A DNA stretch of 64,000 nt from positions 10,106,001 through 10,170,000 of the forward strand of contig NC_092672.1 of assembly GCF_964355755.1 (NCBI RefSeq), in the 5' to 3' direction. Below are positions 1 to 64,000 of this stretch, in pieces (positions within the stretch are counted from its first letter, which is position 1; each line of letters starts with the position of its first letter). Below the pieces are notes generated by a model, which was given only the letters and a program-made list of their open reading frames with translations, made no database searches and had not been told where the DNA came from. The stretch is from Antedon mediterranea. Its lineage: Eukaryota; Animalia; Echinodermata. Made by a program: the position numbers and the translations under genes.

Positions 1-1991
1 TAAAAAAAACAAAAAAAAAACATAAACTTCGCGATATCTTTATTCAAGCCAATTCATTATGACATTATTAACGTCGTTTAGATAATCCAATTTAATATTT
101 AATTACCGTAATTTCAGGTAAATTGGTAATTATGTTTTATCGAGAGGTGAAGTGCTTCATTTTTAAAGTCGTTGCTTATGACAACATAAATTAATATCTT
201 AACAGCATACGAGTCAACCAATAGCACATACGAGTACTGGTAACGTTTTGCGATACTAAGCATTTTTGTTTTTTTTAGTAATATTAAGATTTGTATCGCA
301 TTTATGTACAGTTTATCAGGGAATTGTGCCTATGTGTATTACATTACAATGATTGATTCCAGTACCGGTACCGTACGTATAAGCCTATAGCAGTATGTTC
401 CTGTTTCCTAGGATAGAACCACAGGAAAACAGTTAGGTATACATATATGGTTCGTTATTACTGGGCACTTGGAGCGACATAAATTCCTCTAATAGAAAGG
501 AAAATATATACAGTATTGTCAATTAAAATATTAAATATGCCATTGAAGATAACATTTTAAGACATTTCATTTTAAAAACCAATACATACACACTCTTTTT
601 ATGGCATATCGGTGAGCTTGTGTTTATACCTATATACACCGTATGAAAACACCAACACCGGATACCTGTTTATTTTTTTGAAAATCTTAAATAATAATTA
701 AAGGCCCTGTATAAAGATACCGTACGTGAACATCTAATGTACGCTGAATGCGCATGCGCAAACCCCAAAGCACGCCTTGAACAAGAAAGTCTGTGTGATT
801 ATGCATAAAAATGTCCCATCCGTATTCATTCAATACATTTTGATAGTAATGTTTTTTTTAATAAAAAAATACAAGTTTTAAAAAACTTGTTTAAATCTAT
901 TGCAATTTAATATCCGTAGGAGTTGAAAATTAAGATTTATAATTAAGAATTAAATAAAAATTTTAAAGCCATTACTTCAATAAACACAAGTGAGGAAAAA
1001 ACCCCAATCGAAATGTCTCAGAATTAATAATTATGAATTTTGAAATGCAATTATAAAATTAATAAACAATTTTACTTTATGAATAATTGGAGCTTACTTT
1101 GAAAAAAAAAAGTAACTGCAGTATATTTATGAGCAAAAATGAAAAAGGATTTAAATGATATGTCCCGTCCTTAACAAAAATGTCTGTCCTGTTCCTACGA
1201 AAAATGTCATCAATATATTTTTGAATATGATATTTTCACCAAAAGTTTCAAAATATTTGTTTATAGGCCTAATGTATTGCATATAGTTTTAAAAGGAGAA
1301 AAAAACATTTTAAATTGTGGTATCAATACTTTTAACTAAAATGTAAAAAACACCATAAAACTAGTATTAAAATGTCGCAGATGAGACAAATATGAATTTT
1401 GAAAAGTATATATAAAATTTAATAAACAAAATATGTGTTATTAAATGCTTGAATATGTACAATAGGGACATAGAGTAACTATATCTGGCAAAAAAATGTC
1501 CAAAAGATGCATGGTTTGTGAAATAATTAGGATTTAATGATCTGTCCCGTCCGTAACAAAAATGTCCTGGATCAAAAAAAAATGATACCTGAAAAAAGGT
1601 TACATTTTTTTGTTGGGATTCTTTTCTACATAAGCGAATAATTTTTATTAAAACTGCAAAATGGCCTATTAATAGTCTTACTTATTCATGTTTCATGTTT
1701 TTACATCTTTAAATATAATATCACTAAAAAACCATTATTTAATTTTTTTTTAAAAGAACAATAAATAATAAAATACGTTTTTTTTTGTAAGAACATATTT
1801 CTTGTTTAAAATGGTATACAGAACTAAAACTAAACATCTAGCCAACTAATAATTACAATTTTCTAATAATGTAAATTCATCCAAGATGCCAATTAATGTA
1901 ATTTGTAAACCAATTTGTTCTGATTAAACGTAAATTCCGTCAAGGTTTAGGAATAAAATTTATATTTGAAATATAGCTTTGAGAAAACTAC

Positions 1992-2150
1992 AGCTTGGTT
2001 CCCACTAGTATTCAACGCAAGGACGTAAGCCGCAACGCAAGCTAATTGACCAACCCAAGCGATGGATCATTCGAACCGTTCCTTGTGATTGGTCAATTCG
2101 CTGACGTCGCGGCTTACGTCCTTGCGTTGCGTTCTAGTGGGAACCAAGCT
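1992..2150. mobile_element. Palindromic MITE; relatives at ~2941, 4058-4191 and ~55915
   Basis: AGCTTGGTTCCCACTAG...CTAGTGGGAACCAAGCT. Confidence 0.8.
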
Positions 2151-3560
2151 TAAACGGTAAATAATCGTACATTAAGAACGGAATTATCAATACATTTTCC
2201 AGATTTTAGGAGGAACAGTTGAGGGTTAGAACATGGAGGAAACAACAACATATAAATAGTAATATACATAATATAAATAAACCATTATTTTTTCTCCATG
2301 GTAGAATAAGGTTATAAGTATAAAGTTATTTCTCCTTGGTTAACCAGAATTATTATAGTTTTTAGTCGTAGTTCAGGAAACCGTAAAAGCTATAAGACAA
2401 ATTTGACATTTCTAAATGATTGGGGAAAAGCGCATGTCATACCCAATAACTATCGCATACATTGTTCAGGCAGGAAATATAGCTCAGCCATGATATATTC
2501 ATACTGAAAATTAGAAATATGTTGTACCTGATTGTACCTTGTTGCGGTAGGCTTACTGTATAAGTAAAAACAATAATGCGGTTTGTACACTTGTATTGGT
2601 TGCGGTACCGGCTAGAAACACTAATTTGTCTTAATAAAGAAATACTTAATACCCCTTTCAAATTGCATTCATAGCAAAACTTCGGAACGTACAAAAAGCA
2701 AGTGTTTTTTTTTTGTCTCATTAATCCGCTCTTGTAAAATTCGTTCTTATAGAACAACTGTGAATGATCTTTAAATCGAATATTATTTAACCACTAAACC
2801 CTGACTCTGACTTATCTTTTGACAGTGTTACACTACGTTTCTTTAGGACACCGGGGGTGGGGACACTTTCCCGTGACACGAACGAGGACAAGTAGTTGTT
2901 ACTGTAAAAACTACCGATCACTATTTAAGCTGGGTCCCTTAAGATTGGTTCTCACTAGGACGCAACTCAATAACCTAGGCTAAGCGCAACGCAAATAGTT
3001 TGACCAATCACGACGCGATTGATCACCACCCACGTTCAGAAAGGGGTTCTATTTTTCAACAAGTGGAAGCAGACATCCCAACAAGAGATGACTGTTTGTT
3101 ATCATAACAGGAATACAACATAAGTGAAATAATAATGTTGTACGATTTTCCCTTTTGCACACCAACTAAAAGGTAAGCAGCTGGAATGTCGTAAAATTAC
3201 CAAATTACATTGGTCAGCTACCGTACTTATTTTGAAAAATGATCTGCTACAAGCAATTGATTTTGGAAGACGAATTTATATCACAAACAACGAGTATAAA
3301 TAAGTATTAACTAGGACTATCTAATTTAGTGTTTAATGCCATCGATCGATGCTTAACCAAACAACTGAAAATAGTTGATTTAAAACAAAATATTATTTAG
3401 ATAAAGGTTTATTTAATTTACAAAAATAATAATACTATAGCAATAAAACAAATTAAGCTTACATTTAATACTATAACAACATACTAAAATAAAACACGTG
3501 TCTCAGACACAATGTTAATGTCTAAAGCAAATGCCAGATGCAATGTGTTTGTTTATTTAA

Positions 3561-3727
3561 TACAGGGTCCTACTAAACACCACCAGATACCACTTCAATT
3601 TTATCAGTTTCTGAAAGAATTAATCTTAGAAATACACCATTAATATTCAATTCCAAACAGGTGGCTGCTCTCTGGTGGTAGGATTCATTGCTCTGGTAGG
3701 TATCTGGTGGTGTTTAGTAGGACCGTA
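3561..3727. mobile_element. Small TA-flanked MITE
   Basis: GGTCCTACTAAACACCACCAGATACC is inverted at both ends. Confidence 0.8.
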
Positions 3728-6700
3728 AATACACACATTCGTAAAGTTACAGTAAATGTAAACATGAATGTATTTGGGCAATCAAAGCAAATATGCTACT
3801 TTTACACAGTAAACGTGAACTTATATAAGCATTACAAATGACGTTCCATACTATGTACCAACCTGCACATCATCGGATTCATTGAACCAACTTCTATAAA
3901 TAGCAACAAGACTCCCTTGACCAGAGTCAAGCTCAATTCAAATATGTAGCATCCGATATTAAAATATAAAACCATATCCTATCTATAAGCAGAAGGACTC
4001 CCAACTCCCAAACTATGGTATATCATACTGTTCTTGCTGGTTAAAAAACACCGCTTAAGCTTGGTTCCCTCCAGTACGCAACGCGAAGACGTAAGCCGCC
4101 ACACAATCAAATTGACCAATCAAAAGCAATGTACTATTGGAACTGTCGCTTTTGATTGGTCCTTTCGTTTTGTCCTAGTGTGAACCAAGCTTTATATAAA
4201 TAACTATATATCATTCTAAAATTAACTATCAATTATTATTTTTTAGTAGAAACTGGTCTCCCTCTAATTAAGAGTGAATACATAGATAGGTAAGTCATAC
4301 CCAAAAATACTTATGGTGTACACTAGTTTCAGCATGAATGGAGAATATTATTATTATTATTCATGGTTTTGGTTAACATCAGAAGAAACTATCTACTGCT
4401 AAACCCATTCATGCTTAGTTCATCGGAAAACCCATGGGATCATTTATCATTCTACTGCAGTAACTTTTTTTACTGCAAAAATGTAGGATTTTAGTTTCTT
4501 TCAATGACTTTATGATGCAGTCACTTCAATAAAAACTGTGATGTAAAAAAAACCATCCTAAATAATTGCATCTTAAAGATTAATAAAAATTCAGTTACTG
4601 CAGTAAGAAGTAGAATAATGTCGACATTGTCCATTAGAAACCAGTAAACAAAATATGATTTCATTGCAAGCCTCTTTTAGTTAAAAATTAATCAATATTC
4701 AAGTAATACTTTGGTAATTTTAGATTATTCAGAGAAATCATAATCTACTGTACGTCTAATTATGTACGTTAATAGCATTCTAACATAACAATTAAGTATT
4801 AGATTCAAGAGTTATAACTTTCAACTAAAAACAGTAGAATATTTCCAAGAATAAGGAAAATCAATTCTGAATATTTATTATTGATAACACTTCAATATTT
4901 TGTTAAAAACTAAGTACTAGAATATTAATAAAGAAAAGTCAGGAAAATGTCAGTGCCTTTAAAAAGCATGATTTTGTACATTACACTTACAGTGTATACA
5001 TGTAATCAACGAACTTAAAAATTCATATTTGATAATATGCTAAAACATTAAAATTTAAGTGCTAAGTCGGCCGTGAAAAGAAACCAATCATGTTATCAAG
5101 GCTTCTTGATCTTTTCTGCTATATTAATTACATTTGACAAATACTGTACTACTGCTTAACTATCATGAATATAAACAGGAAGAAATCCAAACTTTATCAA
5201 TTTCTCTATGATTTTGACCAAAAAAAAAATCTAGCATGTGATAATTAGCAACACATTAGATGTCCCTCAATTGTGAAATATGTGTTGGCCAAAAATAATA
5301 CAAAAATGTTATTATGGTAGAATTAGAATTTAAAATCCAAAATCTTAATTAATCTTTTTATTTTTTTATTCCATACGCATCTAGTAACTCGCCAATTACA
5401 GGAAGGAAACTATTTTATAATTTATCAAGCTTATAAAAGAAACTTTCTCATTTGAGCCTAAGGGAGTTAAAAGAGTCATTACCTAGCACTGTAGGTAAGA
5501 ATTGAACACTGGACATAAAATTGGAAGGCAAGCATGTTTAGCACCAAACTACTTCTCCAGTCATTTGTTTACTTACTTTTTACTGTTTGTATGATTATTG
5601 TATGATTTATCCAGTGTTACCAGTCCCAAAGAACATTTAATTTATATCAATGAATTTGTAATGTCCAAAACACTTCAGAGGATAACATATCTTTAAGCCA
5701 AAATTACTCGCGTAAATTAAAAGCGCCAAGTTATAGGTATTAATATATAAATCTTGGTATGGTATTCCAAAAAAAAAACATGTGCTACCAGAGTTCAACA
5801 ATTCTGTTTCTTTTTCTTTTTTTAATGGTAATAATAATAAGTTTAATTAAATAGTAAAAATGTGAGTATACGGAATTGATATCATAATTTTAGAATTATT
5901 GCTACTCAGTTTAATAATGGAAATTGTTGCTTATTATGGGAATGTAAAGTTTAGTAAAGTTCAGTTAACTGTGTGATTTAATAATGGTAGAAATTAAACG
6001 TTATAGCATAGCATCGTAAACTTGCAAATTAAAGTACTTATAGAAACATCACAAATTTTGGAGTAAGAACAAAGTAGAGTAGAACAGCTAAATTAAGTAC
6101 AAAACAGCTTTTGAGTTTTTAATTGAAAGTACCTGAAACACCTGAAATAAGCTTTCCTCAACAGGCATGTTTTGCTCACAAACTAACCATTTAGAGAGAT
6201 GAGTTGAGTTAAAATATCATTACTTTACATGTTTTTTAAACTAGTAAAACTGATGGTGCTTCTTCCCTTTCTTAAGTACATTTACTTATTTCATAGATAT
6301 TTTTCACAATAATATCTCCATGTTTATAATATATTAATTGTAAAACTTCAAATGTTGTTAACCATCATGATTCAATTTATTATATTTACAGAAGAAAATA
6401 AAAGTTTACCAATAATTGGGTATATAGTCAACGTTCAATGTTTAGCAATCAGGCTTCAGAATTACCTAAATAGAAAATAATAAAAATAAATATTCCATTT
6501 TTAGAGTTTTAAGGAGTTCTTATGCCAACATGTATCAAGCGCTCCAAGAAACTAAACGCAACTAACCTAAACTGACTGCAACGCAAAGTACATACGCGCA
6601 GTTGAGTTTAACATTTTTTTCCCGAACTGAAAACTTTGAATCACGTCACGAGTGAGATATGGGTAACCGCGATCACTAGTCCAATATACTAGTTCGATAT

Positions 6701-6887
6701 TACCCTATAATTATAGCAGCAAAAAGTACATGCCAAGAATATCTAACTTGACGTTTTAAAACCGTTTTACAGGTGAAATAAGTTTGTATACTGTAGCACA
6801 AACATTATGTTATTGTAATGAATTATCACCTACTTCTATGAAAAACAGTTTAAAAAAAAAAGATTTCAGTAGCCCACCTTTGAGTTC

Positions 6888-7007
6888 TTAGGCTTCATAA
6901 TGACCAGGAAAGAAGAACAGTTTTTTGGTAAGCATGGTAACAGGTGCTGGCATCTGTTTGTTACGGCCAGAAGAAGATTCAAATGCACGAGCTACTTTGT
7001 TGTTCAC
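6888..7007 (-). CDS. CASP9: Caspase last coding exon: VNNKVARAFESSSGRNKQMPAPVTMLTKKLFFFPGHYEA*
   Basis: KQMP...LTKKLFF C-terminal caspase motif; tttatag|GTG acceptor; TAA at 6890-6888. Confidence 0.95.
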   Translation of the reverse strand: MNNKVARAFESSSGRNKQMPAPVTMLTKKLFFFPGHYEA

Positions 7008-10000
7008 CTATAAATAAAAAATCATATAATTTACAATTTAAGAAAACACATGATGGTAAATTGATACAATAATTATGTATCTTGGTACCATGGTTCCAGT
7101 ACAGCATAATATAGAAAATACAGTCATCAAAAAACTGTTTAAACAAGAAATATTTCATACAAAAAACGCTGCTCGACATTTTAAAATTAATCATTGTTCT
7201 TTCTTCAGATATATTTATGATTAATTATTAAAAAGATGACCTTTAATCGCAAAAATACATACAAATCAAAGATACTTCTTTAATTATAAATTACATGCCC
7301 ATTTAAAAATGGTCAATTTTGAACTTTAATGTGCTGTGTGTGTGTGACTTCAACCTGTAGGCATGCAACTGAATATTTCTCTAGAAACGACGTGACTTCA
7401 CGGCGGTACAAGTGAGGAAATTCTTCACACAATCTGTTGATTCGCGTCAATCAATCAAAGGACGAGAATCCAAAATCATTCAACCGTGAGCCCTCACAGA
7501 CTCTCTTTTCCCAGACGTTTTTTTTTGGGTCCAGCAGCTGGGATCTATATTATAGTCGAGTTTACAAAGTCGCAAAACTGGCAGCCTTAGATACTATAAC
7601 TGCTGCTTGCTTTAGCTTCTGAATGAGTAGTCCTCATGGGTTGTAGCTGGCTAGAGCAGCAGCGTGAAAACAGAAGAGTGAAATAATACAGCTGTATTGA
7701 GACTTATCTTTTTAATCGTATCTTAAATATTGTTAGTTTTATTTGATAATCTGCAAGATGGGTTACTCATTTTCTAAAGCTATTTGAAACTGAAAATAAC
7801 ACCAGAAGTAATAAACAACCCAATAAATAATAATTGAACAGTAAGGCATAACCATTACAGAGTAATAAAATTTATGACTTTGCCTAAAGAAAGTTGAAAG
7901 CTTTAAAGACAGTAATTTAAAATCTCATTTCCCTGATGATGTAAAGCCTCCTTCCGTTTTACACACAAACTGATAATTCACGTATCTATTTTGATAAATG
8001 TTTTTCTTTTCAGAACCTAAGAAGCTCTCGTCGTTTCAAGCACAAAGGTCAACCCTGCAAGAAAATATACTCTAAAAGAAGCTTTAAATCACATACAGTA
8101 CTATTTTCTTAAAATGTGAAGAAAATCCTGCCTGTAGGTTTGATTTGATGTGGATATTTCATTACACCTGTTTAGTGCGGTTAACAAAAGAAACCAGACT
8201 TCTTGCGGGGATCGAGGTTCTTATTTATGTAGAGAAAAATTATGGACAAGTGTCCTAATTTATGTACGGAAGCCCGTTCGGGCCACAAGTTAACTGTATT
8301 TTAAAAGCTGTTATCTGGCGGCCGCCACTTAATTATCTGGCGGCCGCCACTTAATTATTAGTACATGTCCCGTCACGTGACATGTACGTGCATTGGATCA
8401 GAGGCGATGTTGCATGCAATAAAAGGCAAGCAATGCAATCATGATTATGTACGGAAGCCCGTTCGGGCCACAAGTTAACTATATTTTAAAAGCTGTTAAT
8501 TAATTGGCGGATAATTAAGTGGCGGCCGGCAGATAATTAAGTGGCGGCCGGCAGATAATTAAGTGGCGGCCGGCAGATAATTAAGTGGCGGCCGGCAGAT
8601 AATTAAGTGGCGGCCGCCAGATAATTAAGTGGCGGCCGCCAGATAACAGCTTTTAAAATATAGTTAACTTGTGGCCGAACAGGCTTCCGTATTTATGCAA
8701 CCTAGTTACAGTAAATATAATTTAATGGTATTGACCATGTTTTAAATGCTGTATAAATTATTAATTGATAAACATGCAAAGTATCAATGTTAGTAGTACA
8801 TTACTGTACTTGAACTAAATTAATGGTATGCAAAACTAATAAATGAAAGTCCTTAAAGACTGATACTGTTAAGTGCTACTAAATTTTTTCATCACTGAAA
8901 ACATTATAAATGGAATATATTGTAATTTAGTAAAATATTCATAAACTTCATAATATACTATACCTCACCTACTGATATGTAATTCATGATTATATAGAAT
9001 TTCTCTAAATTACATTGTATTACACAGTTCCATAAAAAAATTGTAAATTTAGATTTTCAAAACAGAGACTAGGAAAACACAATTGGTCTAATGCAGGCCC
9101 GTAGCCAGGGGGGGTTTTTATGGTTCGGGCGAACCCCCAACCCCCCCCCCCTTTACAGCGAACCCCCCTTAACCGACTGCGAACCCCCATCCCCGACATG
9201 CCCAATACCTCACCCTCATCTCCAAAAATCCTCCAAATACGTGCCCCACAGTACAAAAAGTTGTTTGTAAATTGAAAAATTTGTAAACTTGTTCGTGAAC
9301 CTTCTTCTCTGTATGAGCGTCAACTAGCGATACGTGTCTGTAAATTTCTAAAAGCTGCAAATGAATTGCCGATTTTAACCTGAAAAATAAATGTTTGGTC
9401 CCTGCATGTAACATGATATTGACGCGTCTCATAGCAAACTGGGGCACGAACGATTCGTACAAAGGACTCCGCCAGACAACTACGTACCTATAATTGTTTA
9501 GATCACTGGCAGTCAGGCAGCATGCATAAAGTATATAGCCTTCCGACGTACATCAGTATTTATGTGTGACTATGAAGTATAATGTATCAGGGCCGTAGCC
9601 AGGATCTGTCAAGGGGGGGTTCGGACACTAAATATTTGGGTCAACCCCTGGGGGTGGGGCCTGATGCGAAGCGAATTTTGTTAAATGACACCCCTAGATG
9701 GCCGGAAAAGACACTCTCGTGCAGCATGCTACCGATGAGCAAAAAGATCGTACTTTTTTCCTCCTTCTCAAACACGTCGATAATTTAAAGGACGATAACT
9801 ATTTGTTGGCGTATGTTAGATGCGCGTGCTCTGTGTGCGGAACCGCCGATTGTTTGATCATTTACTCCGTATTTTGTTTTGCGTTCAAGTTCAATGCGAA
9901 CGTACATCTAGGAGCAGCCCCGAAAAAAGCACACTTGTTGAAGGCAAATGCTATTTGCTAGCTCTATCTATAATATTTATTTACAGCAATTTGTTGAGGA

Positions 10001-13000
10001 ATATAAATATGTAAATAGGTGATATTGATACATTTTAGTACGTATCGGCTGGTGGTCTGGAAAAAAATAATCGGATGCCATAATGTGAACTACAGTACTT
10101 GATACCATAGATATTATAGTGTAAAATATTAATATTCACTATAATCCTCTATGATACATTATACTTCATAGTCACACATAAATACTGATGTACGTCGGAA
10201 GGCTATATATTTTATGCATGCTGCCTGACTGCCAGTGATCTAAACAATTATAGGTACGCAGTTGTCTGGCGGTGTCCTTTGTACGAATCGTTCGTGCCCC
10301 AGTTCGCTATGAGACGCGTCAATATCATGTTACATGCAGGAACCAAACATTTATTTTTCAGGTTAAAATCGGCAATTCATTTGCAGCTTTTAGAAATTTA
10401 CAGACACGTATCGCTAGTTGACGCTCATACAGAGAAGAAGGTTCACGAACAAGTTTACGAATTTTTCAATTTACAAACAACTTTTTGTACTGTGGGGCAC
10501 GCATTTGGAGGATTTTTGGAGATGAGGGCGAGGTATTGGGCATGTCGGGGATGGGGGTTCGCAGTCGGTTAAGGGGGGTTCGCTGTAAAGGGGGGATTCG
10601 CCCGAACCATAAAAACCCCCCCTGGCTACGGGCCTGTGTATCATAGAGGATTATAGTGAATATTAATATTTTACACTATAATATCTATGGTATCAAGTAG
10701 GCCTACTGCAGTTCACATTATGGCATCCGATTATTTTTTTCTAGACCACCAGCCGATACGTACTAAAATGTATCAATATCACCTATTTACATATTTATAT
10801 TCCTCAACAAATTGCTGTAAATAAATATTATAGATAGAGCTAGCAAATAGCATTTGCCTTCAACCAGTGTGCTTTTTTCGGGGCTGCTCCTAGATGTACG
10901 TTCGCATTGAACTTGAACGCAAAACAAAATACGGATTAAATGATCAAACAATCGGCGGTTCCGCACAGAGCACGCGCATCTAACATACGGCAACAAATAG
11001 TTATCGTCCTTTAAATTATCGACGTGTTTGAGAAGGAGGAAAAAAGTACGATCTTTTTGCTCATTGGTAGCATGCTGCACGAGAGTGTCTTTTCCGGCCA
11101 TCTAGGGTTGTCATTTAACAAAATTCGCATCGCATCAGGCCCCACCCCCAGGGGGGGGGGGGGTTGACCCAAATATTTAGTGTCCGAACCCCCCTTGACA
11201 GATCCTGGCTACAGCCCTGTAATGGGTCGGATATTGTACGTGGAAAAGTAATCCAAGTACAAGTCTTGGTTGATGTTAATGTTATTTTTTAACTCTCAAA
11301 GATTTCTTCAAATAATTCATTTATAAGTCATATGATCCAAGAAAATAAAGGATATTTTGTCATAAGTAGATTGATAGGAAGTCATCTAACATCTGTGAGG
11401 TTGATGTACAGATAAACTCAGAAGAAGAATTTATAAATCATACCTTAAATGGCAAACTGTATTATTATATAACTGTGTACAATCTCATTTTCAGAAAAAT
11501 AATCTAAGAACTGTGAGGTTGATGAACAGATAAACTCAAATGACAGGTCAAATTTATATCATATCATAAAAGGCAAAACAAACTATAAGTTTGATAAAAA
11601 AAATAATAATTTAAAAACTAAGAATTCTCTAGTAGCAAAACAACTTCTGATTATTTTTTTAATATAATAATCCAGAGGAAATGTTACCTCTGATTTTTAA
11701 ATCTAGTGTCTGAAATTAAACAATACATCATTAAATATATTTTTTTAGACTTAAAGTTGAAATTTGTTTTTTTATTTGTGTTATTGCATCTACTGTATAA
11801 ATTCAAGCTAAACTGTGAGGGGGGGGGGGGGTTGGAGGTTGGCGAGTATAGGGATCGCAAGTGTACTGGGAAGTTTTTAAGCAACACGTCCTAGGGTGCC
11901 GCGGGTATCTTCATCTTTGTTCCACAATCAACAAATTGATTATTACAGAACTAGGAGGTCTAGTAGAAGTTGCTGTGTGAAATAGTACACCGGGGCAACC
12001 CCTACTCGTCTTGAAAGATGTACTATAGGTTCTTTAAAGTGCATATGAGCATTTTGTGTAGACTATATACCTAACTGGCCACCCTACCACATAATGCAGA
12101 GGCTTAGTACAATGAGCTCCTAACAGCTCATTCCCCTACGTTCAGAGAACACGGGACTTACCTTTACCTTTACATACCTACAGTTTATAGTTCTTATCTG
12201 AGAAAACTTGTTCTACCACCAGAACCATGAAGCAAGTGAGGCTTGAAACCTTGCCAATATTATGGCTATGTACGGTTCCACTATCTTAACCGCTAGGCCA
12301 CTTATTCGTAATACTAATAATACTAGAATATAATATATTCTAAAAGCGTGGAATATATTGTAGATTGGGTGGGGAACTAGTGACCTACTTGTGAAATACC
12401 AATAAATAAGTTACTTAAAGGACAACTTGACCGAGGACCATATTTTAACAACATATTAGGGATGTACATATGACTTCAGAACCATCGCGAGATTAAGGAT
12501 AACCCCGCACGCGCTCACCGTACAGCCGTCGCCATAAATTCCTGTGACCTCACAGGTGCATCGCAACATTTACGTCATGAGTTTTCTGGCAAAGTCTGGC
12601 AAATTGCGAACATTTCTAGTAAACACACTTTGTAAAGAACTAGACTCATTAAGTGAATTTTGCAATGTAACTGTGACGTCACTGCAATTGACAGCGACTT
12701 TTGTTTGCAATTCCCAAACCTCTAAAGTCTGAATATTACCAACACTTATTACAACCTTACATCAAGATTGTCCTTTACTGTTACAATTGATATATATAAA
12801 CTATTTTGGTAATGCCAAGTCAAACGTGTCTCTACAAATGCCAGTGCGTTTCATTTATAGTTACTATTATTTTATCAATATCTAAACTTTTTGACAACCT
12901 GGGAATATTTTGCTTGCTACAGTTCGATTATTTGAAATGCTGACAAAGAGATTTCAACAGATCAGCTACAATCAAGTAAATAATCTGTAAAAATATATAA

Positions 13001-16000
13001 AATATATTAAGCTTACCATTGTAAGCATAGAAAGTAGATCCTCTTCACGTGCATGCTGTAGAAATGTTTCAGTAAGAGCTTGCACAAACCATGAACCTCT
13101 CTCTGAATTACGCCATGATACATAACCTAACAAAATAAAAATACAATAAATAATATTATAAATAACATTACCTTACACTCTGGTGTTAGTTCAGGACTTT
13201 ACGCAGGTTGGAAGAAATCAGCCAGAGCTGAAGTTGATATAATTACTTCAAAAATCGTTCTTTCCGAAATGTATAATTTACTTTCAATATCAATATCTAC
13301 TAACAATTATTATTCTTTATGATCAACAATCACTGATATGATAATCAGTCGGTTGAGAGTTCAATGACTTTAAATGATTTGATCACCGATATCTGACACA
13401 GATCGTTTAGTTCGGGTTAATGAATTTACGTTAAAGCTTCTGATACTAAATAAACTTTTTAATAATTCTTTATTTTCAAAAGACATGAGATGAGATATAA
13501 AAATGCTTTGGAAGCACAAATTCAATATTGATGACTATTGCGCAATTTCTTACTTGGGTTAGTATACAAATAATGAATGTTTATGAGTGCAATGGTACAA
13601 ATAATGGCACGAGGTGAATGATGAAAGGTTATATCAACGAGGCAAAGCCGAGTTGATATAACCTTTCATCATTCACCAAGTGCCATTATTTGTACCATTA
13701 CACAAATACAAAACATTCATTATTTGTTTTATATAACATCTAGACGTTTTTTTTTCGTACACAAAAATGTTTCAAAAAGTACTATTTAACGATCGTTGAA
13801 TAGTGCGTACTATTGCACGCCATGTGACCCACATTCGTCCAATCAAATGACAGGAATTTATATAGGTGTTATATAAAACTAAATAATGTCTAGTCAAAAA
13901 TCTATCAGCTTAAGTTTGCTAAAGGTTGAACTAAGCTGGGACAGTTGCATTGGATAAAAGCATGGTTGTTGTGACTTGACAAGATTCTATAGATTAAAAG
14001 TAGCTTAGACAGTGTAGACTGGCACAGCTGCATAGGCGCAGTTAAAGGCATGGTTTCTGTGACTTGGCAGCTTAGACAATATGGAATAGAACAGCCTTCG
14101 GTAAAACAACATTGCAATGTAAACTATCAAATATGATGAAACTGTTGATGTAGTCAAGAGCGAAATACATGTGGTATTATTACACACAGTACCTCTACAA
14201 GATTGAGCGAGTGTTATTTCTATTGTGTAAACAACGTTGTGAAAACGGCCGATATTGAAGTTGAGCGTGAAAACGAGAGCAAGCACAGTTGCATAGGCAC
14301 AGCTAAAAGCATGGTTTACGTGCTTGGTAGTTTCTAAAGAGAGTTCTTACATGGCACAGTTAAAAGCATGTTAATGTGGATTGACAGCTTTAAATGTGTC
14401 ATTACCTGGTAGTTACATGGCTAATAGCATGTTACTGTGGCTTTAAATTACAGCTAAAGTGTGTTCTTACCTGGTACAGTTGCATAGGCTAAAAGCATGT
14501 CACTGTGGCTAGGCAGCTTAGATATTTTGCTACCAATTGCATCTGTTTCATCAAATTCGATTTTCAACATCCTATTAACAAGATTCTCTGGATTATCAAC
14601 ATCTCCATTAATGTTTAGGGAATGAATATCAGGATCTACGGAGGAGCCTTCATTTGCCGATGGTCCATCCGTGGCTTCAACGCCTTGATCAAACATTTCT
14701 TTAAAAAAAATTTATATTTCCAGTGAGAAAATAAAATAAAAAAGACAGCTTTACTTTGAAACATTACACTTTTTGGGAGAAAAGTGATAAAAAGAAGAGT
14801 TCGAAACTCACTAGCACTATGATTCTGGTTGTAGAACATAGTCTTCTCTTTCAAGACGAGTAGGAGTTACCTTGGTGTACTAGTTCACACACAATGCAGT
14901 GAGGACATTATCTTTGAATTTATATAGCAATTGACAATTTCTACGCATGAGAAATGTGATGCATGTAACCATTATAGTTTATGTTATAATTCTATTAAAA
15001 TAACTGGAAATTGGATAATAACAATTGCAAACGTTGATTTCGCATGTTACTGTACATCTTTGTAGAATACTTTTTAAGCAAGACAATTTGCATGTATAGA
15101 ATAATAACAACTCTTTAGTTTCTATCTAATCAAAGCAGAAGCCAAGTAAATCCATTGTCTCTATCAACTACAAGTGTCAAGAATTAATTTTCAGATAAAT
15201 TCTTTATTTTCAGGTTGGTTTATTGAGACAAGCATTTACATCAAAATATATTCTCCTCTATTTTAAATTCAAATCCGTCTAAATTTTTCACAAGTAGTTT
15301 TCATGAGGTGAATCTCTTTGTACAAACATTTATGCAGAAACATTTCACAAAATACAATTAATTTTTCAACTACAAGTGTGAATAACCGAAGTGTAGACGA
15401 TAAATTAGATTTGATTGCATGCTAAAGTTGTTAGCTATTTTTATAAGCGGTCAATAACATTGTTAGATTTTACAGCAAAGAAAAACAAAAAAAAACAAGA
15501 GTAAGTGAGTGAGTAATAAGAATTTGTTTGATAGAAATACGTAAATTCAAAAATACGCTTTACAATAATTGATGGGCTTTATGGATGTAATATGCATATA
15601 ATAATGTATTATTTTCTATCAGCATGGTTGACCATGCATGGAATGTAAAATTTTGTAATACCAAGGTTGACTCTGTACATAGTTCCAAGGTGCCGTTTAA
15701 GACTATAGAATTGAGAGGTACAGTTGATATGCGGATGGAAAACACTGGTTTTCACAAACAAAAAACACTAAAACAAAAATATTTCATAGTCGGTATATAT
15801 CATGTGTATCACATGCAGTGCATGTATTATGCAAGGTCAGGTTAAGGTTTTGGTCTATGATATTGGCTGTATTCACCAACCACACTTGAAGTGAGATATT
15901 TCTCTTAAATATTATTTAAGGTGCAATATCTATACCTGATGTGTCTAAATATGTTTTTAAATAAATAAAAAGTATTTCTCTTAAATTGTATTCACTTCAT

Positions 16001-19000
16001 TCAAGTGTTTCTCTTAGACTAAGTGTGAATGGTGAATACGGCTACAGCTGCACAGTTGACCATGCTGATAGCCTTATGTGTTTTATTACATCCACTCACC
16101 TCCACGGCAGGCTTGGATGAAAAAAAGCTTTGGTTTACCAGTCAGGGATGGGCAACTGTCTCCAGTAAAACAATTCTGAATATCATCTACTTTGATGAGC
16201 CGTTCGTCCACACTGTACAAGGCACCATTCACACCATGAGTGAGCACGGCAATGATGAAGCAATCATACCGAGAATGATTCATTGTGCTGTAATGCCTCA
16301 ATTTTTTATAAAAGTCCTAAAAAATATTAAATTTTGAATTGAATTTTAAAATCAAGTTTTCTTTCCATAAGATTTCAATGTAACTATAAATTTAAATTAG
16401 TTTAAGGATGTGCATTTAACTGTGTTCAACTGTGCATTGGCAAAAGTGTGGATTATCATAATGCATATGAATTGCATAGTGCATTATTAATGCATAATGT
16501 ATGATGTATTATTATAATTAAATACATAATGCATGATAAATAAATTTGTACTGTATAATGTGTACCGGTAATTAATGCATAATTCATGATTTTCAGGAAG
16601 CACACAATTGATTTATATTATTCAGTAGTTCAAAGACATACATTGTACTTGAATTCTAAATCCTTTTTTGTTCAGTTGTCATACGTGTACCTAGCACCCA
16701 GTGAGAGTATGTATTTCAAGTTTACAAATTATAGGTGCTGTATGAGGTAGGAAGTGATGGTGTGTTTCTATGTAGCAGTGGTAATTGGTGTCGATGTGCA
16801 TTACTGGAAATAGAAGAATAATCCAGCAAAATTGCACCATTAAACCATATTTTGTTTCCCTTCTCTAATTCATTCAAATAGTTTGTATATTTCAAGTGGT
16901 CAAAATATAATTCAGGACAAACCAATGTTCATTTTGGTAGCTTTTCAAAACTGATAACAAATTTATATTCAAGAATTGGTTTTAATTTCAAATTTTAAAT
17001 ATTTGAAATAAATAAAAGTGAAGAGGTAAATTATTTATTGTCTTCAAGCTTAACTGGAACCAGATTACAACGAATATTAAATAAAGTAGGTAGGATCACA
17101 GGATCTAGACATAATTTGGATGACATTTGCAACAAAATCATAAGAAATAAGGCTATGAAAATATGCGACGACTCAAACCACCCTTTAAATAAACATTATG
17201 TTAAAATGAGATCAAAAAGACTAAATGTGCTGAGATCGTGCAATAGTAGGGTTATGCGATATTTTAATTCTTTTGTTCCGTATTCTATTAGACTGTTAAA
17301 TGATTTTGCATAATTTTTGAAATTTTTTATGTATTGCAGCTTTTTATTTTTTATTTAGTTAATTGTAGTCTTATGTTCATACTAAGTACATTGTTAAATA
17401 ATATATAGTATTTTTAAATATTGTAATTAATTTTTTTTATATGAAACGTTTTTATATATTTTTGTACAATTTTGTGAAAAGCACTCAAAATATTTTCCTA
17501 TGTGGACGAAATAAAGTTATCAAATTTGTATCAGATCCTCTAGGGTCTCACAGCAGTCGGCAGTGCAACGCCTACCAATATCCGGAGAGATCAGGAAACA
17601 ATATTCTACTCTTTTTGAATAGTGTACAGAGTTCTTCAACATGCCCTATGTGTACACGGGACCAATGGCTTTACGTCCCATCTAAAGGACGAGGCAATGA
17701 CAGTAAAGCATTTTGCCTAAGGATACAATCAGTATGGTACAGATGGACATGGACACATGCTTGTCCGATTGTGTTACTATCATTACACCATCACTCTCCG
17801 AACTATGGTGATCTAACAAGAAGCTGTGTTTCAACCAATATGGCCGTTAAATACTCACACTATATGTTGAATTTGTAAGATTTTCAACCTCAAATGCTAA
17901 TTGAGTAAACAAACATTCAAGCTGTCGAGCATCCACATCGGTTCCTTTTCGTAACGGCATCGATCGGAAATTACGATTGTTGACTATCAGCGCTTTCCCT
18001 CTAGGCTTTGATTTGATTGTGTAGTTCTGATGAAAAAAAAAAATTAAAAAAATCTCAGTAGTAGCATTTATAGTACAACAATTATAGCAGCTTTCTTAAT
18101 AAAGATAGTACGGTTTCTTGGGTATGACCATACTGTAGGGAGCCCTCTATTGTTTGTTGTAAAAAGAGAGAATAACATGGACATCAAACAAGACTGTTGT
18201 AACTGAGCCTACAATGTAGGGTTGTTTAAATAATGATTCAGTTCCAAAATCACGGCTACATAGTGTAGATTATCTTTGAATGTACTGTCCATTTGTAGGC
18301 CTAGCAGAAAATATTTTAAATCCATCAATTTACATTAGAATTTCTATGCTTTCAATTTAATGATATTAATTTATATATGATAAACTTTTCCTTTTCCTGG
18401 ATTTAGAGTATGAACAACTGATCGAAATACTGCAATCTTAAATGATATTGTTCGTAAAGGGCCAAAGGCATTCCGTGCATTAGCAGAGTCGTTGTTTGCT
18501 ACTGAGATGTACCATCTAGCTACACTTTTAATACCAGACCTTACTGAAGATACATTGTACGATTTAAGCTATTATGAATTTGAAAATGATACCAAAGCAC
18601 CTATGCAACCAAGTGTTGGAGACAAGCCACCTGTGCAGCAGAGTGTTGCAGAAGGCAGTGGAGATTTTAATCCCACACGCAAGTTTCCGACTGGATTTAC
18701 ATTTTAATTAATATTTTAATTGTTTATAAACTTTTACAACTACTGTTGAGGGTGCTGCATTCACAGCTGGACTCTATACATAATGTGAACACATCCTTGT
18801 ACAGTATGTATTCTATAATTTCACTGAACCAAATCTAAGAATAGTGTGAACGCAGCTAATACATATACACTACCTGTGGACTATCGGTCATTTCACTTGT
18901 ATAATTTCCTTTACTCATTTTCATTTGTAGAACTTCATCTGCAGTTTTCTGTGGCCAAGCTAAATATAGGGTGAAGAGTAATGGAAATATGTATTACAAA

Positions 19001-21389
19001 AAAGTAATAAATTTGTGTTTTTTGTTTACATGTATAATAAGCAAATTATCAAAAATATGATTTAGTATAATTAAATGAATTGTTATAATTGGAACTTGCA
19101 CTCCTTGACCATGGTCTTGAATGTAAAGTTCTGTCTACACTATACTAACTAGTTTGACAAAAAAAATGTGATGTTCCCAAATGTGGTAATGATATGACAT
19201 TAAATCATGTCCATATATGGGCACATCACATGTTTTTGTCACATAAAGTTCAGGGCCGTAGCCAGGATCTGTCAAGGGGGGGTTCGCACACTAAGTATTT
19301 TGGTCACCCCCACCCCCATACCTACCCCCCCCCCCCTGGGGTGGGGCCTGAGGCGAAGCAAATTTTGTTAAATGACACCCCTAGATGGCCGGAAAATACA
19401 CTCTCATGCAGCATGCTACCAATGAGCAAAACGATCGTACTTGGACTCGTGGACTATTTAAACGATAACATTTGTTGCCGTATGTTAGATGCGCGTGCTC
19501 TGTGCGGAACCGCCGATTTTTTTATCATTTACTCGATATTTTGTTTTGCGTTCAAGTTCAATGATAACGTACGTCTAGGAGAAGCCCCGAAAAAAGCACA
19601 CTGGGTGAAGGCAAATGCAATTCTTATTATAGCTCTATCAATAATATTTATTTACAGCAATTTGTTGAGGAAATTAAATATGCCAATGTAAATAGGTGAT
19701 ATTGATACATTTGAGTACGTATTGGCTGGTGGTCTAGAAAAAAATAATCGGATGCCATAATGTGAACTACAGTACATGATACCATAGATATTATAGTGTA
19801 AAATATTAATATTCACTATAATCCTCTATGATACATTATACTTCATAGCCACACATAAATACTGATGTATGTCGGAAGGCTATATACTTTATGCATGCTG
19901 CCTGACCGCCAGTGATCTAAACAATTGGTACGCAGTTGTCTGGCGGTGTTCTTTGTACGAATCGTTCGTCCCCCAGCTCGCTGTGAGACGCGTCAATATC
20001 ATGTTACATGCAGGGACCAAACATTTATTTTTCAGGTTAAAATCGGCAATTCATTTGCAACTCTTAGAAATTTACAGACTATATCGCTCGAAGTACGCTC
20101 ATACAGGGAAGAAGGTACTGTATGAGTTATTCCGAACGAGTTTACGAATTTTTTAATTTACGAACAACTTTTTGTACTGTGGGGCACGTATTTGGACGAT
20201 TTTCGGAGATGAGGGTGAGGTATTGGGCATGTCGGGGATGGGGGTTCGCAGTCGGTTAAGGGGGGTTCGCTGTAAAGGGGGGGTTCGCCCGAACCATAAA
20301 AACCCCCCCTGGCTACGGGCCTGAAGTTTGATAGTGTAGACAAGGTTTAAGGCAAGTTTTCTATATAGGATGATTTATAAATGCAGGTCCAGTGTACACC
20401 TGTGTACCTTTAGGAAGTAAGGGGTTGCCCTAATGTAGTGATGCTGTCGCAGTAGACAAATGAGCGCTGTTTGAGGCAGCTGAACACAAATTGGACCTTT
20501 TAGCTATAAGATGGCATTTAGTCCAGTTGCACTTTGAGACAGTGTTATCTATCATTTTTATCAATCAATGTTATTATTATCATCTACATTACCCTCTGAG
20601 ACTTGCGTCGGAAACTTGCGTGTGGGATTAAAATCTCCACTGCCTTCTGCAACACTCTGCTGCACAGGTGGCTTGTCTCCAACACTTGGTTGCATAGGTG
20701 CTTTGGTATCATTTTCAAATTCATAATAGCTTAAATCGTACAATGTATCTTCAGTAAGGTCTGGTATTAAAAGTGTAGCTAGATGGTACACCTCAGTAGC
20801 AAATAACGACTCTGCTAATGCACGGAATGCCTTTGGCCCTTTACGAACAATATCATTTAAGATTGCAGTATTTCGATCAGTTGTTCCATTCATACTCTAT
20901 AACAACAAATTATGAGAAAATATTACAATTTGACTTGTTGTTTGTTTGTTTTTATTATATATTTTACATTCAATTATTTTATAAAATATTTTGAAAACAT
21001 AATACTTTTAATAGTCATGCTATGCCTAGTATCCAGATTATTATGTTGGCATAAATGGTTTTTATACAATCAATTTTTCTCATTTGTCCAATTTTAAAGA
21101 TTGTAGAAAAGTAAAAAAAAAGTGTTAATTTTCTAAAACAATATTGTAGTACAGTTTACTGTATGTTTAGTTTCATTATAAGAGTAACCAGTATTATATT
21201 TCAATATAAGAACACGTATCTTTTGTATTATTATTGGGTTATAAAAACAATCCTACAAACCCGGTATTTTTCATCTTCAGATGTATTAAAAATTTGTCTA
21301 GCCACTAATTCGTTCAAGATATCCATGGGCATATCGCTAACTAATGTTATACGATTCGTTCGCAGAATCTTCTTGTGTGCAGCTTCCAT
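6888..21389 (-). CDS. CASP9: CARD-containing initiator caspase, caspase-9-like, ~453 aa. Eight coding exons: 21389-21261, 20896-20593, 18959-18874, 18026-17859, 16316-16100, 14698-14471, 13126-13017, 7007-6888
   Basis: All junctions are GT-AG and phase-consistent; the exons sum to 1362 nt ending in TAA. N-terminal CARD (MEAAHKKILRTNRITLV...RKGPKAFRALAESL). Large subunit: KPRGKALIVNN, RKGTDVD, catalytic His in VLTHG, Cys in GKPKLFFIQACRG. Linker DETDAIGS. Small subunit: [33 protein letters not shown]...KQMP...LTKKLFF. Caspase-9 rather than caspase-2 is judged from motif resemblance only. Confidence 0.92.
8265..8691. mobile_element. MITE/foldback element with long TIRs and internal 21-bp GGCGGCCG-containing tandem repeats
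   Basis: TACGGAAGCCCGTTCGGGCCACAAGTTAAC...GTTAACTTGTGGCCGAACAGGCTTCCGTA; flanking direct repeat TTTATG; left end duplicated at ~8449. Confidence 0.85.
9094..11219 (-). mobile_element. Non-autonomous TIR DNA transposon (~1.07 kb family), outer copy, interrupted by a second copy
   Basis: Termini CAGGCCCGTAGCCAGG...CCTGGCTACAGCCCTG; 5-bp TSD TAATG (9089-9093, 11220-11224). Confidence 0.92.
9588..10636 (+). mobile_element. Same family, inner copy in opposite orientation
   Basis: CAGGGCCGTAGCCAGG...CCTGGCTACGGGCCTG; 5-bp TSD TGTAT (9583-9587, 10637-10641). Confidence 0.92.
11880..12305 (-). mobile_element. SINE-like remnant (Nin/Deu-domain-like)
   Basis: GGTTCTTTAAAGTGC...CACGGGAC...GTTTATAGTTCTTATCTGAGAAAACT...CCGCTAGGCCA pattern (recognition only). 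Confidence 0.4.
13017..13126 (-). CDS. CASP9: Caspase exon 8: [37 protein letters not shown]
   Basis: Substrate-binding S-W-R and GSWF motifs; ttgttag acceptor; ATG|GTAAG donor. Confidence 0.95.
13565..13735. repeat. Long palindrome, probably a MITE
   Basis: AATAATGAATGTTT...GAATGATGAAAGGTTATATCAAC / GTTGATATAACCTTTCATCATTC...AAACATTCATTATT. Confidence 0.7.
13905..14460 (-). repeat. Degenerate tandem copies of the 3' end of caspase exon 7 in intron 7
   Basis: Repeated variants of cagttgcatagg-ctaaaagcatg-tcactgtggct-aggcagcttaga. One copy translates SKLPSHRNHAFNCAYAAVP versus exon [17 protein letters not shown]. Confidence 0.75.
14471..14698 (-). CDS. CASP9: Caspase exon 7: intersubunit linker and start of small subunit
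   Basis: ORF 14454..14696 (MFDQGVEATDG...[28 protein letters not shown]); CCAG|GTAAG donor. Confidence 0.93.
16100..16316 (-). CDS. CASP9: Caspase exon 6: catalytic His (LTHG) and Cys (QACRG)
   Basis: ORF 16086..16301; tttttag|GAC acceptor; G|GTGAGT donor. Confidence 0.96.
17050..17520 (+). mobile_element. LINE 3' fragment (L2/Rex1-like)
   Basis: RLQRILNKVGRI...DDSNHPLN...RYFNSFVPYSIRLLN C-terminal motif, then T-rich UTR and AATAAA. Confidence 0.7.
17525..17765 (-). mobile_element. SINE-like remnant
   Basis: GGCTTTACGTCCCATCTAAAGGACGAGGCAA...GCCTAAGGATAC resembles common invertebrate SINE cores (recognition only). Confidence 0.4.
17859..18026 (-). CDS. CASP9: Caspase exon 5: start of large subunit, NYTIKSKPRGKALIVNNRNFRSMPLRKGTDVDARQL...
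   Basis: Canonical caspase PRG-x-ALI-NN and R-x-GT-x-x-D motifs; poly-T acceptor; GTGAGT donor. Confidence 0.93.
18406..18690 (+). pseudogene. Inverted, near-identical copy of caspase exon 3 inside caspase intron 4
   Basis: Matches the reverse complement of ~20608-20897 with a 5-nt deletion and few substitutions; flanked by direct repeat CTGGATTTA (18397-18405 and 18691-18699). Confidence 0.9.
18874..18959 (-). CDS. CASP9: Caspase exon 4: prodomain linker (A)WPQKTADEVLQMKMSKGNYTSEMTDSPQ
   Basis: 86-nt exon (tttag|CT ... CAG|GTAGTG) that restores frame between exons 3 and 5. Confidence 0.8.
19251..20323 (+). mobile_element. Third copy of the 5-bp-TSD family, nested in a small palindromic MITE (~19124-20350)
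   Basis: Same TIRs; TSD AAGTT (19246-19250, 20324-20328); host ends TGTCTACACTAT / ATAGTGTAGACA. Confidence 0.9.
20593..20896 (-). CDS. CASP9: Caspase exon 3: CARD C-terminal half plus linker
   Basis: Within ORF 20561..20893; acceptor ttatag|AGT; donor G|GTAATG; phase 1. Confidence 0.88.
21261..21389 (-). CDS. CASP9: Caspase coding exon 1 (gene exon 2): CARD N-terminal half, MEAAHKKILRTNRITLVSDMPMDILNELVARQIFNTSEDEKYR
   Basis: ATG at 21389; acceptor AG at 21404-21403; donor GTTTGT from 21260; phase 0. Confidence 0.88.
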
Positions 21390-22487
21390 GATTCAGTAAA
21401 ATCTGTTGAATAAATAATTTAATTCTAATTATTATTAATTCACTGAATATTATAACAAGTTTAGAATGAGAAAACTTTTTGGGAACCTTATTCGATCAAC
21501 ATAATAATAATAACCATAATATACAGTAGTATTAATATAGAATTGATGACTTTAAAAAAAAAATACAATAAAAATAATACTGTATATATATAGATTATTC
21601 ACAATTTGATCACTTAAATTAAAGAAACACAACCATATTTAAACTCTTCTTCCTACACTTACAGTATGTATTGATCAGTAACTATATTCAGTCAGTATAC
21701 AGTACAGTACTTAACATCTATAATGCCTTTCATTAATAATTATTCAAAATGTACTGTAGTGAACGATGTCGTCCGAGCGTCTACAGTGACAGATGAAATC
21801 AGTTGATTGCGTTTTGAACCAGTCACAATAAAATCAATTTTGGATGGAGCACTGCTTTTAGATACTGTAGTGCAGGATTGTTTTTTTTTTATACTTTTCT
21901 TTTAATCTACATTTTTTAAAACCATTTGTTAAACTGAAATCATTCAGTAAATTACTGTAAAACAATATTAGTAACCTCCTATTATGACCAAAATAAATTA
22001 AAATGTTTCCTGGTCGCTGTGTAAGTTTGGAGCAATTTTATGCACTCTGGCCGCAATTCAATTTGGCTTCCTGTGTTGGTCACAGTGCATATCGGCCGCC
22101 AGTCATTTCGGCCGCCGGTTATGGAACGCCTAAAATCATGAAACGCCAAAAAGGACAAAATATGTATTGTTCATTTCGGCCGCCAATCGTCAATATTGTT
22201 AATGTATGGCACGCCTCAATTATAAAAAATGGTGTATACATGTGCCTATCGCCTGAATAGACGTGCGTATTCAAAAAGCAAGCAGCAATCAACAAAAACG
22301 ATCATACTTTTTGATTTGTATAGAGTTGCGCTATTTTACGGTCATTCGCCGGCTTCTTCTCCTGACTGAGCCCTACAACCTCTCAGCACCCCCCCCCCCC
22401 CCCCCACACACACATAACAACCACTGTGAAATAAAATAAGTTGTGTAGAAATACTTTAGTTAAAACTACTAAACTAATGATTTACAC

Positions 22488-24847
22488 GGTCTTTTGATGA
22501 TATCGGTCGCGTTTGAAATCGGTCGCCCTATTTTGTATGGAGCGGGATGCATGCTAGCGGGATATACATTTTCTTCATTTATATAGATTTAATTGATATT
22601 TTTTAGGGGCTAGATTATTTATGTGGATATTTTTTATTTGGTTATCAATCGGAGAAGGACTATGTCTTTCCAAAATAGTCATTTCTAAACACGTTTAAAT
22701 ATTAAATTAGGTAAATATTATATCAGGCATATAATAATTTACCTCCAGTTATGTGTACTGTAATTAATATATTATATAGAGAATATACGTCTGTCCTTTA
22801 TTATGCAAACAATTACGTAAAAGAGAACAATTTATTTAAAAACAATAATTGTTACAATGTATAGCCCGTAAAAAAGCCAGCGTATCCATTGTTATACTTA
22901 TGCATACTGTGGCAGATTATATCATGTCGTTAACAACATACTATTCGATCACCTAATTTTTATTTTTTTATTTTATTTACATCCGTTATGTAGGATAATA
23001 TTAAGTGTATAATAATAATTGTTGAGACAAATCACGTGTATACTTTTATTTCTAGTGTTTAAAATAGTTGTTAGTAAAAATGATCATTATATGCGGATGG
23101 TTAAAAGGCGAGTTACTGAAATAAACCCCCGAATAAGCCATATTGGGGGAGATTCGCCTTCTATGGCGTATATAAGACCTATTTTAGAATATGCTGCCCC
23201 TGTTTGGCATGGCGCTATCACTAAGGACATGTCCAAGTCTATTGAAAAGGTACAAAAGAGAGCATTGCGTATCATGCTAGGTAACAACTATTTGTGCTAT
23301 GATCATGCATTGTCTGTTACTGGTTTACCTACTCTTGTAGAGAGAAGAAACAAACTTGTGTTGTCTTTCGGGGAAGGCTTATTAAAATCCGAGCTGTTTA
23401 GAGAAATACTTCCCCCTCTTCATAAGCCAGCTCGGTCTCTCAGAGTCAACCGCTTTCTAGAAGTACCTCATTGTAAAACCAGCAGACTTAGGTCGTCTCC
23501 AGTTCCCACCATGGTGGATATAATTAATAGGCACCACTAGCTCTTTTTTAGATATGTAATAAGTGAATGTTTTAAGGTTTTTTATTCATGTATGTTTTTA
23601 ATTGTATGGTACGATATCTAATTTTATTAAGATGTTTCTATTTTTATAGCAATTTTAACTAATTTTTAGTCATTTGTAATACATTTCATTTCAGTCCTTG
23701 ACTGTCGTTTTGTAATATATTTTTATATACCGAATAAATAAATAAATAAAAATGATCGTGCAGCTGTTTCCTCTCTAACAATGCGTTATTTTGCTGACTG
23801 GGTTTCCCCTTTTTTAAAAGCACGCACTTGTTAGTGTGTCAAATCATGGACAAAACACGACGTACGATCGTTGTCCATGGCCAGGTAAAGATGACGTCTA
23901 TTACTAATAACCATACTTTTAAAACGTCTATAGGCCTCCTGCACGTGTTTTTGTGAAACGATGTATATAATTTACGTATACTGTACGTCGATACTATAGA
24001 TTTTAATTTGAAAAATATCTTTTATTTCTTTATTTACAATAATCATTTAATGTAATTAAGTAAGTAGTCTCACATAACATCCATACGACGTTCGTAAATC
24101 TAAACGTTTAAATATCAGTACCTCTTTGAGAATCGTGTCCACCTATAATTATCCATACATTATTCTCACATCTATCATTGTACATCATAGACATACTGTA
24201 GGGCTGGTAGATTGATTTATAACGGAATATTATCTATATATTTTATTATTATCCTAAACCATGCTCACGTCAGAGTGGCGGATATCGAATGCAAAAATCA
24301 TCATCATGCATCAAATTCCTGTATTGCATAAACCTCATTGAGCTGGTATCCACTTGCAGGTATAGAACGAGTTTCGTAATTAACTGTGATTAAAAAATAC
24401 GCAATAGGCGCGTCTACTTGTTTAACAATTAAATTATTATTTATTTTCAAAACCTTAAACAACGGCATGCTAAAAGAACACATTACAATTCATTCAAACC
24501 TGTAAGATAAAATGGAAAAACAAATTATTTATAAATAATGAGATAAATATTTATATTTACTGTACTTAAAAAATAACGATCGAGGTTTAAAAAAATGTCA
24601 AACAGTATTATTAGAAATTCCAATATTCAAAATTAACTAAAAACATAATGAAAATGTATCTAATGCGCCATATACAAATTAGTGCGACCAAAATAAAACG
24701 CGACCGATATCGTAACTAATAGGATAAAAAGCGTATCTAGCGGCGCTCCATACAAAATACCGGATGTTTATTTTATCGCGACCGATTTCAAACGCGATCG
24801 ATTTCAAACGCGATCGATTTCAAGCGCGACCGATTTCATCTGACACC
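22488..24847. mobile_element. Nested TIR element with GCGACCGATTTCAAAC subterminal repeats
   Basis: GGTC...GACACC ends; direct repeat ATTTACAC at 22480-22487 and 24848-24855. Confidence 0.7.
23160..23752 (+). mobile_element. 5'-truncated LINE (CR1/L2 group): 3' end of ORF2 plus tail
   Basis: YIRPILEYAAPVWH...IEKVQKRALRIM...GLPTLVERR motif; (AATA)n tail. Confidence 0.85.
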
Positions 24848-25693
24848 ATTTACACACGTCTATTCAGGCGATAGGCACATGTATACACCCTTGACAAGTA
24901 AGTAAGTAAAAATACGTTATTAACAATATTGACGATTCTGGCGGCCGAAATGGACAATACATATTTTGTCTTTTTTGGCGTTTCATGATTTTGGGCGTTC
25001 CATAACCGGCGGCCGAAATGACTGGCGGCCGAAATGATCAGACACCCTGTGTTTGGGTAAATGTAAACGACACTTGCTAGCCTATATGTATATTTATGCT
25101 ACCTACCTTTTAAATTAGTATTAGAAGACTAAGAAATTAACTTCCACTTATCAATTCATTGCAATTTTTGTACTACATAATCAGTATCAATAATGTTATA
25201 AAAGTATTGATGATTGTAGGGCCTATTTTCCGTGTTTAGCTTAGGCCTACTTCTACTAGCTTGGTAGGCCTAAATAGGCCTCCTCCTACTGGACTCTAGT
25301 ATAATAGCTAGCCTTAGTAGAGGCCTACCAATTGAATACAATAATAGAATACACTCACTACCAAAACTAGGCTAGCAGTAAATTACTAGGGCCCTAGTGT
25401 CAGGTGGCACAAAAACACATAACAATTTAGTAGTAGTTATGTCATTGGGCTAGGACACATCACCAACAAATGTAGGCCTCTTAGGCATAATTGGTCTAGG
25501 CCTAGCTAGGCCAGCCTACCCAGTCCTACTACTAGGCGGGAGCTAGCCTAGCTAGGCCTAGCCCTACCGGATAAGGGACGGGGATAATCACTCTGAGTCT
25601 CATGGTTAAATAATAATAAGCTACCCTACCTAGCTAGGCTTAGGCCTAGCCCTCCCTAGCTATAGACTAATGTATTGCTAAAACAGCATTTAC

Positions 25694-25860
25694 CTGGAAC
25701 AATTCTTTAAAAATCAAGCCAATTAGATATAAATTAAGATATTTTATAGGATTTTTTCTGGCTTTTTGTTTCTCAGAATCGAATGTCCTCCTTCCTTTTC
25801 TTCACTAACAGCGCCACCAACCATTAAAATTAGTCTTATGGCACGTCAAATAGGACATTA
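25694..25860 (-). promoter_or_regulatory. Probable non-coding first exon and proximal promoter of the caspase
   Basis: Strong donor CCAG|GTAAAT at 25694/25693. The block, including CAGCGCCACCAACCA and an ACGTCA (CRE-like) site, is conserved in the paralogue at 38680-38850. The TSS is not determined. Confidence 0.55.
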
Positions 25861-27269
25861 TACAGTGATTCAATTGTTACAAGAGTCGATGAATTGATAC
25901 AGTTTTTAGCTTAAACAATTCATTTGTCTATATTCTGTAATGTTCTAATTGTTGTCAAAGATAGTGTAGTTGTTATTATTAGTGTACAAACAATAAGACC
26001 AATACACAAATTCATTCATTTCATGCTGATTACACTTTATTGAACTACAGTATTACAATGTCATCTTCTTAGCCTTTTTTTGATGTATTTTATTTTTTAA
26101 GTTCAGATTTACAGTTAAAAAAGGCAAACGATGGAAAATAAAATCCATGACAAAGTAACATTACAATGAATATATTTATCATTACAATAAATGTCCCTGT
26201 TCTTAGTGTACTACTGCCAAACTGGTCACTTACATATAACATTAACATTAAAAAGGGAAAATTGGCATTAAAGTGTAAAGTGCAAATGAGTAGTGGGTGG
26301 ATCTCAAATACAAATAAAATAATAAATTGCAGTCCTTACTCAGTATGAATGTTTATAATAATATATTGATTTAACACAGCCCACCCCCACCCTTCCCCTT
26401 CCTTTGAGACACTCTGCAAAATATGTCACGTTTTCTACAACCAACCCGTACTCAGGGGACATGTTTGAGTGTGCTAAATGGTTGATTCAGGGGTCACCAA
26501 AAACATCAAAGCATTTTATTTATTTATTTCGTTATCTATTTAATACAAAAATTGATATGATAATTATGAAAATAATTATGATACTTCCTCTGGCTTGACA
26601 ATGACAGTTTTCATGGTGAAACATTCAGAATGAACCCCTTTAAAAATAATTGGGTGCTGCAGGATTTACTGATTTTTAACACAAACCAAAAACCTATTCC
26701 TAATAAAAAATAGTATTTTGGTTTTTCGTTCCATTTGGAGTAATGAAGGCTGTTGAAATTACACTTATTCAAACATATAAAAATATAAACTTTGTATATG
26801 AAGATACACATGACCATTTCTCATCCAATAAAAATATTTTTAAAATTTGCTTCAATAATTATATTATTTATATTATAGTAAAATAATTAATAGTAATTAA
26901 TACTATCTCTAATGTTTTCTTCTTTGCACTATCCTGTGGTGTATGAAATGGCACTGCATTTTGTAAACAAGGCAACATTACCAGAATTACTAAAACTAAT
27001 TACAGAGCTAGACTGGTAGAACAATTTAATTTATCCTAACATGGCAATTGTTTAGCATAGTTCAACCTGTATATAGGGTTAGGGTTAAAACTAACACTGA
27101 ATCAATATTGATATATATATATATATATATATCTCTACCAAGCTACCTTCTTTGTTTTCTACTCTTATTCAGACTCCACCCTGGCTCCCTTTGTTATATT
27201 TCTTTTATTCCTGTCCACCCAGGCAGCACTTGCCAGCTTTATACTATGACGTTATCCATATTCCTTCAC

Positions 27270-27310
27270 TTGCACTGATGAAGGGCTAGTGTTGCCTGAA
27301 AGCTCTGCTA
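27270..27310 (+). ncRNA. Minimal hammerhead ribozyme motif, copy 1
   Basis: GCA-CTGATGA-A-GGGC tagtgtt GCCT-GAAA-GCTC-TGC: core boxes, stem II, palindromic AGCT stem III, short stem I. Confidence 0.6.
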
Positions 27311-27556
27311 ACTTTTCTGGCTGTTTTACTTCTCGTTTTGATTTAGCTTTTCGCTTTTATTTTGTATCTCCATTGAGATCCAGCCACTGATACCCACAGC
27401 ATTGTCATTTTTTTCAGTAATTTGCCTTTGGATTTATATATATTTTCTACTGTTTGTATCAATTTTGATCTGATTTTGCTGTAATTATGGAGGGTACTTT
27501 GGATAACTTTACCAAATTACGTCGCCTATACTATGACGTTATCCAAATTCCTTCAC

Positions 27557-27597
27557 TTGCACTGATGAAGGGCTAGTGTTGCCCGAAAGCTCTGCTA
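27557..27597 (+). ncRNA. Minimal hammerhead ribozyme motif, copy 2
   Basis: GCA-CTGATGA-A-GGGC tagtgtt GCCC-GAAA-GCTC-TGC, with a perfect stem II. Confidence 0.65.
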
Positions 27598-28524
27598 ACT
27601 TTTCTGGCTGTTTACTTTATCGTTTTGATTTAGCTTTTTGCTTTTTATTTTTGTATCTCCATTGAGATCCAGCCACTGATACCCACAGCATTGTCATTTT
27701 TTTTAGTAATTTGCCTTTGGATTTATATATAATACTGTAAAAGAAATATAACAAAGGGAGCCAGGGTGGAGTCTGAATAAGAGTATAAAACAAAGAAGGT
27801 AGCTTGGTAGAGATATAAACAATTTGGAATGAGACTAAAAAACAGCTTAAATGGTGATTAATATTGAAACTTAAATTTTGGTAGTCAATGGAATAATTTT
27901 ACCGATCTGGGAGTATGTTCCTAATGTTAAGTCCAAAAGGTTTTGTGGTTTTAAGTTGTAATTCTCAGTATTTTTCCTTGTCTTTGCGAGTTTTGTCGCT
28001 CCATTTGACATCATGGTCTATTGCAATAACTCTGAAATTTGCAATCGAGTGACCAGCTGAATTAAAATGTTCGGCTACAGGTTGATCAAGCTTTAATGTT
28101 TTGATAGCTGATCTGTGTTGTGTCATTCTCATACGGAGATGTTTTTTGTTTCTCCGACGTACTGTTTGCCACAAATATTACAGTATATGAGATAAATGAC
28201 GTTTTTGGTTAGACAATTAATTGATTGTCTTATCCGAAATATGCGGCCAGTTTGGTTACTCTTAAATTTTTCAGTAGGCAATTAATATTAATTCGAAACC
28301 GCCCGGCGTGGTACGGCGGAACAGCACTAGTCCTCAGTTGTACGCACGCGCACCAGAGATCAAATTGATACGCCCTCATCTTTCTATATTTTTATTCACG
28401 AGGCGGGATCTCCGAAGAGATACTTTTATATATATAAACACATTAGGCAATGAACATTAATTCGAAACCGCCCGGTGATATACCTACATTTAATTAATTA
28501 ATTTGAAACAATAAAGATGAGGAA

Positions 28525-28620
28525 ATCTGTGAAAATGAGAAAAAGTCGCCCCAACAGAGACTCGAACTCGGACCGCCTGCTTGATATGCAGATGTCCTAA
28601 CCATTAGACCACTGGGGCTT
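28525..28620 (-). mobile_element. tRNA-derived (Asp-like) SINE head or tRNA pseudogene, within a ~370-bp direct duplication (28305-28500 / 28670-28900)
   Basis: Minus strand GCCCCAGTGGTCTAATGGTTAGGACATCTGCATATCAAGCAGGCGGTCCGAGTTCGAGTCTCTGTTGGGGCG with A and B boxes; decayed relatives at ~31550-31615 and ~59085-59155. Confidence 0.65.
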
Positions 28621-29127
28621 TCATGGTATTGTTCAAACTCGATTGGATAGCGACTCTTTAACATTCTCGGCATGGTACGGCGGAACAGCACTAGTCCTCA
28701 GTTGTACACACGCGCACCAGAGATCAAATTGATACGCCCTCATCTTTCAGTATTTTTATTCACGAGGCGGGATCTCCGAAGAGATACTTTTATATATATA
28801 AACACATTAGGCAATGAACATTAATTCGAAACCGCCCAGTGATATACTGAAATTTAATTAATTAATTAATTAATTTGAAATGATACAGATGAGGAAATCT
28901 ATATTATATATATATCTTTTGTAACAAATAATGAAAGGTCTGGTTATTTCTTGCATTTTTAATAAAATACAAAAACTATGCAATTTGTTCATGATTAATA
29001 TGAAAAGATATATATTCTATGATTTAAAAGCAGTTGAGTGACACAAGGCAATGCCTGTATAGCACAACTTAAAATTACTACAGCATTGTTCAACACATTT
29101 CACCTTGGTATCACCTTTATCCGATAC

Positions 29128-32100
29128 TTAATGACGAGCGATGGTGATTGTTGTTACTTTATTCTGCTGGTCTGCTGTTATGTTGCACTCGACTGGAAAT
29201 AAACTTCTGAATGCATCGACACCTAGTGACAATGATTTAAACACTTCATGATCACAAATGAGTTGTTTGCATTCCTTTGTTAATAACACCATATGTTCAC
29301 TGTCGAAGAAAATTCAAAATAGTAAAGTATGAGAACTTTTGAAATAATTTAAACAAGGGTAATGTTTACATTATGAGCGGTCTGAACGGTTTCATTTAAA
29401 AAGTTTAGAAAATTGGTATATTAGAACTCTAGTATTAAAAGTTATCACTAACACCCGTCTGAAACCGCAAAATGGGATGTCACCTAAACCTGCTCAGTAA
29501 AACAATTGGCTACAATCAAATCAATGTTTTCTCTATGTTTATACTATGTCTATGTATGTTGTGAATATGCCCTTTCAAAAGAAAGTGGACAGGTAAATAG
29601 AGAAGGAGCAGGGTGTGGATAAGAAGTTGGTAAGAAGGATAAGAGGTTTATTGAATGATAAACAAATCTGCAATTGTAATATGAATACAGATCATATTTT
29701 TTGTGGTGTTGTTTCAGACTATTTAGTTTACAGAATTAAACTTACACTGTGGGATCAATACCACAGATGATTTGTTTCACAACTTTAATGCTTTTGTCAG
29801 GAGGTTGAGACAGAATCTGTAGCAAAACAAAATTATTATCAATATGTTAAAGCAACATGTACTTCCGGAGCCTGGGTGTAATTACTTTGGGAGACAAGTA
29901 TGTAACTGGAATGTAGCCTAGTTTTAATTATGTTAGTTTAGGTTGTAATTATAATGTAGGTAGTCTAGGATGTACGGTAATTATAATGTAGGTAGTCTAG
30001 GATGTAATTATAATGTAGGTAGTCTAGGATGTACGGTAATTATAATGTAGGTAGTCTAGGATGTAATTATAATGTAGGTAGTCTAGGATGTAATTATAAT
30101 GTAGGTAGTCTAGGATGTAATGTAATTATGTTAGTCTAGGATGTAATTATAATGTAGGTAGTCTAGGATGTAATTATAATGAAGGTAGTCTAGGATGTAA
30201 TGTAATTATGTTAGTCTGGGATGTAATTATAATGTAGGTAGTCTAGGATGTACGGTAATTATAATGTAGGTAGTCTAGGATGTAATTATAATGTAGGTAG
30301 TCTAGGATGTAATGTAATTATGTTAGTCTGGGATGTAATTATAATGTAGGTAGTCTAGGATGTAATGTAATTATGTTAGTCTATTATTAGTTAATTATTA
30401 TAATTAATAAAGAATAGACTAGGTTGTAATTATAATGTAGCCTAGGATCTAATAATATATTATATAGATTAACAAGAACATATTGTAAAGCATCGGGTGA
30501 AATCCTGAATATCAAATAATTAATTTGATACAATAAAGATTACTCTAGTAGCTAGATCAACTATGCACTTTGAGGTCCAGAGAATTTGACTTCAGAAATT
30601 GGTTTAGGATGGTCAAACAATCATTTTTGGCTTGGTTACACAATATTCAGTCTAATGGCACATTTTAGTCAACAATGACTGGAAATGCCATTTCTGACAT
30701 TTGATTCACAACCCAAGGCATGTACAGTATGTATCTCCGTAACTACTGGTCGTAGACACTTCAATTTGCTCTTAAATTGTTTGAAATATACATTTTGTTA
30801 TTTGTTACACATTTTGAAAAATGTTATAAAAGGTCAAAGGGTCAGGGTTATATGAACAAATATAAATAGGTACTTGTATCTTGGCAACCACTGGTCGCAG
30901 CAAGTTAATTTTGGTCTCAAAATGTTCAGAAGGCAGACAATTCAGTCTAATGGGACATTTTAGTCAAAAATAATCAGAAATGCAATTTCTGACCTTTGAC
31001 CCACATACTAGGGCATCTTCATATCTATGTAAGTACTGTTCGTAGAAACTTAAATGTTGTATCAAATTGTTCGAAATATATATATTTAGATTCATTCTAA
31101 TAGAAAATTTGGTTAAATGATGACCAGAAATACTATTAATTACTAATGTTTCAAACAAAAAACATATCTGTATACAACTTATCCTTGGACAGTAATGTTA
31201 TGTAATAACTTATGCTTAAAAATTGTTTCATTATAGGATTTAAAACAAATTTTTGTAATTGTATTTTTGCTTATAATAATGCTAGAAAGTATTGTTGACC
31301 CCCGAGGACGATCAAACATTTTGATAGAAACATCGAGCCCAAGAAGTAACTTACCGAATTCATCCTAATAAACGCCTATTGGTGTTTGGTCTTATAACCT
31401 TTCAACCTGACCTTTTGACCTTTCACCACATTTTCAAAATGTGTAACAAGCCAAAAATGATTGTTTGACCATGCTAAACCAATTTCTGAAGTCAAATTCT
31501 CTTGACCTCAAAGCTCATACAAAAGTTTATCTACAGTAACTACTAGAGTAGATGAGGAAATCTGTGAGAACGAGCAAAAGCCGCCTCAACCAAGATTCAA
31601 ACTTGGAACTTTCTGCTTTAATAATAATTTGAAGAAGTTACCTCTAGGCGTGTAAGATTCGTTGTTTTTAATTCTGGTTTTTGTTTAAACATATCCACTT
31701 CGACATTAGTGAAGAGGAATGTTGCACCATCATGCTCTTCAGTAATTTCATCAGCCTTTTCACCCCAGAGTTTTAATTTAATTGTTGAATTTGTGTTTTT
31801 TAAAACCATATCACGGCGTTGCCAAGGGGTAATTTTTTCTCCAATTTCTTTTTCTCCGATCTGTTTTAAAAAAAAACAAAAAAACATCAGTATAACAGAA
31901 GGTTTGTTAATAGTCTTTTGGAAATATAATATATAGCACCCTCTATAATTTTTCGAAAAATGTTAAGATATTTGCAATTCATTAAAAATATTTTTTAGCA
32001 CAACATGCACCCTCTATGTGTGTTGATATCGTCTTGAAGTTTCAATTTCAACAACCCTGTGAGGAATTAGATATCACATGTTATAATCATTTCGACATTG

Positions 32101-35100
32101 TATTATTAGCGATAATGCCGCAAAAACATCCTCCAGTTACCAAATTTTACCCACCCCAATAGGACAATATCGTGTTCATCGTAATATGCAAAAAAAAATT
32201 CTGAAATAATAAAAAACCCAAAACTTTGATTTATGCGAACTTTTTTATAAACGATAAAATAATTCAAATTGTTTTGCTTTTATTTATTATATATTATTAT
32301 ATATTTACCGTACTGACGCGGGTATAAGCCCATACTCGGGTATAAGCCCACCCCCGACTTTTGACTAATTTTCATGAAAAATGAGGCACTCGGGTATAAG
32401 CCCACCCATTAATTCGAAGATCTACAGTGTGTGTCGTAATACATATTTTTGTATTTGGCGACGTCCATACACCGAATACACCTACCTTTGATCATAACCA
32501 AGCTAGGCTAATATACGCTAGGCCATAAGAGGCCTAGCGGTCCTGTTTTGTTTACACTCCATCGCGGTCGAAGATCGCTTCACACACGACGCTACATACA
32601 AGTCGCCAAAACGGAAAACCACTATTTGGTATCGGCTGCCATAAACAAGCTTATTAAATTTCTTTGGTACATTTCTATTTAACGAACATTGTATACTTGC
32701 TTTTCTGCTTGATAAATTCTTGTTCAATTGATGTTTAAAATAAGATATTCTACGATAAATTACATGAACTATAAGCTTAATTAATAATCGTGTATTTAGA
32801 GGCAACGTCGTACACGTGAGGGCGCTCGCTTGCATGGTGGAAATACACAGTGTACATGTGCAGTTTTTGACGATCTGCATTTTTGGATCCTCGGGTATAA
32901 GCCCACCCCCCAAACTTGACGTGATTTCATGTTCGAGGGGGGTGAGCTTATACCCGCGTCAGTACGGTATATATTCCATAAGAATTTCATATAAGAAAAC
33001 ATAGTTTTAATCATTGAATTGACAAAAAACAGGAATTCCAAAATAGCTGTAATGACGTCACATGACATCATTAATATGCAAATTACCTTTTTTTACTCCC
33101 AACTGTAGACCAACCTTTTGCCCACCACACACCACAAAAATAATTACAAAATTATCTCATTTAGTATCTTTTATGACAGTCAGGGTTCGAAAATCACCCT
33201 AACAATTTGCAAGTATATTTTGTTTTTTTTCTAGTTACAAATTTAATAGTTATAATGTTTGCTGGTTACTATTAATGTATGGTTGGATATTGATATGAAA
33301 TAGTTTGAATGATTTTGGAAAACTGATTGAAAACAAAATAATATTGTAACTTACCATTGTAACTTTTCCTTGGATAGTGACTCGTCTTCTTTTGGGGCTT
33401 CTCACTGCCTCCTCAATGCTCACCTCATCTGGAGTAAAAAATTTGTTCAATTTTTCTTGTGGGATTTCAAAATCATTGTTTCCCCCTTGAAACACCTGTA
33501 AAGTAAAAAAAAGTAGTAATGATTTGAATACAAATTGGTTCAGTAATTTTGGGTGTCTAAATACCAGAGGTAAAGTTCAACTGCACAGTATGTGAATGTG
33601 GAGTTTGACTGCCAGAGGATTTAAGAGAAATCAATAATTAAATGGTAATCATTTACCTTGGATGTTCCTTTTTTAATTATCAATTCCTGTGTGTTTTCTT
33701 TGAAACGTAGTGTTGCATTTGTTACTATTTTGTAGTCATCTTTTGTAATCTTTTTAACAAATGGAACGTTTTTTGCTGATACTATTCCTCGTAAATATTC
33801 TGATTTGTCATTAAAGGCATGAAATTCCCAGTAGGTTCCATGGTCAGCAGGAGGTGTTAAAACATATATGTATATCATTTCCATATACTAAAAGAAAGAA
33901 TTGATCGTTATCAAATCATGTGATCAAATGAACACTGTATCACATTGTACATTGGGTGTGTAGTGTGTAGGAACATTTTTAAGTTAATTTATTTGATCAG
34001 TCACAGAGTCACAGTGCCACATGTTACAGTTACATATTTAAAAAAAAAGTAGAGTGACTCTACAATATGACACGCTCTTCAGGATAGTATTTCATCTGTA
34101 TATTATTATAAGCTGGGTTAAAAACATTCTGTTAGGGTATGTTCAGATCCATGGAGTTATGCTTTCGTATCGCAAGCAATGTCACATTATAATTATCATA
34201 ACTGTAACAGCAAACTAATGCTTTCTTTAGAAACTGAAGAAGTCCAATTTGGGCGAGCATCTGGTATGCAGGTTGGAGGTCAAAATCGTTGATGCATGAC
34301 TTTCATATTGTAAGCATCGTTCGCTAATCTTCTGCCTTGAGATGATGAACGAAAGATCAGTGTTGTAAGAGTAAAGTAATCTTTTCCTGGTTCAAACCTA
34401 TGGAGTTGTACAATATGAAAGCACAACTCCGTAGGTCTCAACAGGCCCTTAGTGTTGGAATCCAGATGAAATTTAAAATTGATCAGATCTCACCCTTGAT
34501 ACATGAATGTGTGTTATGCATTATGAATATTTTGAAGAAAATATAAAAGCCCATGGGCTATTCAAAGGGGGACGTTTGTAACTACAGCAATATGCCCATT
34601 TTTTATAAAAGCCACTAGTACTTAAGGGACACTTTTCCTATACTCACTTTGTCTTGTTGAATTGCAGTGTTTGAAGAAACTAAAGATAAGAGAGAAAAAA
34701 AGTAATGGAAAAATACTGCAATAAAAACATTTTCAAAACAATATCATGAGTAACAATAACAATTTTTAAAATCTGTATGGCCAAACGATAAAAGTATGCA
34801 TTTTGTCAGTTCACCACTGAAGTCCATTTAGAATTAAAGTATGGAGAATACACATTCTTAGCAACTGAAGTTATAGTACTGTACTGTCAAAGACTATCAG
34901 AAAAAAATCGTTGATTGCTTTCTTCTGAACTTATTTCACAGCATACAACAACAACCAAGCCACGGACTGGCCAAACAGCTGAACCAACATAATGAAGCAA
35001 ATATATGAGAGTCTATGGTTGAGGCAGAATTAAGATTTCTTTTTAGGTAAAAATTGTGATAAACCACTGAAATTATCAAGCAAAACTTCATCACAGCATG

Positions 35101-35752
35101 GGTCCCTTAATAACGCACATAGCATAATGTCACTGTGTCGTGATCGTATCCATACACAGTACTGTAGGTAGTTTTTAATACAGTATATTTTGATTACATT
35201 GCATTCACTAAGAGTAACGCATAATTTTGTCTTTTCCCTTAAACAGCAAGTGTGTAGTACACTACATGATCCACTAACTTTTATGTTGGTTCAATAGAGT
35301 TTGCTATGTTTTTCGGAGGTTTGCAGGGTTTAGCAATTAATTTTTAACCAAAAAATGATGTTTTACTCCAAAAATAAGTAGTTAACAAAAACAATTTAAC
35401 ATTAAAAAAAAAATTGAAATATTAGGTGTGTAGTACACTACACGATTCACTAGCTTTTATGTTGGTTCGATGGGGTTTGCTATGTTTTTTCGGAGGTTTG
35501 CTGTGTTTAGCAATACCCCCAGTAAGTTTTGCCAACTTCAAATTATTCTTCAGATTATAGTACAGTTAGAAGTAGTTAACAGGATTACAATGGCAGAAAA
35601 TTCAAAAGAACAACAGTCTTTCTAGATAAATCAAAAAAATTAATAACAGAGCTATGATATACATTACCATCAGCCAAGACTTGTCTTGTGGCATTCCAAT
35701 TTCTACCCCGCTTCTGCAGCACCTTGCTTGTCTCCAACTGGCTGGCTTTCAT
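29128..35752 (-). CDS. Tandem OB-fold nucleic-acid-binding protein (RPA/SSB-like, HIN-200-like), ~316 aa. Exons 35752-35668, 34679-34648, 33887-33657, 33495-33355, 31860-31642, 29816-29746, 29299-29128
   Basis: All junctions are GT-AG with consistent phases (1,0,0,0,0,2); 951 nt, no internal stop. OB signature RRVTIQGKVTMIGE...RRDMVLKNTNSTIKLKLWGEKA...GATFLFTNVEVDMFKQKPELKTTNLTRLE. The two short 5' exons are less certain; an alternative start is Met 33884. Confidence 0.75.
29925..30450. repeat. Minisatellite (TAGGATGTAATTATAATGTAGGTAGTC and shorter variants) in OB-gene intron
   Basis: Directly visible tandem array. Confidence 0.95.
30541..31550. mobile_element. ~1-kb TIR element inserted in a SINE remnant
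   Basis: TACTCTAGTAG...GAGAATTTGACTTCAGAAATTGGTTTAG is inverted at 31440-31550. Confidence 0.7.
32306..32969. mobile_element. Tc1/mariner/pogo-type MITE
   Basis: TACCGTACTGACGCGGGTATAAGC...GCTTATACCCGCGTCAGTACGGTA; TA ends; repeated GGGTATAAGCCCA motifs. Confidence 0.85.
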
Positions 35753-35885
35753 TACTGAAATCATAAAAACTTAACATATAATTTATCTTCAGTGAGGTCT
35801 GATATCTATATAAAGTATGGTTAATTCTGACATAGGCGAGCACAATGCAAAAACCTCGGTACAAATCTGCGCCTTGGATACCTAC

Positions 35886-36210
35886 CTTATCTATCTCAGA
35901 TGTACCGCGAAACGTAGATTTGATAACATTAATTTTCACATCGACGCTATTGTTCCATATTTCTATCTTAGGAAGATATTATAAAGGGTTTTATAGGAAA
36001 TTTTCTGATTTCAATCGGTAAATTTTAACTCTACGCGCAGTAGAAGTAATTTCCGGGTTAACGGTCAGGTGTGTCAATCACCTTGCAAGTTCCCTGCATG
36101 GTTGGTGTCAACCAGGGAGTTGTAAAACAACTCCCTGTTTCAACTAAGTTGGTGCTTGGTGGCGATAGCCATTTTGGTTTTTTGTTTATTTTCGGACCGC
36201 GCGTGTGAAG
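35886..36210 (-). promoter_or_regulatory. Putative non-coding first exon and promoter of the OB-fold gene
   Basis: Donor AAG|GTAGGT at 35886/35885; locally CpG-richer sequence with TTCCGG (ETS-like) and GCCATTTT (YY1-like) motifs. Confidence 0.35.
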
Positions 36211-37093
36211 GTATAGTACTGTAGTACATAAAGATCAAATTAAATATATTCATAAAAAATTGGAGTATTATTGTGGGAAATAATTATATAAAATTACATC
36301 GAGAGAATTGATGATAAGAGCTTTTGTTTAAGATCGAATGAAACCCCGATAGCCGAGTTGTTGAGTAAGCTGCCAGGACTCATGGATGGATACTTCTGCC
36401 CATATTGCAAGCCGTCTAAAAGGTCTTCCTTCTTAGGCCAAAACGACTCACTGTGTTGCGGAATAATATGTATTAACTATACCGATTAGAATGGTATTTA
36501 TTTGAATAAACGCCCGGAACACCTCCCCAATAAAACATCAATTAAAATAATTATCACCACTCTCCTCCCCCCCCCCCCCTCCAATACCATCTAATTAACG
36601 CCCATCCCAATTTATACACACAATATTGTATTATATTTATAACACAATTATACTATTTTTTAGTAGATTTCATCGGACTGTTATCTACAATTTACCAAGC
36701 ATTTGTTATTCTTTTTTACCACTTTTCATATCTACAATAAACACTATACGTAAAACGCTATTAATCATCTAAAACACTGTGAAACAGGTTAGTGAGTAGG
36801 TTTAGTTTTACGAATATCAAAAGCATTTAAATAATGGTAACCGATCGAAATCGTCCAGGCCAGAATGTCCTTCTAAAACTTTTTACCAGAGTCACTATCA
36901 TTCCGAGAACCATGGTCTACACTTCCTAGAGGGGGAGCAAGCGAAGCGAGCTCACCCTCTAGTTAATATAAAGTATAGCTAAATGCTGAGACCCAGTAAA
37001 AACAAATGATTGCCGTTTGGTGGCAGCTAAAGGATTGATGCAACGAAATATAATCCACAGCGATTTAAGATGGTGTTTATTATCTATTATTAT

Positions 37094-37863
37094 CTATAAC
37101 ACCCTGAGACTTCTTGTTGGAAACTTGCCTTCTGCAACACTCTGCTGCACAGGTGGCTTGTCTCCAACACTTGATTGTTTGGTATCATTTTCAAATTCAT
37201 AATAGCTTAAATCGTACAATGTATCTTCAGTAAGGTCTGGTATTAAAATTGTAGCTAAATGGTGCGCCTCTGCAAATAATGACTCAGCTAGTGCACGGAA
37301 TGCCTTTGGCCCTTTATGAATAATATTATTTAAGATTGCTGTATTTCGAGCAGTTGTTCCATTCAGACCCTATAAAAAAAGAAATTATGAGAAAAATATT
37401 ACAATTTGACTTTGGAAATTCATCTGTGCACAAGAGATGATTTCTGTTGTTTTTTTATAACATTTGTTAATATTTTGAAAACATAAAAGACATTCTATGC
37501 CTAGTATCCAGATTAATATGTTGGCATAAATGGTTTTTATAAAATCAATTTTTCTCATTTTTCCAATTTTAAAGATTGTAGCAAAGGAAAAAAAGTGGTA
37601 ATTTCCTAAATTAATTTATAATTTTGTAGTAAAATACTGTATGTTTAGTTTAATTACAAGGTAACCAGTATTATATTTCAATTATTTAAGAACCTGTACA
37701 TCTTTTGTATTATTGGGTTAACAATCCTACAAACCAAGAATTTTTCTTGTTCAGATGGCTTAAAAATTTGTCTGGTCACTAATTCGTTCAAGACATCAAT
37801 GTGCATATCGTTAATTAATGACATACGATTCTTTCGCAGAATCTTCTTGTGTTTAGCTTCCAT
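37094..37863 (-). CDS. CARD-only paralogue of the caspase, ~134 aa (exons 37863-37735 and 37369-37094); possible 5' half of a CARD-OB fusion
   Basis: MEAKHKKILRKNRMSLINDMHIDVLNELVTRQIFKPSEQEKFL|GLNGTTARNTAILNNIIHKGPKAFRALAESLF...KFPTRSLRVL*. Splice sites of the first coding intron are preserved; deletions of 3, 9 and 24 nt are all in frame; no catalytic exons follow. Confidence 0.75.
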
Positions 37864-38679
37864 GATTCAGTAAAATCTGTAAATAAATAATTTAATTCTA
37901 ATTATTATTAATTCACTGAATATTTTAACAAGTTTTATTAGAATGAGTTAACTTTTTGGGAACCTTATTCAATCAATATAATAATATTACCATACAGTTA
38001 GTGTTAATATAGTATAATGATGACTTATGACTTAAAAATACAATAAAAATAATACTGTACAGTATGTGTATAGATTATTCACAATTTGATCACTTAAATT
38101 AAAGAAACACAACAATATTTAAACTCTTCTTCCTACACTTACAGTATGTATTGATCAGTAACTATATTCAGTCAGTATACAGTACAGTACCTAACACCTA
38201 TAATGCCTTTCATTAATAATTATTTAAAAAGTACAAGTCAGTCACGATGAAATCAACTTTGGATGGAGCACTGCTTTTAGATACCGCCTAGGCCTAGATA
38301 CTGTAGGCCTAGGCCTAGTACACGATTATTTTTTTTATACTTTTCTTTTAATTTACTTTTTTTTTAAACCATTTGTTGTAACTGGAATCATTTTAAAAGC
38401 ATATTAGTAATTACAGTAAGTACTGCAAATGTAATCTAGGCCTAGGCCTAGTCCTACCGGCCAATCACTCTTCTCGGCTCGGGGTTAAGCTATGCCTACT
38501 AGCCTACACTAACTAAGTACAGAGGCTAGGCCTAGGCCTACTACTACTACCAACAGGGCCCAGCCCAGACAGGGGTGTCACGAAACCTAAGATCACGAAA
38601 GCTAAGACCCAAGAACTAAGATTACAAATAAACACTATAAATCTAGTATAGACTAATGTATTGATAAAACAGCATTTAC

Positions 38680-38850
38680 CTGGACCAATTCTTTAAAAAG
38701 CAAGCAAATTAGATATAAATTCAACTACTGTATTTTAAAGGATATTTTCTGGCGCGGCTTTGTTGCTTTGTTGCTTTTTCCTTTTCTTTACTCCACTAAC
38801 AGCGCCACCAACCACTAACATTAGTCTTTATGGGACGTCAAAAGGGACAT
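38680..38850 (-). promoter_or_regulatory. Duplicated non-coding exon 1 and promoter of the CARD-only paralogue
   Basis: Homologous to 25694-25860; donor CCAG|GTAAAT intact; GACGTCA site. Confidence 0.5.
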
Positions 38851-39026
38851 TATAATTCAATTGTTACAAGAGTCAAGTGTTGATGGTACTTTATGAATTG
38901 ATACAGTTACTAGCTTAAACAATTCATTTTTGTCTATATTCGTAATGTTCTAATTGTTGTCAAAGATAGTGTAGTTTTTATTATTAGTGTACAAACAATT
39001 TAATAGACAAATTCATTCATTTCATG

Positions 39027-40529
39027 TAGAATTTTGTTGGAGACTGCTAGTGTTATTGCGACTCCTTTAGCCCGTCTATTTCAGAGATGTTTTGACGAAA
39101 ATTATGTTCCTCCTTTATGGAAGAAAGCCAATGTTTCCCCTATTTTTAAAAAAGGATCTAAGAAATCACCGGCAAACTATAGGCCTGTTAGTTTAACTTC
39201 CCATTTTTGTAAATTGATGGAATCTGTCTTGAGGGATGACATTATTGATTATCTTGACTCGTTACATTTACTGAATACATCCCAACATGGGTTCTTGAAA
39301 GGAAGATCTTGTCTGACAAATTTACTAATGTTTCTTGAGAAGGTGACATATGATATTGACCAGGGTTTACCAGTAGATGTAATTTATTTTGATTTCCAAA
39401 AGGCCTTCGACAAAGTTTCTCATGTAAGGTTGATGAATAAAGTTTTGGCTCATGGTATTGAAGGTCCATTTGGCATGTGGATACAAAACTGGCTTAGTGA
39501 TAGATCTCAAAGGGTTGTTGTGAATGGTAGGAAATCTGAGTGGGCCCCTGTTCATAGTGGTGTGCCTCAGGGTTCGGTCCTCGGACCGGTGCTTTTTCTC
39601 ATTTTTATTGATGACATAGATTTTTCCATTGATTCTTCATTGTTGAAATTTGCTGATGACATTAAATTGTTTGGAAGTGTGCGTTCCGAGGTTGATCCTG
39701 AAGTACTACAAAATGATATTGACAAGTTATCACTTTGGTGTCGTGAATCCCTAATGAGCTTTAATAGTAGTAAATGCTATGTCATGCACCTAGGATTTAA
39801 TAATCCGAATCATTCTTATGAACTTGATGGGGTTATCCTAAATGAAGTAACAGAACAAAAAGACTTGGGAGTGATTATTGATAAATCTCTTAAGACTAGT
39901 AAACAATGTGTAGCAGCAGCCAAAACAGCTAATCGAGTTTTAGGTACTATTAAAAGATCCATTAAATATAAATCAGTTGATATGATTAAATCGCTTTATA
40001 TTGGATTAGTCAGGCCTCATCTAGAATTTGCAGTCCAGGCATGGTCTCCTCAACTAAGGAAAGACATTCTTTTATTAGAAAAAGTTCAGAGGAGAGCAAC
40101 TAGGCTACCACCTAGTTTGCATGGCATGCCCTATGCAGATAGGTTAAAAGTTTTTAATTTAACAACCTTAGAAGAAAGACGACACAGAGGGGACATGATT
40201 CAAACATATAATTTTCTTTCTAACAAAGAGGCTATTGATAGTGATTTACTTTTTCAAAAGTCTGAATATACCGCCACTAGGGGTCATAAACATAAATTGA
40301 AAAAGAATAATGCTCGATTAAATTGCCGTAGTCATTTTTTTACCCAACGAGTCGTAAATTCATGGAATGCTCTCCCTGCCACAGTACAGTAGAAGTTGAC
40401 ACAACCATACTATTTAAAAGAAAATTTCAGAAGACGAGGGGGGCTAATAGAGGGCCACGACCGGCCCACCAGCCTCTTGCACCACTCATTTAGAGTGGTG
40501 TACGGTGAGTTACGGTGAGTTACGGTGAG
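39027..40529 (+). mobile_element. 5'-truncated CR1-clade LINE with a long RT ORF (39034-40392)
   Basis: NYRPVSLTS, QHGF, YFDFQKAFDKV, GVPQGSVLGP, KFADD, VRPHLEFAVQAWSP; (TACGGTGAGT)n tail; empty site visible in copy A at ~26020-26035. Confidence 0.95.
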
Positions 40530-40796
40530 ATTACACTTTATTGACTAGAGTATTACATTATACAATATCTTCTTAGCCTTTTTTGATTTATTTTTTTTAT
40601 TTTTAAAAGTTATTCATTATAAAAGTTTTACAGTTAACAAATGCAAACGATGGAAAATAAAATCCATGACAAAGTGACATTACAATGAATATATTTATCA
40701 TTACAATAAACTTCCATGTTCCTAGTTTAGGAACATTGCCAAACTGATCACTTACATAACATTAAAAAAGGAACAGAAAATTGGCATTAAAGTGTA

Positions 40797-41520
40797 ACTC
40801 CATTAATAAATTATACCCATCCATAAAGGTGGTGAGGTCTCAAATATCAATAACTATAGGCCCATCTCCATCTTGCCAACTATTTCAAAACTACTTGAAA
40901 GAATAGTTTATGATCAAACTATTTCATTTCTTACAAAGTTTAACATCCTCAGCAATTCCCAGTTTGGTTTTCGTTCCCAACATATCTACAATACATGCCG
41001 TCCATCATTCAATCCATAATATTTTGTCTGCTATTGATAATAAACAATTTACTGTAGGAGTTTTTATTGACCTGTCAAAGGCTTTTGATTGTATTTCTCA
41101 TAATATTTTAATTAACAAGCTACGTTTCTATGGTATAAGAGGTATACCACTTCAGTGGTTCGAAAATTATTTAAGTAACAGCCAGACATCAATTTACATC
41201 AACAATCAATGATATTGCCTCTGAGCTGCGGCCAGTTTCGTGTGGTGTTCCACAGGGATCCATCCTTGGTCCGCTTTTATTTCTGTTATTTATTAATGAT
41301 TTAAATTGTATTAGTGATTGTGCTGAAATTGTTATGTTTGCAGATGATACAAGTTTATTTATTAATCATAAGGACATCTACCAAGCTATTATTTTAATGA
41401 ATCGTGAACTTACTAAAATTGCAAACTGGTTAAAATCTAATAAGCTTTCGTTAAATATTAAAAAAACCAAATTTATTATTTTTCGTTCAGTAAATAAACT
41501 AATCCCCCCCCAACATTCCT
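40797..41520 (+). mobile_element. Frameshifted LINE reverse transcriptase fragment
   Basis: NYRPISILP, FIDLSKAFD, GVPQGSILGP, MFADD. Confidence 0.9.
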
Positions 41521-41571
41521 AAATTTATAATTCGGTTACATTTAGGAATATATTTAGTTATTACCATAATA

Positions 41572-42010
41572 GATTCAATCAATCAATCAATCAATTCAAT
41601 TTTATTTCTCAAATAAAAACAAAATACAGTTACATTTTCTAGAAATAATAGATAATAAATGAGAAAAAGGGTACCCCACTGGAAGCTTAAGCTTTAAAAT
41701 GTGGGGTCCAGGCAACATATTTAAAATTAAGGTAAGGTAAGAAATATATATAATTATATGATAATGAACAAAAAAGACATTTAACTTAACAAATGCAGTT
41801 ATAATTTAACTTAAGACAGATATATTATTAACTTAAACAAAAATAGTAGAAACAAGGTATTCATGTAATTTGAACTTAAATGAAGATATAAAATTAATAA
41901 TTTTGAGTTCTTCAGGTAAAGAATTCCATATTTGTGGTCCTTGAAAAGATATATCATGCTTGCCAACCTCCGTATTAAAACAATCATAAGCATAATCTAA
42001 TTTATTTCTG
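41572..42010 (-). mobile_element. LINE 3' end in inverted orientation with (ATTG)n tail
   Basis: (TCAA)n microsatellite and a GPQIWNSLP motif on the minus strand. Confidence 0.6.
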
Positions 42011-43924
42011 GTATTATAAATTATAAATATTTTATTTTATAATCATAAGCTTGTTTCAAATCCTATATAAATAATCTCGATTTTCTTTGATGAGTTCAAA
42101 ATACGCGCACACATTTTCGAACGGTATGAAATCATTCGGAAATTAAATGTTCATATAAAAATAATAGTAATATCAAATTATGTAAATAAATGATTCACAT
42201 CTTTGCCTAAAAAAAAAAAATAGTTTAGGCCTACTGTTTTTTATAAATTCAAAAGCAAATGAGTAGTGGAGTGGGTGGATCTCGAATACAAATAAAATAT
42301 ATTGCATGCCAAAAATAATAATAAATTGCAGGCCTTACTCAGTATGAGTGTTTATAATAATACAGTATATATATTTAACACCACCCCAGCCACCCGCTCC
42401 ACTTCTGCAAAATGAGGAAAAAATAATGTTTTCTACACCCAACCTGTACTCAGAAGACACGTTTGAGTGTGCCAAATGGTTGATTCAGAGGTCACCAAAA
42501 ACATCAAAACATTTTTATTTATTTATTTTGTTATCTATTTAATACAAAAATGGATATCATGATAATTATGATAATAATTATGATACTTCCTCTGGCTTGA
42601 CAATGACAGTTTTCATGGTGAAACACTCAGAATGAACCCCTTTAAAAATAATTGGGTGCTGCAGGATTTACTGATTTTCAACAACTTACAAACACAAACC
42701 AAAAACCTATTCCTAATACAAAATAGTATTTTGGTTTTTCGTTCCATTTGGAGTAATGAAGGCTGTTGAAATTATTCAATTAATTAATTAATTTAAAAAA
42801 TAAAATATTTGTATATGAAGAAAAACATCCAATAAAAATGTTTTTAAAATTTTCTTCAATAATTATATTTTACATTATAGTAAAATGATTAATAGTAACT
42901 ATCTCTAATGGTTTGCTTCTTTGCACTATCCTGTGGTGTATGAAATGGCAAAACTGCATTTTGTAAACATGGCAACATCACCAGAATACATTAAGTACAA
43001 AATACTGTACAATAAAACTAATTACAGAGCTATACTGGCAGGATAACTTAATTTTAAAAATATAATATTTGTATCTGAAGATCAACATGAACATTTCTCA
43101 TCCAATAAAAATGTTTTTAAAATTTGCTTCAATAATTATATTATTTACATTATAGTAAAATAATTAATAGTAATTAATACTATCTCAATGGTTTGCTACT
43201 TTAAACTATCCTGTGATGTATGAAATGGCAAAACTGCATTTTGTAAACATGGCAACATCACCAGAATACATTATTGCAGTAAAGTACACTACTGTACAAT
43301 AACATTACTAAACTAATATTACAGAGCTAGACTGGCAGGATAATTTAATTCAACAAAAAACATGGCAATTTTTTAGAATCTTTTCTTTTAAAACATAACC
43401 TGTACATAAAAAAAAACTAAACATAATTAAGCGTTTTCATTACAACACAAGCATCTAGAAACAGCGATAATGTGTATCTAGTGCGGCGGCCCATACAAAT
43501 TAGCGCGACTAAAATAAAACATGACTGATATCAACCGTAACTAATATGATAAAAAGCGTATCTAGCTAATGCTGGACTGAAATGTCCTGTATTTGTCTGC
43601 CTCTCCCGGCCCCACCCTTAGATCTGTTTGTATGTTTCCTACAATGCTTACATACATAAGCACTGAATCAATATTGATATAAATCTTTTGTAAAAATAAT
43701 GAAAGGTTCTATGGTATTTCTTGCATTTTTAATAAAACGAAAAAACTATGCAATTTGTTCATGATTTAGTATGAAAAGATATAATCTATAATTTAAAAGC
43801 AGTTGAACAATACAACACAACTTAAATTGATTACAACATTCCCAGTGTTTTAGTGGATACACGTTCCTATAAGGTATTGTGCTCTTGTTGTTGCCCATAA
43901 CAGGAAAAGCAATCCACTGAAACT

Positions 43925-45826
43925 TAATGACGAACGATGCTGATTGTTGTTACTTTAGTTCTGCTGGTCTGCTGTTACGTTGCACTCGACTGGAAATAAA
44001 CTTCTGAATGAATCGATGCCTAGTGACAATGATTTAAACACTTCATGATCACAAATGAGCTGTTTGCATTCTTTTGTTAATAACACCATATGTTCACTGT
44101 CGAAGAAAATGAAAAATAGTAAAGTATGAGAACTTTTGAAATAATTTAAACACGGGTAATGTTTACAGTATGAGCGGTCTAAAAGTTTCATTTAAAATGT
44201 GTAGAAAATTGGTATATAAGAACTCTAGTATTAAAGATGTATTGTTCCTAAAAACACAGAAAATGAAGATTAATATAAAAACATCTACAAAATTACAAGA
44301 TAAAATTATCTTCTTGACTTCCTGTTGTACTGGATGATACCGGAGGGAATAAAGGATTTAGCAAATCGATTTGTTTTCACACTGAGGAGCCTCAATCTAC
44401 CACTTGGATTAAGTTGGTCTATGATCACTTTGTGCAGAGGATGAGAGGCATGCGTTCAAAATCTTTCTGGAGGCGTTCTATGTGCACATCGGTAAAGAAA
44501 GGCAGTTCCAGACCAATCAAATCCCAATTGGCTGCTGACAGCCAATTTTACCATTTTATGGTTTAAATTACACTTGTTTTTAAGGTAAATATATATTTTT
44601 TTTTCGATCTAATTTTTTGTAAAAGTGAATAACTATTATTATGTAACAATAAAATTGCTTATTCAACAAAAAAAATTTTTTTCAGGGGGACAATACATCT
44701 TTAAAAGTCTATCCACAACACCAATATGAAACTGCAAAATGGGACATCACCTAACCTGCTCAGTAAACTTAGATTTACATAAAGCAATTGGCTACAACCA
44801 GATGGATGCTTTCTATATGCTATTGTGAATATGCCCTTGGAATTCTTGTAAAGTGTAAACACATAAATAGAGGAGCAGGGCATTGATAAGATCATATATG
44901 GCAAACAGGTAGCTGTAGCAATGTTTTAAACACTTTATGAACACAAAGAACTCTAGAATTAAAAATGTATTGTTCCCCAAAAACATGGAAAATAGGCCAT
45001 TTGCAGCTTTAATAGGGTATTGCTAAACTGCGCAAACCTAAAAAAACCTGCGCAAACCTCCTCCAAATCACTTATTATTGGTTCTATCATGACAAGGACT
45101 ATCATAGCAAGTAATTAATGAAAAAAAAAATGAGGAGGAGGTTTGCGCAGGTTTTTTTTCAGGTTTGCGCGATTTACACTGTAAAATCTGACATTTTACC
45201 CAAAAAAATGATGGTTTTCGCCAAAAAAAAAAGCCAACTTACAGCAATTTCATAATTTTGTTTTCATAAATTATTTGCTATGATAATCCTAGTCATGATA
45301 GAACCAATAATAAGTGATTTGGAAGAGGTTTGAGCAGGTTTTTTTTAGGTTTGCGCGATTTACACTGTAATATCTGACATTTTTACCCAAAAAATGATGT
45401 TTTTCGCCCCACTTACAGCAATTTCATAATTTTTTTTTTCATAAATTACCTGCTACGACAGTCCTGGTCATGATAGAACCAATAATAAGCCATTTGGAGG
45501 AGGTTTGCACAGGTTGTTTTTTAGGTTTGCGCTTGGTTTGCGTAGTTTAGCAATACCCCTTTAATAAAATTAATCACTTTAGTTGAAAAAAAACACTTTG
45601 TTTTCAATAATAAAAAGACAAAATAAACAGAAGAGGATTATTGAATGATTATTGAATGAATGATAAATAAATCTGCAATTGTAATATAAATACAGGTCAT
45701 ATTGTTTGTATCATTGTTTCAGACTACAGTATTTAGTTTAGCGAATAAAACTTACACTGTGGGATCAATACCATCGATGTTTTGTTTCATAACTGGAATG
45801 TTTTTGTCGGGTGGTTTAGACAGGTT
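43925..45826 (-). pseudogene. 3' remnant (last two exons, 45826-45756 and 44096-43925) of a second OB-fold gene copy
   Basis: Paralogous to 29816-29746 and 29299-29128. A 1-nt insertion gives a premature TAA at 43955. Upstream exons were not found; LINE sequence starts after ~46630. Confidence 0.75.
45013..45560. mobile_element. TTAA-flanked TIR MITE (Kolobok-like) with ~170-bp internal repeats; related remnant at ~35250-35520
   Basis: GGGTATTGCTAAACT...AGTTTAGCAATACCCCT flanked by TTAA. Confidence 0.75.
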
Positions 45827-45944
45827 CTGTAGTACAGTAATTGCAAGCAAAACAAAATTATTATCAATATGTTAAGGAAACGTGTACTTCGGGAGCCTGG
45901 GATGTAATTACTTCGAGAGAAAAGAATGTAACTGTCTAGAATGC

Positions 45945-46630
45945 AGCCTAGGTTTTAATTATGCTAGTCTAGGATGTAATTATAATGTTAGTCTAACATG
46001 TAATTAAAATGTTAGTCTAAGATGTAAATTATAAAGTTAGTTTAGAATGTTTATAATATATAAGTCTAGGATATAAATATAATGTTGGTCTAGGTTGTAA
46101 TTATAATGTAGGTAGTCTAGAATGTAATTAAAATGTTAGTCTAGGTTGTAATTATAATGTTAGTCTATGTTGTAATTATAATGTAAGTAGTCTAGGATGT
46201 AATTATGTTAGTCTAGGTTGTAATTATAATGTAGGTAGTCTAGGATGTAATTATAATGTAAGTAGTCTAGGATGTAATTATGTTAGTCTAGGATGTAATT
46301 ATAATGTAGGTAGACTAGGATTTAATTATGTTAGTCTAGGATGTAATTATAATGTAGGTAGTCTAGGATGTAATTATGTTAGTCTAGGTTGTAATTATAA
46401 TGTAGGTAGTCTAGGATGTAATTATAATGTAAGTAGTCTAGGATGTAATTATGTTAGTCTAGGTTGTAATTACAATGTAGGTAGACTAGGATTTAATTAT
46501 GTTAGTCTAGGATGTAATTATAATGTAGGTAGTCTAGGATGTAATTATAATGTAGGTAGTCTAGGATGTAATTATAATGTAGGTAGTCTAGGATGAAATT
46601 ATGTTAGTCTAGGTTGTAATTAAAATGTAG
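45945..46630. repeat. Paralogous minisatellite in duplication copy B
   Basis: Same unit and same position relative to the OB exon. Confidence 0.95.
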
Positions 46631-46799
46631 CCCTATGTGTCAACTACAACATATAAAAAAATTGGAGGCTTTTTTTTGTTTGTTTCCATGAAATTACAAT
46701 TTGAAGTTGACATACCTCTTCCTTTTAGTGTATTTTTGGTGTTGTTATACTTATACACAGTGTGAACACTAACTGTTAAGGTGTCTTATTGTTACGCTT

Positions 46800-47760
46800 T
46801 CTCATCAGGCCCACTTAAACAGTAGATATATTTTTTTACTTAATTTCTTAATACCAATACCATCCTTAGCTGAAGAAACAACAATAGATTTCCAGGATTC
46901 CCACAAGTTATCAACATTATTAAAGCCATCAGCATCCCAGTTGGAAAAGTTGTTTTCAATATTTTCTTGATACTTAATAAAATCCTGAATACCTGCAGTA
47001 TTCCATACATTATTAGCACAAGAATGATGATTGATATGGTAGTATCTAGTTCTAACAAAAGGCTATTGTGATCACTTCCTGTGCCTAGCTTTCTGTCTTC
47101 ATCAACAGATATATTTAAAAGACTCTTGGAAAAAAACGAACTGAAATTTTAAATAACCCTGCAAATAATGTTTAAATTGGTTTTTTGTTTAACTGTATAT
47201 TAATTGCTTTTAATTTGTACCAACTTTATTATTATATAAGTATAGTAGTTGAGCTACTTATTCAGTGAGACTAGATCTCTTTTTCGTCATGTTATTTTGA
47301 TTTTTGCTTTTTAATTTTGCTTTGGATGCACCGTTAGGTATTGTCTAACGTGTGCCACTGTTACTCAAGTGATTCCATTAAATTGTATTGTTTAACAATG
47401 AACTTTACTACATTATTCAACATATTTTTAGAACAAAGTACACTATGTAATCAATGGTGCTTTTCTGATTACCCTTGCACCAAGTAACCACCCCTTCACA
47501 TAAAGGACTACAGTTTAGAATAAACATATTTGAATCATCCTTAAATTGTAGTAAGCGCTTACCATTACTATTAACCTGTGGATCACCATTAGCAATGTCA
47601 TGACCAATTCTACCATTAAAGTCCCCCATTATCAGAATGAGAGGCTCATGATTTTCTGCATTATTTTTTAATTGGATAACTTCTGATAATAATTGATTAG
47701 TCAATTCATATGATTTCTCACTGTCAACTCCATCAAACACACTTTTACCCAAATTCTTGG
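46800..47760 (-). mobile_element. LINE AP-endonuclease fragments
   Basis: ILIMGDFNGRIG...NSNGKRLL...ILN...TW...STIDY, and SDHN at ~47070. Confidence 0.75.
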
Positions 47761-49050
47761 GCGTCCCTATGCTTGACGATCCTGGGCAGGGCTGTAGTCC
47801 TGTAAGACATGGCTGGCCATAGTCATGTCTGTTGTTGTTGAAACGAGGGTTTCGCTGGTGTTCAAAGTGTCGATGGTGACGAGCATTGTTATGACGTTCA
47901 TAGTGGCCTCGTGACTGTTTGGTATTTGATCTGGCAGACGCTGGTTTTATGATGGGATGGGTTCCGTTCATGTTGCTGAGGAGTAGTCTCGTTCCTGATC
48001 TCGATAGGTGTATTCCACCACCATTTAGGTTCCATTGAGCAGCAGATCCATTTCTCAGCAAGAAGGTCTCATCATTATCAATTACTTGAACATTTGTTTT
48101 CGTTGAAATTTCCTTAATGCTATTGTTCATTCGAACGACTCTCTCCTTGTGTTCCAGTTTATCAGTACGAGGGCATGTGGTGGACAAAATCACATTTGTT
48201 GTTGGTGATTTTGATTTGACGTCATTGATCATCTGTTCATAATCGCTTATCTCTTGGTGTAGATCTTCTTCCGTCGTGCAATTGTTGGTACCAATGTGTA
48301 CAATAATGGTATCAAATAATTCAGGCTTATCAAGATTGCTCTTAATATCACTCACTTTAGCACCCCGACAGCAAGTAACTTGCGTGTTTGCAAGACCTCT
48401 TTCACTAATATCCCGTACCATCGATCAGTCCCCAATTAGAAGGCATTTCTTGTTGACAGCTTTAGTTTCATTAGGTGGTTGAGGTACTTCTTAATTTTCT
48501 TTCCTTTGCAGCCCTGTGATTAATGATTTTTTATCATTTAGTTGTTTTAGAATCACTGTGAAGTCTTCGGCCATCTTAGATAATGTAGCTTGTTGCTGAT
48601 TGTTTTGGCGAGTGAGCTCCTTTACTAATCTTGGTAGGGCCTGGCAGTCAACACAAAACCATACTTTGGGGTTAGACTGGGGCTTCTGGTTTAAGCATAC
48701 TCGATGATACTGTTCATTACATAAACAACATTCCATCGTCTTCCCATTGCTCGCATTAAAGCTAAGTTTACATGATCCTACTATGCACTTAAATGACTTA
48801 ATTGTAGACGTAGTGACATTTTGTGAACTCCTAGTAGAAGACTTATGCGACAACTGATCTTTTCTAGACTTATGTGGCGAGTTCATATCCTTATGTGGGC
48901 TAACTTGGTGAGCCATGGCGGTCTGAGTAATGTTATAACAAAGGGCTGCAATGTGCAACAAAAGCCTAGCTTGATACGCCCAATCACTGGTGTCAATGAA
49001 TTGTGTTAGCTTAGCTGAGCCTAGCAAAGCACCAAAAACATATCACTGAT
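47760..49050 (-). mobile_element. LINE ORF1 (PHD finger, coiled coil, SGNH esterase), CR1/L2 group, disrupted
   Basis: MECCLCNEQYHRVCL...WFCVDC PHD; GD-x-MVR, RGAKV, HIGTN, GIHLSRSG esterase blocks; stop and frameshift near 48420-48490. Confidence 0.85.
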
Positions 49051-49194
49051 TAAATAAAATACTACCTAACTTACAAATACTGATTCAGAATCCTTATTAC
49101 CTTCTCTTCATGATGATACAAAATTTGACTATGTAGTATGAAGGTAGGTTGCAAAATCTTTACATTCTGTGCAGGATATTTTTGCACTTGTGTG

Positions 49195-51215
49195 TGAGTC
49201 AGTAGTTCACTATGTCGGTCGGTCGGTCTGTCTGTCGGTCTGTCTGTCTGTCGGTCCGGTATCACTATGCGTTTTATCGCTTTTCTGTACTTTTTGAACT
49301 GTTTTGATGTCAACATGTTGGCATTTACGTGAAATTGTGCACCTCCTATTAATATTGTGAATGACGTTAGAGTTGCGCAACGTGATTTACGCGCGATTTA
49401 ACGATTTTCTCGTATTTAACATACGGTAGGTCAAAAACCAAATAACATTTTAAATTGAAACTTTGCAAAAGTTTAATTTATATCAGGCGCTAACTTTCTG
49501 TTGGAAAAAATGTGTTTTACACAAAGTTACGCGTGCACGCGCATTTAAAATTTTAAAATGCGCAAAATAAATTTTTAATCAACTTTCTACGCGTTTCTTG
49601 TCATTTTGAGCATGTCAAAAATTCCCATACGCGCGCAAATTTTTACGCGCGCGGTGCGCACGTAGCGTTGAATAATACTTTTTTTCGCGATATTTATGTT
49701 TTTGCAGGCTTTTCTAATAGTTTTACCAACTTAATAGGGATTTGGAAGATGTAAACATGAATACGCATGCGTATAAGCTAACGCTTTCGATTCGCGCTAA
49801 CAAATTCGCCTAGTGGAAAATCAGCTTTAAACAATTTCGACTTAAAATTACGTTATACGAGCACGTCGAATTGGAAAATTTGCGCACGTTTTTTTTGAAA
49901 AAGTTCAAAAATTCGTCAAAATTATGCCTTTTTAGTCGCGTGGACGCGACTCTATAGTTCACTATTTCGGTCGGTCGGTCTGTCTGTCTGTCGGTCTGTC
50001 TGTCGGTCCGGTATCACTATGCATTGTAGCACGCGACGATGGCTGTTGGCCTGATTTTTTTTTATATATTGGAATGGGATTGAAATAACCAGTAAAGTTG
50101 GTGGATTTTTCGTCCAGATGGTTTTCTAATTTTTTATAGCCAGAGGCGTATAAGTTAATTGCCACACGCGACCTCACAGTTAGAATTCGCGGATCTCCCG
50201 GAAAACTTCCCAACGTGGTCCGTGAAAGTTATCATTATCATAAAGCAGACGTTGAACATTATCAGAGCATGGAGTAAAGAATAATTATGGATGTCGCCTG
50301 TGGTTTATAGACTTATTCTTGAGAAACGGGCTCTGTTTAAAAAAGCTCGTAGATTAAGCAGTATTTGGCTTGGAATAAATACAACTGTATACGAAATAAA
50401 GTACGCAACGCATCTAAGAAAGCATACAGTGACTCCATTACCAATCTGTTTAGAAAGAAAGATAACCGGAAGTCATTTTGGTCTTTTATAAAAAGCAAGC
50501 GAAATTCATCTCAACTCATACCATAAGACACCCTACTCAAATCGCCAACAAGTTCAACAAGTTGTTTGTGAGTTTTTTACTGGCTCCCCTAATTATGTGA
50601 GCCTCACTTCACCAACTTTGGACATTCCATCTCTTGCCGGTTTTCGTGTTTCACGTTGTCAGGTGGAATCTTTTATCAAAAACTTCGCAGCTAATAAAGC
50701 TTCTGGTCCTGATGGTGTGAGTGTTCGGATGCTTAAACTCGCTTGTCCGGCAATTATTCCGGCTATCACACATTTTTAGTAGCGTGGACGCGACTCTATA
50801 GTTCACTATGTCGGTCGGTCTGTCGGTCTGTCTGTCGGTCCAGTATCACTATGCGTTTTATCGCTTTTCTGTACTTTTTGAACTGTTTTGATGTACAGAC
50901 AATTAGTTGCGTGGGTGGACGCGACTCTATAGTTCACTGTCGGTCGGTCGGTCTGTCAGTCTGTCGGTCTGTCTGTCGGTCCAGTATCACTATGCATTTT
51001 ATCGCTTTTCTGTACTTTTTTAACTGTTTTGATGTAGAGACAATTAGTTGCGTGGGTGGACGCGACTCTATAGTTCACTGTCGGTCGGTCTGTCGGTCTG
51101 TCTGTCGGTCCGGTATCACTATGCGTTTTATCGCTTTTCCTGTACTTTTTGAACTGTTTTGATGTACAGACAATTAGTCGCGTGGACGCGACTTATGGCT
51201 GTTGGCCTTGTTTTA
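49195..51215. mobile_element. DINE-1/Helentron-like non-autonomous repeats with GTCY microsatellite; tandem ~125-bp units at 50775-51215
   Basis: GTCGCGTGGACGCGAC hairpin + TCTATAGTTCACT + (GTCG/GTCT)n; T-rich insertion sites; copies at ~49200, ~49930 and 50775-51215. Confidence 0.65.
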
Positions 51216-51235
51216 ACCAATCGCTGTTTAATATG

Positions 51236-52273
51236 ACAAAATCGAATATCACGTGACGTTTATTAGACGGTTGTAAAACTAAGACTATTTATTTCTTTTT
51301 CTCTTCTTCTTTTATGGAATTCAATAATTGCAATGATCTCCTAGCCGCGCCTGTGTCTTGCATAATAAATTTTTATTTTATTTTATTTTTTTATTTTATT
51401 CAATCGAAACCAACAGCGATAATTACCGCCACTAACAGGTTTGATACAAACAAAGCCAGGACTGTTTAAAGCACCTTGATTGGTCCTGATATTGATCAAG
51501 GGCTTCTCTCGTCCAGTGCCCACCTTGACCAGAGGTCTGAGGCAGATACTAGATGCAGGGGCTGCCATACACACCACGGAGCATTCACAGAGATGTGTAG
51601 CGGTTAAAATAAGTACAGTATGTCAAACACAAAAGAAATCTTAGAGTCGATGGCCTTAGTTTTACAGCCGTCTAATAAACGTCACGTGATATTCGTTTTT
51701 TATCGATAAGTGGCGGTATAATTTACGAAATATTTGACTGCATGACAATTGGTGTGTACTGCATGACGATTGGTGTGTACTGCATGACGATTGGTGTGTA
51801 CTGCATGACCATTGGTGTGTACTGCATGACGATTGGTGTGCACTGCATGATGTTTGGTGTGTACTGCATGATGTTTGGTGTGTACTGCATGATGTTTGGT
51901 GTGTACTGCATGACGATTGGTGTGTACTGCATGATGTTTGGTATGTACTGCATGATGTTTGGTGTGTACTGCATGACCATTGGTGTGTACTGCATGATGT
52001 TTGGTGTGTACTGCATGATCGATGTTTGGTGTGTACTGCATGACGATTGGTGTGTACTGCATGATGTTTGGTGTGTACTGCATGATGTTTGGTGTGTACT
52101 GCATGATGTTTGGTGTGTACTGCATGACGATTGGTGTGTAGGCCTACTGCATGATGTTTGGTGTGTACTGCATGACCATTGGTGTGTACTGCATGACCAT
52201 TGGTGTGTACTGCATGACCATTGGTGTGTACTGCATGATAAATGTGAACTGAAGGCAGAGGAGGCGTTCCATA
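51236..52273. mobile_element. Foldback element with 21-bp satellite arm; left arm truncated
   Basis: Right arm 51657-52273 closely matches 62424-62840; inverted remnant at 51236-51285. Confidence 0.8.
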
Positions 52274-53234
52274 TGCCACAAGGGTCTGTTTTGGGTCCGT
52301 TGCTTTTTGTCATGTATGCTAATATGACCTTCATCTATACATTACATCTAGTATTATACAATACGCTGATGATGTGTTCATTTTTCGCAATGTTAGCACT
52401 AGGGATTCAGATCCAAATATTCAAAAAGATTTAACGTCTATTGATTCTTGGGCAAACAAAAAAATTGCCTCAAACTGAATCCCAATAAATGAAAATCTAT
52501 GCGACTTATTTGGAGAAGAGGATATCCCAAACCTATATAGGCTGATACACTTTTAGATTGTAATGATTCATTAAACATTTTAGGCTGCTCAATACAAAGT
52601 AACTTGTCATAGGACAATCAAGTTCAGGATGCAGTACGGTATCAATTTGTAACCGTCTTATTGGTCTTATACGGTTAATCACATCTAATGCCCCTTAGTA
52701 GTGAAGCTTTCCATCTTTATAAGACACTTGTGCTGCCATGCTTATATTATTGTTCCCCAGTGTAGTGGGTGTACCGTAAAAAAACATATAAATATTCTAG
52801 AATCCGTTCAGAGGAGAGCTACCTGCATGATCTTAAAGAAAGGTTATTTAGATCAACATTATATAAATAGAAGAAAGGAGTTAGGTCTAATTTAGTAGAG
52901 AATAGGCGTGATTTCTTAAACATGACATTCATTGCCAATATAATAATTTCTCCACGATCTGATTTTATGAGTGAATATGTTGATTCTTTTTTAGTTAATA
53001 ACCGACACCTAGATATACTCACCTTTCATCATGGTAGAGCTCGTACTGATGCTTTTAAATACTCAGGGAACGGTTTGCTAAAATGTTTTCAGAACTTGGT
53101 GCTACGATCAGAAACAATCTTATTGAAGAGTCGTTTTTTAAGTTTAAACACAGTTTAAAGCAACATTTTATAGATTTTTAACTTTTCATATTTTTATTAA
53201 CATGATTTTTTTTAGATTGTACATACTCTGAATT

Positions 53235-53392
53235 TTTAACTTTTTAACTTTTATACAATCAGAAATTTCAACTTTTATACAATCAGAATTTTTAACTTTT
53301 ATACAATCAGAATTTTTAACTTTTAGGCCTATACAATCAGAATTTTTAACTTTTATACAATCAGAATTTTTAACTTTTACACAATCAGATTG
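53235..53392. repeat. Short tandem repeat (TTTTAACTTTTATACAATCAGAAT)n
   Basis: Directly visible, about 6 units. Confidence 0.9.
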
Positions 53393-56300
53393 TTCAGATA
53401 GCAATTGCATTTTTATAACACTTTTGTTAACACTTTATTATAGCATATTTTTCTATGTATTTTTCTAAATTTGTTAATGTCGGTTTTATTGTATCGTCCA
53501 AGTTGACAGGGGCTGGTCAAGCACATCACAAGATGACAGTTTTATTACTTTTGCTTTTCCGCTACTCCCCTGTTATACTTATATGTTTGTTTGTTTCTGC
53601 TATGTAGAAAGATTGAAAATAAAATAAAACGGGCCCATTCGTGTCTTTATATGTACTATAGTCCTGCTGTACGTACATAAATCGTTTTTTTAGACTGAAA
53701 TTACTATGTATTCGAGAACCATTACATGTTAAAATGTTAAAAACTGTAAAAACAATTATTATAGAGAAAATAAAATGTCCAACATGTGGAAATTTTGCTC
53801 AGAAGCGACATTGGAATATATGTTGTCCGAAATAGAGAAATTCAGATTTGTCCATAATTAACGATGAGTGGACAGACCAAAAAAAAGCTGTTGAATATGA
53901 GATGTATCCAAAATGTGGAAATCTTGTCCAGAATAGCGACAGTTATAAAAATGTTTATAATAGGAAAATTACTTTACGAAATGTGGACATTGTATCGTCC
54001 AAAACAGAAACACAGTCAAACGTACAATTTATATTTTGAATTCATTTACAATGAGAGTGTATGTCGAGAGTGAGGATGTACGGTACTATATTAAATTCCA
54101 ATTATTCACACAAATATATCTAATATAGTTTCTCTATTTTGAACACAACATCACCAGTCACTATCGTCTATATACCAAATTTCCACGTTTTGACAAACCA
54201 CTATTTCTCTGTATACTATTAGTCAGCTCTTTTTGGACACAACACTGTCAATATTCTGAACACAATGTCCACATTTTAGGCAAATCAGCATTTATCTATA
54301 TTTTAGTAGACAAAGATAAAACAAATCAACTGGACGAAATTTTTTACTGAATGTCCACTTTTTTAAACACATCAGTATTTGTCTTAAATACAGTTACTCA
54401 ATTTTGCACATGAAATAGCGCCACCAATAATTTATATTCTGGGAAATAAAGAATTTCCTCATTTTGGATAAACAATTTTCTATTTTGGACATAACTCACC
54501 ATTTTCTCCCTCTCTATACATTCCAGTAAACATGTGCTTAAACTCAGGGTTCTAACTGGTTGTTGATTTAATGGGAACAAGCTGGATTTATTTTACTAAA
54601 AATTAACACCAGTTATCACGGTAAACAAGTAACTTAACACCAGTTACCAGTTAATTCCAACTGGTTTAAACTGGAATGTTTAACTGATTTCAACTTGAAT
54701 TTTCTTCTGGGATACTCAATTTCGGATCGACCAATTATGTCCAAAATCATTGTATATTGTATATAATTGTGTACGCCGTACATGCAGAATCGTCGATGTT
54801 TCATCCTAATAAATAAATAAACACAGACAATACGAATATTATACGTCACACATGCAGTAAGGTCTTAGCGAATCATCTGCATGCGGGTATCGCTAATACT
54901 ATTTTTGCGAAACCCGTCACGTTCTATATTGAAAGACTATTGTTGAATAAGAAGTATATTGTTAACCGAATGAAAATAACGTATATTTCATTGGCGAATG
55001 ATGCACGCTCATTTCCAAACTAACAGGATCGAGTCAGAGGCATTGGAACGTTGGCTAGTGATTATCCTGTGACTCATTGAAGGACCTTACGCGATCGCAT
55101 TAGTGACGGCGTGTATTTCACGTCGCTTTTTTTTTCTATAGTTGATTGTTTTTGCGACGACTCAAGATAAGACGCGAAATATGGAGATCATTATTCGTAA
55201 TTAACTAGAATATTGTCAAATGACATGCATGTTTGCATGGTTAATAAGTAATACGAATCTATTACCTGGATGTTGTGACTGCGTGGTTGAGAAAATACTT
55301 TATATACGTACGACTGAGTGACTAATTCGCAGACCTGGAAACAAATCATTAGGCCTCTCGATCGTCTAGGCGCCATCTGTTCTTTTACACAGATGATGTG
55401 CTCAAGTTAGCAAGAATGAGTATTTTATTCTTTCTGTTTGTGTTTTATATTACTGGACTCGATATACTTCAGCCTACTTTCAGTTTGGAATTCTACCCGA
55501 AAAGTAAGTGAGATTCTTCTTATTACTAGTATTAATATTAAGTGTCACGTGACACAGTGTATTATATTTCACACTAATGCTCGACTTTGTATATTTAACA
55601 GAGAATTGTCAATACACTAGTGGGTATGATAACATTATTAATCATTAATAATTCTTAGTATGCCAATTACTAATGTGCTTTTAACACGCAATGATAAAAA
55701 AGTCGAATGGTATAAAATTTAAGAATATATCATTGCATGTAGTGTTCGGATGTACGTGCGCGTGTACGTGTGTAAGTGTGTTTTTTTTTCTTTTTGCGCC
55801 GCGTAAAAGAACATCAGAAAATTGCTGTAGCAAGCACACGTGTAACGGGAAACGAACATGTTGAAATATGTTTGGATATAAGATGACATTACAACCTTTT
55901 TCAGCGCAGTGGAAGAGTGATCGTGCAACGCAAGAAGTGAATTAACCAATCACAAGCGACATTTCAGATTGTCATCAATTACTTGCGTTGCGTTCAAGCG
56001 AGATCCATTAAACATCACTTGCAAGAATGAAAAAGCTTAAATGTTTTTAAATTGTATTCTCCATTTTATATTCCGGCAAAAATCAAATAAAAAAACAAAC
56101 ATATGGGGCACAAATGCTCCATGACACTTAGTGTTCTCTTTTTGTGTACAATCGATAATTGAATAATTATCTATTATGCCTATATTTTAATAAGATCGTT
56201 ACACAAACTGGTTCTTCTAAAGGATACTAATCCACAATAAATAGCGGCATTAAAATGTAATACTATTTCGTTGAACAGAAAGTCTGTAGCAGTTATAATT

Positions 56301-58904
56301 TTGAATAATATTCCTTCGTCATTAACACCAACAGGACAGATTGAGTGCGTGTTTATGTATTAATATTCATAATTAATGTCCTTGACTACCAATAACACAC
56401 GCAATATAATTGGGTCAATATTGACAAAATATTTCTACAACAAATTACAAAATAAAATGAGTCATATGTCGTGATACAGTAGTTGCAATAATAATGTACA
56501 CTTTATATTGTTGTATTCAACCTTCGCATGATTAGAAATAGAGATACTAACATCAGTTTCTTTTACTGTAAAACAAGCGTAAAATAATTGCGACGACTCA
56601 GGTGATCATTGACCACACGTTTTGTGAATTCAATCACAGAATTATGACGAGAATGTTGTTTGCATAAGTAAGACATACTAACGTCATTACCATTTAATGT
56701 AGAGTTGATTATCATGTATTGCCATCCGCACAGCCAGTCAAATATTAATTTCTACACAAATTGATTGATCACGGGTTCTCAACACGAGCTTTCGGTCATT
56801 TGGTAATTATTATTAATATAAAGTGATTAAAATTATGATGACAATAAATGCTGAAAAAATCGCAACAAAAATATTAAATGTCTTATAACATACTAAATGT
56901 TGTCATTTATTTCTTGAAGGCTTCTCACTTTTACTATTTAATGTATAAATTAAACCTTCATCAACGTAGGCCTAATCTTAAACTTACATAGGCTCTGTAA
57001 GATAATTCAGCTGACAATCGGTACGCGCTTAAGTAGGTCTAGGCCTAATGTGATCAAAATCAACTAATTGTCTATCTGCATGTAAAGCCACATTTCCGGA
57101 ATAGTTTAATTTACAACAATATTAAGGTTATGAAATCACTTATGTAGCATTCGTAATTGTCGAATAAAAAAACAAATTCTTCGAGTTCTTGTCGTTTGGC
57201 TATGCATATACTTTGTAATCAGGTCTTGTTTTTCTGTTGCGGAAAGATGGAGACACTAACCAATGTTGTCATACTTTCTGAAATGATTTAACCTAGTGGG
57301 CGTTAACTAATTTAGTGAAAAAATGTGTTCCTACGTACTAATGAGGTGGTCGGCTACCGTAATGCATGTGTTCAATTCTTATCAGGATTGTTTCTACGAC
57401 CAAAAAACAAAACATCTCAACACTATAAGACTTTTTCAAGACTGTTAGTGTGGATTATGTGTTTTTCTTCTGTGAAACGGATGTATCCCTGGAGGGCACA
57501 GTGTCTGTCTGAAAGCCTAGGCAAATTTCAGGAAACATTGACGAGTATTTATGATAATAATGTATACATTTTAATTTTATTGAAACCTAATAGATGTCAT
57601 CGTGTAGACGAAGAAGAGTTTGTTTAATGTTTGCTAGGGGAGTACACACTCTTATTTTATACATCAGTACATTTAATGAGATAAACCATTTTATTTGACA
57701 TAGCCTCCTAAGTTTTCGTAATAGCAATTCTAATTCTGCCACACATGATCAGTGATCATGTTAAATTGGGTAAGTGCTCAGCTGTCATGATTGTTGCTGC
57801 CGCATCAAAGTTGATTGTCTTTTAGTAGGCCTAAACATGTAATGTACATTATGTACATAATGTACATGCCTAGGGTCACAATCCAGTTAAACACACCGTA
57901 GTAAGAAGAATTAGATGTGTTTGGTGTATTCAAGAAAAATATAGTGCATCCAACCATCCTGATCCAACATACATTGTGCGGTACGGTTCTTTAATAGTAA
58001 GATTTACAGTATTTCGACTACTTTTAGAGCATTACATAAATAATACATAGTACATTTTCTACCAATAGAATTATTTCCAAAATATAAGCATGTCAACACT
58101 ATATAGGCCTATGTGTGATTCTCGAGAAATACACACAGGCCGAATCCACTTGTAACCGTATCATATTAATCATCCGTCTGTCATATACATTATTAAATAA
58201 AGTCTGGAACACAATTAATAATTAAATTCATAATAATAAAATATGAATAATCTAGTCGACTATCAAGATTATTATTATTAGTAATAACCAAATTAATAAC
58301 CAAATTAATTCAATGTTCTATGCATTATGTTAATTCCCTTTTAATTAAATTTTAATAAATTACTTATTGGAAAACAATATTGTGATGGTGAGATTTTGTT
58401 GCAGCAGCAGATTGACTGAAAATCCATTAAAGACTCATAACACAAACAAAAATGTAACAGGTCCTTATGCCGTAGCAACAAAGACACTGTTGACGTCACA
58501 AAAGATGATGTGCTTTAGATAAATATTTTTTTTGTGAAAGCGATATAGGCAAACATAATTCAAGTAATGTATACTTGTTCAATGTCTTAATACAAATAAA
58601 ATAATCGTTATACCTTTCTATTTAAATAATGGCATTACCTTTTTTTGGATTCTGATTAAATATTTAACAGTTTTGCTGAAACCGAAGGGAATTATAAATG
58701 AGAAATTAAAACAAGGAAAAATAGATAACAAAAGAACATTTGCAAGAGACTTCCTTTATTGTTTCCATTCCTATTTCTTTCTTTTGGGTCCATTCGTTCT
58801 TTGTCTTAAATAAGAAGTAACCAATCTCATTCTATTGTAGAGACATGCTAACAAAAAACATGTTCATACACCCTAAACTCTAACAAGTGTACAGTCTATA
58901 AATT

Positions 58905-59036
58905 GTTCTGCCTTGTTTTACTTTATCATTTTTGATTTAGCTTTTTGCTTATTTTATTGTTTGTATCTTCATTGCGATCCAGCCACTGATACCCACAGCA
59001 TTACCATTTTTTCAGTAATTTGTCTTTGGATTTATA
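58905..59036 (+). mobile_element. Solo Penelope pseudo-LTR 3' fragment
   Basis: GATCCAGCCACTGATACCCACAGCATT shared with 27377-27403. Confidence 0.75.
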
Positions 59037-59396
59037 ATTAATAGCTAATATATAAATAAAAAGATATCATAATATTGAAAATTACCAGGAAGCCTCTGGT
59101 CTAAGCATATCAAGCAGAAGTTTGAAGCTTTTCTCATTTTCACAAACTCATCTCTATCAGTTACAACATTTCATTTTCAATATATTTCTTGGTGGTTTAG
59201 AATGTCATCTATACCTATGAATTAAAATGATAATATAATATATAATAATAAACACAAAAGCATAACATAAATAATTGAACTAATTGCTCCAAGTTGACAG
59301 GCCTTTTAATATGCCTCCTAATCTTTGTAACATTGCTGATGTAAGTAAATTATTCATTAGTTTGCTTATATCGATAGATTAGATTATCTATATAAG

Positions 59397-59885
59397 CAAA
59401 GAACTTATAACACAAGAATCTCCTGTTCTTCAATTTGCATTCAAAACACAGTATCGGAAGTACAGGGTTAAAAGGTCAAACTGGGCGACGCCATTTCACA
59501 CAGCATGAGCAGCGCCCCCTCCAAACTAGGTAGTCAATTACTCTACCCCACCTAGAGTATTAGCAGAACCCCTCTATGATTTTGACTTTCTAATTTGATG
59601 CGGGCGCCCTACTCCTCCGTCAATTACTCTATCCCCCCAAGAGCATTAGCAGATCCCCTCTATGATTTTGACTTTCTAATTTGATGCGGGCGCCCTACTC
59701 CTCAGTCAATTACTCTATCCCCCTAGAGCATTAGCAGATCCCCTCTATGATTTTGACTTTCTAATTTGATGCGGGCGCCCTACTCCATGGTTCACAATGG
59801 CGCCACCCTATTCTATCCCACAATGCCTTTCGAAATTGTTACCCGCTTCGGACGAACAGGAGATTCTTGCGTTATAAGTTCTTTG
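59397..59885. mobile_element. P-element-like MITE with three ~85-bp internal tandem repeats
   Basis: TIR CAAAGAACTTATAAC-CAAGAATCTCCTGTTC; 7-bp TSD ATATAAG (59390-59396, 59886-59892). Confidence 0.8.
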
Positions 59886-61826
59886 ATATAAGTCGATTTC
59901 TTACTTTCCTTTGTTTCGTTTAGCTTCCGTATTCATACGGCAACTATATATTAAAAACATAATAAATCTTACAAATAATTGTAAGGAAATTTAATACGGT
60001 AGACCAATCAATAAACAACCTAAGCATACAATCATAATGAACTTGATACAATCTATATCGTGTTTCAGATAATCAGCGAAAGTTCCATTAAAAATAAATC
60101 AATTTTTAATAGATTTTCTCCAGTGGGATTTGAACCTTATTTTGATCATACACAAGAGCAACCGTTTTTTTTAATTGTAAATCTAGAAAATTTCTATTAT
60201 TGCACAAATCATGCAGAAATTAATGGTATGCCTAATGGGTAATGTCACATGTGACGCTGTATTTAATACATAAATAAAATAATTTTATAATCCAGAATTC
60301 ACATGGTATAAAGGTGAGATTTTATATGCATTGTTTGCTATCTCAGTAGGGTTGTTGCATCTCACTAATATTGATAATATATTATGATTTAGATTATCTT
60401 TGATAGCCGTATAGTATAGTGATTCTTTTTGAAATAATGAACATGACGCAATGATGTCACAAGCACCTGTCTTGAACATTTTATAACCTTAGACCTTACC
60501 GCATTTATTCATCAATGATATATTTATCACCTGCTAAAATGCTCACATGTTCTTAATGTTATTATATTATGATCACTAACATATTAAATCCCTCATATTC
60601 TCCTTTAACTATTTTGCTAGTTTTGTGTCTGTGTTGATCTCAATTCCAAACTATAGATTCTGAACTAGATTCTATTCAACCTTATCGCGCCGGCATTACT
60701 TATTGTTGACTACTAATTAATTTTACAAACAATGTGGTAAACGCAATACGTGCGTATATCAATCAAACCTAAACAAAGATAGGGAAGATTTAAAGATGTG
60801 ACGCGTCGTGAATCGTTATTCTGTCTTCCTAATTACGTCGCGTTGCGTCATAAATCGTTATTGTTCATTACTATTGCGTTTTTGCAGATATTGAGTTTGA
60901 TAGAGTTTATTGTTTATTCGTTCAATTTGCAACTCAAGTTGACTATAAACATATTTCTGTAAAAATGTTCTTGAAAATTTCCAAGATGATAGGAATAATG
61001 TGCTCTATAGCGTAAAGTGTGACACTGTCGTGAAAATTCATGTCTTTCCATTTAAAGTTTAGGAAACATTATCAATCACCATTAATGTTCAAAGTGTGCT
61101 GTTTGCTTCAAAAAGGCGTGAGCCTCTATTAGCCATTCCATTAGTAAATCTGTGTCCTGGAAATAAACTAAAGTGCAAACAGAAGTGAAATATGTTCTTG
61201 TGAATCGATCTGCATAGGAGTACCCGGGTAACCTAGATTGCTCTTTTCCTGTAATAAGTTACTTCCAACATGTCACCTGAGTTAACTCTAAAAATATTAT
61301 TTATTTTGGCTTATTCATTTGAATCGTACGCAAACAACCAGCAATCCCAACTTGAAAACATATAGTTTTGCCACTATAATGCTATAACATCAAACGGTAA
61401 ATGGCACTATAGAGCGTATTCCGAAGGTGAACTTTGCGTTGCCAACTCATTATTTCACTAATTAAAACGAATGAATGGATTATAAATATTTTACGGACCG
61501 ATAGTATATTTTTTAATCTCTTATCAATATCTAGAGTAGTAGAAATTATAAATGTATACATATCAGGAGAATTGGTTTATTTAAAATATCGGGAGCGAGA
61601 TACTCAAAATTGGGAGACTCGCACATTCGCCAATTGCATGAATGACAGTTTGCGTAAACTACACGCATAATGATTTTGGCCCAGTAAAACCGAAAAATTT
61701 AACTTCCGATCCATGAGACAGTATTTGGTAGGAGTAGCCTACCACTTAGTTAACTTAACCGTGACATTCTTTCACCATCAGTGTTACCAGCACAAGTAGG
61801 CCTCGCAAAAATATGTACCGCTAATA

Positions 61827-62840
61827 TATGGAACGCCTCTTCTGCCTTCAGTTCACATTTATCATGCAGTACACACCAAATGGTCATGCAGTACACACCA
61901 ATGGTCATGCAGTACACACCAATGGTCATGCAGTACACACCAATCGTCATGCAGTACACACCAATCGTCATGCAGTACACACCAAACATCATGCAGTACA
62001 CACCAATCGTCATGCAGTACACACCAAACATCATGCAGTACACACCAATCGTCATGCAGTACACACCAATCGTCATGCAGTACACACCAATGGTCATGCA
62101 GTACACACCAATCGTCATGCAGTACACACCAATCGTCATGCAGTACACACCAATCGTCATGCAGTCCAATATTGCGTAATTTATACCGCCACCTATCGAC
62201 AAAATCAAATATCACGTGACTTTTATTAGACGGCTGTAAAACTAAGGCTATATACAAACTTTATACTACAGCAACTCACGCTGTCTACTACTACACCGCA
62301 CGTGCTTTACGTCCTATAGATTCCAAGATTTATTTAATAGTTTTTCCAGCCATTTTAGTCATAAAGCACGTGCGGTGTAGTAGTAGACAGCGTGAGTTGC
62401 TGTAGTATAATGTTTGAATAGCCTAGTTTTACAGCCGTCTAGTAAACGTCACGTGATATTCGATTTTGTCGATAGGTGGCGGTATAAATTACGCAATATT
62501 TGACTGCATGACGATTGGTGTGTACTGCATGACGATTGGTGTGTATTGCATGACGATTGGTGTGTACTGCATGACCATTGGTTTGTACTGCATGACCATT
62601 GGTGTGTACTGCATGACGATTGGTGTGTACTGCATGACGATTGGTGTGTACTGCATGATGTTTGGTGTGTACTGCATGACGATTGGTGTGTACTGCATGA
62701 TGTTTGGTGTGTACTGCATGACGATTGGTGTGTACTGCATGACCATTGGTGTGTACTGCATGACGATTGATGTGTACTGCATGACGATTGGTGTGTACTG
62801 CATGACAAATGTGAACTGAAGGCAGAGGAGGCGTTCCATA
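61827..62840. mobile_element. ~1-kb foldback element; each arm contains a 21-bp tandem array (GGTGTGTACTGCATGACGATT variants)
   Basis: TATGGAACGCCTC...GAGGCGTTCCATA termini; arms are inverted up to a ~50-bp central loop (~62310-62360). Confidence 0.9.
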
Positions 62841-64000
62841 CTAAAATGCCTATAAGCCTACACTGTGGCATAGCCGGGATTGAAGAATGGTTTAATCTTT
62901 CTGAGATAGGTGGGTGAAATGCAAGAACTTTGTGGAAATAACATTATAGCCAAATCCTACGTTGTTTTTACAAACAGTGAGTGCAGTTAGCACACACTAT
63001 ATGCAACGTGGTTGCAACTATGCAGTTCATTTAGCCTACTATCGTTATCTTTACAGTATTATTTCAGTTGTATTGTATTATGGTACGATTTATGCTTAAA
63101 TCTAAATTTCAATAACTTTGATCTGTTCTCTGTTACTCACTTCCATACGACTTTAGAAAGATCGAGGACCAAGTTTAACCGACGAGTCTACAGTATAGAG
63201 AACCATAGAAACAGAGGTAAACATCTGTATCAAACATAATTATACTGTGCTGTTCTTATTCCAGCAAATAATGGCATTAATACGCATTACAAATAACTGG
63301 ACTAGTATTTTAAAGTACCTTAAAGCAATTAGTAGATGTAGCATCAAATTGAAACTCTTGATAGGCTATATACATATATAGCCTACTTGCCATATATACT
63401 TGCCATAAGTATAAAACGTGATGTGTAGGCCTACATTATTTGTGACAATCGAGTCGGTTTGTTAGCAAATTTTATTTTGCCAAGCAAACTTTTATTATGA
63501 TTAATATCATAATCTCTTTTGATAGTTATAATATAAAACATTAAAAAAATCCCATAATGAATTCACTACGGTTTTTGTTCAATATGTAGCCATGGCGACG
63601 AACATTTCAACAGTTAATAATCTTGATATACGTCGCATTGAATCATTGTGCTTGATCTATTCTTGTTTCTGTTTTTAATTTACGTATTTCTTCTTCCAAT
63701 TCAGTATTACAAAAAAAATACTCATTGAACTTTTTGACCATTTTGACTTATATAATGGCAGTTTTCTATATTAAAACGGGCTTACATATACGAATAACGA
63801 ATAGTATACTGGTTCATGTGTAGGCCTACCTGTATTTTATTCATTACTATTCCATGATACAAGCCACTATTCATCCCATGTTACAACTGTATCAAAGCAA
63901 TACTATTAGTAAGATATGCACGTTTTGTTTCAATTTGGGAAGATGTTTTAAACACCTCTTATCTAAATGTATTCAATCCTTTAACGAATATTCAATATTA

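Follow-up and report, generated by a model that had tools for sequence, protein, structure and literature searches.

A candidate CARD-OB chimera, apparently born of tandem duplication, beside its parental caspase in the feather star Antedon mediterranea

Sensors of the AIM2 type are held to be confined to mammals. The locus described here, which lies in a 64-kb window (the whole stretch of DNA that we analysed) from the crinoid, or feather star, Antedon mediterranea, raises the question of whether such a sensor has been assembled independently in a crinoid. The proteins of the window carry that species name in the database. A first-pass annotation had described three intact same-strand units in a row (a CARD-only gene, a tandem OB-fold gene and a CARD-caspase) and had read them as a candidate AIM2-like module. 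The units are indeed intact and co-oriented, all on the minus strand, but they are probably two genes, the caspase and a CARD-OB chimera, since a very small exon and a series of in-frame joins connect the CARD-only and OB units.

The caspase gene runs through eight exons from 21389 to 6888, with canonical splice sites and a stop-free frame of 453 aa whose translation is identical to database protein P0002, in agreement with its earlier description as intact. P0002 scores against Pfam CARD (1.6e-9) and Peptidase_C14 (8e-66) and, with its CARD, C14 domain, catalytic His-Gly and QACxG motif all in place, fits a CARD-prodomain caspase (Peptidase C14). A segment at about 20.6 to 30.5 kb is duplicated at about 37.1 to 46.5 kb, and within it falls a CARD copy that is, as had been proposed, a direct duplicate of the caspase prodomain (exons 1 and 2) in a tandem, COP-type arrangement. 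The copy shares 85% (exon 1) and 93% (exon 2) nucleotide identity with the caspase and encodes the same residue at 98 of 123 codons; when its exon 2 was used as the query against 119 candidate proteins of at least 161 aa, the caspase was the sole match. Coordinates are collected in Table 1.

Table 1. Features of the locus, numbered from the first letter of the window
Feature	Position	Strand	Basis or remark
Caspase exon 1 (ATG; CARD first half)	21261..21389	-	gene model identical to P0002; Pfam CARD
Caspase exon 2 (CARD second half and linker), phase-1 GT donor	20593..20896	-	model identical to P0002
Caspase exon 3 (linker; entered in phase 1, left in phase 0), source of the 32-nt mini-exon	18874..18959	-	gene model; alignment
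Caspase exons 4-8 overall	6888..18026	-	model identical to P0002; Pfam
Caspase exon 4	18026-17859	-	gene model
Caspase exon 5, bearing catalytic His-Gly and QACRG	16316-16100	-	gene model
Caspase exon 6	14698-14471	-	gene model
Caspase exon 7	13126-13017	-	gene model
Caspase exon 8	7007-6888	-	gene model
Inverted copy of most of caspase exon 2, 98% identical, within caspase intron 3	18404..18691	+	
OB exon 5 (third beta domain, stop codon)	29128..29299	-	part of P0001
OB exon 4	29746..29816	-	part of P0001
OB exon 3 (OB fold 2; Trp and Phe aligning to SSB W56 and F79)	31642..31860	-	part of P0001
OB exon 2 (inter-OB linker, beginning of OB fold 2)	33355..33495	-	
OB exon 1 (OB fold 1; start Met of the family at 33884)	33657..33887	-	
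Interval with inferred duplication junction between caspase-derived and OB-gene-derived DNA	34140..34647	.	second OB version in run X2 stops at 34139
Chimera exon 3, the 32-nt mini-exon copied from caspase exon 3, phase-1 acceptor retained, new phase-0 GT donor	34648..34679	-	
Older, decayed duplicate of the 3' half of caspase exon 2 with its donor retained	35668..35810	-	score 126.5; shuffled maximum, 64.5
Chimera exon 2, a caspase exon 2 duplicate that runs to a predicted GC donor (37128)	37129..37369	-	
Chimera exon 1: duplicate of caspase exon 1, indel-free	37735..37863	-	85% nucleotide identity
Upstream duplicate of OB exons 4-5 (45826-45756, 44096-43955), stop 9 codons early	43955..45826	-	

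In the CARD copy, the parental GT donor of exon 2 has decayed and a predicted GC donor has arisen through a 24-nt deletion. This donor matches 8 of 9 consensus positions, is the sole such site among 238 GC dinucleotides between 29 and 38 kb, and has the phase of the GT donor that was lost. Next comes the mini-exon, which aligns with caspase exon 3 at a local score of 65.5 (shuffled maximum 36, 200 shuffles) and is a net 9 nt shorter across the aligned part, a global alignment dividing the gaps as 2+1+6, not 3+6, which counts against the chimera. Among the 10 acceptors scored, that of the mini-exon has the longest pyrimidine tract, and from 37090 to 33890 only one other is strong; the new GT donor also matches 8 of 9 consensus positions. 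Both lost donors have been replaced with the parental phases kept, and the eight exons (three caspase-derived and five from the OB gene) join in frame to predict a 411-aa protein of the order CARD-OB-OB-beta. We lean towards the view that a spliced CARD-OB mRNA exists. An optional in-frame 87-nt cassette (35754-35668) would yield a 440-aa form. A second candidate remnant of exon 2, at 37095-36930, scored 43.5 against a shuffled maximum of 55 and was set aside as insignificant.

The same stretch can be read as encoding two products, namely, a 134-aa CARD-only decoy that tunes the caspase and a separate 276-aa OB protein made from its own Met, with the mini-exon serving as an untranslated leader. 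GC splice donors are weaker than GT donors, and read-through past chimera exon 2 meets a stop at 37096-37094, with an AATAAA 13 nt beyond it (at 37081), near which such a decoy transcript would be polyadenylated. The human CARD-only proteins COP1/CARD16, INCA/CARD17 and ICEBERG/CARD18 tune caspase-1; like them, the crinoid copy is a tandem duplicate of caspase CARD exons beside its parent, and its product ends right after the CARD if read through, though not if the GC donor is used. Unlike them, it retains an in-frame route to a downstream OB gene. When aligned, all five stand-alone homologs begin at the OB start Met, and because the family's own start Met has been kept, the OB gene could be translated alone. 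The NCBI annotation also leaves the CARD and OB parts unjoined, and no transcript was observed to span them, both of which we count against fusion. However, two separate products would leave as coincidences the phase-matched GC donor (1 of 238), the survival of an exon-3 copy whose acceptor is the best and which has gained a phase-0 donor, and the open frame across the three bases ahead of the OB Met; they would also need an OB promoter within a caspase-derived or repeat-filled stretch, and AATAAA is frequent in DNA of 33% GC. We regard this division as unlikely and prefer the chimera, with which a CARD-only read-through isoform probably coexists.

It may instead be asked whether the chimera is a neutral or decaying by-product, given that any tandem duplication through two head-to-tail genes yields one; the look of AIM2 would then be accidental, and the chimera may be silent or present on one haplotype. 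As a neutral rate we used eight non-coding duplicate blocks, totalling 1,945 nt, in which 46 indels break the frame. Across the 402 coding nt derived from the caspase there is none, against about 4.8 expected on one branch (P ~0.009), and the whole 1,236-nt CDS has neither frameshift nor stop against 14.6 expected frame-breaking indels, on a baseline of AT-rich non-coding DNA that probably overstates the expected rate. Such a frame, maintained at about 10% non-coding divergence, counts against neutral decay, as does the right-phase replacement of both lost donors, and the neighbouring exon-derived copy at 35.7 kb did gain frameshifts. For the caspase-derived coding nt, the probability of meeting no stop is 0.36, and a CARD-only protein would account just as well for the intact frame of chimera exons 1 and 2. 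Compared over 123 codons, the CARD copies give a dN/dS of about 1.0 (exon 1, 3.05, P 0.36; exon 2, 0.46, P 0.13), so purifying selection on amino acids is not demonstrated, a point in favour of a by-product. So are the first join, which came in frame for free because parental exon 3 and OB exon 1 share phase 0, the wealth of partial duplicates at the locus (the inverted exon-2 copy, the decayed exon-2 copy and the orphan OB exons 4-5), and a protein search that found no database protein with both CARD and OB. Weighing both sides, we hold a by-product to be improbable and continue with the candidate chimera.

The OB exons, from 33887 to 29128, form an intact 276-aa ORF, for which the NCBI model P0001 gives only the final 154 aa, encoded by the last three exons. 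Exons 1-3 of the upstream OB duplicate were not found in the 64-kb window. Runs X2-X4 behave as DNA from one sample. OB exon 1 is represented in run X2 by two contigs at 80% likeness (contigs drop variants, and older copies would escape), and from these sequences the copy number of the OB gene looks low. The mini-exon is covered only by the contig identical to the window; the second OB version aligns up to 34139, so the chimera copy seems to have swapped its own 5' end for caspase-derived DNA. This second version could be a divergent allele, in which case the chimera may be haplotype-specific. Contig depth at the locus was 130-150, compared with 215-330 for many other single contigs, which might hint at a single haplotype but carries no weight, depth being no measure of copy number. 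Run X1, whose kind is guessed, did not cover the CARD exons, the mini-exon or OB exon 1, a result that speaks neither for nor against the chimera. Its one relevant contig (201 nt, depth 2.5) lies on 33358-33493 with 10 differences, and the remaining 65 letters do not place on the intron; the contig may derive from spliced RNA of the second OB version.

Where the OB gene came from is suggested by three sea-cucumber gene models (P0049, P0046 and P0038), in which Rep/helicase pieces are joined to the OB protein at its start Met, a linkage known from protein models alone and not from DNA. P0049 scores above cut-off for Helitron_like_N, PIF1 and DUF6570. Because these models join OB to a Helitron Rep/helicase, the OB family is likely Helentron cargo. 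An excerpt of PMC11417382 describes HIN, Ssb-like_OB and DUF6570 as almost confined to HLE2. The OB part of the chimera resembles the accessory ssDNA-binding genes of Helentron/HLE2 elements (RPA, Ssb-like or HIN-scoring) in belonging to a Rep/helicase-linked family. The crinoid locus differs from them in the predicted splicing of its OB exons to CARD exons of the host, in its apparently low copy number, and in having neither a Rep/helicase match in the 64-kb window (tblastn of P0049, P0046 and the P0038 N-terminus matched OB exons only) nor a GC-containing hairpin with a stem of at least 7 within 2 kb past either OB stop, as searched with no reference element for comparison. The first-pass annotation had held that its reading would fall if the OB gene were high-copy transposon cargo with no conserved linkage; this is half borne out, for the family does look like Helentron cargo, but DNA run X2 yielded just one further version of OB exon 1.

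The OB module belongs to an invertebrate family of about 270 aa (E 8e-61 for the window protein against a six-homolog invertebrate profile from which it was left out), which also includes medaka proteins with PYRIN and a HIN-scoring part. A single-sequence fold of P0001 (pLDDT 34) was unusable, and P0001 gave only chance matches to PDB sequences. The fold was modelled on the homolog P0004 (pLDDT 88), which is 31% identical to the window protein and aligns with it end to end. In this model, residues 1-200 match tandem-OB chains, forming two tandem OB folds, and a third beta domain follows. HIN domains made up 23 of the 30 Foldseek matches listed, with RMSD over both OBs of about 6 Å for single-HIN chains and 13-20 Å for RPA, Teb1 and LEF-3; TM also favours HIN. 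VIA Z-scores were tied (Teb1, 14.6 and 14.4; HIN, 14.3, 14.2 and 13.8; RPA70, 13.5). Against the PDB, a nine-sequence profile gave HIN in 12 of 20 matches (the best, at 4e-4, covers both OBs) and eukaryotic RPA70 in none; an echinoderm-only profile gave HIN in 0 of 4, the share across the profile searches being 5/8, 12/23, 12/20 and 0/4, and the top sequence match in every case was an archaeal SSB. Pfam HIN (PF02760) scored 2 of 32 family members, both from medaka; at a cut-off of 22.7 bits, P0039 passes with 23.1 and P0040 lies just below with 22.5. No Pfam HIN was found in the window exons or P0001, OB1 being split across two exons and so scanned in pieces. By modelled fold and profile, the OB pair appears to resemble HIN as well as or better than it resembles RPA, although the likeness is unspecific. 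The proposal of a HIN-like tandem OB accordingly survives as a likeness seen through a homolog, qualified by the extra beta domain and the tie with Teb1 and RPA70.

Among candidates tried, P0013, a 2,011-aa surface protein (1 of 27 matches), was discarded as a repeat artefact, and baculovirus LEF-3 from the viral fold library (RMSD 16-18 Å, TM ~0.3) was no better than the PDB chains. No related loci were found in the viral and metagenome contigs searched, and the ESM Atlas returned archaeal RPA-like clusters along with unnamed clusters from chordates and molluscs, with no death-fold family among the matches listed. The window protein keeps two of three ssDNA-stacking aromatics, at the positions of SSB W56 and F79, whose stacking roles are described in an excerpt of PMC5027503. 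The pI of the OB pair is 8.6. The kept aromatics hint at binding of ssDNA rather than the dsDNA bound by AIM2.

The crinoid chimera is not a PYHIN member. Its predicted protein shares with AIM2, IFI16, p202 and p204 an N-terminal death fold, a linker and a tandem-OB module, and in its family the start of OB1 and the inter-OB linker align with p202. Its death fold, however, is not a pyrin domain but a CARD duplicated from the adjacent caspase, because of which an ASC-type adaptor would be unnecessary, and its OB protein has an extra third beta domain and SSB-type stacking aromatics. PYHIN is a therian-mammal gene cluster, whereas the chimera sits in a crinoid; according to an excerpt of PMC3458909, HIN was not found outside marsupials and placentals. 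The medaka LOC112142445-type proteins (P0039-P0044; E 1e-29 to 3e-26 against an invertebrate-only profile) carry the same OB-OB-beta module behind a death fold, from which it follows that the module tolerates a death-fold partner. They differ in having PYRIN, not CARD, are about 18-20% identical, are annotated as full-length isoforms and are uncharacterised, and their fusion is almost surely a separate event from that in the crinoid. The AIM2-like label is thus apt for one predicted in-frame CARD-OB gene with a medaka parallel, but not for PYHIN membership, and the aromatics point to ssDNA. Signalling modules have repeatedly gained ligand-binding domains by fusion, sometimes from transposons, as in TRIMCyp and plant NLRs with integrated domains; the crinoid fusion, predicted from sequence, involves other domains and arose by DNA-level tandem duplication.

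Starting from what is observed (the duplication, a joined frame that stays open, two donors replaced in their parental phases and the OB family membership), we propose that tandem duplication put caspase upstream DNA and CARD exons 1-3 directly ahead of an intact, likely Helentron-derived OB-fold gene, and that the CARD and OB exons are spliced, using a GC-AG splice, into the predicted fusion protein. The OB module would bind single-stranded DNA, as its kept aromatics and basic pI suggest, and the clustered CARD would likely draw in the neighbouring caspase and activate it. Death folds bind homotypically, CARD to CARD, and the chimera CARD, 72% identical to that of the caspase, would be expected to bind it; we infer activation rather than dampening. 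Taken whole, a duplication-born, AIM2-like adaptor from ssDNA to caspase is a tentative proposal, one that we consider possible but would stop short of calling probable. A brake or transposon guard, in which the fusion, bound to ssDNA or Helentron intermediates, ties up the caspase CARD instead of activating the caspase, strikes us as very doubtful: it rests on the same structural evidence and might appeal to p202, a HIN-only protein that antagonises AIM2, or to 17.5 nonsynonymous against 1.5 synonymous changes in the exon for CARD helices 1-3, which could change filament surfaces, but that excess is insignificant (P 0.36), and a polymerising ligand-binding module fused to a death fold usually nucleates, as in AIM2, RIG-I and Apaf-1.

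The locus links a likely Helentron cargo family, HIN-like in score and fold, with a medaka PYRIN fusion and a candidate crinoid CARD fusion whose birth by tandem duplication is readable base by base. One speculative and rather unlikely possibility is that AIM2 and IFI16 owe their HIN to an ssDNA-binding gene carried by a Helentron, a gene that was repeatedly coupled to death folds (therian PYD, medaka PYD and crinoid CARD); if so, the crinoid locus would be such a sensor assembly caught soon after it occurred. Should the crinoid chimera be dead, its family link still offers a testable origin for HIN. If the chimera is expressed, it would be an independently assembled DNA alarm built like mammalian AIM2, and if it is also active, a single step can make a DNA-to-caspase alarm out of a caspase of the host and a gene of a transposon.

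The caspase gene lies in AT-rich sequence free of N (GC, 27 to 41% per 2 kb in the window). Its eight minus-strand exons all have canonical GT-AG ends and encode 453 aa identical at every residue to the database protein P0002, which carries Pfam CARD and Peptidase_C14 domains and an intact catalytic pair. Two proteins encoded in the window are catalogued as those of Antedon mediterranea, a crinoid. The first-pass annotation had placed this gene in a row of three intact units; the caspase unit was borne out, whereas the CARD-only and OB-fold genes are predicted to form a single in-frame chimera rather than separate genes.

In the CARD copy, decay has removed the parental exon 2 donor, and a deletion of 24 nt has created a predicted GC donor that leaves the phase unchanged, agrees with the consensus at 8 of 9 positions, and is the sole such site among 238 GC sites between 29 and 38 kb. 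The mini-exon, a copy of caspase exon 3, keeps its phase 1 acceptor, with the richest pyrimidine tract of the 10 acceptors scored, and has acquired a phase 0 GT donor, as OB exon 1 requires. Joined, the eight exons encode 411 aa without a stop (440 aa if an optional cassette is included). The non-coding duplicate blocks contain 55 indels, 46 of them frame-breaking; ca. 4.8 frame-breaking indels would be expected on one branch in the 402 caspase-derived coding nucleotides, and none was observed (P ~0.009, a rough estimate). The chance of finding no stop in this part is 0.36. Several observations nevertheless argue against a fusion. The read-through ORF encodes only a CARD (134 aa) before an AATAAA, the OB gene retains its ancestral Met, and the NCBI annotation covers only the last 154 aa; a CARD-only decoy beside a separate OB gene, to be set against the phase-matched junctions, is in our view unlikely. 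The dN/dS ratio between the CARD copies is ca. 1, and no CARD-OB protein occurred among 119 candidates; a neutral or haplotype-specific by-product, to be set against the unbroken frame, we find just as doubtful. On balance, the splice sites and reading frame lead us to favor the existence of a spliced CARD-OB fusion mRNA.

Self-BLAST revealed that ca. 20.6 to 30.5 kb recurs at ca. 37.1 to 46.5 kb. The duplicated unit holds OB exons 4 and 5, intergenic DNA, and caspase exons 1 and 2, and its aligned non-coding blocks diverge by 9.5% (184/1,945 nt). The interval from the CARD copy to the OB exons contains two further caspase-derived fragments, a piece of exon 2 and the mini-exon, and the caspase-derived stretch thus stops after exon 3. 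DNA sequencing run X2 includes an alternative version of the OB gene, with 66 differences in 339 nt, that aligns across OB exon 1 to 34139 and not across the mini-exon; it could be a divergent allele or a paralog from outside the window. In the simplest history, OB and caspase genes would have lain head to tail and later been duplicated, with one breakpoint before OB exon 1 and the other in caspase intron 3, and the middle product would have joined the caspase 5′ end to the OB coding exons. Gene conversion may have made some parts of the duplicates appear younger.

Features of the predicted chimera, the caspase gene, and repeats in the window
Feature	Position	Strand	Remarks
Caspase gene	21389-6888	-	
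CARD copy	37863-37129	-	
Caspase exon 2 copy, decayed 3′ half	35810-35668	-	score 126.5 (shuffled maximum, 64.5)
Mini-exon	34679-34648	-	32 nt; score 65.5 (shuffled maximum, 36)
OB exons 1 to 5	33887-29128	-	
Part of OB exon sequence	33657-33733		X2 version differs at 25/77 bases, 19 at codon positions 1 and 2
Orphan copies of OB exons 4 and 5	45826-45756, 44096-43955	-	splice sites intact; stop 9 codons early; dN/dS 0.41 (P 0.08)
Run X4 contig across CARD copy	37234-37867		6 differing letters and 3 gaps; might come from a different allele or copy
27/48/75-bp minisatellite, OB intron 3	29934-30433, 45948-46630		common to both duplicate segments
Inverted copy of caspase exon 2, intron 3	18404-18691	+	98% identical
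Folded-back ~1-kb element, caspase intron 7	9094-11219		arms 96-98% complementary
Single copy of the same element, caspase intron 2	19243-20323		
Palindromic 22-bp units (array), caspase intron 7	8260-8691		
RT- and ORF1-like pieces	39007-40392, 40907-41522, 23019-23540	+	ORFs, presumably of non-LTR retrotransposon type (by motif)
RT- and ORF1-like piece	47417-49042	-	presumably as above
21-bp minisatellite element	51737-52238, 61862-62165, 62503-62806		two copies face each other (366-nt inverted repeat)

The differences in the tabulated OB exon patch contrast with the 9.5% of the non-coding duplicates and point either to rapid amino acid evolution of OB1 or to a patch that is older and escaped conversion. 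No 5′ exons for the orphan OB copies were found within the 64-kb window. In the caspase pre-mRNA, the inverted exon 2 copy may base-pair with exon 2 across 280 nt, although it may also be an assembly artefact; exons 2 and 3 total 390 nt, and their joint skipping would therefore stay in frame and remove half of the CARD.

With P0001 (the NCBI model of the last three OB exons) as the query, phmmer found 27 matches at E ≤ 0.001 among 1.84 billion representatives, the named ones being from sea cucumbers, the crinoid Anneissia, a ribbon worm, and a priapulid. Full-length members (ca. 270 to 280 aa) are 23 to 31% identical to the 276-aa OB ORF of the window, which scores E 8e-61 against a family profile built without it. 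An AlphaFold2 model of the homolog P0004, made from 32 sequences (pLDDT 88, pTM 0.65), consists of two OB folds and a third beta domain. The HIN likeness suggested in the first pass was upheld in part: HIN chains filled 23 of the 30 Foldseek rows listed (four presumably so, by entry title), but RPA ranked first by E-value, and in VIA, Teb1, HIN, and RPA70 tied (Z, 13.5 to 14.6). Single-HIN chains superposed in Foldseek at ca. 6 to 7 Å (target TM, 0.50 to 0.59), versus 13 to 23 Å for RPA, Teb1, LEF-3, and CST, and the VIA RMSD across both OBs was 5.4 to 5.8 Å for single HIN versus 11 to 14 Å. Profile searches of PDB sequences always placed an archaeal SSB at the top, on OB2; HIN accounted for 5 of 8 matches when fish sequences were left out (E, 0.09 to 0.23), 12 of 23 and 12 of 20 in other searches (in the latter as the sole matches covering both OBs), and none of 4 with the close echinoderm-set profile. 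HIN thus gives the closest tandem match in the majority of tests, which falls short of proving descent. The Trp and Phe of the window OB2 that align to SSB W56 and F79 are kept, and the counterpart of W75 is not; part of one source describes all three aromatics as stacking on ssDNA bases (PMC5027503). The two retained residues suggest that the OB module may bind ssDNA, in line with a rolling-circle cargo.

Such a cargo is suggested by cluster look-ups, in which three sea-cucumber gene models (P0049, P0046, and P0038) join Helitron Rep/helicase sequence to the OB protein at the OB start Met; P0049 has Helitron_like_N, PIF1, and DUF6570 domains. We read these as gene callers' probable fusions of two neighboring genes of one element. 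Section 22 and Table S11 of one survey describe HIN, Ssb-like_OB, and DUF6570 as almost confined to HLE2 elements (Helentron-type Helitrons) and regard them as captured; the main text, in its accessible part, mentions HIN once (PMC11417382). RPA-like genes occur in animal Helitrons and Helentrons, according to portions of two other papers (PMC4683698, PMC4067079). The 64-kb window has no Rep/helicase match, and its OB copy is therefore orphan or domesticated.

A family profile search returned nine proteins, three of them medaka proteins combining PYRIN with an OB module of the same family. One medaka protein exceeds the Pfam HIN cut-off (23.1 versus 22.7 bits), and another falls narrowly below it. 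The fusion is present in five RefSeq isoforms and in a model from a second assembly. These uncharacterised Oryzias melastigma proteins (P0039 to P0044; LOC112142445 and KAF6740038.1), with PYRIN and an OB-OB-beta module, show a PYHIN-like architecture beyond mammals.

The duplicated caspase promoter would most likely drive transcription of the chimera, which would thus be co-expressed with the caspase. Its OB module would coat ssDNA, the bound chimera would cluster its CARDs, and these would recruit the neighboring caspase for proximity activation. The two CARDs share 63 of 87 residues. We infer every step of this ssDNA-to-caspase adaptor beyond the DNA structure and advance it tentatively; that the chimera is expressed and acts instead as a brake seems improbable.

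Within literature titles and abstract openings (subscription journals mostly outside the scope), we found no description of an invertebrate CARD-OB fusion or a fish PYD-HIN protein and no proposal of a Helitron origin of HIN. One source states, in part of its text, that HIN was not found outside mammals (PMC3458909). The chimera differs from PYHIN proteins in having a CARD instead of a PYD and a crinoid rather than a therian host; it is not a PYHIN member, yet it would function like one.

Follow-up and report, generated by a model that had tools for sequence, protein, structure and literature searches.

In humans, small inverted duplications have been described from 277 events with a median length of 284 bp, mostly joined through 1–15 bp of microhomology, and a replicative origin was suggested for them (PMC12350158). 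Microhomology of 1–2 bp at a junction occurs in template-switch rearrangements, and as discussed there is not diagnostic (PMC5120786). A second group, the templated sequence insertion polymorphisms (TSIPs), includes a class 1 that is defined by its target-site duplication (TSD) (PMC5110952). Consequences for the transcript are described for the mouse genes Impad1 and Clcn7, in which engineered inverted exon copies abolished the normal transcript, caused single- and multi-exon skips and gave knock-out phenotypes (PMC6415906). Perfect reverse-complement inserts of 220–297 bp in mouse Tbxt led to strong exon skipping, more than Alu pairs did (PMC10901737), and inverted Alu pairs are reported to be enriched around skippable exons (PMC13019027). 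In sea urchins, A-to-I editing is described as abundant, mostly repeat-directed and clustered (PMC9989829). Limited searches returned no report of the locus described here or of any naturally occurring inverted copy of an exon within its own intron; published supplements may hold cases.

The gene in question is a CARD caspase gene of Antedon mediterranea, with a coding span at 6888–21389 on the minus strand of the window (the whole 64-kb stretch of DNA that we analyzed). Its eight coding exons (21389–21261, 20896–20593, 18959–18874, 18026–17859, 16316–16100, 14698–14471, 13126–13017 and 7007–6888) give the database protein P0001, of 453 aa, exactly. This protein, which bears the name caspase-7-like of Antedon mediterranea in its source, matches the catalytic exon at 100% and has CARD and caspase domains. 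We kept the exon numbering of an earlier, sequence-only reading of the locus. The coding part of exon 2 (21261–21389, 43 aa) encodes the first half of the CARD, exon 3 (20593–20896, 304 nt) its second half plus a linker, exon 4 (18874–18959, 86 nt) linker alone, and exon 5 (17859–18026) the start of the caspase domain, all on the minus strand. The best database matches were echinoderm CARD caspases, including starfish caspase-3/9 (P0041; 47% identity over 99% of the length), which like the host gene combines a CARD with an effector-like caspase domain bearing QACRG. Judging from these best hits and the alignment, the crinoid gene is probably the orthologue of echinoderm caspase-3/9, a protein whose CARD binds Apaf-1 in the starfish (PMC5785508).

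Intron 4 (18027–18873, minus strand) measures 847 nt with an insertion and 553 nt without it. The insert, at 18406–18690 (285 nt), has the exon sense on the plus strand and is antisense in the caspase pre-mRNA. Pairwise alignment identified it as the reverse complement of 20608–20897 (290 nt), with two substitutions and one 5-nt gap after the sixth base, which confirms the coordinates and the exon-3 identity that the sequence-only reading had assigned to it. As an inverted repeat, the pair has arms of 280 nt (18412–18691 and 20607–20886) that are 99% complementary and spaced 1915 nt apart. The insert is donor sequence from end to end. It holds no terminal inverted repeats or element remnant. 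Apart from one ambiguous G, nothing of exon 2 or exon 4 is present in it, and inspection of the sequence found no poly(A), AATAAA or TTTT/A-type site. The 5-nt gap lies at the insert's left end (18406–18414, plus strand) between GAA direct repeats, where AGTATGAATGGAAC has become AGTATGAAC, a slippage-type scar.

The 9-mer CTGGATTTA stands on both flanks, at 18397–18405 and 18691–18699 (plus strand), and has only one further site in the window, at 54582. Chance 9-mer matches between random position pairs arose in 55 of 200,000 trials with nine offsets allowed. The last two bases of the left copy (TA) also match the donor's intron-2 acceptor, and the first base of the right copy (C) also continues the donor. 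Because these bases are microhomologous, the target duplication is 6–9 bp long and not necessarily 9, so the 9-bp duplication proposed earlier is right as to the repeat on both flanks and marks the upper end of the true length. At the left junction, the target ...GATTTA is followed by G AGTAT, and the donor before AGTAT reads ...GTTATAG when unspliced and ...TACCGG when spliced; only the unspliced form offers the TA microhomology. The right junction shares a single C. Microhomology of 1–2 nt is too short to rule out chance. The copy starts one base before exon 3, with the G at −1, a base with which exon 2 likewise ends, and stops 14–15 nt before the exon-3 donor splice site. An earlier description of the copy as starting at the exon boundary is thus nearly correct, and its statement that no intron sequence is carried does not hold strictly, since the G at −1 and the preceding TA fit the intron-2 acceptor.

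Nine public sequencing runs cover the locus, of which five were compared, all as assembled contigs (X3, X4, X7 and X9 were left out). X1 and X2 come from sample S1, which may be the assembly's own source and would then not be independent of it; X5 comes from sample S2 and X6 from a related species, organism B. The empty allele, a joint of 18396 to 18691 with nine shared letters that leaves a single CTGGATTTA, was found in three of four runs (X1, X2 and X5). Depth at this joint was 164.8 against a flank depth of 294.8 in X1, 17.7 against 26.2 in X2, and 2.9 in X5. A 159-nt intronic contig of S2 spans the empty site with 87 and 72 letters on either side, and organism B is likewise empty, bridging 18388 to 18739 with 48 letters. 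Under our bridging rule of 31 letters, the joints in X5 (side 72) and X6 (side 178) qualify, and those in X1 and X2, with a side of 21 plus the nine shared letters, fall short of it.

The filled junction was seen in X2 only and on the left side only among the contig pieces listed, in a contig covering 18376–18441 at a depth of 10.7 and with 30 letters on the left, just under the rule. It is on this point that an assembly artefact could be argued, as the junction was shown in one run, from a sample that may have supplied the assembly, and one of its sides has 30 letters. However, the X2 piece has 0 differences from the window and includes the 5-nt gap, and the flank contigs of both X1 and X2 stop at 18405 and restart at 18691, exactly at the two repeat copies, as expected of a two-allele branch. 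The filled and empty depths in X2 (10.7 + 17.7) also come close to the flank depth (26.2), where depth served only as a consistency check and not as copy number. We consider an artefact extremely improbable. Since filled and empty forms are both present in S1, and only the empty state was seen in the contigs of S2 and organism B, the insertion is recent and polymorphic, the ancestral state is empty and S1 is a heterozygote. The sequence-only reading had proposed checking for misassembly and for presence or absence across individuals. The filled junction in X2 and the empty allele in X1, X2 and X5 speak to the first point, and the second comparison found both alleles in S1 and the empty one alone in S2 and organism B. 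Repeats at 17020–17800 and 19036–19240 largely swamped the contig comparison of the wider region. For an OB-fold-like exon, a search for homologues gave 0 of 104 candidates.

The two substitutions place G18494 in the insert against A20804 in the donor and A18507 against G20791. At both sites the copy agrees with another segregating exon-3 allele and not with the adjacent exon in the assembly, so 18494–18507 (plus strand) holds diagnostic bases common to the insert and that allele. Contigs of X1 and X2 over 18412–18540 show 0 differences from the insert. A spliced transcript contig in X5, with loose ends that continue into exon 2 and reach the end of exon 3, matches the insert at 18494 and 18507, with one other differing letter in 18412–18591. 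The A20804 site lies in codon L74 and is silent, and the G20791 site changes V79 to M. Because organism B and the window's paralogue have the same bases as the window's exon 3 (A20804/G20791), the G/A combination is a derived, segregating exon-3 allele that was copied into the insert.

We infer that the second S1 chromosome carries a G/A exon 3. The linkage of the insert with an A/G exon comes from the assembly alone, there being no X1 or X2 contig with an A/G caspase exon among those compared, and assemblers tend to discard the lower-coverage path. Either the copy was made in cis and a recombination followed in the 2.1 kb between the arms, or the template was the homologue or its RNA. If recombination and mutation proceed at about the same rate per base, as we assume, the 2.1 kb would undergo a crossover several times more readily than the 285 bp would gain a mutation, so that the recombination route needs nothing special. 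The mismatch is best explained by later recombination, which is favored roughly twofold over copying from the homologous chromosome.

The A>G difference at 20804 is a genomic allele, and it would mimic A-to-I editing in RNA-seq. The search for A-to-G clusters in exon 3, which had been proposed as a test for editing, has a trap in this respect: at 20804, such a difference would wrongly be scored as editing. We rejected the idea that G18494 is itself an A-to-I edit copied into DNA, because the linked G>A at 18507 cannot be editing and both bases are present in DNA contigs.

Among known mutation classes, the best fit is to the small interspersed inverted duplications, and the insert is a new case of that class: there is an extra inverted copy, the donor is intact, an empty allele exists and junction microhomology falls within 1–15 bp. 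Like the human events, as far as they are described in PMC12350158, it is about 285 bp long, polymorphic and joined by short microhomology with no repeat homology. Unlike them, its donor is the host gene's own coding exon and a target duplication of 6–9 bp flanks it. The insert also resembles the TSIPs of PMC5110952 in being a heritable, polymorphic copy-paste of non-mobile host sequence that left the donor intact, and it shares with class 1 a TSD of at least 5 bp and with class 2 its microhomology. As those classes are set out in that source, class 1, or an L1-type retrocopy, does not fit because poly(A), AATAAA and a TTTT/A site are all missing, and class 2 does not fit because a duplication is present and the donor is near (1.9 kb) and not distant. 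A processed pseudogene fragment was rejected because no spliced exon junction is spanned, and a Pack-type gene-capturing DNA transposon because there are no terminal inverted repeats inside the target duplication.

The insert was probably made by a template switch during DNA repair or replication. A broken or stalled end in intron 4 would have primed on exon 3, about 2 kb off and on the opposite strand, by means of 1–2 nt of microhomology. Some 290 nt would then have been copied, with a 5-nt slip at the GAA repeat, and the end would have rejoined its own locus 6–9 nt back, so that the target was duplicated. The donor's position within 2 kb suggests a mechanism that acts by proximity. The TA and C microhomologies, the slippage-type gap and the lack of poly(A) also support this origin. 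A plain switch in cis is opposed by the assembly, since it predicts identity with the cis exon and the assembly shows otherwise. A clean 6–9-bp duplication on both sides is, in addition, more typical of endonuclease or transposase cuts.

The template switch leaves the extent of the copy unexplained. When a 290-nt donor was placed uniformly within 3 kb, 17 of 5711 placements were wholly exonic and 54 of 5711 had an end no more than 1 nt from an exon boundary. Under the DNA model, such a near-exon-bounded extent can only be due to chance, to post-hoc selection or to the step in GC content between the exon (41%) and intron 2 (21%). The alternative is an RNA template: from a staggered nick in intron 4, an endogenous reverse transcriptase would have copied the nascent or spliced transcript of the gene itself, perhaps that of the other allele, and left an inverted copy that has no tail, is bounded by the exon and is flanked by a target duplication. 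In its favor, the copy starts at −1 of exon 3 and stays within the exon (0.3–0.9% by uniform placement). The identity of the G at −1 with the last base of exon 2, the target duplication, the match between the insert and the transcript allele in X5, a non-LTR reverse-transcriptase sequence in the window (RVT_1, 39010–40389) and published examples of RNA-templated patches at breaks (PMC5110952) point the same way. However, none of the expected poly(A), AATAAA or TTTT/A-type signals is present, and the priming end has only 1 nt of homology. A spliced template would not predict a stop at the exon junction, and there are no exon-2 bases past the ambiguous G. The TA microhomology is found with the unspliced acceptor only, to which a pre-mRNA template would fit just as well, and a free mRNA is not expected to land 2 kb from its source. 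An RNA template is unlikely on this evidence, and we keep it as a serious minority explanation because the copy is almost exon-bounded. The sequence-only reading had left RNA-templated and repair-templated insertion side by side. Repair gains from the single 9-mer in the empty allele, the microhomology at both ends and the nearby donor; the RNA-templated half is now less favored, given an insert with no poly(A), exon 2 or exon 4 and a junction that fits the unspliced acceptor (TA|G) better.

The target duplication also raises the question of a DNA transposase that made the staggered cut, through insertion and excision of an element with 8-bp duplications or through an aborted insertion, with the gap then repaired from exon 3. 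Should the C at 18691 come from the donor, the duplication would be the 8-mer TGGATTTA, and 8-bp target duplications were present at 3 of the 45 inverted pairs scanned in the window. Nevertheless, the insert has neither terminal inverted repeats nor an element remnant, the same scan found 9-bp duplications at 0 of 45 pairs, and no element-bearing or excision-footprint allele was seen at the site in the five runs compared. Transposon excision, moreover, usually damages the target duplication. This origin seems to us decidedly improbable, and a Mutator-type 9-bp footprint was rejected because it has no local support (0 of 45 pairs).

By analogy, the Impad1 and Clcn7 Cre-switch alleles are the closest functional model for the insert (PMC6415906). 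They too have a near-identical inverted exon in its own gene, and in the cases described the exon was skipped together with neighbors, once in frame. Those alleles were engineered. In the caspase gene the arms are separated by exon 4 and a 1.07-kb element, the 5' splice site is missing from the copy, and the effect is a prediction. The element is non-autonomous, with terminal inverted repeats and a 5-bp target duplication (AAGTT); it lies in intron 3 (19251–20323, strand unassigned) and makes up over half of the loop. The arrangement also resembles the AluY/AluSx1 pair of TBXT and the reverse-complement inserts of mouse Tbxt (PMC10901737, PMC13019027), in that inverted arms of about 300 bp flank an exon; the mouse constructs may have their arms closer together than the caspase gene does. 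The loop-out geometry is present, with the inverted arms within a few kilobases of each other and exon 4 between them. In TBXT, as described in those sources, both arms are intronic and fixed and a phenotype is known, whereas here one arm is coding exon 3, the insert is heterozygous and skipping of exon 4 shifts the frame.

In silico, the duplex of the two arms had a predicted energy of −544 kcal/mol, compared with −71 and −64 kcal/mol for the single arms folded on themselves. The predicted duplex takes in the intron-2 acceptor UAG and leaves the exon-3 donor (20593/20592) unpaired. The antisense arm ends only 379 nt before the exon-5 acceptor and is transcribed ahead of it, so the nascent RNA must carry both arms at once. 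Between them lies a loop of 1917 nt, or 284 nt once intron 3 has been removed. Such a duplex would promote skipping of exon 4, exon 3 or both. Near-perfect pairing over 280 bp, in which the paired arm contains 94 A, would also expose exon 3 to A-to-I hyper-editing. It is reasonable to predict a cis effect because pairing is very favorable and the engineered analogues cause skipping; we think it rather likely that a measurable one exists. Formation of a circular RNA from exon 4 was set aside because an exon of 86 nt is short. In ADAR targets, editing-complementary sequences are short, imperfect stretches that have been conserved and that direct recoding at selected sites. The insert is like them in being intronic and complementary to an upstream exon. 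In contrast to them it is a long and near-perfect match, is private (heterozygous in S1, with S2 and organism B empty), and would give hyper-editing.

Predicted products are 152 aa when exon 4 is skipped, 55 aa when exon 3 is skipped and 323 aa, in frame, when both are. Because the single-exon skips are frameshifts, a weakened allele is the most likely net result, and it would be masked in heterozygotes. The arithmetic behind the in-frame skip is as stated earlier: exons 3 and 4 sum to 390 nt (304 + 86) on an exon map checked against P0001, and exon 5 would be the acceptor for the hypothetical exon 2 to exon 5 junction. This double skip is nevertheless the least favored outcome, because it requires the 364 nt of intron 2 to be retained through about 3 kb of further transcription. 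It is doubtful that carriers do skip both exons in frame by way of the copy from the other allele, and so make a 323-aa, short-prodomain caspase that would lack the Apaf-1-binding CARD. If they did, RNA structure alone would turn an initiator-type caspase architecture into an effector-type one in a single step, in a wild and natural counterpart of an "inverted exon" allele. None of the runs is registered as RNA, and the only RNA data are the spliced contigs of X5, which carry the empty allele and speak to splicing in non-carriers alone. They have normal exon 2–3, exon 3–4, exon 4–5 (18026 to 18874) and exon 5–6 ends. Their listed loose ends include no exon 2 to exon 5 or exon 3 to exon 5 junction, in contigs that drop rare forms and come from the empty allele.

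That the copy might be a regulatory element, as the sequence-only reading had suggested, is not borne out. A cis-antisense switch that evolved under selection, tuning caspase-3/9 through skipping, editing or endo-siRNA, would benefit from a geometry well suited to the task and from an in-frame skip of exons 3 and 4 that would cost the protein half of its CARD, through which the starfish protein binds Apaf-1 (PMC5785508). In addition, of the insert's 265 21-mers, 84 have a match in the neighboring paralogue as well. However, the insert is on one of the two S1 chromosomes, S2 showed only the empty allele and organism B is empty, and the antisense arm is spliced out of the mature mRNA. Over the covered stretches, the insert is identical to its segregating source allele, and this lack of divergence leaves no time depth for an evolved switch, which we regard as very improbable indeed.

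Taken as a whole, we lean toward a recent, heterozygous, inverted copy made by repair, which is predicted to act as an accidental self-antisense element and is no evolved regulator. Most likely it is an accident of DNA repair; nothing suggests evolved regulation. Since the mutation class is known, the event by itself is ordinary. Its value lies in the presence of filled and empty alleles in one animal, with an outgroup and with marker bases in exons 3 and 5. This catches the birth of an exon-complementary sequence ahead of selection or decay and makes the locus a neat natural experiment. It allows a direct test of whether, in a wild invertebrate, a fresh self-antisense copy produces small RNAs, hyper-editing or the kind of skipping that engineered alleles cause in the mouse.

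On the minus strand, in the sense of the caspase pre-mRNA, the antisense arm formed by the inverted exon-3 copy in intron 4 begins, owing to the target duplication, with a CAG, and a donor-like CAG/GTGGCT follows 60 nt later. The segment between them (18690-18631, minus strand) may be a poison exon: it contains an in-frame stop, but the pyrimidine tract is poor. At the insertion junction (18385-18406), the plus strand gains a pyrimidine tract and a TAG ahead of the exon copy.

The transcript of S2, the sample of run X5, lacks 36 nt in frame (20706-20671, minus strand; 18592-18627 on the insert), which corresponds to 12 amino acids of linker flanked by imperfect repeat units. Two Anneissia isoforms (P0033 and P0034) differ by 29 amino acids beginning with GNV. 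Since read-through past the exon-3 donor in the window (20592-20561, minus strand) likewise gives GNV, followed by a stop, the comparison suggests an alternative donor in Anneissia.

Several mobile or repetitive sequences lie in and around the gene. Intron 5 holds a 463-bp multi-copy fragment (17061-17523), which we take to be LINE-like. One contig of run X1, from the sample with both filled and empty alleles, skips this fragment, which makes a second heterozygous insertion probable; no flanking target duplication was seen. Elements with terminal inverted repeats (TIRs) ending in CAGGGCCGTAGCCAGG occur at 19251-20323, 9588-10636 and 9094-11219, all three with 5-bp target duplications, and one copy sits within another family member that lies in inverted orientation. 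Two further TIR elements with 8-bp target duplications are nested (22078-25045 and 22488-24847) immediately upstream of the caspase coding start. Repeats at 27128-28281, direct ones of 205 nt and inverted ones of 80 nt, adjoin frames that resemble a GIY-YIG nuclease of the kind found in Penelope-like elements.

Additional paralogous copies of caspase exon 3 are present in the sequencing-run data. Within the window, a minus-strand paralogue of exons 2-3 (37866-37097) is 85% identical over 1.15 kb and has a weak CARD match, and an older, partial exon-3-like fragment (35820-35700, minus strand) lies 1.3 kb beyond it. Exon-like frames on the same strand (33887-31621) gave a weak RPA OB-fold match that fell below the cut-off (E 0.003), and the homologue search found no homologue of the OB-fold-like exon among 104 candidates. 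Together, the paralogue and these frames might form a CARD-OB-fold fusion gene.

What the first reader, a model, noticed from the sequence alone, without database searches (positions are those of the whole stretch)
29128..35752. Unannotated multi-exon tandem OB-fold protein resembling HIN-200
The ORF track shows only fragments, but seven exons assemble into an uninterrupted 316-aa ORF. Motif order parallels my recollection of HIN domains: FHA...EY (HIN FHATVA..EF), LII...SKV...FEIP (LEV...V...MEIP), SIEE...VTIQG (KIN.L....VNG), LKNTNSTIKLKLWG (IQDNTGKMEVVVHG), ELKTTNLTRLEIL (ELRSVIHSHIKVI). HIN-200 is normally regarded as mammalian. The second fold is also RPA70/SSB-like, so this may be a link between the two families. 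The alignment is by eye only.
Basis: partly seen in the sequence, partly recalled or inferred. Interest (0 to 1): 0.8.

Follow-up and report, generated by a model that had tools for sequence, protein, structure and literature searches.

The report
Transposon-linked relative of AIM2's DNA-binding domain
This feather-star gene encodes a predicted three-barrel DNA-binding protein whose sea-cucumber relatives sit beside rolling-circle transposon genes and whose fish relative carries a pyrin domain, which suggests that the DNA-sensing HIN domain, thought to be mammal-only, likely grew out of a transposon's DNA-binding protein.

Summary
The gene is real. It belongs to a ~270-aa family (crinoids, sea cucumbers, a nemertean, a priapulid) predicted to have two OB folds plus a third small barrel. 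HIN affinity is real but modest. A confident model of the Anneissia homolog gives HIN for the top 8 Foldseek hits, but HIN ties with RPA70 in VIA (Z 15.2 vs 14.6). A family profile finds HIN chains (E 4e-4) through OB1, while OB2 is closest to archaeal SSB. The crinoid pieces do not reach Pfam HIN. HELIANO (2024) already lists Pfam HIN as Helentron cargo, without discussing it. No RepHel lies in the window. The gene sits between CARD exons and a caspase; a CARD fusion is possible but unproven. Best reading: a host-retained Helentron-type DNA-binding protein on the lineage between RPA/SSB and HIN.

The parts
33657..33887 (-). First well-supported coding exon (most of OB1, the HIN-OB1-like part); family start codon ATG at 33884, 3 nt after the acceptor
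   Evidence: (profile positions 1-72)
33355..33495 (-). Exon: end of OB1, helical linker and first strand of OB2
   Evidence: profile positions 71-118
31642..31860 (-). Exon: OB2 (SSB/RPA-like; Pfam REPA_OB_2 E=0.003)
29746..29816 (-). Exon: start of the third domain
   Evidence: in NCBI model
29128..29299 (-). Last exon: third small beta domain and stop codon
34648..34679 (-).
   Evidence: acceptor rank 5 of 162, donor rank 15 of 196
35668..35754 (-).
35810..36960 (.). High-copy repeat between the CARD exons and the OB gene (edges approximate)
   Evidence: summed depth 7e4-7e5 vs about 135 in unique bins
37129..37369 (-). Upstream CARD exon 2; a GC donor after 37129 (phase 1) would join the OB gene in frame; read through, it ends a 134-aa CARD-only protein
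37735..37863 (-). Upstream CARD exon 1 (ATG 37863)
13018..21389 (-). Downstream CARD-caspase gene (exons 21389-21261, 20896-20593, 18959-18874, 18026-17859, then exons starting near 16316, 14700 and 13126; HG and QACRG motifs present)
43924..45826 (-). Duplicate of the last two OB-gene exons (45826-45756, 44097-43924; 1-nt insertion in the last); part of a collinear duplication 20641-30456 / 37126-46452

Best explanation
The locus encodes an intact, spliced, about 276-aa protein (ATG 33884) predicted to fold as two OB barrels plus a third small barrel, which likely binds DNA without sequence preference and likely descends from the accessory DNA-binding gene of Helentron rolling-circle transposons, the stock from which the mammalian HIN domain likely also arose. 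Shown: exon chain, open frame, family membership, RepHel-fused relatives, a pyrin-fused fish relative, and structural and profile similarity to HIN (OB1 and linker) and SSB/RPA (OB2). Inferred: in an element the protein would coat the displaced strand during rolling-circle transposition, as proposed for Helitron RPA. This copy has no RepHel within the window and single-copy read depth, so it is probably a host-retained or stranded copy. An acceptor just before the start codon would make it easy to graft death-fold domains on (pyrin in medaka; possibly CARD here).
For: Family: 27 phmmer hits at E<=1e-3, one spurious (P0012); named members from Anneissia, Apostichopus, Holothuria, Lineus and Priapulus. 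The model aligns over residues 41-315 at 28-31% identity. Helentron link: 3 of 12 named sea-cucumber records carry RepHel sequence directly before the family start. P0045 has Helitron_like_N, PIF1 and DUF6570; P0037 and P0042 match its RepHel at 57-62% identity, 2 of 49 proteins tested. PMC11417382 (section 22 read, passages, Table S11 rows) calls DUF6570 an HLE2 marker and lists Pfam HIN and Ssb-like_OB as HLE2 cargo. HIN link: AF2 model of the Anneissia homolog P0031, pLDDT 91.5; Foldseek ranks 1-8 are HIN (E 2e-11 to 2e-10), first RPA70 is rank 9. Profile A7 finds p202 at E=3.6e-4 and 10 HIN chains below E 0.01. Medaka P0039 aligns to the invertebrate profile over 247 columns (HHalign probability 98.9) and scores PYRIN 26.1 bits (cut-off 22.9) and HIN 23.1 (cut-off 22.7). 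No RepHel in the window: best tblastn E=0.36. Depth over 33522-34004 is 130 vs 135-139 in other unique bins.
Against: VIA Z: HIN 15.2 (rmsd 5.8, 177 aligned) vs RPA70 14.6 (rmsd 6.5, 182 aligned), a tie. The invertebrate-only profile reaches HIN at only E=0.43 but SSB at 7.5e-5. P0039 alone finds RPA70 (E=0.002) and no HIN chain among 12 hits. Only 1 of 3 medaka proteins passes the HIN cut-off (P0038 22.5 bits; P0040 not hit), and P0047 is not hit. None of the 10 listed ESM Atlas feature rows for P0001 or for P0003 shows Pfam HIN. The RepHel fusions come from two holothurian species and are gene predictions; the family could be host genes captured by Helentrons. The tree is unresolved (2 of 9 branches supported) and has no HIN or RPA rows. 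The fold was predicted for a homolog (30% identical), not for the spliced crinoid protein. OB1+OB2 is only mildly basic (K+R 32, D+E 30). NCBI's model starts at residue 163.
Confidence: 0.55

Rival explanations
1. CARD-OB fusion sensor: the upstream CARD exons splice through the GC donor after 37129 into the OB gene, giving a 411- or 440-aa CARD-triple-OB protein that would cluster on DNA and recruit the neighbouring caspase CARD to CARD, as AIM2 does through ASC.
For: Both joined models are open. The GC donor ranks 1 of 118 GC sites, flank score 10.7. The upstream CARD is intact, with in-frame indels, and 85-89% identical at DNA level to the caspase CARD exons. An older CARD-exon remnant with the homologous phase-1 donor already fronts the OB gene. 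The medaka homolog shows the same design with PYRIN.
Against: No fused protein was returned when exon 31860 was searched among 129-2000-aa proteins; only the 154-aa model came back. dN/dS between the CARD copies is about 1.0 (123 codons, 7.5 synonymous changes). The CARD also reads as a 134-aa CARD-only protein. Tandem duplication plus deletion explains the adjacency without function. A 1.1-kb repeat intervenes.
Confidence: 0.2
2. An ordinary RPA70/SSB-derived Helitron passenger; the likeness to HIN reflects only the shared tandem-OB ancestry and size.
For: VIA tie among HIN, RPA70 and Teb1. The best sequence matches are archaeal SSB/RPA. The three-domain layout aligns along RPA70 A-B-C (4gnx_C, model 1-268). 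Helentrons are known to carry RPA ORFs (PMC4067079, passages).
Against: Profile A7 finds 12 HIN chains and no eukaryotic RPA70 among 20 hits. The match starts at the family's first residues and HIN's first strand and runs through the linker. P0039 passes the Pfam HIN cut-off.
Confidence: 0.15
3. A stranded, decaying transposon passenger, or a gene that yields only the 154-aa annotated product.
For: The NCBI model is 154 aa. The duplicate exons upstream are frameshifted and lack the 5' exons. The branch to this protein is long, 1.79.
Against: All five core exons are open, in phase and have canonical sites, although the introns hold repeats. Exon 7 vs its duplicate has dN/dS 0.23 (3 vs 3 changes, weak).
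Confidence: 0.1

Closest known systems
HIN-200 domain of PYHIN proteins (AIM2, IFI16, MNDA, p202, p204; Pfam PF02760)
   Same: Predicted tandem OB pair of about 195 residues aligning end to end with HIN (model 1-195 to p205 205-393); top Foldseek hits; OB1 and linker recovered by profile; the medaka homolog has pyrin plus linker upstream.
   Different: Third C-terminal domain; OB2 is SSB/RPA-like (the LWG-type motif); the crinoid pieces do not reach PF02760; no pyrin in the crinoid; DNA binding untested.
Helentron (HLE2) accessory RPA / Ssb-like_OB / HIN cargo (PMC4067079, PMC11417382)
   Same: Separate OB ORF beside RepHel in holothurian models, one with the HLE2 marker DUF6570.
   Different: This crinoid copy has no RepHel in the window and single-copy depth. 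In the holothurian models the ORF lies downstream of RepHel, whereas HELIANO reports RPA upstream in HLE2 (the HIN position is in a figure I could not see).
RPA70 DBD-A/B/C and archaeal SSB/RPA (PF16900, PF21473)
   Same: OB2 hits REPA_OB_2 and Sulfolobus SSB; VIA Z 14.6 to RPA70 A-B; three domains align along RPA70 A-B-C.
   Different: Shorter (about 270 aa); lacks the N-terminal domain; the third domain is about 75 aa, too short for a zinc-ribbon DBD-C (inferred from length); below the REPA_OB_2 cut-off.
CARD-only proteins from caspase duplications (human COP/INCA/ICEBERG; recalled, no call)
   Same: The upstream CARD exons are a tandem duplicate of the caspase's CARD and can end as a 134-aa CARD-only ORF.
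   Different: Here they lie 5' of an OB gene and could splice into it.

Membership tests
HIN-200 / PYHIN | Pfam HIN (PF02760) at the curated cut-off | tested here: not met
   No HIN hit for the crinoid exons or P0001 or for full-length invertebrate homologs P0031, P0034, P0035. The spliced crinoid protein itself could not be scanned. Met by medaka P0039 only (23.1 vs 22.7).
HIN-200 / PYHIN | Tandem OB fold in a HIN-like arrangement | tested here: met
   Homolog model, (Z 15.2, rmsd 5.8, 177 aligned); tied with RPA70 in VIA
HIN-200 / PYHIN | N-terminal pyrin domain | tested here: not met
   Upstream exons are CARD-like; PYRIN is present only in the medaka homologs
HIN-200 / PYHIN | Sequence-independent dsDNA binding; interferon induction | not testable with these tools
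   Needs experiment
HIN-200 / PYHIN | Shared intron positions with two-exon HIN genes | tested here: inconclusive
That this column is an exon end is inferred.
Helentron (HLE2) accessory OB gene | RepHel in the same element | tested here: not met
   Not in this 64-kb window; met for 3 holothurian homologs
Helentron (HLE2) accessory OB gene | Subterminal inverted repeats, 3' hairpin, TT insertion site around the gene | tested here: inconclusive
   The 25 longest of 185 inverted pairs in 27000-38500 show no pair that clearly brackets the gene; short subTIRs were not examined
Helentron (HLE2) accessory OB gene | High copy number in the genome | tested here: not met
   Exon bins at unique depth, with a few diverged paralog contigs
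RPA70 (RPA1) | REPA_OB_2 at cut-off, plus N-terminal domain and zinc-ribbon DBD-C | tested here: not met
   16.7-17.9 bits vs cut-off 27; 276 aa in total
MEIOB / POT1 / SHLD2 | Family profile at cut-off | tested here: not met
   POT1PC best E=0.013, below cut-off; no MEIOB or SHLD2 Pfam hit for crinoid pieces

The most novel reading that the evidence does not exclude
The HIN domain was domesticated from the triple-OB DNA-binding gene of Helentron transposons, and death-fold plus OB DNA sensors arose from this stock more than once: PYD-HIN in therian mammals, PYD-triple-OB in teleosts (medaka LOC112142445), and CARD-triple-OB coupled to its neighbouring caspase in this crinoid.
Probability: 0.3. 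Interest if true: 0.9.

Novelty: new variant of a known kind. Interest (0 to 1): 0.72.

Why it matters
PMC3458909 (passages and two supplements read) found no trace of HIN or close relatives outside mammals and left its origin open. This family is a concrete candidate for the missing link: HIN-like in OB1 and SSB/RPA-like in OB2, carried beside rolling-circle transposases, and fused to pyrin in a fish. It makes two questions testable: did AIM2-type DNA sensing come from a transposon, as RAG did (recalled), and do fish and echinoderms have their own AIM2 analogues? HELIANO lists Pfam HIN among Helentron cargo without discussing it in the section I read. My 10 paper searches (listings only, except papers named as read) showed no paper on a Helentron origin of HIN or a pyrin-OB fish protein. 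Subscription journals are largely outside that library, so prior description is not excluded.

Tried and rejected
No whole genome is held, so copy number rests on contig depth only. No RNA holder was listed. Contigs of X5, X1 and X2 showed no splice joints among the rows shown (tables were cut); this says nothing about expression. A 28-nt candidate exon at 33114-33087 breaks the frame and lies in a repeat; rejected. The single-sequence fold of P0001 was useless (pLDDT 33.6). phmmer of P0001 against PDB gave only chance hits (BmrR, E>=0.26). The exon 33887 search found nothing. Viral contigs: 0 of 63 pattern matches confirmed. Metagenome contigs: 1 of 80, L001, a sugar-pathway gene cluster matched through a short pattern; rejected as chance. 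P0012 is a repetitive, spurious hit and was dropped. The BFVD search gave baculovirus LEF-3 and phage SSBs, i.e. generic multi-OB similarity. The family tree was unresolved. The first splice-site matrix had two mis-set training sites and was redone; it rests on 9 sites only. In one search only 25 of 32 families were shown, so a weak HIN hit among the other 7 is not excluded. The third domain was not folded or searched alone. PMC8195603, PMC5214946 and PMC6335826 (passages) had nothing on point. Four look-ups of earlier findings returned nothing. Not done: the spliced crinoid protein was not folded or scanned by the remote tools, and no HIN or RPA70 rows were in any alignment or tree, which leaves the direct HIN-versus-RPA70 placement open. 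HELIANO figures were not visible.

Full report
1. Observation. The window is AT-rich animal DNA. On the minus strand, five exons (33887-33657, 33495-33355, 31860-31642, 29816-29746, 29299-29128) join at GT-AG sites into an open frame of 277 residues. Searching exon 31860 returned one protein among 29 candidates: a 154-aa NCBI model from the crinoid Antedon mediterranea, identical to model residues 163-316. So the 3' junctions are independently annotated; the exon at 33887 was found in no annotated protein.

2. The 5' end is doubtful. A profile of 8 homologs from other species covers model residues 41-312 and starts at the ATG at 33884 (276 aa). The acceptors of the two 5' exons score below 8 of 9 training sites. 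They may be UTR, a coding extension, or nothing.

3. Family. phmmer over 1.84 billion representatives gave 27 hits. Named members come from the crinoid Anneissia, the sea cucumbers Apostichopus and Holothuria, the nemertean Lineus and Priapulus. Full-length members are 269-282 aa and 28-31% identical to the model. By eye, fragments called from other genomes break at the same junctions. A profile search added three medaka (Oryzias melastigma) proteins at E 1e-15 to 1e-19 and 89-92% cover; HHalign confirms the link over 247 columns (probability 98.9). They carry PYRIN above cut-off. One of the three passes the Pfam HIN cut-off (23.1 vs 22.7), one just misses (22.5) and one is not hit.

4. Fold. 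The Anneissia homolog P0031 folded with pLDDT 91.5 and pTM 0.65 into two OB barrels and a third five-stranded domain. Foldseek: 24 of 31 listed rows are HIN chains, including ranks 1-8; 4 are RPA70, first at rank 9. VIA: p205 HIN Z 15.2 (rmsd 5.8, 177 aligned), RPA70 Z 14.6 (rmsd 6.5, 182 aligned), Teb1 Z 14.6, which is a tie. By sequence, the invertebrate profile finds Sulfolobus SSB through OB2 (E 7.5e-5) and p204 HIN weakly through OB1 (E 0.43). With the medaka rows added, 12 of 20 PDB hits are HIN chains (best E 3.6e-4, with some composition bias) and none is eukaryotic RPA70. Against this, P0039 alone finds RPA70 and no HIN chain, and a profile rich in OB2 fragments finds SSB and RPA only. 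The family is thus intermediate: OB1 and the linker lean to HIN, OB2 to SSB/RPA. The crinoid pieces reach only REPA_OB_2, below cut-off.

5. Helentron link. Three of 12 named sea-cucumber records have RepHel sequence directly before the family's start Met. P0045 has Helitron_like_N, PIF1 and DUF6570, and P0037 and P0042 match its RepHel at 57-62%. The same ORF also exists alone as P0035, identical to the tail of P0045, so these are probably two adjacent genes merged by prediction. PMC11417382 (passages, section 22, two Table S11 rows) names DUF6570 as an HLE2 marker and lists Pfam HIN and Ssb-like_OB among domains found almost only in HLE2. PMC4067079 (passages) describes RPA ORFs in Helentrons. 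In this window there is no RepHel (best E 0.36), and the exons have unique-sequence depth with a few diverged paralog contigs.

6. Local context. Downstream on the same strand is a CARD-caspase gene with HG and QACRG motifs. The block 20641-30456 is duplicated collinearly at 37126-46452, at about 79-90% identity in most pieces. The duplication places intact CARD exons (37863-37735, 37369-37129) upstream of the OB gene, and broken copies of its last two exons further up. A GC donor after 37129 would give open 411- or 440-aa CARD-OB proteins; read through, the exons give a 134-aa CARD-only ORF. dN/dS between the CARD copies is about 1.0 on few changes, a high-copy repeat intervenes, and no fused protein was found. 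I give the fusion 0.2.

7. Mechanism. Shown: gene structure, family, RepHel-adjacent and pyrin-fused relatives, and similarity to both HIN and SSB/RPA. Inferred: sequence-independent DNA binding; an ancestral role coating the displaced strand in rolling-circle transposition; retention by the host here; easy acquisition of N-terminal death-fold exons through the acceptor just before the start codon. Whether the crinoid protein acts in immunity is unshown; the caspase neighbour and the medaka architecture are circumstantial.

8. Against what is known. It is not a PYHIN/HIN-200 member (no pyrin, Pfam HIN not reached, extra domain), not RPA70, and not currently inside an autonomous Helentron. PMC3458909 (passages; supplements 2 and part 1 of 3) reported no HIN or close relative outside mammals. 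The Pfam HIN match in Helentrons is in print as a list entry. I found no paper drawing the evolutionary link or describing the pyrin-OB fish gene in 10 searches, within an open-access library.

9. Verdict.

Noticed in passing
P0038-P0040, P0046-P0048 (medaka LOC112142445 and KAF6740038.1): PYRIN, a basic repeated linker, then a triple-OB module of this family; P0039 passes the Pfam HIN cut-off. An AIM2-like architecture in a teleost.
   Followed up: partly
window 18412-18707 (+): Inverted copy of caspase CARD exon 2 inside the caspase gene's intron 3.
   Followed up: no
window 37735-37863 and 37085-37369 (-): Possible 134-aa CARD-only gene duplicated from the caspase; dN/dS about 1 against it.
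   Followed up: partly
window 28304-28900: tRNA-like sequence (ARAGORN: tRNA-Asp, anticodon atc, 28547-28618) between two 92%-identical 233-nt repeats; probably a tRNA-derived SINE.
   Followed up: no
window 39007-41522 and 46805-49042: LINE reverse-transcriptase fragments and a PHD/GDSL-esterase ORF1-like region; the latter borders the upstream end of the duplicated block.
   Followed up: no
window 29874-30457 and 45945-46630: Tandem repeat array in an OB-gene intron, present in both duplicated units.
   Followed up: no
P0027 (Priapulus): Family member with an internal repeat of OB2 plus the third domain (416 aa).
   Followed up: no
ESM Atlas clusters: Unnamed clusters of 298 aa (79 members, Chordata) and 305 aa (82 members, Mollusca) score 0.95 to P0003; probably larger branches of the family that I could not fetch.
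   Followed up: no

Follow-up and report, generated by a model that had tools for sequence, protein, structure and literature searches.

A feather star may splice a copied caspase 5' part to an OB-fold gene

In a computational analysis of a 64,000-nt stretch of Antedon mediterranea DNA (NC_092672.1; hereafter the window), we found a locus at which this feather star may splice a duplicated caspase front end to an OB gene, giving an AIM2-like hybrid. Tentatively, and with somewhat less than even confidence, we suggest that the CARD copy is spliced from a new GC donor at 37129 to a linker exon at 34679 and on to the OB exons, predicting a 411-aa CARD-linker-OB protein. The window holds a duplicated unit, two caspase relics and an open frame whose intron phases, 1 then 0, are those of the caspase. 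A preliminary description of the locus had claimed that splice sites permit an in-frame CARD-OB fusion. The sequence does permit the joins, which are better motivated than was claimed, but the OB gene model in the database is without a CARD, and a CARD-only product is nearly as likely.

The parent gene, which like every gene feature given below lies on the minus strand, encodes a 453-aa caspase with CARD and C14 domains (6891..25893, coding exons from 21389 to 6891; XP_071945612.1; Pfam CARD E 1.6e-9). In X1, presumed to be an RNA run, one contig shows at a loose end the caspase 5' non-coding exon spliced to the first coding exon, and X1 therefore holds RNA. Among the assembled contigs of this one run, the same spliced caspase contig is the sole match on 36950-38000 at >=80%. 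No X1 contig covers the bin of the last OB exon. We count neither blank as evidence, as these are contigs of one run and possibly from segment-free animals.

A tandem duplication relates 20641-30456 to 37126-46630, the copies being 9-14% diverged with several insertions between them. Within it, upstream of the CARD paralogue, the last two OB exons occur a second time (43666..46630); 5' OB exons to accompany this copy were searched for across the window and none was found. CARD exon 2 is present in four copies within 20 kb. Caspase coding exon 4 is not duplicated in the window, where tblastn matched the catalytic exons at the parent gene only. The long contigs of X2 have a depth of 130-167 over the OB/CARD-copy region versus 246-266 over the caspase, and those of X3 17-19 versus 41-46; the contrast is less clear in X4 and X5. 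Because the depth is about half that of the caspase in X2 and X3, we read this as suggesting that the segment is present on one haplotype only, for one sample and with depth not being the same as copy number. A false duplication, in which two haplotypes were assembled in tandem, is a poor fit: in X2 and X3 the halved depth affects the paralogue and not the caspase, which is at full depth, and the copies are separated by divergence and insertions.

The paralogue is a partial caspase duplicate in tandem, with the CARD kept and the protease domain absent, as in a COP. The copied promoter region and 5' non-coding exon (38680..38876) differ from 25893-25694 by 27 substitutions in 188 nt, and the exon's donor, CAG|GTAAAT, is intact at 38679. 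The first coding exon (37735..37876) has its ATG at 37863, a phase-0 donor TTG|GTTTGT and a partial Pfam CARD match (E 0.0094). The second, up to the GC donor (37129..37369), carries in-frame indels of 3 and 9 nt relative to the caspase; its 3' half differs from the caspase at just 1 of 116 nt, and this tract shows signs of gene conversion. When compared with proteins of 155-2000 aa, this exon matched the caspase alone (1 of 76 candidates), a blank in such a search being weak evidence. Promoter region, splice sites and reading frame are all kept up to the GC site. No frameshift is found in these 370 coding nt, where the non-coding indel rate would lead one to expect nine (P 1e-4), or six without the converted tract (P 2e-3). 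The dN/dS between the CARD copy and the caspase is 0.99 (123 codons).

The GC donor itself was the starting point of the preliminary description, and every coordinate given there for it was confirmed. A 24-nt deletion relative to the caspase produced AAG|GCAAGT at 37129/37128 (37123..37131, phase 1), where the caspase reads AAG|GCAGTG at 20644/20643. The deletion is flanked by a 3-nt microhomology, GCA. The site agrees with CAG|GTAAGT at 7 of 9 positions, making it a GC donor with an otherwise strong consensus, in line with the consensus and compensation that PMC3167603 describes for GC-AG introns; Table 1 of that paper includes a precedent, a deletion-made CAG/GCAAGT donor in NF1. The motif [AC]AGGCAAGT occurs twice in 128 kb, both strands included. 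When deletions were simulated in this exon, 13 of 11,453 distinct ones created MAG|GCRAGT, four of them in phase 1, and with microhomology of at least 3 nt, 2 of 221 did so. As so few deletions create it, a GC consensus site is an event of about 0.1-1% per deletion, albeit one noticed after the fact. Its flank score of 7.6, against 3.0 for the next of all other GT/GC sites in 37369-36900, exceeds those of all 12 training donors (a small self-made matrix, with a penalty for C at +2 not counted). The ancestral donor has decayed, as had been proposed: AGG|GTGTTA at 37103/37102 (37097..37105) corresponds to AGG|GTAATG at 20593/20592 in the caspase, is now in phase 0 after +1 and -2 indels, and scores -1.1, under all 12 GT donors of the training set. 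The 26 nt past the GC site have acquired two frameshifts and lost the old donor (alone P 0.13). A further GT donor at 36955, beyond the read-through stop, could compete.

Three of the possible joins have open frames, as previously claimed: GC to 35754 (440 aa), GC to 34679 (411 aa) and the GT donor at 37103 to 33887 (409 aa). The other three donor-acceptor pairings tested stop early, at 132, 146 and 137 aa. Where the earlier account does not hold is in treating 35754 and 34679 as native exons of the OB gene, for they sit in relics of caspase coding exons 2 and 3. The 35754 acceptor lies in an older, decayed copy of CARD exon 2, of which the 3' half remains (35613..35823); this copy scores 110 versus 28.5+-4.1 for shuffles (0/300 reach it; nhmmer E 3e-9) and has 22% substitutions and several frameshifts, with its donor ATG|GTAATG at 35667 intact. 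Its 5' half and acceptor are replaced by a high-copy repeat (35824..36900, no strand assigned), whose summed contig depth exceeds that of single-copy pieces several hundredfold, and exon-2 homology beyond 35823 was sought and is absent. The 32-nt exon at 34648..34679, phase 1 to 0, is what is left of a copy of caspase coding exon 3 (18959-18874), scoring 61 versus 28.4+-4.7 for shuffles (0/300), although a window-wide nhmmer search gave just E 0.72. At 32 versus 41 nt it differs by 9 in length. A new donor, AAA|GTGAGT, stands where the caspase has AAA ATG AGT. Despite 23% substitutions, the ancestral phase-1 acceptor is kept and the new phase-0 donor is in frame with OB. By our self-made and overfitted matrices, the donor at 34647 scores 0.8, and among 156 AG sites the acceptors at 35754, 34679 and 33887 rank 4th, 8th and 30th. 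We infer that the two relics are the remains of an older duplication. Homology of the relic introns to caspase introns was not accepted, as 73/100, 48/100 and 4/100 shuffles reached the scores; an AT-rich intron match at 36808-36610, reached by 0/50 shuffles, was not recovered by nhmmer.

The OB gene has five intact exons and is full length relative to its homologues, with which it aligns over 275 of 276 aa at 29-31% identity. Coding exon 1 (33657..33887) has a phase-0 acceptor and its natural start at ATG 33884, a Met that aligns with Met1 of four full-length homologues and opens a 276-aa protein. Exon 2 (33355..33495) ends in the ATG at which the database model (XP_071944601.1), a separate 154-aa protein without a CARD, begins. 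Exon 3 (31642..31860) encodes the second OB fold (Pfam REPA_OB_2 E 0.002; 100% match in XP_071944601.1), and exon 4 (29746..29816) and the last exon with the stop (29128..29299) complete the gene. The start codon lies 3 nt behind an acceptor, and OB therefore needs an upstream exon. Its product is predicted to be a DNA-binding OB-fold protein. The structure model of a crinoid homologue, P0034 (pLDDT 91.7), has a third beta domain after the OB folds; in Foldseek, HIN domains took ranks 1-8 (E 8e-11 to 7e-10), and in VIA the p205 HIN ranked first (Z 15.1, rmsd 5.6, 178 aligned), a lead of no more than 1 Z unit over Teb1 (Z 14.5) and RPA70 (Z 14.1) that amounts to a tie, at 12-16% identity. For the window's own 154-aa OB protein, folding from the single sequence yielded no usable model (pLDDT 33.6). 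A PDB sequence search returned archaeal SSB and RPA and no HIN, Pfam HIN matched none of 40 members, and a viral fold search gave baculovirus LEF-3-type matches only (TM about 0.3). No death-fold Pfam family was found in the 40 homologues scanned, nor, in precomputed families, in any of the 9 matches among 2984 candidates of a protein search.

We suggest the following history for the fusion. An older duplication that carried the caspase 5' part as far as linker exon 3 would have joined it, within an intron, to the OB exons, and a younger or gene-converted CARD copy would later have come to sit upstream. A repeat may then have taken away the acceptor of the older exon 2, which would therefore be skipped, and the in-frame 24-nt deletion would have supplied a stronger phase-1 donor, behind which the 26 nt and the old GT donor could subsequently have decayed. 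Since the exon at 34679 derives from the phase-1 linker exon of the caspase, the join to it from the GC donor would repeat the layout of the caspase exons, OB exons standing where the caspase has its protease exons. In the predicted protein, tandem OB folds would bind DNA, and the CARD could recruit or compete with the neighbouring caspase. Several features argue for this reading: the CARD copy has kept its frame up to the GC site, together with promoter region and first donor; the frameshifts are confined to the stretch past that site, where the old donor has decayed; the GC site is the best-scoring donor in the region; the exon-3 relic is in frame on both sides; the OB exons are intact and in need of an upstream exon; and the NF1 case in PMC3167603 offers a precedent. 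Against it stand the separate OB model, the failure to find a fused protein, the 0/40 homologues with a death fold, the poly(A) signal discussed below, the dN/dS, the half depth in X2 and X3, the weak 34647 donor, the low acceptor ranks of 34679 and 33887, and the competing donor at 36955.

It is a serious possibility, if a doubtful one, that the paralogue is instead a CARD-only gene like human CARD16/17/18. As the old donor is lost, exon 2 would read through to a TAG at 37096-37094, closing a 134-aa CARD-only ORF, and AATAAA begins 13 nt past this stop, at 37081 (37076..37096 for both), a spacing within 40 nt that has a chance of ~7%; the caspase lacks AATAAA at the corresponding place. The GC site would then be coincidental or a minor route, with OB transcribed separately, perhaps with relic exons as 5' UTR. 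The preserved CARD frame suits a CARD-only gene as well, and in the database OB is listed on its own, with no long protein from the CARD copy. A U1-binding site upstream of a poly(A) signal tends to suppress use of that signal, however, and one lies 47 nt upstream of this AATAAA. The phase-1 GC consensus would also have to be chance, as would the fact that both linker deletions, of 9 and 24 nt, and the exon-3 relic are in frame. For primates, PMC11630849 describes CARD-only genes made at the CASP1 locus via segmental duplication and gene conversion.

We consider it rather unlikely that the segment was once functional and is now a silent, decaying presence/absence variant, making neither fusion nor CARD-only protein in meaningful amounts. 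The dN/dS of about 1, the half depth in X2 and X3, the 5'-truncated OB model and the instability of a locus with four copies of CARD exon 2 all fit such decay. Long neutrality, however, should have left 6-10 frameshifts, and the reading frames of CARD and OB are unbroken, as are the canonical splice sites; silencing could therefore only be recent. Fusion by another route, either from the GC donor to 35754, with the exon-2 relic exonised in a frame not its own, or from 37103 to 33887, is highly improbable. Both frames are open, and 35754 is the nearer acceptor, ranks well and is followed by an intact relic donor. However, it lies inside decayed, formerly coding sequence and is alone among 17 listed positions (15 exact acceptors) in having an AG within -20..-4, and the 37102 donor scores below every training donor.

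If the 411-aa fusion is made, this echinoderm CARD-OB product would be a young, datable convergent assembly whose duplication relics and splice-site turnover can still be read. The boldest interpretation is that a crinoid independently built an AIM2-like sensor from a caspase CARD, a new GC-AG intron and a domesticated Helitron-type tandem-OB protein (closest solved fold HIN), beside the caspase it could activate, with the Helitron-borne OB family a candidate relative of mammalian HIN; this we regard as improbable. According to PMC3458909, death-fold and tandem-OB DNA sensors are reported in therian mammals only, and a literature search, with subscription journals mostly outside its coverage, found no report of an invertebrate death-fold-OB fusion or a Helitron-HIN link. 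A CARD-only gene would be an independent origin of a CARD16-18-like caspase decoy, of modest interest.

The OB family is an invertebrate one, whose members stand alone or behind Helitron Rep/helicase genes. Rep/helicase sequence is joined to the OB protein in 2 of the 45 proteins examined, the predicted gene models P0042 (Apostichopus) and P0045 (Holothuria), which stand directly behind Helitron_like_N/PIF1 sequence, in the manner of Helitron accessory RPA-like genes. Such genes are described in plant, zebrafish and sea-anemone Helitrons in PMC4683698. In the 64-kb window, tblastn for Helitron Rep/helicase recovered OB exons only, and none of five hairpin-CTRR candidates for Helitron ends was convincing. 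At this locus the OB gene seems to be low-copy, and it predates the diverged duplication; it is therefore probably a domesticated or stranded Helitron-type gene. If the fusion is made, it would share with the PYHIN/AIM2-like receptors (AIM2, IFI16, p204) the plan of death-fold domain, linker and tandem OB folds. However, those receptors have an N-terminal PYD, whereas here the upstream domain is a caspase CARD copy and not a pyrin, and the OB family has no Pfam HIN match and, in P0034, that third beta domain. The resemblance is one of analogy and not of membership. PMC3458909 reports PYHIN genes from marsupials and placentals alone, and PMC9334734 reports none in Aplysia.

Like CARD16/COP1, CARD17/INCA and CARD18/ICEBERG, the Antedon copy is a tandem partial duplicate of a neighbouring caspase, promoter region included, with signs of gene conversion and, on read-through, a stop after the CARD. 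In contrast to them, it is of independent origin, from a different caspase and in an echinoderm, and could be spliced in frame to another gene that lies downstream. Chimeric genes formed by tandem duplication are a general class, and the putative fusion would likewise have an intronic junction that unites the 5' part of one gene with a neighbour's coding exons in compatible phases. It would differ from them in that duplication took place two or more times and that a switch to a GC-AG intron is predicted.

The preliminary description had proposed that a CARD paralogue, the duplicated front end of a caspase gene, could be spliced in frame to a downstream OB-fold gene from a GC donor created by deletion. 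Exact protein matches for the window carry the database label of the crinoid Antedon mediterranea. Self-comparison of the window revealed a tandem duplication, 20641-30456 versus 37126-46630, whose units differ by 8-14% substitutions in their non-coding parts. The minus strand carries, in order of falling coordinate, the final two exons of an OB-fold gene in an upstream copy (45826-43930), a copied caspase promoter region with the first three exons (38876-37103), a five-exon OB gene that is intact (33887-29128) and the 453-aa caspase, with CARD and C14 domain (25893-6891). The third OB intron, which precedes exon 4, holds a minisatellite with a 27-bp base repeat that occurs in both units (29934-30433 and 45948-46630) and marks the upstream edge of the detectable duplication; in the upstream OB copy, the last exon (43930-44096, minus strand) carries a 1-nt insertion that stops its frame about 11 codons early. 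LINE-type ORF fragments, recognized by translation at 39007-40392, 40907-41522 and 23019-23540 (plus strand) and 47417-49042 (minus strand), are inserted within and around the duplicated unit; we take the four to be reverse-transcriptase-like and PHD-finger/esterase-like ORF1 sequences. A sequence resembling tRNA-Asp, with the unusual anticodon ATC (28547-28618, minus strand), within a very high-copy repeat, is probably a SINE head. Within caspase intron 3, an inverted copy of coding exon 2 (18404-18691, plus strand; 97.6% identical) stops at 20607-equivalent sequence, almost where the CARD paralogue starts diverging from the caspase, and these near-coincident end points hint at a fragile site. 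An element with long inverted arms at 9094-11219 (9094-9589 versus 10152-10636, 96%) has a partial copy, 87-89%, in caspase intron 2 (19243-20323).

The 24-nt deletion is real, is flanked by two GCA triplets and yields AAG|GCAAGT at 37129/37128, in phase 1 and matching seven of nine consensus positions. The GT donor is weakened as described, from AGG|GTAATG (phase 1) to AGG|GTGTTA (phase 0) by +1 and -2 indels, and the three joins proposed are all open frames (440, 411 and 409 aa); the remaining three donor/acceptor pairings tested run into early stops. The GC donor motif occurs twice in 128 kb. Such a site arose in 13 of 11,453 simulated deletions (in phase 1 in four) and in 2/221 with microhomology, so its creation by deletion is uncommon, though singled out post hoc. 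It is the top-scoring donor in 37369-36900. The donor at 34647 scores just 0.8, and among 156 AG sites the acceptors 35754, 34679 and 33887 rank 4th, 8th and 30th; the matrices are small and overfitted, and carry little weight for or against.

Frames and phases thus allow the fusion, but neither 35754 nor 34679, taken previously for OB exons, is native to the OB gene, and the database OB model (154 aa) starts at the ATG closing exon 2 and has no CARD. Both acceptors fall in decayed caspase exons. At 35823-35613 the 3' half of CARD exon 2 survives as a decayed copy, old donor included (0/300 shuffles reach its score; E 3e-9), with a high-copy repeat in place of the 5' half, and the 35754 acceptor is inside this once-coding sequence. 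Caspase exon 3 is matched by 34725-34634 over its acceptor and beginning (0/300 shuffles); since E is only 0.72 window-wide, this identity leans partly on expected position. The resulting 32-nt exon, 9 nt shorter than the corresponding caspase stretch, keeps the phase-1 acceptor and has a new phase-0 donor at its end. Both relics are about 22-23% diverged, so an older duplication came before the younger copy or was later overwritten by it. The true OB start is the ATG at 33884, 3 nt downstream of an acceptor and aligned with Met1 of four full-length homologues.

Over the 370 coding nt that lead to the GC site the CARD copy is free of frameshifts, against 6-9 expected, and its indels up to and including the GC-site deletion measure 3, 9 and 24 nt; the OB gene likewise keeps its frame, against about 10 expected frameshifts. 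Both genes were thus under constraint until recently, and recent silencing of the segment is unlikely in our judgement. The dN/dS ratio comes to about 1 in the CARD copy and to 0.49, which is not significant, in the last OB exons. One exon-2 tract differs from the caspase at 1/116 nt, suggesting gene conversion.

RNA evidence consisted of contigs assembled from one presumed RNA run, X1. A spliced caspase contig joins a 5' non-coding exon to coding exons 1-2, bearing out the earlier exon numbering and showing that the gene whose promoter region was copied to 38876-38680 is active; at the AAG|GCAGTG site of the caspase itself the contig continues unspliced. No paralogue junction appeared in these contigs, a result given no weight as the animals possibly lack the segment. 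At the caspase linker (20640-20720), which holds two imperfect 30-nt repeats (KAPMQPSVGD / KPPVQQSVAE), the contig has 27 nt fewer than the paralogue and about 36 nt fewer than the caspase, which points to alternative splicing or to a length variant that keeps the frame. Contig depth over the CARD-copy-OB segment (28900-37900) is about half that of the caspase region in two DNA-like runs, X2 and X3, from one sample, two other runs being less clear, which suggests a presence/absence variant and counts against the fusion. At 28998, near the last OB exon, the other-copy letter is 2-3 times deeper; both depths are consistent with a haplotype lacking the segment.

The 154-aa database OB protein matched 27 proteins among 1.84 billion representatives, at least one of them (P0015) a spurious bacterial repeat protein; named matches come from one crinoid, two sea cucumbers, Lineus and Priapulus. 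At full length the members have 269-282 aa, and this invertebrate OB family of about 270 aa, including P0034, P0042 and P0045, consists of three-domain proteins. None of 40 homologues scanned (P0036 and P0040 lay outside the scan) matches a death-fold family. Helitron Rep/helicase sequence is joined to the OB protein in two predicted models from two species (P0042, P0045); the window holds no Rep/helicase gene. Helitrons can carry RPA-like passengers, according to the available part of PMC4683698. When the structure predicted for P0034, the crinoid homologue (pLDDT 91.7), was compared with solved ones, Foldseek ranks 1-8 were HIN domains, and VIA placed HIN first (Z 15.1), tied with Teb1 (14.5) and RPA70 (14.1). 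Pfam and PDB sequence searches gave RPA/SSB matches and no HIN, and an Atlas search RPA-like neighbours. Structure and sequence together place the protein in the RPA/HIN class of tandem-OB, nucleic-acid-binding folds; its resemblance to HIN may be one of fold only.

We tentatively favour a spliced CARD-linker-OB chimera: tandem duplication would have produced the chimeric gene, which would then have switched to a GC-AG intron, with the GC donor joined to 34679; its product would bind DNA and recruit the caspase. This single history explains why the indels keep the frame, how a new donor arose and why the sequence behind that donor decayed, along with the exon-3 relic that stays in frame and an OB gene left intact. 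The sequence itself shows the duplicated units, the relics, the frames and the phases; the order of events, transcription, GC-donor use and the choice of 34679 are inferred. Fusion by the other proposed routes is very improbable. Against the chimera, a search with paralogue exon 2 for a fused protein matched, among longer proteins, caspase only. A further point against it is that read-through of CARD exon 2 would give a 134-aa CARD-only protein, with AATAAA beginning 13 nt past the stop (chance about 7%); a CARD-only gene is just a little less probable than the chimera, and the two products could coexist as isoforms. Its layout beside the caspase resembles that of CARD16-18 next to CASP1, as presented in the accessible part of PMC11630849.

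It is quite unlikely, but conceivable, that a crinoid independently built an AIM2-like DNA sensor from a caspase CARD and a domesticated Helitron-type tandem-OB protein, beside the caspase that it could activate. No death-fold-OB fusion in invertebrates was reported in the literature searched. Lacking a pyrin domain and a HIN profile match, the putative CARD-OB gene is not a PYHIN member as that family is described in the portion of PMC3458909 consulted; the chimera, if made, would have a PYHIN-like architecture.

What the first reader, a model, noticed from the sequence alone, without database searches (positions are those of the whole stretch)
35668..35754. First coding exon of the OB gene looks like a decayed copy of the 3' end of caspase exon 3
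Minus strand GTTGGAGACAAGC...GTGCTGCAGAAG...AATGCCACAAGACAAGT...G|GTAATGTA parallels caspase exon 3 GTTGGAGACAAGC...GTGTTGCAGAAG...AATCCCACACGCAAGT...G|GTAATGTA, including the same phase-1 donor. This implies an older caspase/OB chimerism that predates the visible duplication. The OB gene may descend from an ancestral CARD-linker-OB fusion, or may have exonised caspase sequence partly in a new frame.
Basis: partly seen in the sequence, partly recalled or inferred. Interest (0 to 1): 0.7.

Follow-up and report, generated by a model that had tools for sequence, protein, structure and literature searches.

The report
Caspase CARD fused to OB gene
In a feather star, pieces of a cell-death protease (caspase) gene were copied twice next to a gene for an OB-fold protein, and the exons line up in frame to give a predicted caspase-recruiting, likely DNA-binding hybrid protein whose layout recalls the mammalian DNA sensor AIM2; no transcript was seen.

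Summary
The 87-nt exon (35754-35668) is a decayed copy of the 3' half of caspase exon 3 (0 of 2000 shuffles reach its score), and the likeness runs about 50 nt further into the intron. It is older than the visible duplication: 20% diverged against 6-12%, and it is the outgroup to both newer copies. The next OB-gene exon (34679-34648) is a copy of caspase exon 4, so an older caspase/OB chimera is well supported. The exon is probably not the first coding exon. It is phase 1 at both ends, and a newer intact copy of the caspase CARD exons lies 1.4 kb upstream and ends in a newly formed GC donor of phase 1. Joined, the exons give an open 440-aa CARD-linker-OB frame. The OB part belongs to a family of about 270-aa stand-alone proteins; none of the relatives found carries a CARD, so the fusion looks lineage-specific. 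A model of a relative matches HIN domains (AIM2, IFI16) and RPA-type folds. No RNA covers the CARD-OB joint and no such protein was found annotated; a 134-aa CARD-only product is the main rival.

The parts
35668..35754 (-). 87-nt exon, decayed 3' half of an older copy of caspase exon 3; phase 1 in and out; new acceptor formed inside old coding sequence; old donor kept
35755..35805 (-). further old exon-3 sequence, now intron, with a 2-nt deletion
35805..36963 (-). high-copy interspersed repeat that hides the junction between the newer duplicate and the old exon-3 copy
   Evidence: (summed contig depth up to 630,000 against 130-200 in single-copy bins of run X2; loose ends at 36963)
34648..34679 (-). 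32-nt exon, copy of the 5' part of caspase exon 4 with its acceptor; in-frame deletions of 3 and 6 nt; new GT donor formed from caspase coding sequence
37735..37877 (-). newer copy of caspase exon 2 (ATG at 37863; first half of CARD), open
37129..37369 (-). newer copy of caspase exon 3 (second half of CARD and linker), open, ending at a phase-1 GC donor made by a 24-nt deletion
37076..37128 (-). read-through tail: stop 37096-37094 and AATAAA at 37081, giving the rival 134-aa CARD-only product
38643..39026 (-). copy of the presumed caspase promoter and non-coding exon 1; donor kept at 38680 (exon inferred, not shown by RNA)
33657..33887 (-). OB exon, first OB fold; Met at 33884 is residue 1 of the stand-alone family
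33355..33495 (-). OB exon, connecting helices, SPKRRR motif and first strand of second OB fold
31642..31860 (-). OB exon, core of second OB fold (REPA_OB_2 below cut-off)
29746..29816 (-). OB exon, start of third module
29128..29299 (-). last OB exon with stop
20593..20896 (-). caspase exon 3, the donor sequence
18874..18960 (-). caspase exon 4, donor of the 32-nt OB-gene exon
6891..21389 (-). coding span of the CARD-caspase (453 aa, QACRG)
37126..46630 (-). upstream unit of the newer duplication (last two OB exons, intergenic DNA, caspase exons 1-3), matching 20641-30457

Best explanation
The 87-nt exon is a decayed piece of caspase exon 3 left from an older partial copy of the caspase gene, and it likely now serves as an internal linker exon of a predicted 440-aa CARD-OB hybrid protein that would bind DNA and recruit the neighbouring caspase. 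Step 1 (homology shown, history inferred): a partial copy of the caspase 5' end, through exon 4, came to lie in front of a stand-alone OB gene and was spliced to it in frame through a new donor in exon 4. Step 2 (duplication shown, order inferred): a later duplication of about 10 kb placed a fresh caspase promoter and exons 1-3 in front of the 3' half of the old exon 3. Step 3 (inferred from splice signals and frames): the fresh exon 3 lost its GT donor and gained a GC donor; the old half-exon gained a new acceptor and a 1-nt insertion that keeps it a multiple of three, so the CARD reads through to the OB folds whether or not the 87-nt exon is included. Step 4 (untested): the tandem OB folds would bind single-stranded or foreign DNA, cluster the CARDs and so recruit the caspase CARD (68 of 92 residues identical) without an adaptor.
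For: Homology of the exon: 0 of 2000 shuffles. Second caspase-derived exon: best of 496 acceptor-like sites is caspase exon 4 (140, next other site 111, mean 57); 0 and 1 of 2000 shuffles under two gap settings. Age: p-distance 0.196 and 0.245 for the two old exons against 0.061-0.125 in seven neutral blocks of the newer duplication; site patterns 23: 12: 1 (the 12 are inflated by poor alignment of the newer copy's 3' end); the old exon keeps a 24-nt stretch that the newer copy lost. One open frame of 440 codons over nine exons, 411 without the 87-nt exon. The GC donor is the only GT/GC site in 37060-37200 with 6 or more of 11 consensus matches (8), and its 8-mer occurs 2 times in 128 kb. The newer CARD exons have no frameshift before that donor (indels of 3, 9 and 24 nt) and shift frame just after it; 51 of 63 indels in neutral blocks are not multiples of three, so about 9 shifts were expected in 370 nt over both lineages (about 4.5 in one lineage, P near 0.01, my arithmetic). 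Presumed promoter and exon-1 donor are kept. Three OB junctions are those of the annotated P0001; a family profile covers model residues 165-436. Fold of relative P0004: top Foldseek hits are HIN domains; HIN chains are the best rows that span both OB folds (Z 14.2, rmsd 6.0, 176 aligned). The invariant Trp and a nearby Phe align with W56 and F79 of Sulfolobus SSB, named as ssDNA-binding aromatics in PMC8954794 (passages).
Against: No RNA shows the CARD-OB joint. The annotated protein is only the last 154 aa, and a search with the newer exon 3 among proteins of 141-2000 aa returned only the caspase (1 of 74 candidates). dN/dS between the two CARDs is about 1 (87 codons), so substitutions show no purifying selection. 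Read-through gives a 134-aa CARD-only frame with AATAAA 12 nt after the stop, which also explains the kept frame. GC donors are rare (recalled). Coding DNA has fewer indels than AT-rich introns, which weakens the frameshift test. A symmetric exon arises 1 time in 3 by chance; 3 of 14 AG sites upstream of the donor give an open multiple of three. The HIN match is for a relative, at 8-16% identity, tied in Z with Teb1 and RPA70, and the window's own P0001 model ranks RPA70 and Teb1 first. Net charge of the two OB folds is only +2. DNA binding and caspase recruitment are wholly untested.
Confidence: 0.55

Rival explanations
1. Two separate products. The newer CARD copy reads through to the stop at 37096 and makes a 134-aa CARD-only caspase regulator; the OB gene has lost its CARD and starts at the ATG of the 87-nt exon (316 aa) or at the family Met (33884). 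The old chimera is a fossil.
For: Open read-through frame and AATAAA 12 nt after the stop, absent at the same place in the caspase; in-frame ATG at 35752; precedent of CARD16/17/18 beside CASP1 (PMC11630849, passages); no annotated fusion found.
Against: AATAAA occurs 236 times in 128 kb, so a nearby copy is weak; the OB gene then needs another promoter and upstream exon, and none was identified; the strong GC donor would be coincidence; the ATG is inherited caspase sequence. Both products could be isoforms of one gene.
Confidence: 0.25
2. The 5' half of the OB gene and the CARD copy are silent or decaying; only the annotated 154-aa product is made, or nothing.
For: The annotation starts at the Met at the end of exon 33495-33355; CARD dN/dS near 1; a stop-free frame survives 4.25% random substitution 48% of the time.
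Against: All nine exons are open with AG acceptors and GT/GC donors; no frameshift in the CARD copy; the 154-aa form starts inside the second OB fold and lacks its first strand (model of P0004, strand 115-125; alignment), so it looks like an incomplete model.
Confidence: 0.15
3. The likeness is chance or comes from a shared repeat.
For: The DNA is AT-rich, the alignment has many gaps, and one unrelated 29-nt stretch scores nearly as well against the exon alone.
Against: 0 of 2000 shuffles; two exons in the caspase order; the segment is single-copy in three DNA runs of one sample (contig 35463-35836 at depth 135 in X2).
Confidence: 0.02

Closest known systems
AIM2 / IFI16 and other PYHIN proteins
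   Same: Death-fold domain, linker, then tandem OB folds; the relative's two OB folds align with HIN domains over their whole length.
   Different: CARD copied from the target caspase, not a pyrin domain; no HIN profile match; SSB-type aromatics suggest single-stranded DNA; extra C-terminal module; HIN domains were found only in mammals (PMC3458909, passages); independent origin.
CARD16, CARD17, CARD18 (CARD-only proteins beside CASP1)
   Same: Repeated partial duplication of a CARD-caspase 5' end next to the parent gene, which keeps a CARD close in sequence to the caspase (PMC11630849, passages).
   Different: Here the copies sit in front of an unrelated OB gene and can splice to it in frame; refreshment was by duplication, with the old copy left behind as a linker exon.
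RPA70 / archaeal SSB / Teb1 OB-fold proteins
   Same: Second OB fold matches REPA_OB_2 below or near cut-off, Sulfolobus SSB by profile (E 0.002), RPA70 and Teb1 by fold.
   Different: An unnamed family of about 270-aa invertebrate proteins, not RPA70 itself; the predicted N-terminal CARD is unique among the relatives found.
Domain gain by joining exons of adjacent genes after duplication
   Same: Reported as the main route of domain gain in animals (PMC2926785, abstract and outline).
   Different: Here two rounds from the same donor gene are visible, the second replacing the first CARD.

Membership tests
PYHIN / AIM2-like receptors | N-terminal pyrin domain | tested here: not met
   The N-terminal exons match CARD and are 68 of 92 identical to the caspase CARD.
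PYHIN / AIM2-like receptors | HIN domain by sequence | tested here: inconclusive
   No HIN family listed for the four OB exons scanned or for the 28 proteins; exons are short and HIN is known to have little sequence likeness to other OB folds.
PYHIN / AIM2-like receptors | two tandem OB folds arranged as in HIN | tested here: met
   For relative P0004 only: Foldseek rank 1 p204 HIN, E 9e-10; Z 14.2, rmsd 6.0, 176 aligned, tied with Teb1 and RPA70. The window's own first OB fold was not folded.
PYHIN / AIM2-like receptors | binds DNA and activates a caspase | not testable with these tools
   Needs biochemistry.
CARD-only proteins | partial duplicate of an adjacent CARD-caspase | tested here: met
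CARD-only proteins | transcript ends after the CARD, no further domain | tested here: inconclusive
   Read-through stop and AATAAA exist, and so does an in-frame GC donor; no RNA cover.
CARD-only proteins | binds and regulates the parent caspase | not testable with these tools
   Needs biochemistry.
RPA/SSB-type OB proteins | OB fold | tested here: met
RPA/SSB-type OB proteins | aromatic residues at the ssDNA-binding face | tested here: met
   Family Trp and Phe align with SSB W56 and F79; W75 is not kept.
RPA/SSB-type OB proteins | binds single-stranded DNA | not testable with these tools
   Needs binding assay.
chimeric gene from duplication and exon joining | exons from two parent genes in one open, phase-compatible frame | tested here: met
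chimeric gene from duplication and exon joining | spliced transcript across the fusion | tested here: inconclusive
   No run on record as RNA holds the stretch; X1 does not cover the joint.
chimeric gene from duplication and exon joining | selection on the gained part | tested here: inconclusive
   Frame kept but dN/dS about 1.

The most novel reading that the evidence does not exclude
A crinoid has built its own AIM2-like DNA sensor: a caspase's own CARD fused to HIN-like tandem OB folds, able to recruit that caspase directly, with the CARD renewed by a second duplication from the same caspase while the first CARD exon decayed into a linker.
Probability: 0.22. Interest if true: 0.85.

Novelty: new variant of a known kind. 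Interest (0 to 1): 0.6.

Why it matters
HIN-type DNA sensors were found only in mammals (PMC3458909) and no PYHIN orthologue was found in Aplysia (PMC9334734). A CARD joined to HIN-like OB folds beside its parent caspase would be an independent route to DNA-triggered caspase activation in an invertebrate and is testable with one RT-PCR and two binding assays. Even without that function, the locus records two rounds of domain gain from one donor gene, with new splice sites formed inside old coding sequence, and it points to an unnamed invertebrate OB family.

Tried and rejected
RNA evidence: no RNA holder listed. Run X1 (RNA only by guess) has no cover over the 87-nt exon, the 32-nt exon's joints or exon 33887-33657, and shows no splice joint; this says nothing on expression. 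Microhomology at the duplication junction: first suspected, then dropped, because the 45 nt left of the repeat fit caspase exon 3 (86), the repeat's own end (73) and caspase intron 3 (71) about equally; the 17-nt direct repeat is not taken as a target-site duplication, since its right copy lies inside the high-depth element. Intron homology after the 87-nt exon is not significant (183 and 281 of 2000 shuffles), nor before the 32-nt exon (133 of 1000); after it, weak (7 of 1000). No further copy of the OB 5' exons or CARD exons was seen in 46600-64000. No whole genome is held, so synteny and paralogues outside the window were not examined. No death-fold family appeared among 26 relatives of P0001, 5 profile hits among 4527 candidates of 39-494 aa, or the atlas rows shown; these searches are not exhaustive. 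The full hybrid protein was not folded or searched, and complex prediction was not used; the HIN likeness therefore rests on a relative. The viral fold library was not reached. Literature searches (listings only unless a read is cited) showed no CARD-OB fusion in invertebrates; PMC6723221 (passages) held nothing on it; supplements were not read. Earlier scan findings: none. A notebook remark that the exon copy at 45826-45756 is frameshifted was an offset error and is withdrawn.

Full report
Setting. All genes are on the minus strand. A CARD-caspase of 453 aa (P0002, named caspase-7-like of Antedon mediterranea by its source) matches the window exons from 21389 to 6891. Upstream lies an OB-fold gene whose last 154 aa are annotated as P0001. 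Self-comparison shows a duplication, 20641-30457 against 37126-46630, made of the last two OB exons, intergenic DNA and caspase exons 1-3. No whole genome is held.

Observation. The 87-nt exon aligns with the 3' end of caspase exon 3 at score 188; 0 of 2000 shuffles reach it. The likeness continues 50 nt upstream into what is now intron (0 of 2000) and stops at a high-copy repeat at 35805-36963. So the old copy is at least 140 nt of exon 3 with its donor, and the present acceptor arose inside old coding sequence. The first half of the exon is read in a new frame; a 1-nt insertion near 35710 returns it to the caspase frame.

Age. The old exon differs from the caspase at 28 of 143 aligned sites (0.196); seven neutral blocks of the visible duplication differ by 0.061-0.125. 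In a four-way alignment 23 sites group the caspase with the newer copy, 1 groups the old exon with the newer copy, and 12 group it with the caspase, mostly where the newer copy is deleted and poorly aligned. The old exon keeps a 24-nt stretch missing from the newer copy. It is therefore an earlier copy, not a by-product of the newer one.

A second relic. The next exon, 34679-34648, and its acceptor match caspase exon 4: best of 496 acceptor-like sites, 0 and 1 of 2000 shuffles, p-distance 0.245. Its deletions are 3 and 6 nt, it keeps the caspase frame, and its donor arose from caspase coding sequence, giving phase 0 into the first true OB exon. Two exons in caspase order and in frame with the OB domain make a coding CARD-OB chimera the simplest reading of the older state (inference).

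The OB family. Relatives of P0001 (26 hits besides itself) include proteins named from Anneissia, Apostichopus, Holothuria, Lineus and Priapulus (10 looked up). The full-length ones are about 270-280 aa and their first residue aligns with the Met at 33884. None of them matches a death-fold family, and a profile search among 39-494 aa proteins gave 5 hits of 137-282 aa among 4527 candidates. The CARD is thus a local gain as far as these searches reach.

Present state. The newer copies of caspase exons 2 and 3 are open, keep the presumed promoter and exon-1 donor and show no frameshift until just past 37129, where about 9 were expected over both lineages at the neutral rate. At 37129 a 24-nt deletion has made a phase-1 GC donor, the best donor in the region, whose 8-mer occurs twice in 128 kb; the old GT donor has decayed. 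The 87-nt exon is phase 1 at both ends. Nine exons give one open frame of 440 codons, or 411 if the 87-nt exon is skipped. Against this: no RNA covers the joint, no annotated fusion was found, dN/dS of the CARD is about 1, and read-through yields a 134-aa CARD-only protein with a nearby AATAAA. The annotated 154-aa product begins inside the second OB fold and looks incomplete.

Fold and likely function. A model of relative P0004 (mean pLDDT 81) has two OB folds and a third module. Foldseek ranks HIN domains first (p204, E 9e-10), with baculovirus LEF-3 and RPA close behind. In the wide structural search, Teb1 (Z 14.3), HIN (14.2, 14.0) and RPA70 (13.6) tie, and the HIN chains are the best rows spanning both folds. 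The model of the window's own P0001 (pLDDT 86), which lacks the first fold, ranks RPA70 and Teb1 first and p204 HIN fifth. By sequence the family is nearest to archaeal SSB and keeps the residues matching W56 and F79. The SPKRRR motif looks like a nuclear localisation signal (recalled). The caspase CARD's best solved relatives are caspase-1, CED-3, RAIDD and caspase-9, all weak (E 0.03 or more). I infer a protein that binds single-stranded or foreign DNA and clusters a CARD 74% identical to the caspase's own, recruiting or, as a decoy, restraining it. This step is untested.

Comparison and novelty. It would work like AIM2 but is not a PYHIN member: CARD in place of pyrin, no HIN sequence match found, and HIN was reported only in mammals (PMC3458909, passages; not found in Aplysia, PMC9334734, passages). 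Its genomic history resembles the CASP1 locus with its CARD-only copies (PMC11630849, passages) and the common route of domain gain by joining adjacent genes (PMC2926785, abstract). Searches listed no invertebrate CARD-OB fusion; only listings were seen for most.

Verdict. Homology: near certain. Older chimera: about 0.85. Living CARD-OB splice: about 0.55. DNA-sensing caspase recruiter: about 0.22. Interest 0.6.

Noticed in passing
window 18404-18691 (+): Near-identical inverted copy of caspase exon 3 (2 mismatches in 288 aligned) inside caspase intron 4; it could pair with exon 3 in the pre-mRNA across exon 4. Exon 3 is thus present four times in 20 kb.
   Followed up: partly
window 43967-45826 (-): Upstream copy of the last two OB exons; the last one stops 10 residues early; the matching 5' exons were not found in 46600-64000.
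   Followed up: partly
window 33358-33493: One X1 contig (depth 2.5) covers just this exon with 10 changes in 136 nt and 65 unplaced letters; 6 of the 7 listed changes alter the amino acid. Possibly a spliced paralogue or a divergent allele.
   Followed up: partly
window 39007-40389 (+) and 40810-41519 (+): Reverse-transcriptase-like ORFs (LINE type, by recalled motifs) inserted just upstream of the duplicated promoter region, about 170 nt from a TGACGT site kept in both copies.
   Followed up: no
window 11253-11282 (+): 26 of 29 match to the end of the 87-nt exon, without flanking likeness; probably chance.
   Followed up: partly
window 35805-36963: Repeat family of very high copy number with a terminal hairpin (36926-36962) and head-to-tail joints in run X2; ends resemble non-autonomous rolling-circle elements (recalled).
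   Followed up: partly
window 37735-37863: CARD exon 2 differs from the caspase by 17.5 non-synonymous and 1.5 synonymous changes (dN/dS 3.2, not significant); a lead for adaptive divergence of the CARD surface.
   Followed up: partly
P0004, P0032, P0035, P0024, P0028: Unnamed invertebrate family of about 270-aa triple-module OB proteins with a conserved SP[K/A/R]K[K/R]R-like motif, whose tandem folds resemble HIN domains.
   Followed up: partly
window 9094-11219, 19243-20323, 51650-52274, 61827-62840: Copies of a 1.1-kb repeat in two caspase introns and further tandem and inverted repeats.
   Followed up: no

What the first reader, a model, noticed from the sequence alone, without database searches (positions are those of the whole stretch)
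37094..37863. CARD-only caspase paralogue, a possible decoy analogous to human CARD16/17/18
It keeps the promoter block, exon 1, the ATG exon and exon 3 with intact splice sites. Three internal deletions (3, 9, 24 nt) all preserve frame. The exon-3 donor decayed (GTAATG to GTGTTA), giving read-through to TAG and a 134-aa protein with no catalytic domain. Human COP/INCA/ICEBERG arose from CASP1 by similar partial duplication; here the parent is caspase-9-like, so it could compete for Apaf-1-like platforms.
Basis: partly seen in the sequence, partly recalled or inferred. Interest (0 to 1): 0.75.

Follow-up and report, generated by a model that had tools for sequence, protein, structure and literature searches.

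The report
Caspase CARD fused to DNA-binding folds
In a feather star, a copy of the front end of a cell-death protease gene sits in frame just upstream of a gene for predicted DNA-binding folds, and likely splices into it, which would make a hybrid protein built like the mammalian DNA sensor AIM2 rather than the short decoy first proposed.

Summary
The partial duplicate is real: exons 1-3 of a CARD-caspase (ATG 21389) are copied at 38815-37094, and read-through gives 134 aa. A +1 and a -2 indel follow the three in-frame deletions. The 24-nt deletion creates a near-perfect GC donor (AAG|GCAAGT, 37128) in the parent's phase. Downstream on the same strand lie older caspase exon-3/4 relics and five intact exons of an unnamed tandem OB-fold gene. 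The chain splices in frame to a 411-440 aa CARD-linker-OB-OB protein. Relatives of the OB gene in sea cucumbers, a crinoid, a nemertean and a priapulid lack a CARD; a full-length relative's model matches HIN-200 domains best, tied with RPA/Teb1. The locus looks like a tandem-duplication chimera with AIM2-like architecture (about 45%). No RNA covering the junctions was available, the CARD shows dN/dS near 1, and the only protein on record is a 154-aa OB fragment. A dead CARD fragment (30%) and the CARD-only decoy (22%; new AATAAA after the stop) remain open. 'Caspase-9-like' is not established.

The parts
38680..38815 (-). Duplicate of caspase exon 1 (non-coding; 5' end approximate), donor CAG|GTAAAT
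37735..37876 (-). Duplicate exon 2: ATG at 37863, first half of CARD (43 codons)
   Evidence: Pfam CARD E 0.0094
37129..37369 (-). Duplicate exon 3 up to the new GC donor: second half of CARD plus linker, with 3- and 9-nt deletions
   Evidence: Pfam CARD E 0.082
37123..37131 (-). New GC donor AAG|GCAAGT made by the 24-nt deletion, phase 1 (use inferred)
37076..37128 (-). Alternative end: +1/-2 indels, decayed donor, TAG at 37096-37094, AATAAA 13 nt later (CARD-only isoform)
35668..35754 (-). Older copy of the caspase exon-3 3' half (homology from ~35810, 23% diverged); open 87-nt phase-1/1 exon with GTAATG donor, optional in the model
34648..34679 (-). Older copy of the start of caspase exon 4; keeps the acceptor, net -9 nt, new donor GTGAGT where the parent has ATGAGT; phase 1 to 0
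33657..33887 (-). OB-gene exon O1 (first OB fold; the family's start Met is codon 2)
33355..33495 (-). OB-gene exon O2 (inter-OB helix, SPKRRR motif)
   Evidence: a paralogue's O2-O3 junction is spliced in run X1
31642..31860 (-). OB-gene exon O3 (second OB fold)
   Evidence: Pfam REPA_OB_2 E 0.0017, below cut-off; P0004
29746..29816 (-). OB-gene exon O4
29128..29299 (-). OB-gene exon O5 with stop
43924..45826 (-). Upstream copies O4' (45826-45756) and O5' (~44096-43924, +1 insertion) at the start of the duplicated block
6888..25830 (-). Parent CARD-caspase gene, ATG 21389, 453 aa, QACRG; identical to P0005

Best explanation
The duplicated caspase front end is in frame with a downstream OB-fold gene and likely serves as the first half of a chimeric gene, predicted to encode CARD-linker-OB-OB-small barrel (411 or 440 aa). 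Shown in sequence: the OB gene lies directly upstream of the caspase; a block holding the OB gene's last two exons plus caspase exons 1-3 is repeated ~16.5 kb upstream; older caspase exon-3/4 relics lie between that block and the OB exons; the whole chain is open, with AG acceptors after the ATG exon and GT or GC donors. Inferred: tandem duplication (two rounds, or one plus conversion) put the downstream OB gene under the caspase promoter; new donors (GC at 37128, GT at 34647) restored in-frame splicing. Most likely mechanism, untested: the OB folds bind exposed or foreign DNA, cluster their CARDs along it and recruit the neighbouring caspase through a ~70% identical CARD, activating it by proximity without an adaptor. 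A CARD-only isoform by intronic poly(A) may be made as well.
For: Open chain of 440 aa (411 without the optional exon), no internal stop. GC donor: 1 site of its class on the 64-kb minus strand; 7 of 6257 possible deletions (2 of 121 with microhomology) make an equally strong phase-1 donor; GC donors carry a stronger consensus (PMC3167603, passages). Indels before the GC site keep frame, those just after it do not. The exon-4 relic gained a donor in phase with the OB start codon, net -9 nt. The 276-codon OB ORF is intact where a neutral one would survive 0.5-2% of the time. Fold: Anneissia relative P0034 (pLDDT 90) matches HIN-200 domains at Foldseek ranks 1-7 and VIA Z 15.0, rmsd 5.6, 177 aligned; the window's own exon O1 folds as an OB, Z 9.2, rmsd 2.0, 77 aligned.
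Against: No transcript joins the CARD exons to the OB exons in any data seen. The only protein on record for the OB gene is 154 aa and starts at the last Met of O2, without CARD or OB1; no long protein other than the parent carries the duplicate's exon 3 (74 candidates). CARD dN/dS is 1.02. O2 differs from its paralogue at 8 non-synonymous and 2 synonymous codons. The GC-donor test is post hoc and uses a recalled, approximate matrix; the deletion has GCA microhomology. The OB gene could have its own promoter in the 760 nt before O1. HIN is tied with RPA/Teb1 (Z 14.1-14.4), and the OB pair is not basic: 32 K+R against 30 D+E. DNA binding and CARD-CARD binding are untested.
Confidence: 0.45

Rival explanations
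1. The CARD exons are a decaying by-product of tandem duplication (pseudogene fragment or untranslated leader); the OB gene is expressed on its own or as a short form.
For: dN/dS about 1; a neutral CARD plus linker stays open 9-15% of the time at coding-like indel rates; LINE fragments in the copied promoter; other copied exons are damaged (O5' +1 insertion; the 35.8-kb relic has stops in all three frames from its first AG); no duplicate-CARD protein on record; the recorded OB protein has no CARD.
Against: Two new donors both fall in the phase needed for fusion; splice sites of exons 1-3 are kept; no stop despite about 27 non-synonymous changes.
Confidence: 0.3
2. One reading: a 134-aa CARD-only protein made by read-through and intronic polyadenylation, acting as a decoy or modulator of the parent caspase, like CARD16/17/18.
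For: Open 134-aa frame; AATAAA 13 nt after the TAG, absent from the first 300 nt of parent intron 3; human CARD16/17 arose next to CASP1 and are converted by it (PMC11630849, passages); a near-identical tract in exon 3 suggests conversion here too (1-2 differences in ~120 nt).
Against: AATAAA occurs 1.5 times per kb on this strand; it does not explain in-frame linker deletions, the phase-1 GC donor or the in-phase exon-4 relic; the converted tract is the linker, not the CARD; no such protein on record; the parent's class and platform are undetermined.
Confidence: 0.22
3. The arrangement is an assembly artefact (haplotype duplication or misjoin).
For: No contig in the laid runs spans the whole stretch; the DNA runs are one sample and may be the assembly's source.
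Against: The copies differ by 9% with independent LINE insertions; X2 contigs over 37287-37875, 35463-35836, 34291-35308, 33476-34161 and 31484-32148 match with 0 differences at even depth, 130-153.
Confidence: 0.03

Closest known systems
Human CARD-only proteins CARD16/17/18 (COP, INCA, ICEBERG)
   Same: Partial tandem copy of a neighbouring caspase's promoter and CARD exons; signs of gene conversion with the parent.
   Different: Here the copy lies upstream of an unrelated intact OB gene and has a new in-phase donor into it; the parent is not a caspase-1 type by any test run; no expression shown.
AIM2 / PYHIN receptors (PYD + HIN-200)
   Same: Predicted architecture of an N-terminal death fold, a linker and tandem OB folds whose best structural matches are HIN domains.
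   Different: CARD instead of PYD, so no adaptor would be needed; no sequence-level HIN match; an extra C-terminal barrel; OB pair not basic; independent, apparently recent origin. HIN is reported as mammal-only (PMC3458909, PMC11747288, passages).
RPA70 / Teb1 / POT1 tandem OB ssDNA-binding modules
   Same: Tied with HIN by Z; weak Pfam REPA_OB_2 and archaeal SSB profile hits.
   Different: No CARD fusion among the relatives found; the family is a stand-alone 270-280 aa protein of unknown role.
Chimeric genes formed by tandem duplication across two neighbours (general mechanism, recalled)
   Same: Layout O(3')-C(5') / O / C is what such an event leaves.
   Different: Two layers of caspase-derived sequence (9% and 23-28% diverged) point to repeated duplication or conversion.

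Membership tests
CARD-only decoy proteins (CARD16/17/18-like) | CARD copied from a neighbouring caspase by partial duplication | tested here: met
CARD-only decoy proteins (CARD16/17/18-like) | Transcript ends after the CARD, no further domain | tested here: inconclusive
   TAG plus AATAAA versus in-phase GC donor into OB exons; no RNA
CARD-only decoy proteins (CARD16/17/18-like) | Expressed; binds the caspase or adaptor CARD and changes its activation | not testable with these tools
   needs RNA, co-IP, cell assays
PYHIN / AIM2-like receptors | N-terminal pyrin domain | tested here: not met
   The N-terminal exons match CARD and derive from the caspase CARD
PYHIN / AIM2-like receptors | HIN-200 domain (tandem OB folds) | tested here: inconclusive
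   Top structural matches of a relative are HIN but tied with RPA/Teb1; no Pfam HIN hit listed
PYHIN / AIM2-like receptors | Binds dsDNA and nucleates caspase activation | not testable with these tools
   bench test needed
Caspase-9 orthologues (parent gene) | CARD and catalytic domain group with caspase-9 | tested here: inconclusive
   QACRG site; best PDB matches are caspase-3/7, CED-3 and others; CARD matches weak and mixed; no tree built
Unnamed invertebrate tandem-OB family (Anneissia LOC117101957-like) | OB-helix-SPxxRR-OB-barrel over 270-280 aa, starting at a Met aligned with O1 codon 2 | tested here: met

The most novel reading that the evidence does not exclude
A feather star has assembled, by duplication across two neighbouring genes, an adaptor-free AIM2 analogue: a CARD borrowed from its own caspase fused to a HIN-like tandem OB DNA-binding module, so that stray DNA directly triggers the adjacent caspase. 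It would also point to an invertebrate OB family as the closest structural kin of the supposedly mammal-only HIN domain.
Probability: 0.17. Interest if true: 0.88.

Novelty: new variant of a known kind. Interest (0 to 1): 0.62.

Why it matters
HIN-domain DNA sensors are described as mammal-only, and how invertebrates sense cytosolic DNA is posed as an open question (PMC3458909, PMC11747288, passages). A death-fold plus HIN-like OB fusion arising independently in an echinoderm would be convergent birth of a sensor with its steps still readable in the DNA. One RT-PCR decides whether the fusion exists. Even if the CARD is dead, the locus exposes an uncharacterised invertebrate tandem-OB family whose fold is close to HIN-200.

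Tried and rejected
No whole genome was held, so other copies could not be mapped. No RNA holder listed; this is not evidence on expression. ESM Atlas gave no usable hit for O1; for P0034 it gave OB/RPA-like clusters. PDB sequence searches with single OB exons found only chance rows, E 0.36 or worse. Foldseek with the 77-aa O1 model had no match at E 0.001 or better. P0016, one of the 27 hits, is a repetitive bacterial-type surface protein and was dropped as spurious. Positive selection on exon 2 (Nd 17.5, Sd 1.5) is not established: p 0.015 against pooled non-coding DNA, 0.36 against its own synonymous sites, 0.25 against intron 2. No complex prediction was run because the duplicate CARD spans two exons; CARD-CARD binding is open. 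Earlier scan notes: nothing relevant (one unrelated 3-word match). Literature searches (listings only) showed no title or abstract start describing this locus or a CARD-OB fusion; the library lacks most subscription papers. No supplements were read.

Full report
Setting. The window is animal DNA at about 33% GC. An eight-coding-exon model of a minus-strand CARD-caspase (ATG 21389, 453 aa, QACRG) is identical to P0005, which its source names 'caspase-7-like [Antedon mediterranea]' and which has Pfam CARD and Peptidase_C14 domains. No whole genome was held.

Observation. Self-BLAST shows a block from about 46.45 to 37.1 kb copied from about 30.45 to 20.6 kb. It holds caspase exon 1, the ATG exon and exon 3. 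The 3-, 9- and 24-nt deletions, the change of GTAATG to GTGTTA and the 134-aa read-through product are all present. DNA contigs of one sample match the unique parts letter for letter at even depth, but none spans the whole stretch.

Selection. Copied non-coding DNA differs at 205 of 2282 columns with 70 indels, 13 of them multiples of three. The CARD has Nd 26.5, Sd 7.5, dN/dS 1.02 over 86 codons; exon 2 alone has Nd 17.5, Sd 1.5, which is not significant against its own synonymous sites or intron 2. The linker differs at only 1-2 of about 120 sites, as after gene conversion. In simulation a neutral CARD stays open in 18-28% of runs and CARD plus linker in 9-15% at 0.003-0.005 indels per base. 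The intact frame alone therefore does not prove function.

What lies downstream. On the same strand follow an older copy of the exon-3 3' half (about 35810-35668, 23% diverged), an older copy of the start of exon 4 (34679-34648, 28% diverged over the aligned region), and five coding exons O1-O5 (33887-29128). The last three encode P0004, XP_071944601.1, 154 aa. O1-O5 give an open 276-codon frame from the Met at O1 codon 2; a neutral frame of that length survives in 0.5-2% of runs. One search found 27 proteins at E 0.001 or better, including P0004 itself and one spurious hit. Named ones are from Apostichopus, Holothuria, Anneissia, Lineus and Priapulus (10 of the 27 looked up). None of the 27 has a CARD hit at E 0.1. 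The four full-length relatives aligned begin at a Met matching O1 codon 2. The ancestral gene is thus a stand-alone OB protein lying directly upstream of the caspase.

Fold. The Anneissia relative P0034 was modelled at mean pLDDT 90. Foldseek ranks 1-7 are HIN-200 structures (p204, p202, MNDA and others; E 9e-12 to 2e-10), with RPA at rank 8. VIA gives p205 HIN Z 15.0 (rmsd 5.6, 177 aligned), tied with Teb1 and RPA70 at Z 14.1-14.4. The window's own O1 folds as an OB: Teb1 Z 9.2, rmsd 2.0, 77 aligned; a HIN chain Z 8.5. So the module is tandem OB, HIN-like in shape, not shown to be a HIN homologue. Its charge is near neutral.

The fusion path. The 24-nt deletion joins AAG to GCAAGT at 37128. 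This matches the 5' splice consensus everywhere except +2, as GC donors tend to (PMC3167603, passages). It is the top-scoring site in the exon, the only one of its class on the minus strand of the window, and in phase 1 like the parent's lost donor. Of 6257 distinct 1-60 nt deletions in the parent's linker, 17 make so strong a donor and 7 in phase 1; of 121 with microhomology, 2 do (approximate recalled matrix, post hoc). The exon-4 relic keeps its acceptor, has lost a net 9 nt and has GTGAGT where the parent has ATGAGT, in phase with the O1 acceptor and Met. The chain 37863-37735, 37369-37129, [35754-35668], 34679-34648, O1-O5 is open: 440 aa, or 411 without the bracketed exon. Frame-breaking indels appear only after the GC site.

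History (inferred). Duplication of a segment running from the OB gene into the caspase leaves O(3')-C(5') upstream of a second O and the whole caspase, which is the layout seen. A second OB copy exists: runs X2 and X5 hold a genomic paralogue of O2 at single-copy depth, and X1 holds a contig with the same 10 differences that continues into an O3-like exon instead of the intron (read by eye). This shows that the paralogue is spliced at the O2-O3 boundary; it says nothing on the window copy. Whether that paralogue owns O4' and O5' at 45.8 and 44.1 kb is unknown.

Against. No RNA joins the CARD to the OB exons in anything seen. The recorded protein lacks both the CARD and OB1, and no longer form or 134-aa form is on record (word-index searches, weak negatives). 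An AATAAA 13 nt after the TAG fits a CARD-only isoform, though the hexamer occurs 1.5 times per kb. O2 differs from its paralogue at 8 non-synonymous and 2 synonymous codons.

Mechanism. Best guess, 45%: a chimeric CARD-OB transcript from the copied caspase promoter. Its protein would bind DNA through the OB folds and recruit the neighbouring caspase by CARD-CARD contact, like AIM2 without its adaptor; DNA binding and recruitment are inferred only. The full sensor reading is put at 17%. Rivals: dead CARD fragment 30%, CARD-only decoy 22%, artefact 3%. Fusion and CARD-only isoforms can coexist.

Known systems. CARD16/17 arose beside CASP1 and are converted by it (PMC11630849, passages), which fits the origin but not the downstream anatomy. 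PYHIN proteins need a pyrin domain, which is absent, so this is not a member; HIN domains were not found outside mammals by sequence search (PMC3458909, passages; restated in PMC11747288, passages). PMC13043383 (passages) speaks of echinoderms lacking vertebrate-specific DNA sensors. Listings of searches showed nothing on this locus or fusion.

Verdict. A real feature, partly misread. Most likely a young chimeric gene with AIM2-like architecture, unproven without RNA. Interest 0.62; new variant of a known kind.

Noticed in passing
window 18412-18691 (+): Inverted 99% copy of most of the parent's exon 3 inside its intron 4. It could pair with exon 3 in the pre-mRNA; skipping exons 3 and 4 (390 nt) is in frame and would remove half the CARD. 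The parent-type allele's depth in X2 (354 against about 145) fits two copies.
   Followed up: partly
window 29128-33887 and relatives P0007, P0027, P0031, P0034: Uncharacterised tandem-OB family in echinoderms, a nemertean and a priapulid whose model is closest to HIN-200, RPA and Teb1; conserved SPxxRR motif and two Trp motifs.
   Followed up: yes
runs X1, X2, X5 on window 33290-33574: A second, transcribed copy of the OB gene lies outside the window, about 8% diverged in O2 with mostly non-synonymous changes.
   Followed up: partly
window 39007-40392 (+) and 40907-41522 (+): LINE reverse-transcriptase fragments (461-aa open frame; identified by recalled motifs) inserted in the duplicate's upstream region.
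   Followed up: partly
window 46840-49042 (-): Broken LINE-like element with PHD-like, esterase-like and endonuclease-like pieces (recalled motifs) at the upstream edge of the duplicated block.
   Followed up: no
window 29900-30460 and 45900-46630: Minisatellite (21/27/48-nt units) in the O3-O4 intron; the duplicated block begins in it, so it may be the breakpoint.
   Followed up: no
window 9146-11154, 19243-20323, 51593-52294, 61821-62889: Nested inverted-repeat elements and 21-nt tandem arrays in both orientations, probably non-autonomous transposons.
   Followed up: no

Follow-up and report, generated by a model that had tools for sequence, protein, structure and literature searches.

The 64-kb window, by which we mean the whole stretch of DNA that was analysed, carries a full-length CARD-caspase gene (gene A) together with a 5' partial duplicate of that gene (copy B), which is without the catalytic exons. 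The reading that we favour, at a probability of about 0.5, is that copy B is a 134-residue CARD-only decoy copy of gene A, and that the excess of amino-acid differences in the first coding exon stems from a CARD surface that is under loose constraint, and so changes quickly, in both copies. According to this proposal, the 5' part of the caspase gene would have duplicated, with copy B keeping the CARD exons and losing the catalytic ones. Copy B would then be transcribed and translated into a CARD-only protein, which, by analogy with known proteins of this kind, would likely compete with A for the CARD partner of A as a competitive inhibitor, while gene conversion among the paralogues may make the divergence patchy along the gene. 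The outcome would be a fold-constrained CARD with fast surface change in a duplicating, converting locus. The coordinates of all features are collected in Table 1.

Table 1 Features of gene A, copy B and the exon-2 relics in the window.
Feature	Position	Strand	Evidence or remark
Gene A coding exon 1, residues 1-43	21261..21389	-	100% match to XP_071945612.1
Gene A exon 2, residues 44-144	20594..20896	-	Match to XP_071945612.1
Gene A exon 3, linker, residues 145-173	18874..18960	-	tblastn 100%
Gene A exon 4, start of large subunit	17859..18024	-	Sequence match
Gene A exon 5, catalytic His256 and QACRG (Cys299)	16098..16316	-	Sequence match
Gene A exon 6, inter-subunit linker and start of small subunit	14470..14699	-	Sequence match
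Gene A exon 7, small subunit	13017..13126	-	Sequence match
Gene A last coding exon	6888..7006	-	Sequence match
Copy B coding exon 1, CARD helices 1-3, ATG to GT donor	37735..37863	-	Comparison with A; Pfam CARD
Copy B exon 2, remaining CARD half with a shortened linker	37094..37369	-	Reads on to TAG stop
AATAAA, 13 nt past the copy B stop	37076..37081	-	Possible poly(A) signal
Copy B upstream block, kept GT donor near 38679	38643..39026	-	Matches 25656-26025
Duplicated segment B	37126..46452		8 blocks collinear with 20641-30456
Copy C, inverted near-exact copy of A exon 2, in the intron after exon 3	18404..18691	+	278/280 nt identical
Copy D, old remnant of exon 2 with frameshift (3' half and donor)	35653..35823	-	1.3 kb beyond B

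Gene A comprises eight coding exons on the minus strand, from 21389 to 6888, and tblastn shows that its product equals XP_071945612.1 letter for letter (P0001; record name 'caspase-7-like', Antedon mediterranea, 453 aa). The protein consists of a CARD, a linker and a caspase domain that includes His256 and QACRG, and thereby has the combination of a CARD with p20/p10 carrying His-Gly and QACRG that characterizes echinoderm caspase-9 or caspase-3/9. The best matches of the catalytic domain are caspase-3/7, and the matches listed by Foldseek for the gene A model cover the catalytic domain only. The CARD is modelled with a pLDDT of 94-98 over residues 1-90, with helices at residues 3-11, 13-19, 23-30, 36-44, 48-62, 64-76 and 80-86. 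Among ten matches picked for naming, the closest come from echinoderms, hemichordates and amphioxus and bear the names caspase-3-like or caspase-9-like. Gene A follows the plan of starfish caspase-3/9 (about 452 aa, an N-terminal CARD and a QACRG-type site, with Cys299 against the starfish Cys305), which binds Apaf-1 through its CARD according to PMC5785508. By this analogy, gene A would work like the starfish enzyme, through the CARD of Apaf-1. Its layout is also shared by the sea cucumber Hl-CASP9, a caspase-9 with QACRG (PMC9330033). In PMC10959488, caspase-9 expansions are reported in echinoderms and caspase-2 is described as not identifiable in Ambulacraria.

Additionally, several features of gene A and its relatives were observed. 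XP_071945612.1 is without a 30-residue linker stretch found in two Anneissia isoforms (P0005 and P0008); given this missing stretch, an exon may be lost or unannotated in the second intron of gene A. A second Antedon CARD-caspase (P0010 and P0159), 44% identical to gene A and with a close accession number, is probably a neighbouring paralogue of greater age. The intron after exon 6 holds, at 13936-14442 (minus strand), about five or six decayed repeats of that exon's 3' end and donor, which are possible alternative donors.

Copy B lies in a duplicated segment that diverges from its counterpart at 9.2% of non-coding sites and is broken up by retroelement pieces. This segment contains upstream DNA, a putative 5' donor, exon 1 and exon 2, and nothing further of gene A; tblastn and blastn found no second copy of gene A exons 3-8 in the window, and past exon 2 copy B runs into unrelated DNA. 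Exons 1 and 2 together form an open frame of 134 codons, in which the start, both exon 1-2 splice sites (GT/AG), the stop and the core residues are intact. Exon 1 gives a Pfam CARD E value of 0.0094, under the cut-off as a half domain. Exon 2 has three in-frame deletions of 3, 9 and 24 nt, and its old donor is altered. Copy B thus shows two of the features expected of a CARD-only protein of the COP type, namely partial duplication of a caspase without the protease exons and an intact frame over the whole CARD. The upstream block, with its kept donor, is a putative promoter and untranslated first exon of copy B. Two LINE-type reverse-transcriptase pieces (39007-40392 and 40810-42036) lie immediately upstream of this putative first exon and could change the putative expression of copy B. 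The AATAAA word is a weak poly(A) candidate in this AT-rich DNA, where two such words occur per ~800 nt. In protein records, a search at 50-160 aa gave five candidates, none of them a product of copy B or of the third form of exon 1 described below; a search for the same products at 30-248 aa gave one distant match among seven; and in a search at 178-2000 aa, 3 of 138 records matched, none of which was B. In X8, a run presumed to be RNA, the exons of copy B had no coverage, which carries no information on its expression.

We then compared exon 1 of the two copies. The preliminary description had called their divergence almost entirely non-synonymous, and its counts are borne out: 37863-37735 and 21389-21261 (both minus strand, 129 nt) differ at 19 nucleotides in 15 of 43 codons, a divergence of 14.7%, and each of the 15 substitutions it named was correct on recount. 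Its statement that no codon differs only silently holds for the codons as such (0 of 15), but the A30T codon hides one silent change. Because codon 30 (GCT/ACC) includes this silent third-position change, path counting yields Sd 1.5 and Nd 17.5, with half a silent change contributed by codon 43. In the CARD half of exon 2, which that description omitted, A and B differ by 6 silent and 9 replacement changes. The segment following the CARD is identical in A and B, as had been noted (22 codons, 0 differences over 66 nt), and sits within an identical run of 71 nt; an intron holds an identical run of 76 nt, and the 71-nt run alone is nothing special. R10 and R13 are both present in A and B, as claimed, yet R10 is Gln in a related organism (organism B) and in Anneissia and is not deeply conserved, so its retention in the two copies says little.

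To what extent the excess departs from neutrality depends on the test. Pairwise codon models of A against B yielded an exon 1 dN/dS of 3.5-4.9, which is not significantly above 1 in likelihood-ratio tests under three frequency models (p 0.062, 0.084 and 0.143). Fisher's one-sided p ranged from 0.03 to 0.21, varying with rounding and transition bias. In a neutral simulation with the local non-coding spectrum (5000 runs for each of two starting sequences), the one-sided probability of no silent-only codon given 19 differences was 0.027, a value that covers one of three coding segments, chosen after the fact; taken together, the nominal one-sided statistics ran from 0.027 to 0.14. The CARD half of exon 2 gave a dN/dS of 0.42-0.59, with a p of 0.03-0.10 for heterogeneity between exons 1 and 2, and the whole CARD gave 1.0-1.3 (p 0.58-1.0). 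The profile range extends from 0.8-0.9 to above 20 for exon 1 and from 0.5 to 2 for the whole CARD; purifying selection of the usual strength is therefore excluded for exon 1, and positive selection is not demonstrated.

The non-coding DNA offers a further yardstick, with 272 of 2950 sites differing between the copies, a count that leaves out the tandem repeats above 29870 (323 of 3481 when these are included), and 41 of 340 (12%) in intron 1. The exon 1 replacement rate of 17% nominally exceeds the overall non-coding rate (P 0.005-0.011) but not the intron 1 rate (P 0.06-0.09), and for the non-core codons of exon 1 the p is 0.04-0.07, or 0.08-0.21 once overdispersion is allowed for. Non-coding divergence is indeed overdispersed (window variance 30, mean 11.6). 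At least 19 differences are seen in 2 of 22 non-overlapping 129-nt non-coding windows and in 14% of 2822 sliding ones, or 5% away from gaps, and the divergence of exon 1 falls within this spread. The amino-acid excess of exon 1 is borderline and positive selection is not proven; a mild contribution from it is compatible with the data.

The exon-1 changes were polarised with one close outgroup, the contigs of organism B over exon 1 (runs X5 and X7, partial difference tables), and one distant species, Anneissia, as protein. The organism B contigs reach exon 2 on A at 80% and do not on B at 85%. Codons 1-24 are fixed by ten table rows, and eight predicted differences between the outgroup and A all fit the remaining kinds of change. 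Within these codons, six changes occurred in B (codons 4, at two sites, 14, 15, 17 and 21), four in A (codons 11, 18, 22 and 24) and four on the outgroup or common stem (codons 9, silent, 10, 15 and 23); X5 and X7 appear, from the counts, to differ at codon 18. Further along, codon 36 goes to A and codon 35 to B on one loose contig end, with three more outgroup differences at codons 35 and 37, while the counts assign codon 30 to B and Anneissia assigns codons 39 and 42 to A. The changes are split over both copies, so the intact caspase A has changed about as much as the truncated B.

Intron 1 has 8 private changes each in A and B per 197 sites, and 14 on the outgroup or stem. Tested against these rates, the replacements in codons 1-24 gave p values of 0.25 for A, 0.06 for B, 0.76 for the outgroup and 0.055 for A and B together. 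Exon 1 is also the fastest region in comparison with Anneissia, with 22-23 of 43 residues differing versus 12-13 of 44 in the CARD half encoded by exon 2 (p 0.03); the corresponding figures are 27-28 of 75 for the linker, 33-35 of 129 for the large subunit and 9-10 of 91 for the small subunit. This comparison includes the recent changes of A and hence is not fully independent.

The preliminary description had suggested diversifying selection on the CARD interface in one or both copies. We aligned the CARD of A to that of human caspase-9 (PDB 5juy chain O), and the alignment is weak (E 0.12), with R10 and R13 aligned in both. The type I interface residues of caspase-9 are R10, R13, L14, R52, R56 and I60, with R11 minor (PMC11755718). 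By this alignment, 2 of the 15 changes (codons 11 and 14) lie at type I positions, and the rest are distributed among loops and four helical segments; as a set, the changes show no clustering on the surface that faces Apaf-1. R52, R56 and I60 fall opposite T49, T53 and N57, residues that A and B have in common, so that the helix-4 arginines are not kept in this register. Positions 35-36 belong to the loop between helices 2 and 3, placed by PMC11755718 at the type II surface. Two helix-4 changes of copy B, D58N and R61H, could make its binding weaker. What stands of the earlier proposal is that exon 1 is fast at the protein level with no net purifying signal (dN/dS below 0.8-0.9 is rejected); the elevation above 1 and the concentration on the interface are not supported.

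Paralogues outside the window are visible through read contigs only. In sample S1, exactly three contigs cover exon 1, corresponding to A, B and a third form outside the window; S1 may be the source of the assembly and is then not independent of it. The contig depths in X1 and X2 are 266.1 and 44.3 for A, 152.8 and 17 for B, and 135.5 and 24.3 for the third form. A contig joint at depth 301.6 had been considered as copy A, a reading dropped once A was placed at 266.1. Relative to A, the depth of copy B is 0.57 in X1 and 0.38 in X2, about half, and B may therefore not be fixed. B and the third form together reach 1.08 and 0.93 of A, which hints that each of them lies on one haplotype, contig depth being a rough guide. 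The third form, with exon 1, intron and exon 2, maps on window positions 20814-21401 and has 28 differences from A in 170 nt (~16%).

Organism B likewise has an A-like contig (23 differences in 361 nt) and a distant contig (27 in 177 nt), and both run into one exon-1 contig. The intron of the distant contig is mostly unalignable, and its break pattern is the same as that of the third form. Paralogues with a common exon 1 point to conversion between old paralogues in organism B. Gene conversion, which the preliminary description had listed as an explanation that would count against its selection claim, thus finds support at this locus, where the A/B comparison also contains a tract of low divergence: in the 3' part of exon 2 (20641-20772), 1 of 123 sites differs, with a permutation P of 0.024 for such a window anywhere. 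The upstream intron holds a similar tract with 2 differences in 128 sites. Since tracts of this kind occur in the upstream intron too, the identical segment following the CARD needs no special protein function.

Could copy B instead be a pseudogene that has decayed neutrally since the duplication? Its missing catalytic exons and altered donor would fit, as would a whole-CARD dN/dS near 1, the lack of a matching protein record in the searches made, about half of A's depth, and the two clear dead relics (C and D) alongside. The way in which the copies differ, however, makes neutral decay unlikely, and we regard such a pseudogene as very improbable. About half of the exon-1 changes fall on the A lineage (with Anneissia used for codons 39 and 42). 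The 24 CARD replacements between A and B are conservative, with a mean BLOSUM62 score of 0.58 versus neutral values of -0.42 and -0.36 (P 0.0003 and 0.002, respectively). They also tend to spare conserved core positions (P 0.054 and 0.040). The core was defined as the positions conserved in 28 distant CARDs, after 5 of 33 rows had been dropped from the conservation score (P0001, P0005 and P0008 as self or crinoid; P0073 and P0154 with no aligned CARD). By lineage, core avoidance gives P 0.027 for the 11 changes assigned to B and P 0.57 for the nine assigned to A. The organism B orthologue is gapless against A over exon 2, so the three deletions belong to copy B, and all 3 of these internal deletions are multiples of three versus 15 of 84 non-coding indels. 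No stop interrupts the frame, the probability of no frameshift in 390 nt is ~0.01 under neutrality, and copy B retains the start codon, the two splice sites between exons 1 and 2, and the donor upstream. Two small indels at the old donor are out of frame, within the last few codons; with these counted in, 3 of 5 keep the frame. A recent death following a functional period is a possible counterpoint. That copy B is simply the other allele of A, misassembled in tandem, is hardly credible: the half depth of the B contigs would suit it, but in X1 the A contig by itself reaches 266, to which B (153) and the third form (135) come in addition, six B contigs match the window with 0 differences, and B enters unrelated DNA after exon 2.

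As for exon 1 itself, it is possible, if on the doubtful side, that CARD helices 1-3 are under genuine diversifying selection in A and B alike, with the surface driven to change and the core held; the driver might be, for example, a pathogen antagonist, or A and its decoys tuning their binding. The ratio of silent to replacement changes speaks for it, and dN/dS below 0.8-0.9 is rejected even with replacements filtered for similarity. Further, 13 of the 14 changes in codons 1-24 over three lineages are replacements, exon 1 outpaces even the linker against Anneissia (51-53% versus 36-37%), and the third exon-1 form differs from A at 28 of 170 sites and at just 6 of 72 in exon 2. To these come the nominal values from the simulation, the exon 2 heterogeneity, the non-core codons and the joint A and B test against intron 1. 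Yet no test passes after allowing for the choice of segment, the likelihood-ratio p remains at 0.06-0.14, and the non-core test weakens with overdispersion. The three-lineage P is 0.12 for codons 1-24 and 0.04-0.10 for all known changes, with at least four outgroup differences unplaced; on the outgroup branch, replacements do not outrun the intron (3 of 55 versus 14 of 197); and the changes are scattered over all helical segments of exon 1. A conversion mosaic we consider decidedly improbable. On this view an older paralogue would have replaced exon 1 in one of the two copies, which would make that exon more diverged than its flanks, and chance would account for the few silent differences. An older paralogue lineage with the same intron-break pattern is present in both organisms, two paralogues of organism B have exon 1 in common, and divergence along the duplication is overdispersed. 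An older tract should, however, raise silent differences too, and these are low (1.5 on 26-30 sites); A and B agree against the outgroup at codons 9, 10 and 23, and the private changes of intron 1 are those that simple duplication predicts. A bolder proposal, rather improbable in our estimate, is that feather stars independently evolved a CARD-only decoy system around their apoptosome caspase. In it the CARD exons would be recopied time after time, the strongly diverged B and third form would segregate in a single animal as alternative haplotypes, and diversifying or balancing selection would act on helices 1-3 of caspase and decoys alike.

Judged from their sequences, copies C and D are dead exon-2 copies. 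Copy C has a 5-nt deletion at its start, and two contig depths disagree on its copy number. With copy C in its intron, the primary transcript of gene A would contain an inverted repeat of 280 nt that can pair with exon 2, and such pairing could affect splicing. The window holds no match to a 21-nt motif from exon 2 of the third form, even with 3 mismatches allowed. An 18-nt motif from the same exon matches copy D with 2 mismatches, and 14 of 100 shuffles match too, so the link between the third form and copy D is weak. Between the upstream region of A and copy B, frame pieces of a multi-exon gene (31621-33887, minus strand) weakly match the OB-fold of replication protein A (E 0.003, below the cut-off) and are perhaps a transposon-borne gene. 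Retroelement ORF1-like frames with PHD finger, SGNH/GDSL esterase and endonuclease matches lie at 47417-49042 (minus strand). An element of ~1 kb occurs in three copies of alternating orientation at 9094-11219 and once more in intron 2 of gene A (19243-20323).

CARD-only caspase copies are known as brakes on primate caspase-1. Copy B, read as a decoy, resembles CARD16/COP1, CARD17/INCA and CARD18/ICEBERG of the primate CASP1 locus, which PMC11383037 describes as tandem partial copies with the CARD kept and the protease absent that inhibit caspase-1 by competition. Conversion, loss and copy-number change are described there for these genes, and the locus studied here is similar to the CASP1 locus in its near-identity blocks, putative repeated conversion with the parent and copy-number variation, and nearby pseudogene relics (PMC11383037). 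The parent here is an echinoderm apoptotic caspase of the 3/9 type rather than the inflammatory caspase-1, which argues for an independent origin. With its crinoid parent, copy B is not a member of the CARD16/17/18 family proper, defined by descent from CASP1 in primates, and the likeness is one of analogy only. Unlike these proteins, copy B keeps ~47 residues past the CARD, and its expression and inhibitory action are putative; also unlike them, A and B have diverged in exon 1 instead of being kept alike. The Anneissia japonica pair (P0005 and P0008), orthologous to gene A, likewise represents two close copies, but each of the two is full length, and only 3 of the 43 exon-1 residues differ between them. 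Our literature search, with most subscription journals outside it, brought up no paper on this locus or on a CARD-only gene derived from an echinoderm caspase.

Taken alone, the claim of selection on exon 1 is a borderline signal from two sequences. If copy B works as a decoy, the route to a dominant-negative regulator would be repeatable, here starting from an apoptotic caspase in an echinoderm, and this young pair of parent and decoy (~9% apart) would allow one to ask which changes of the CARD surface alter Apaf-1 binding.
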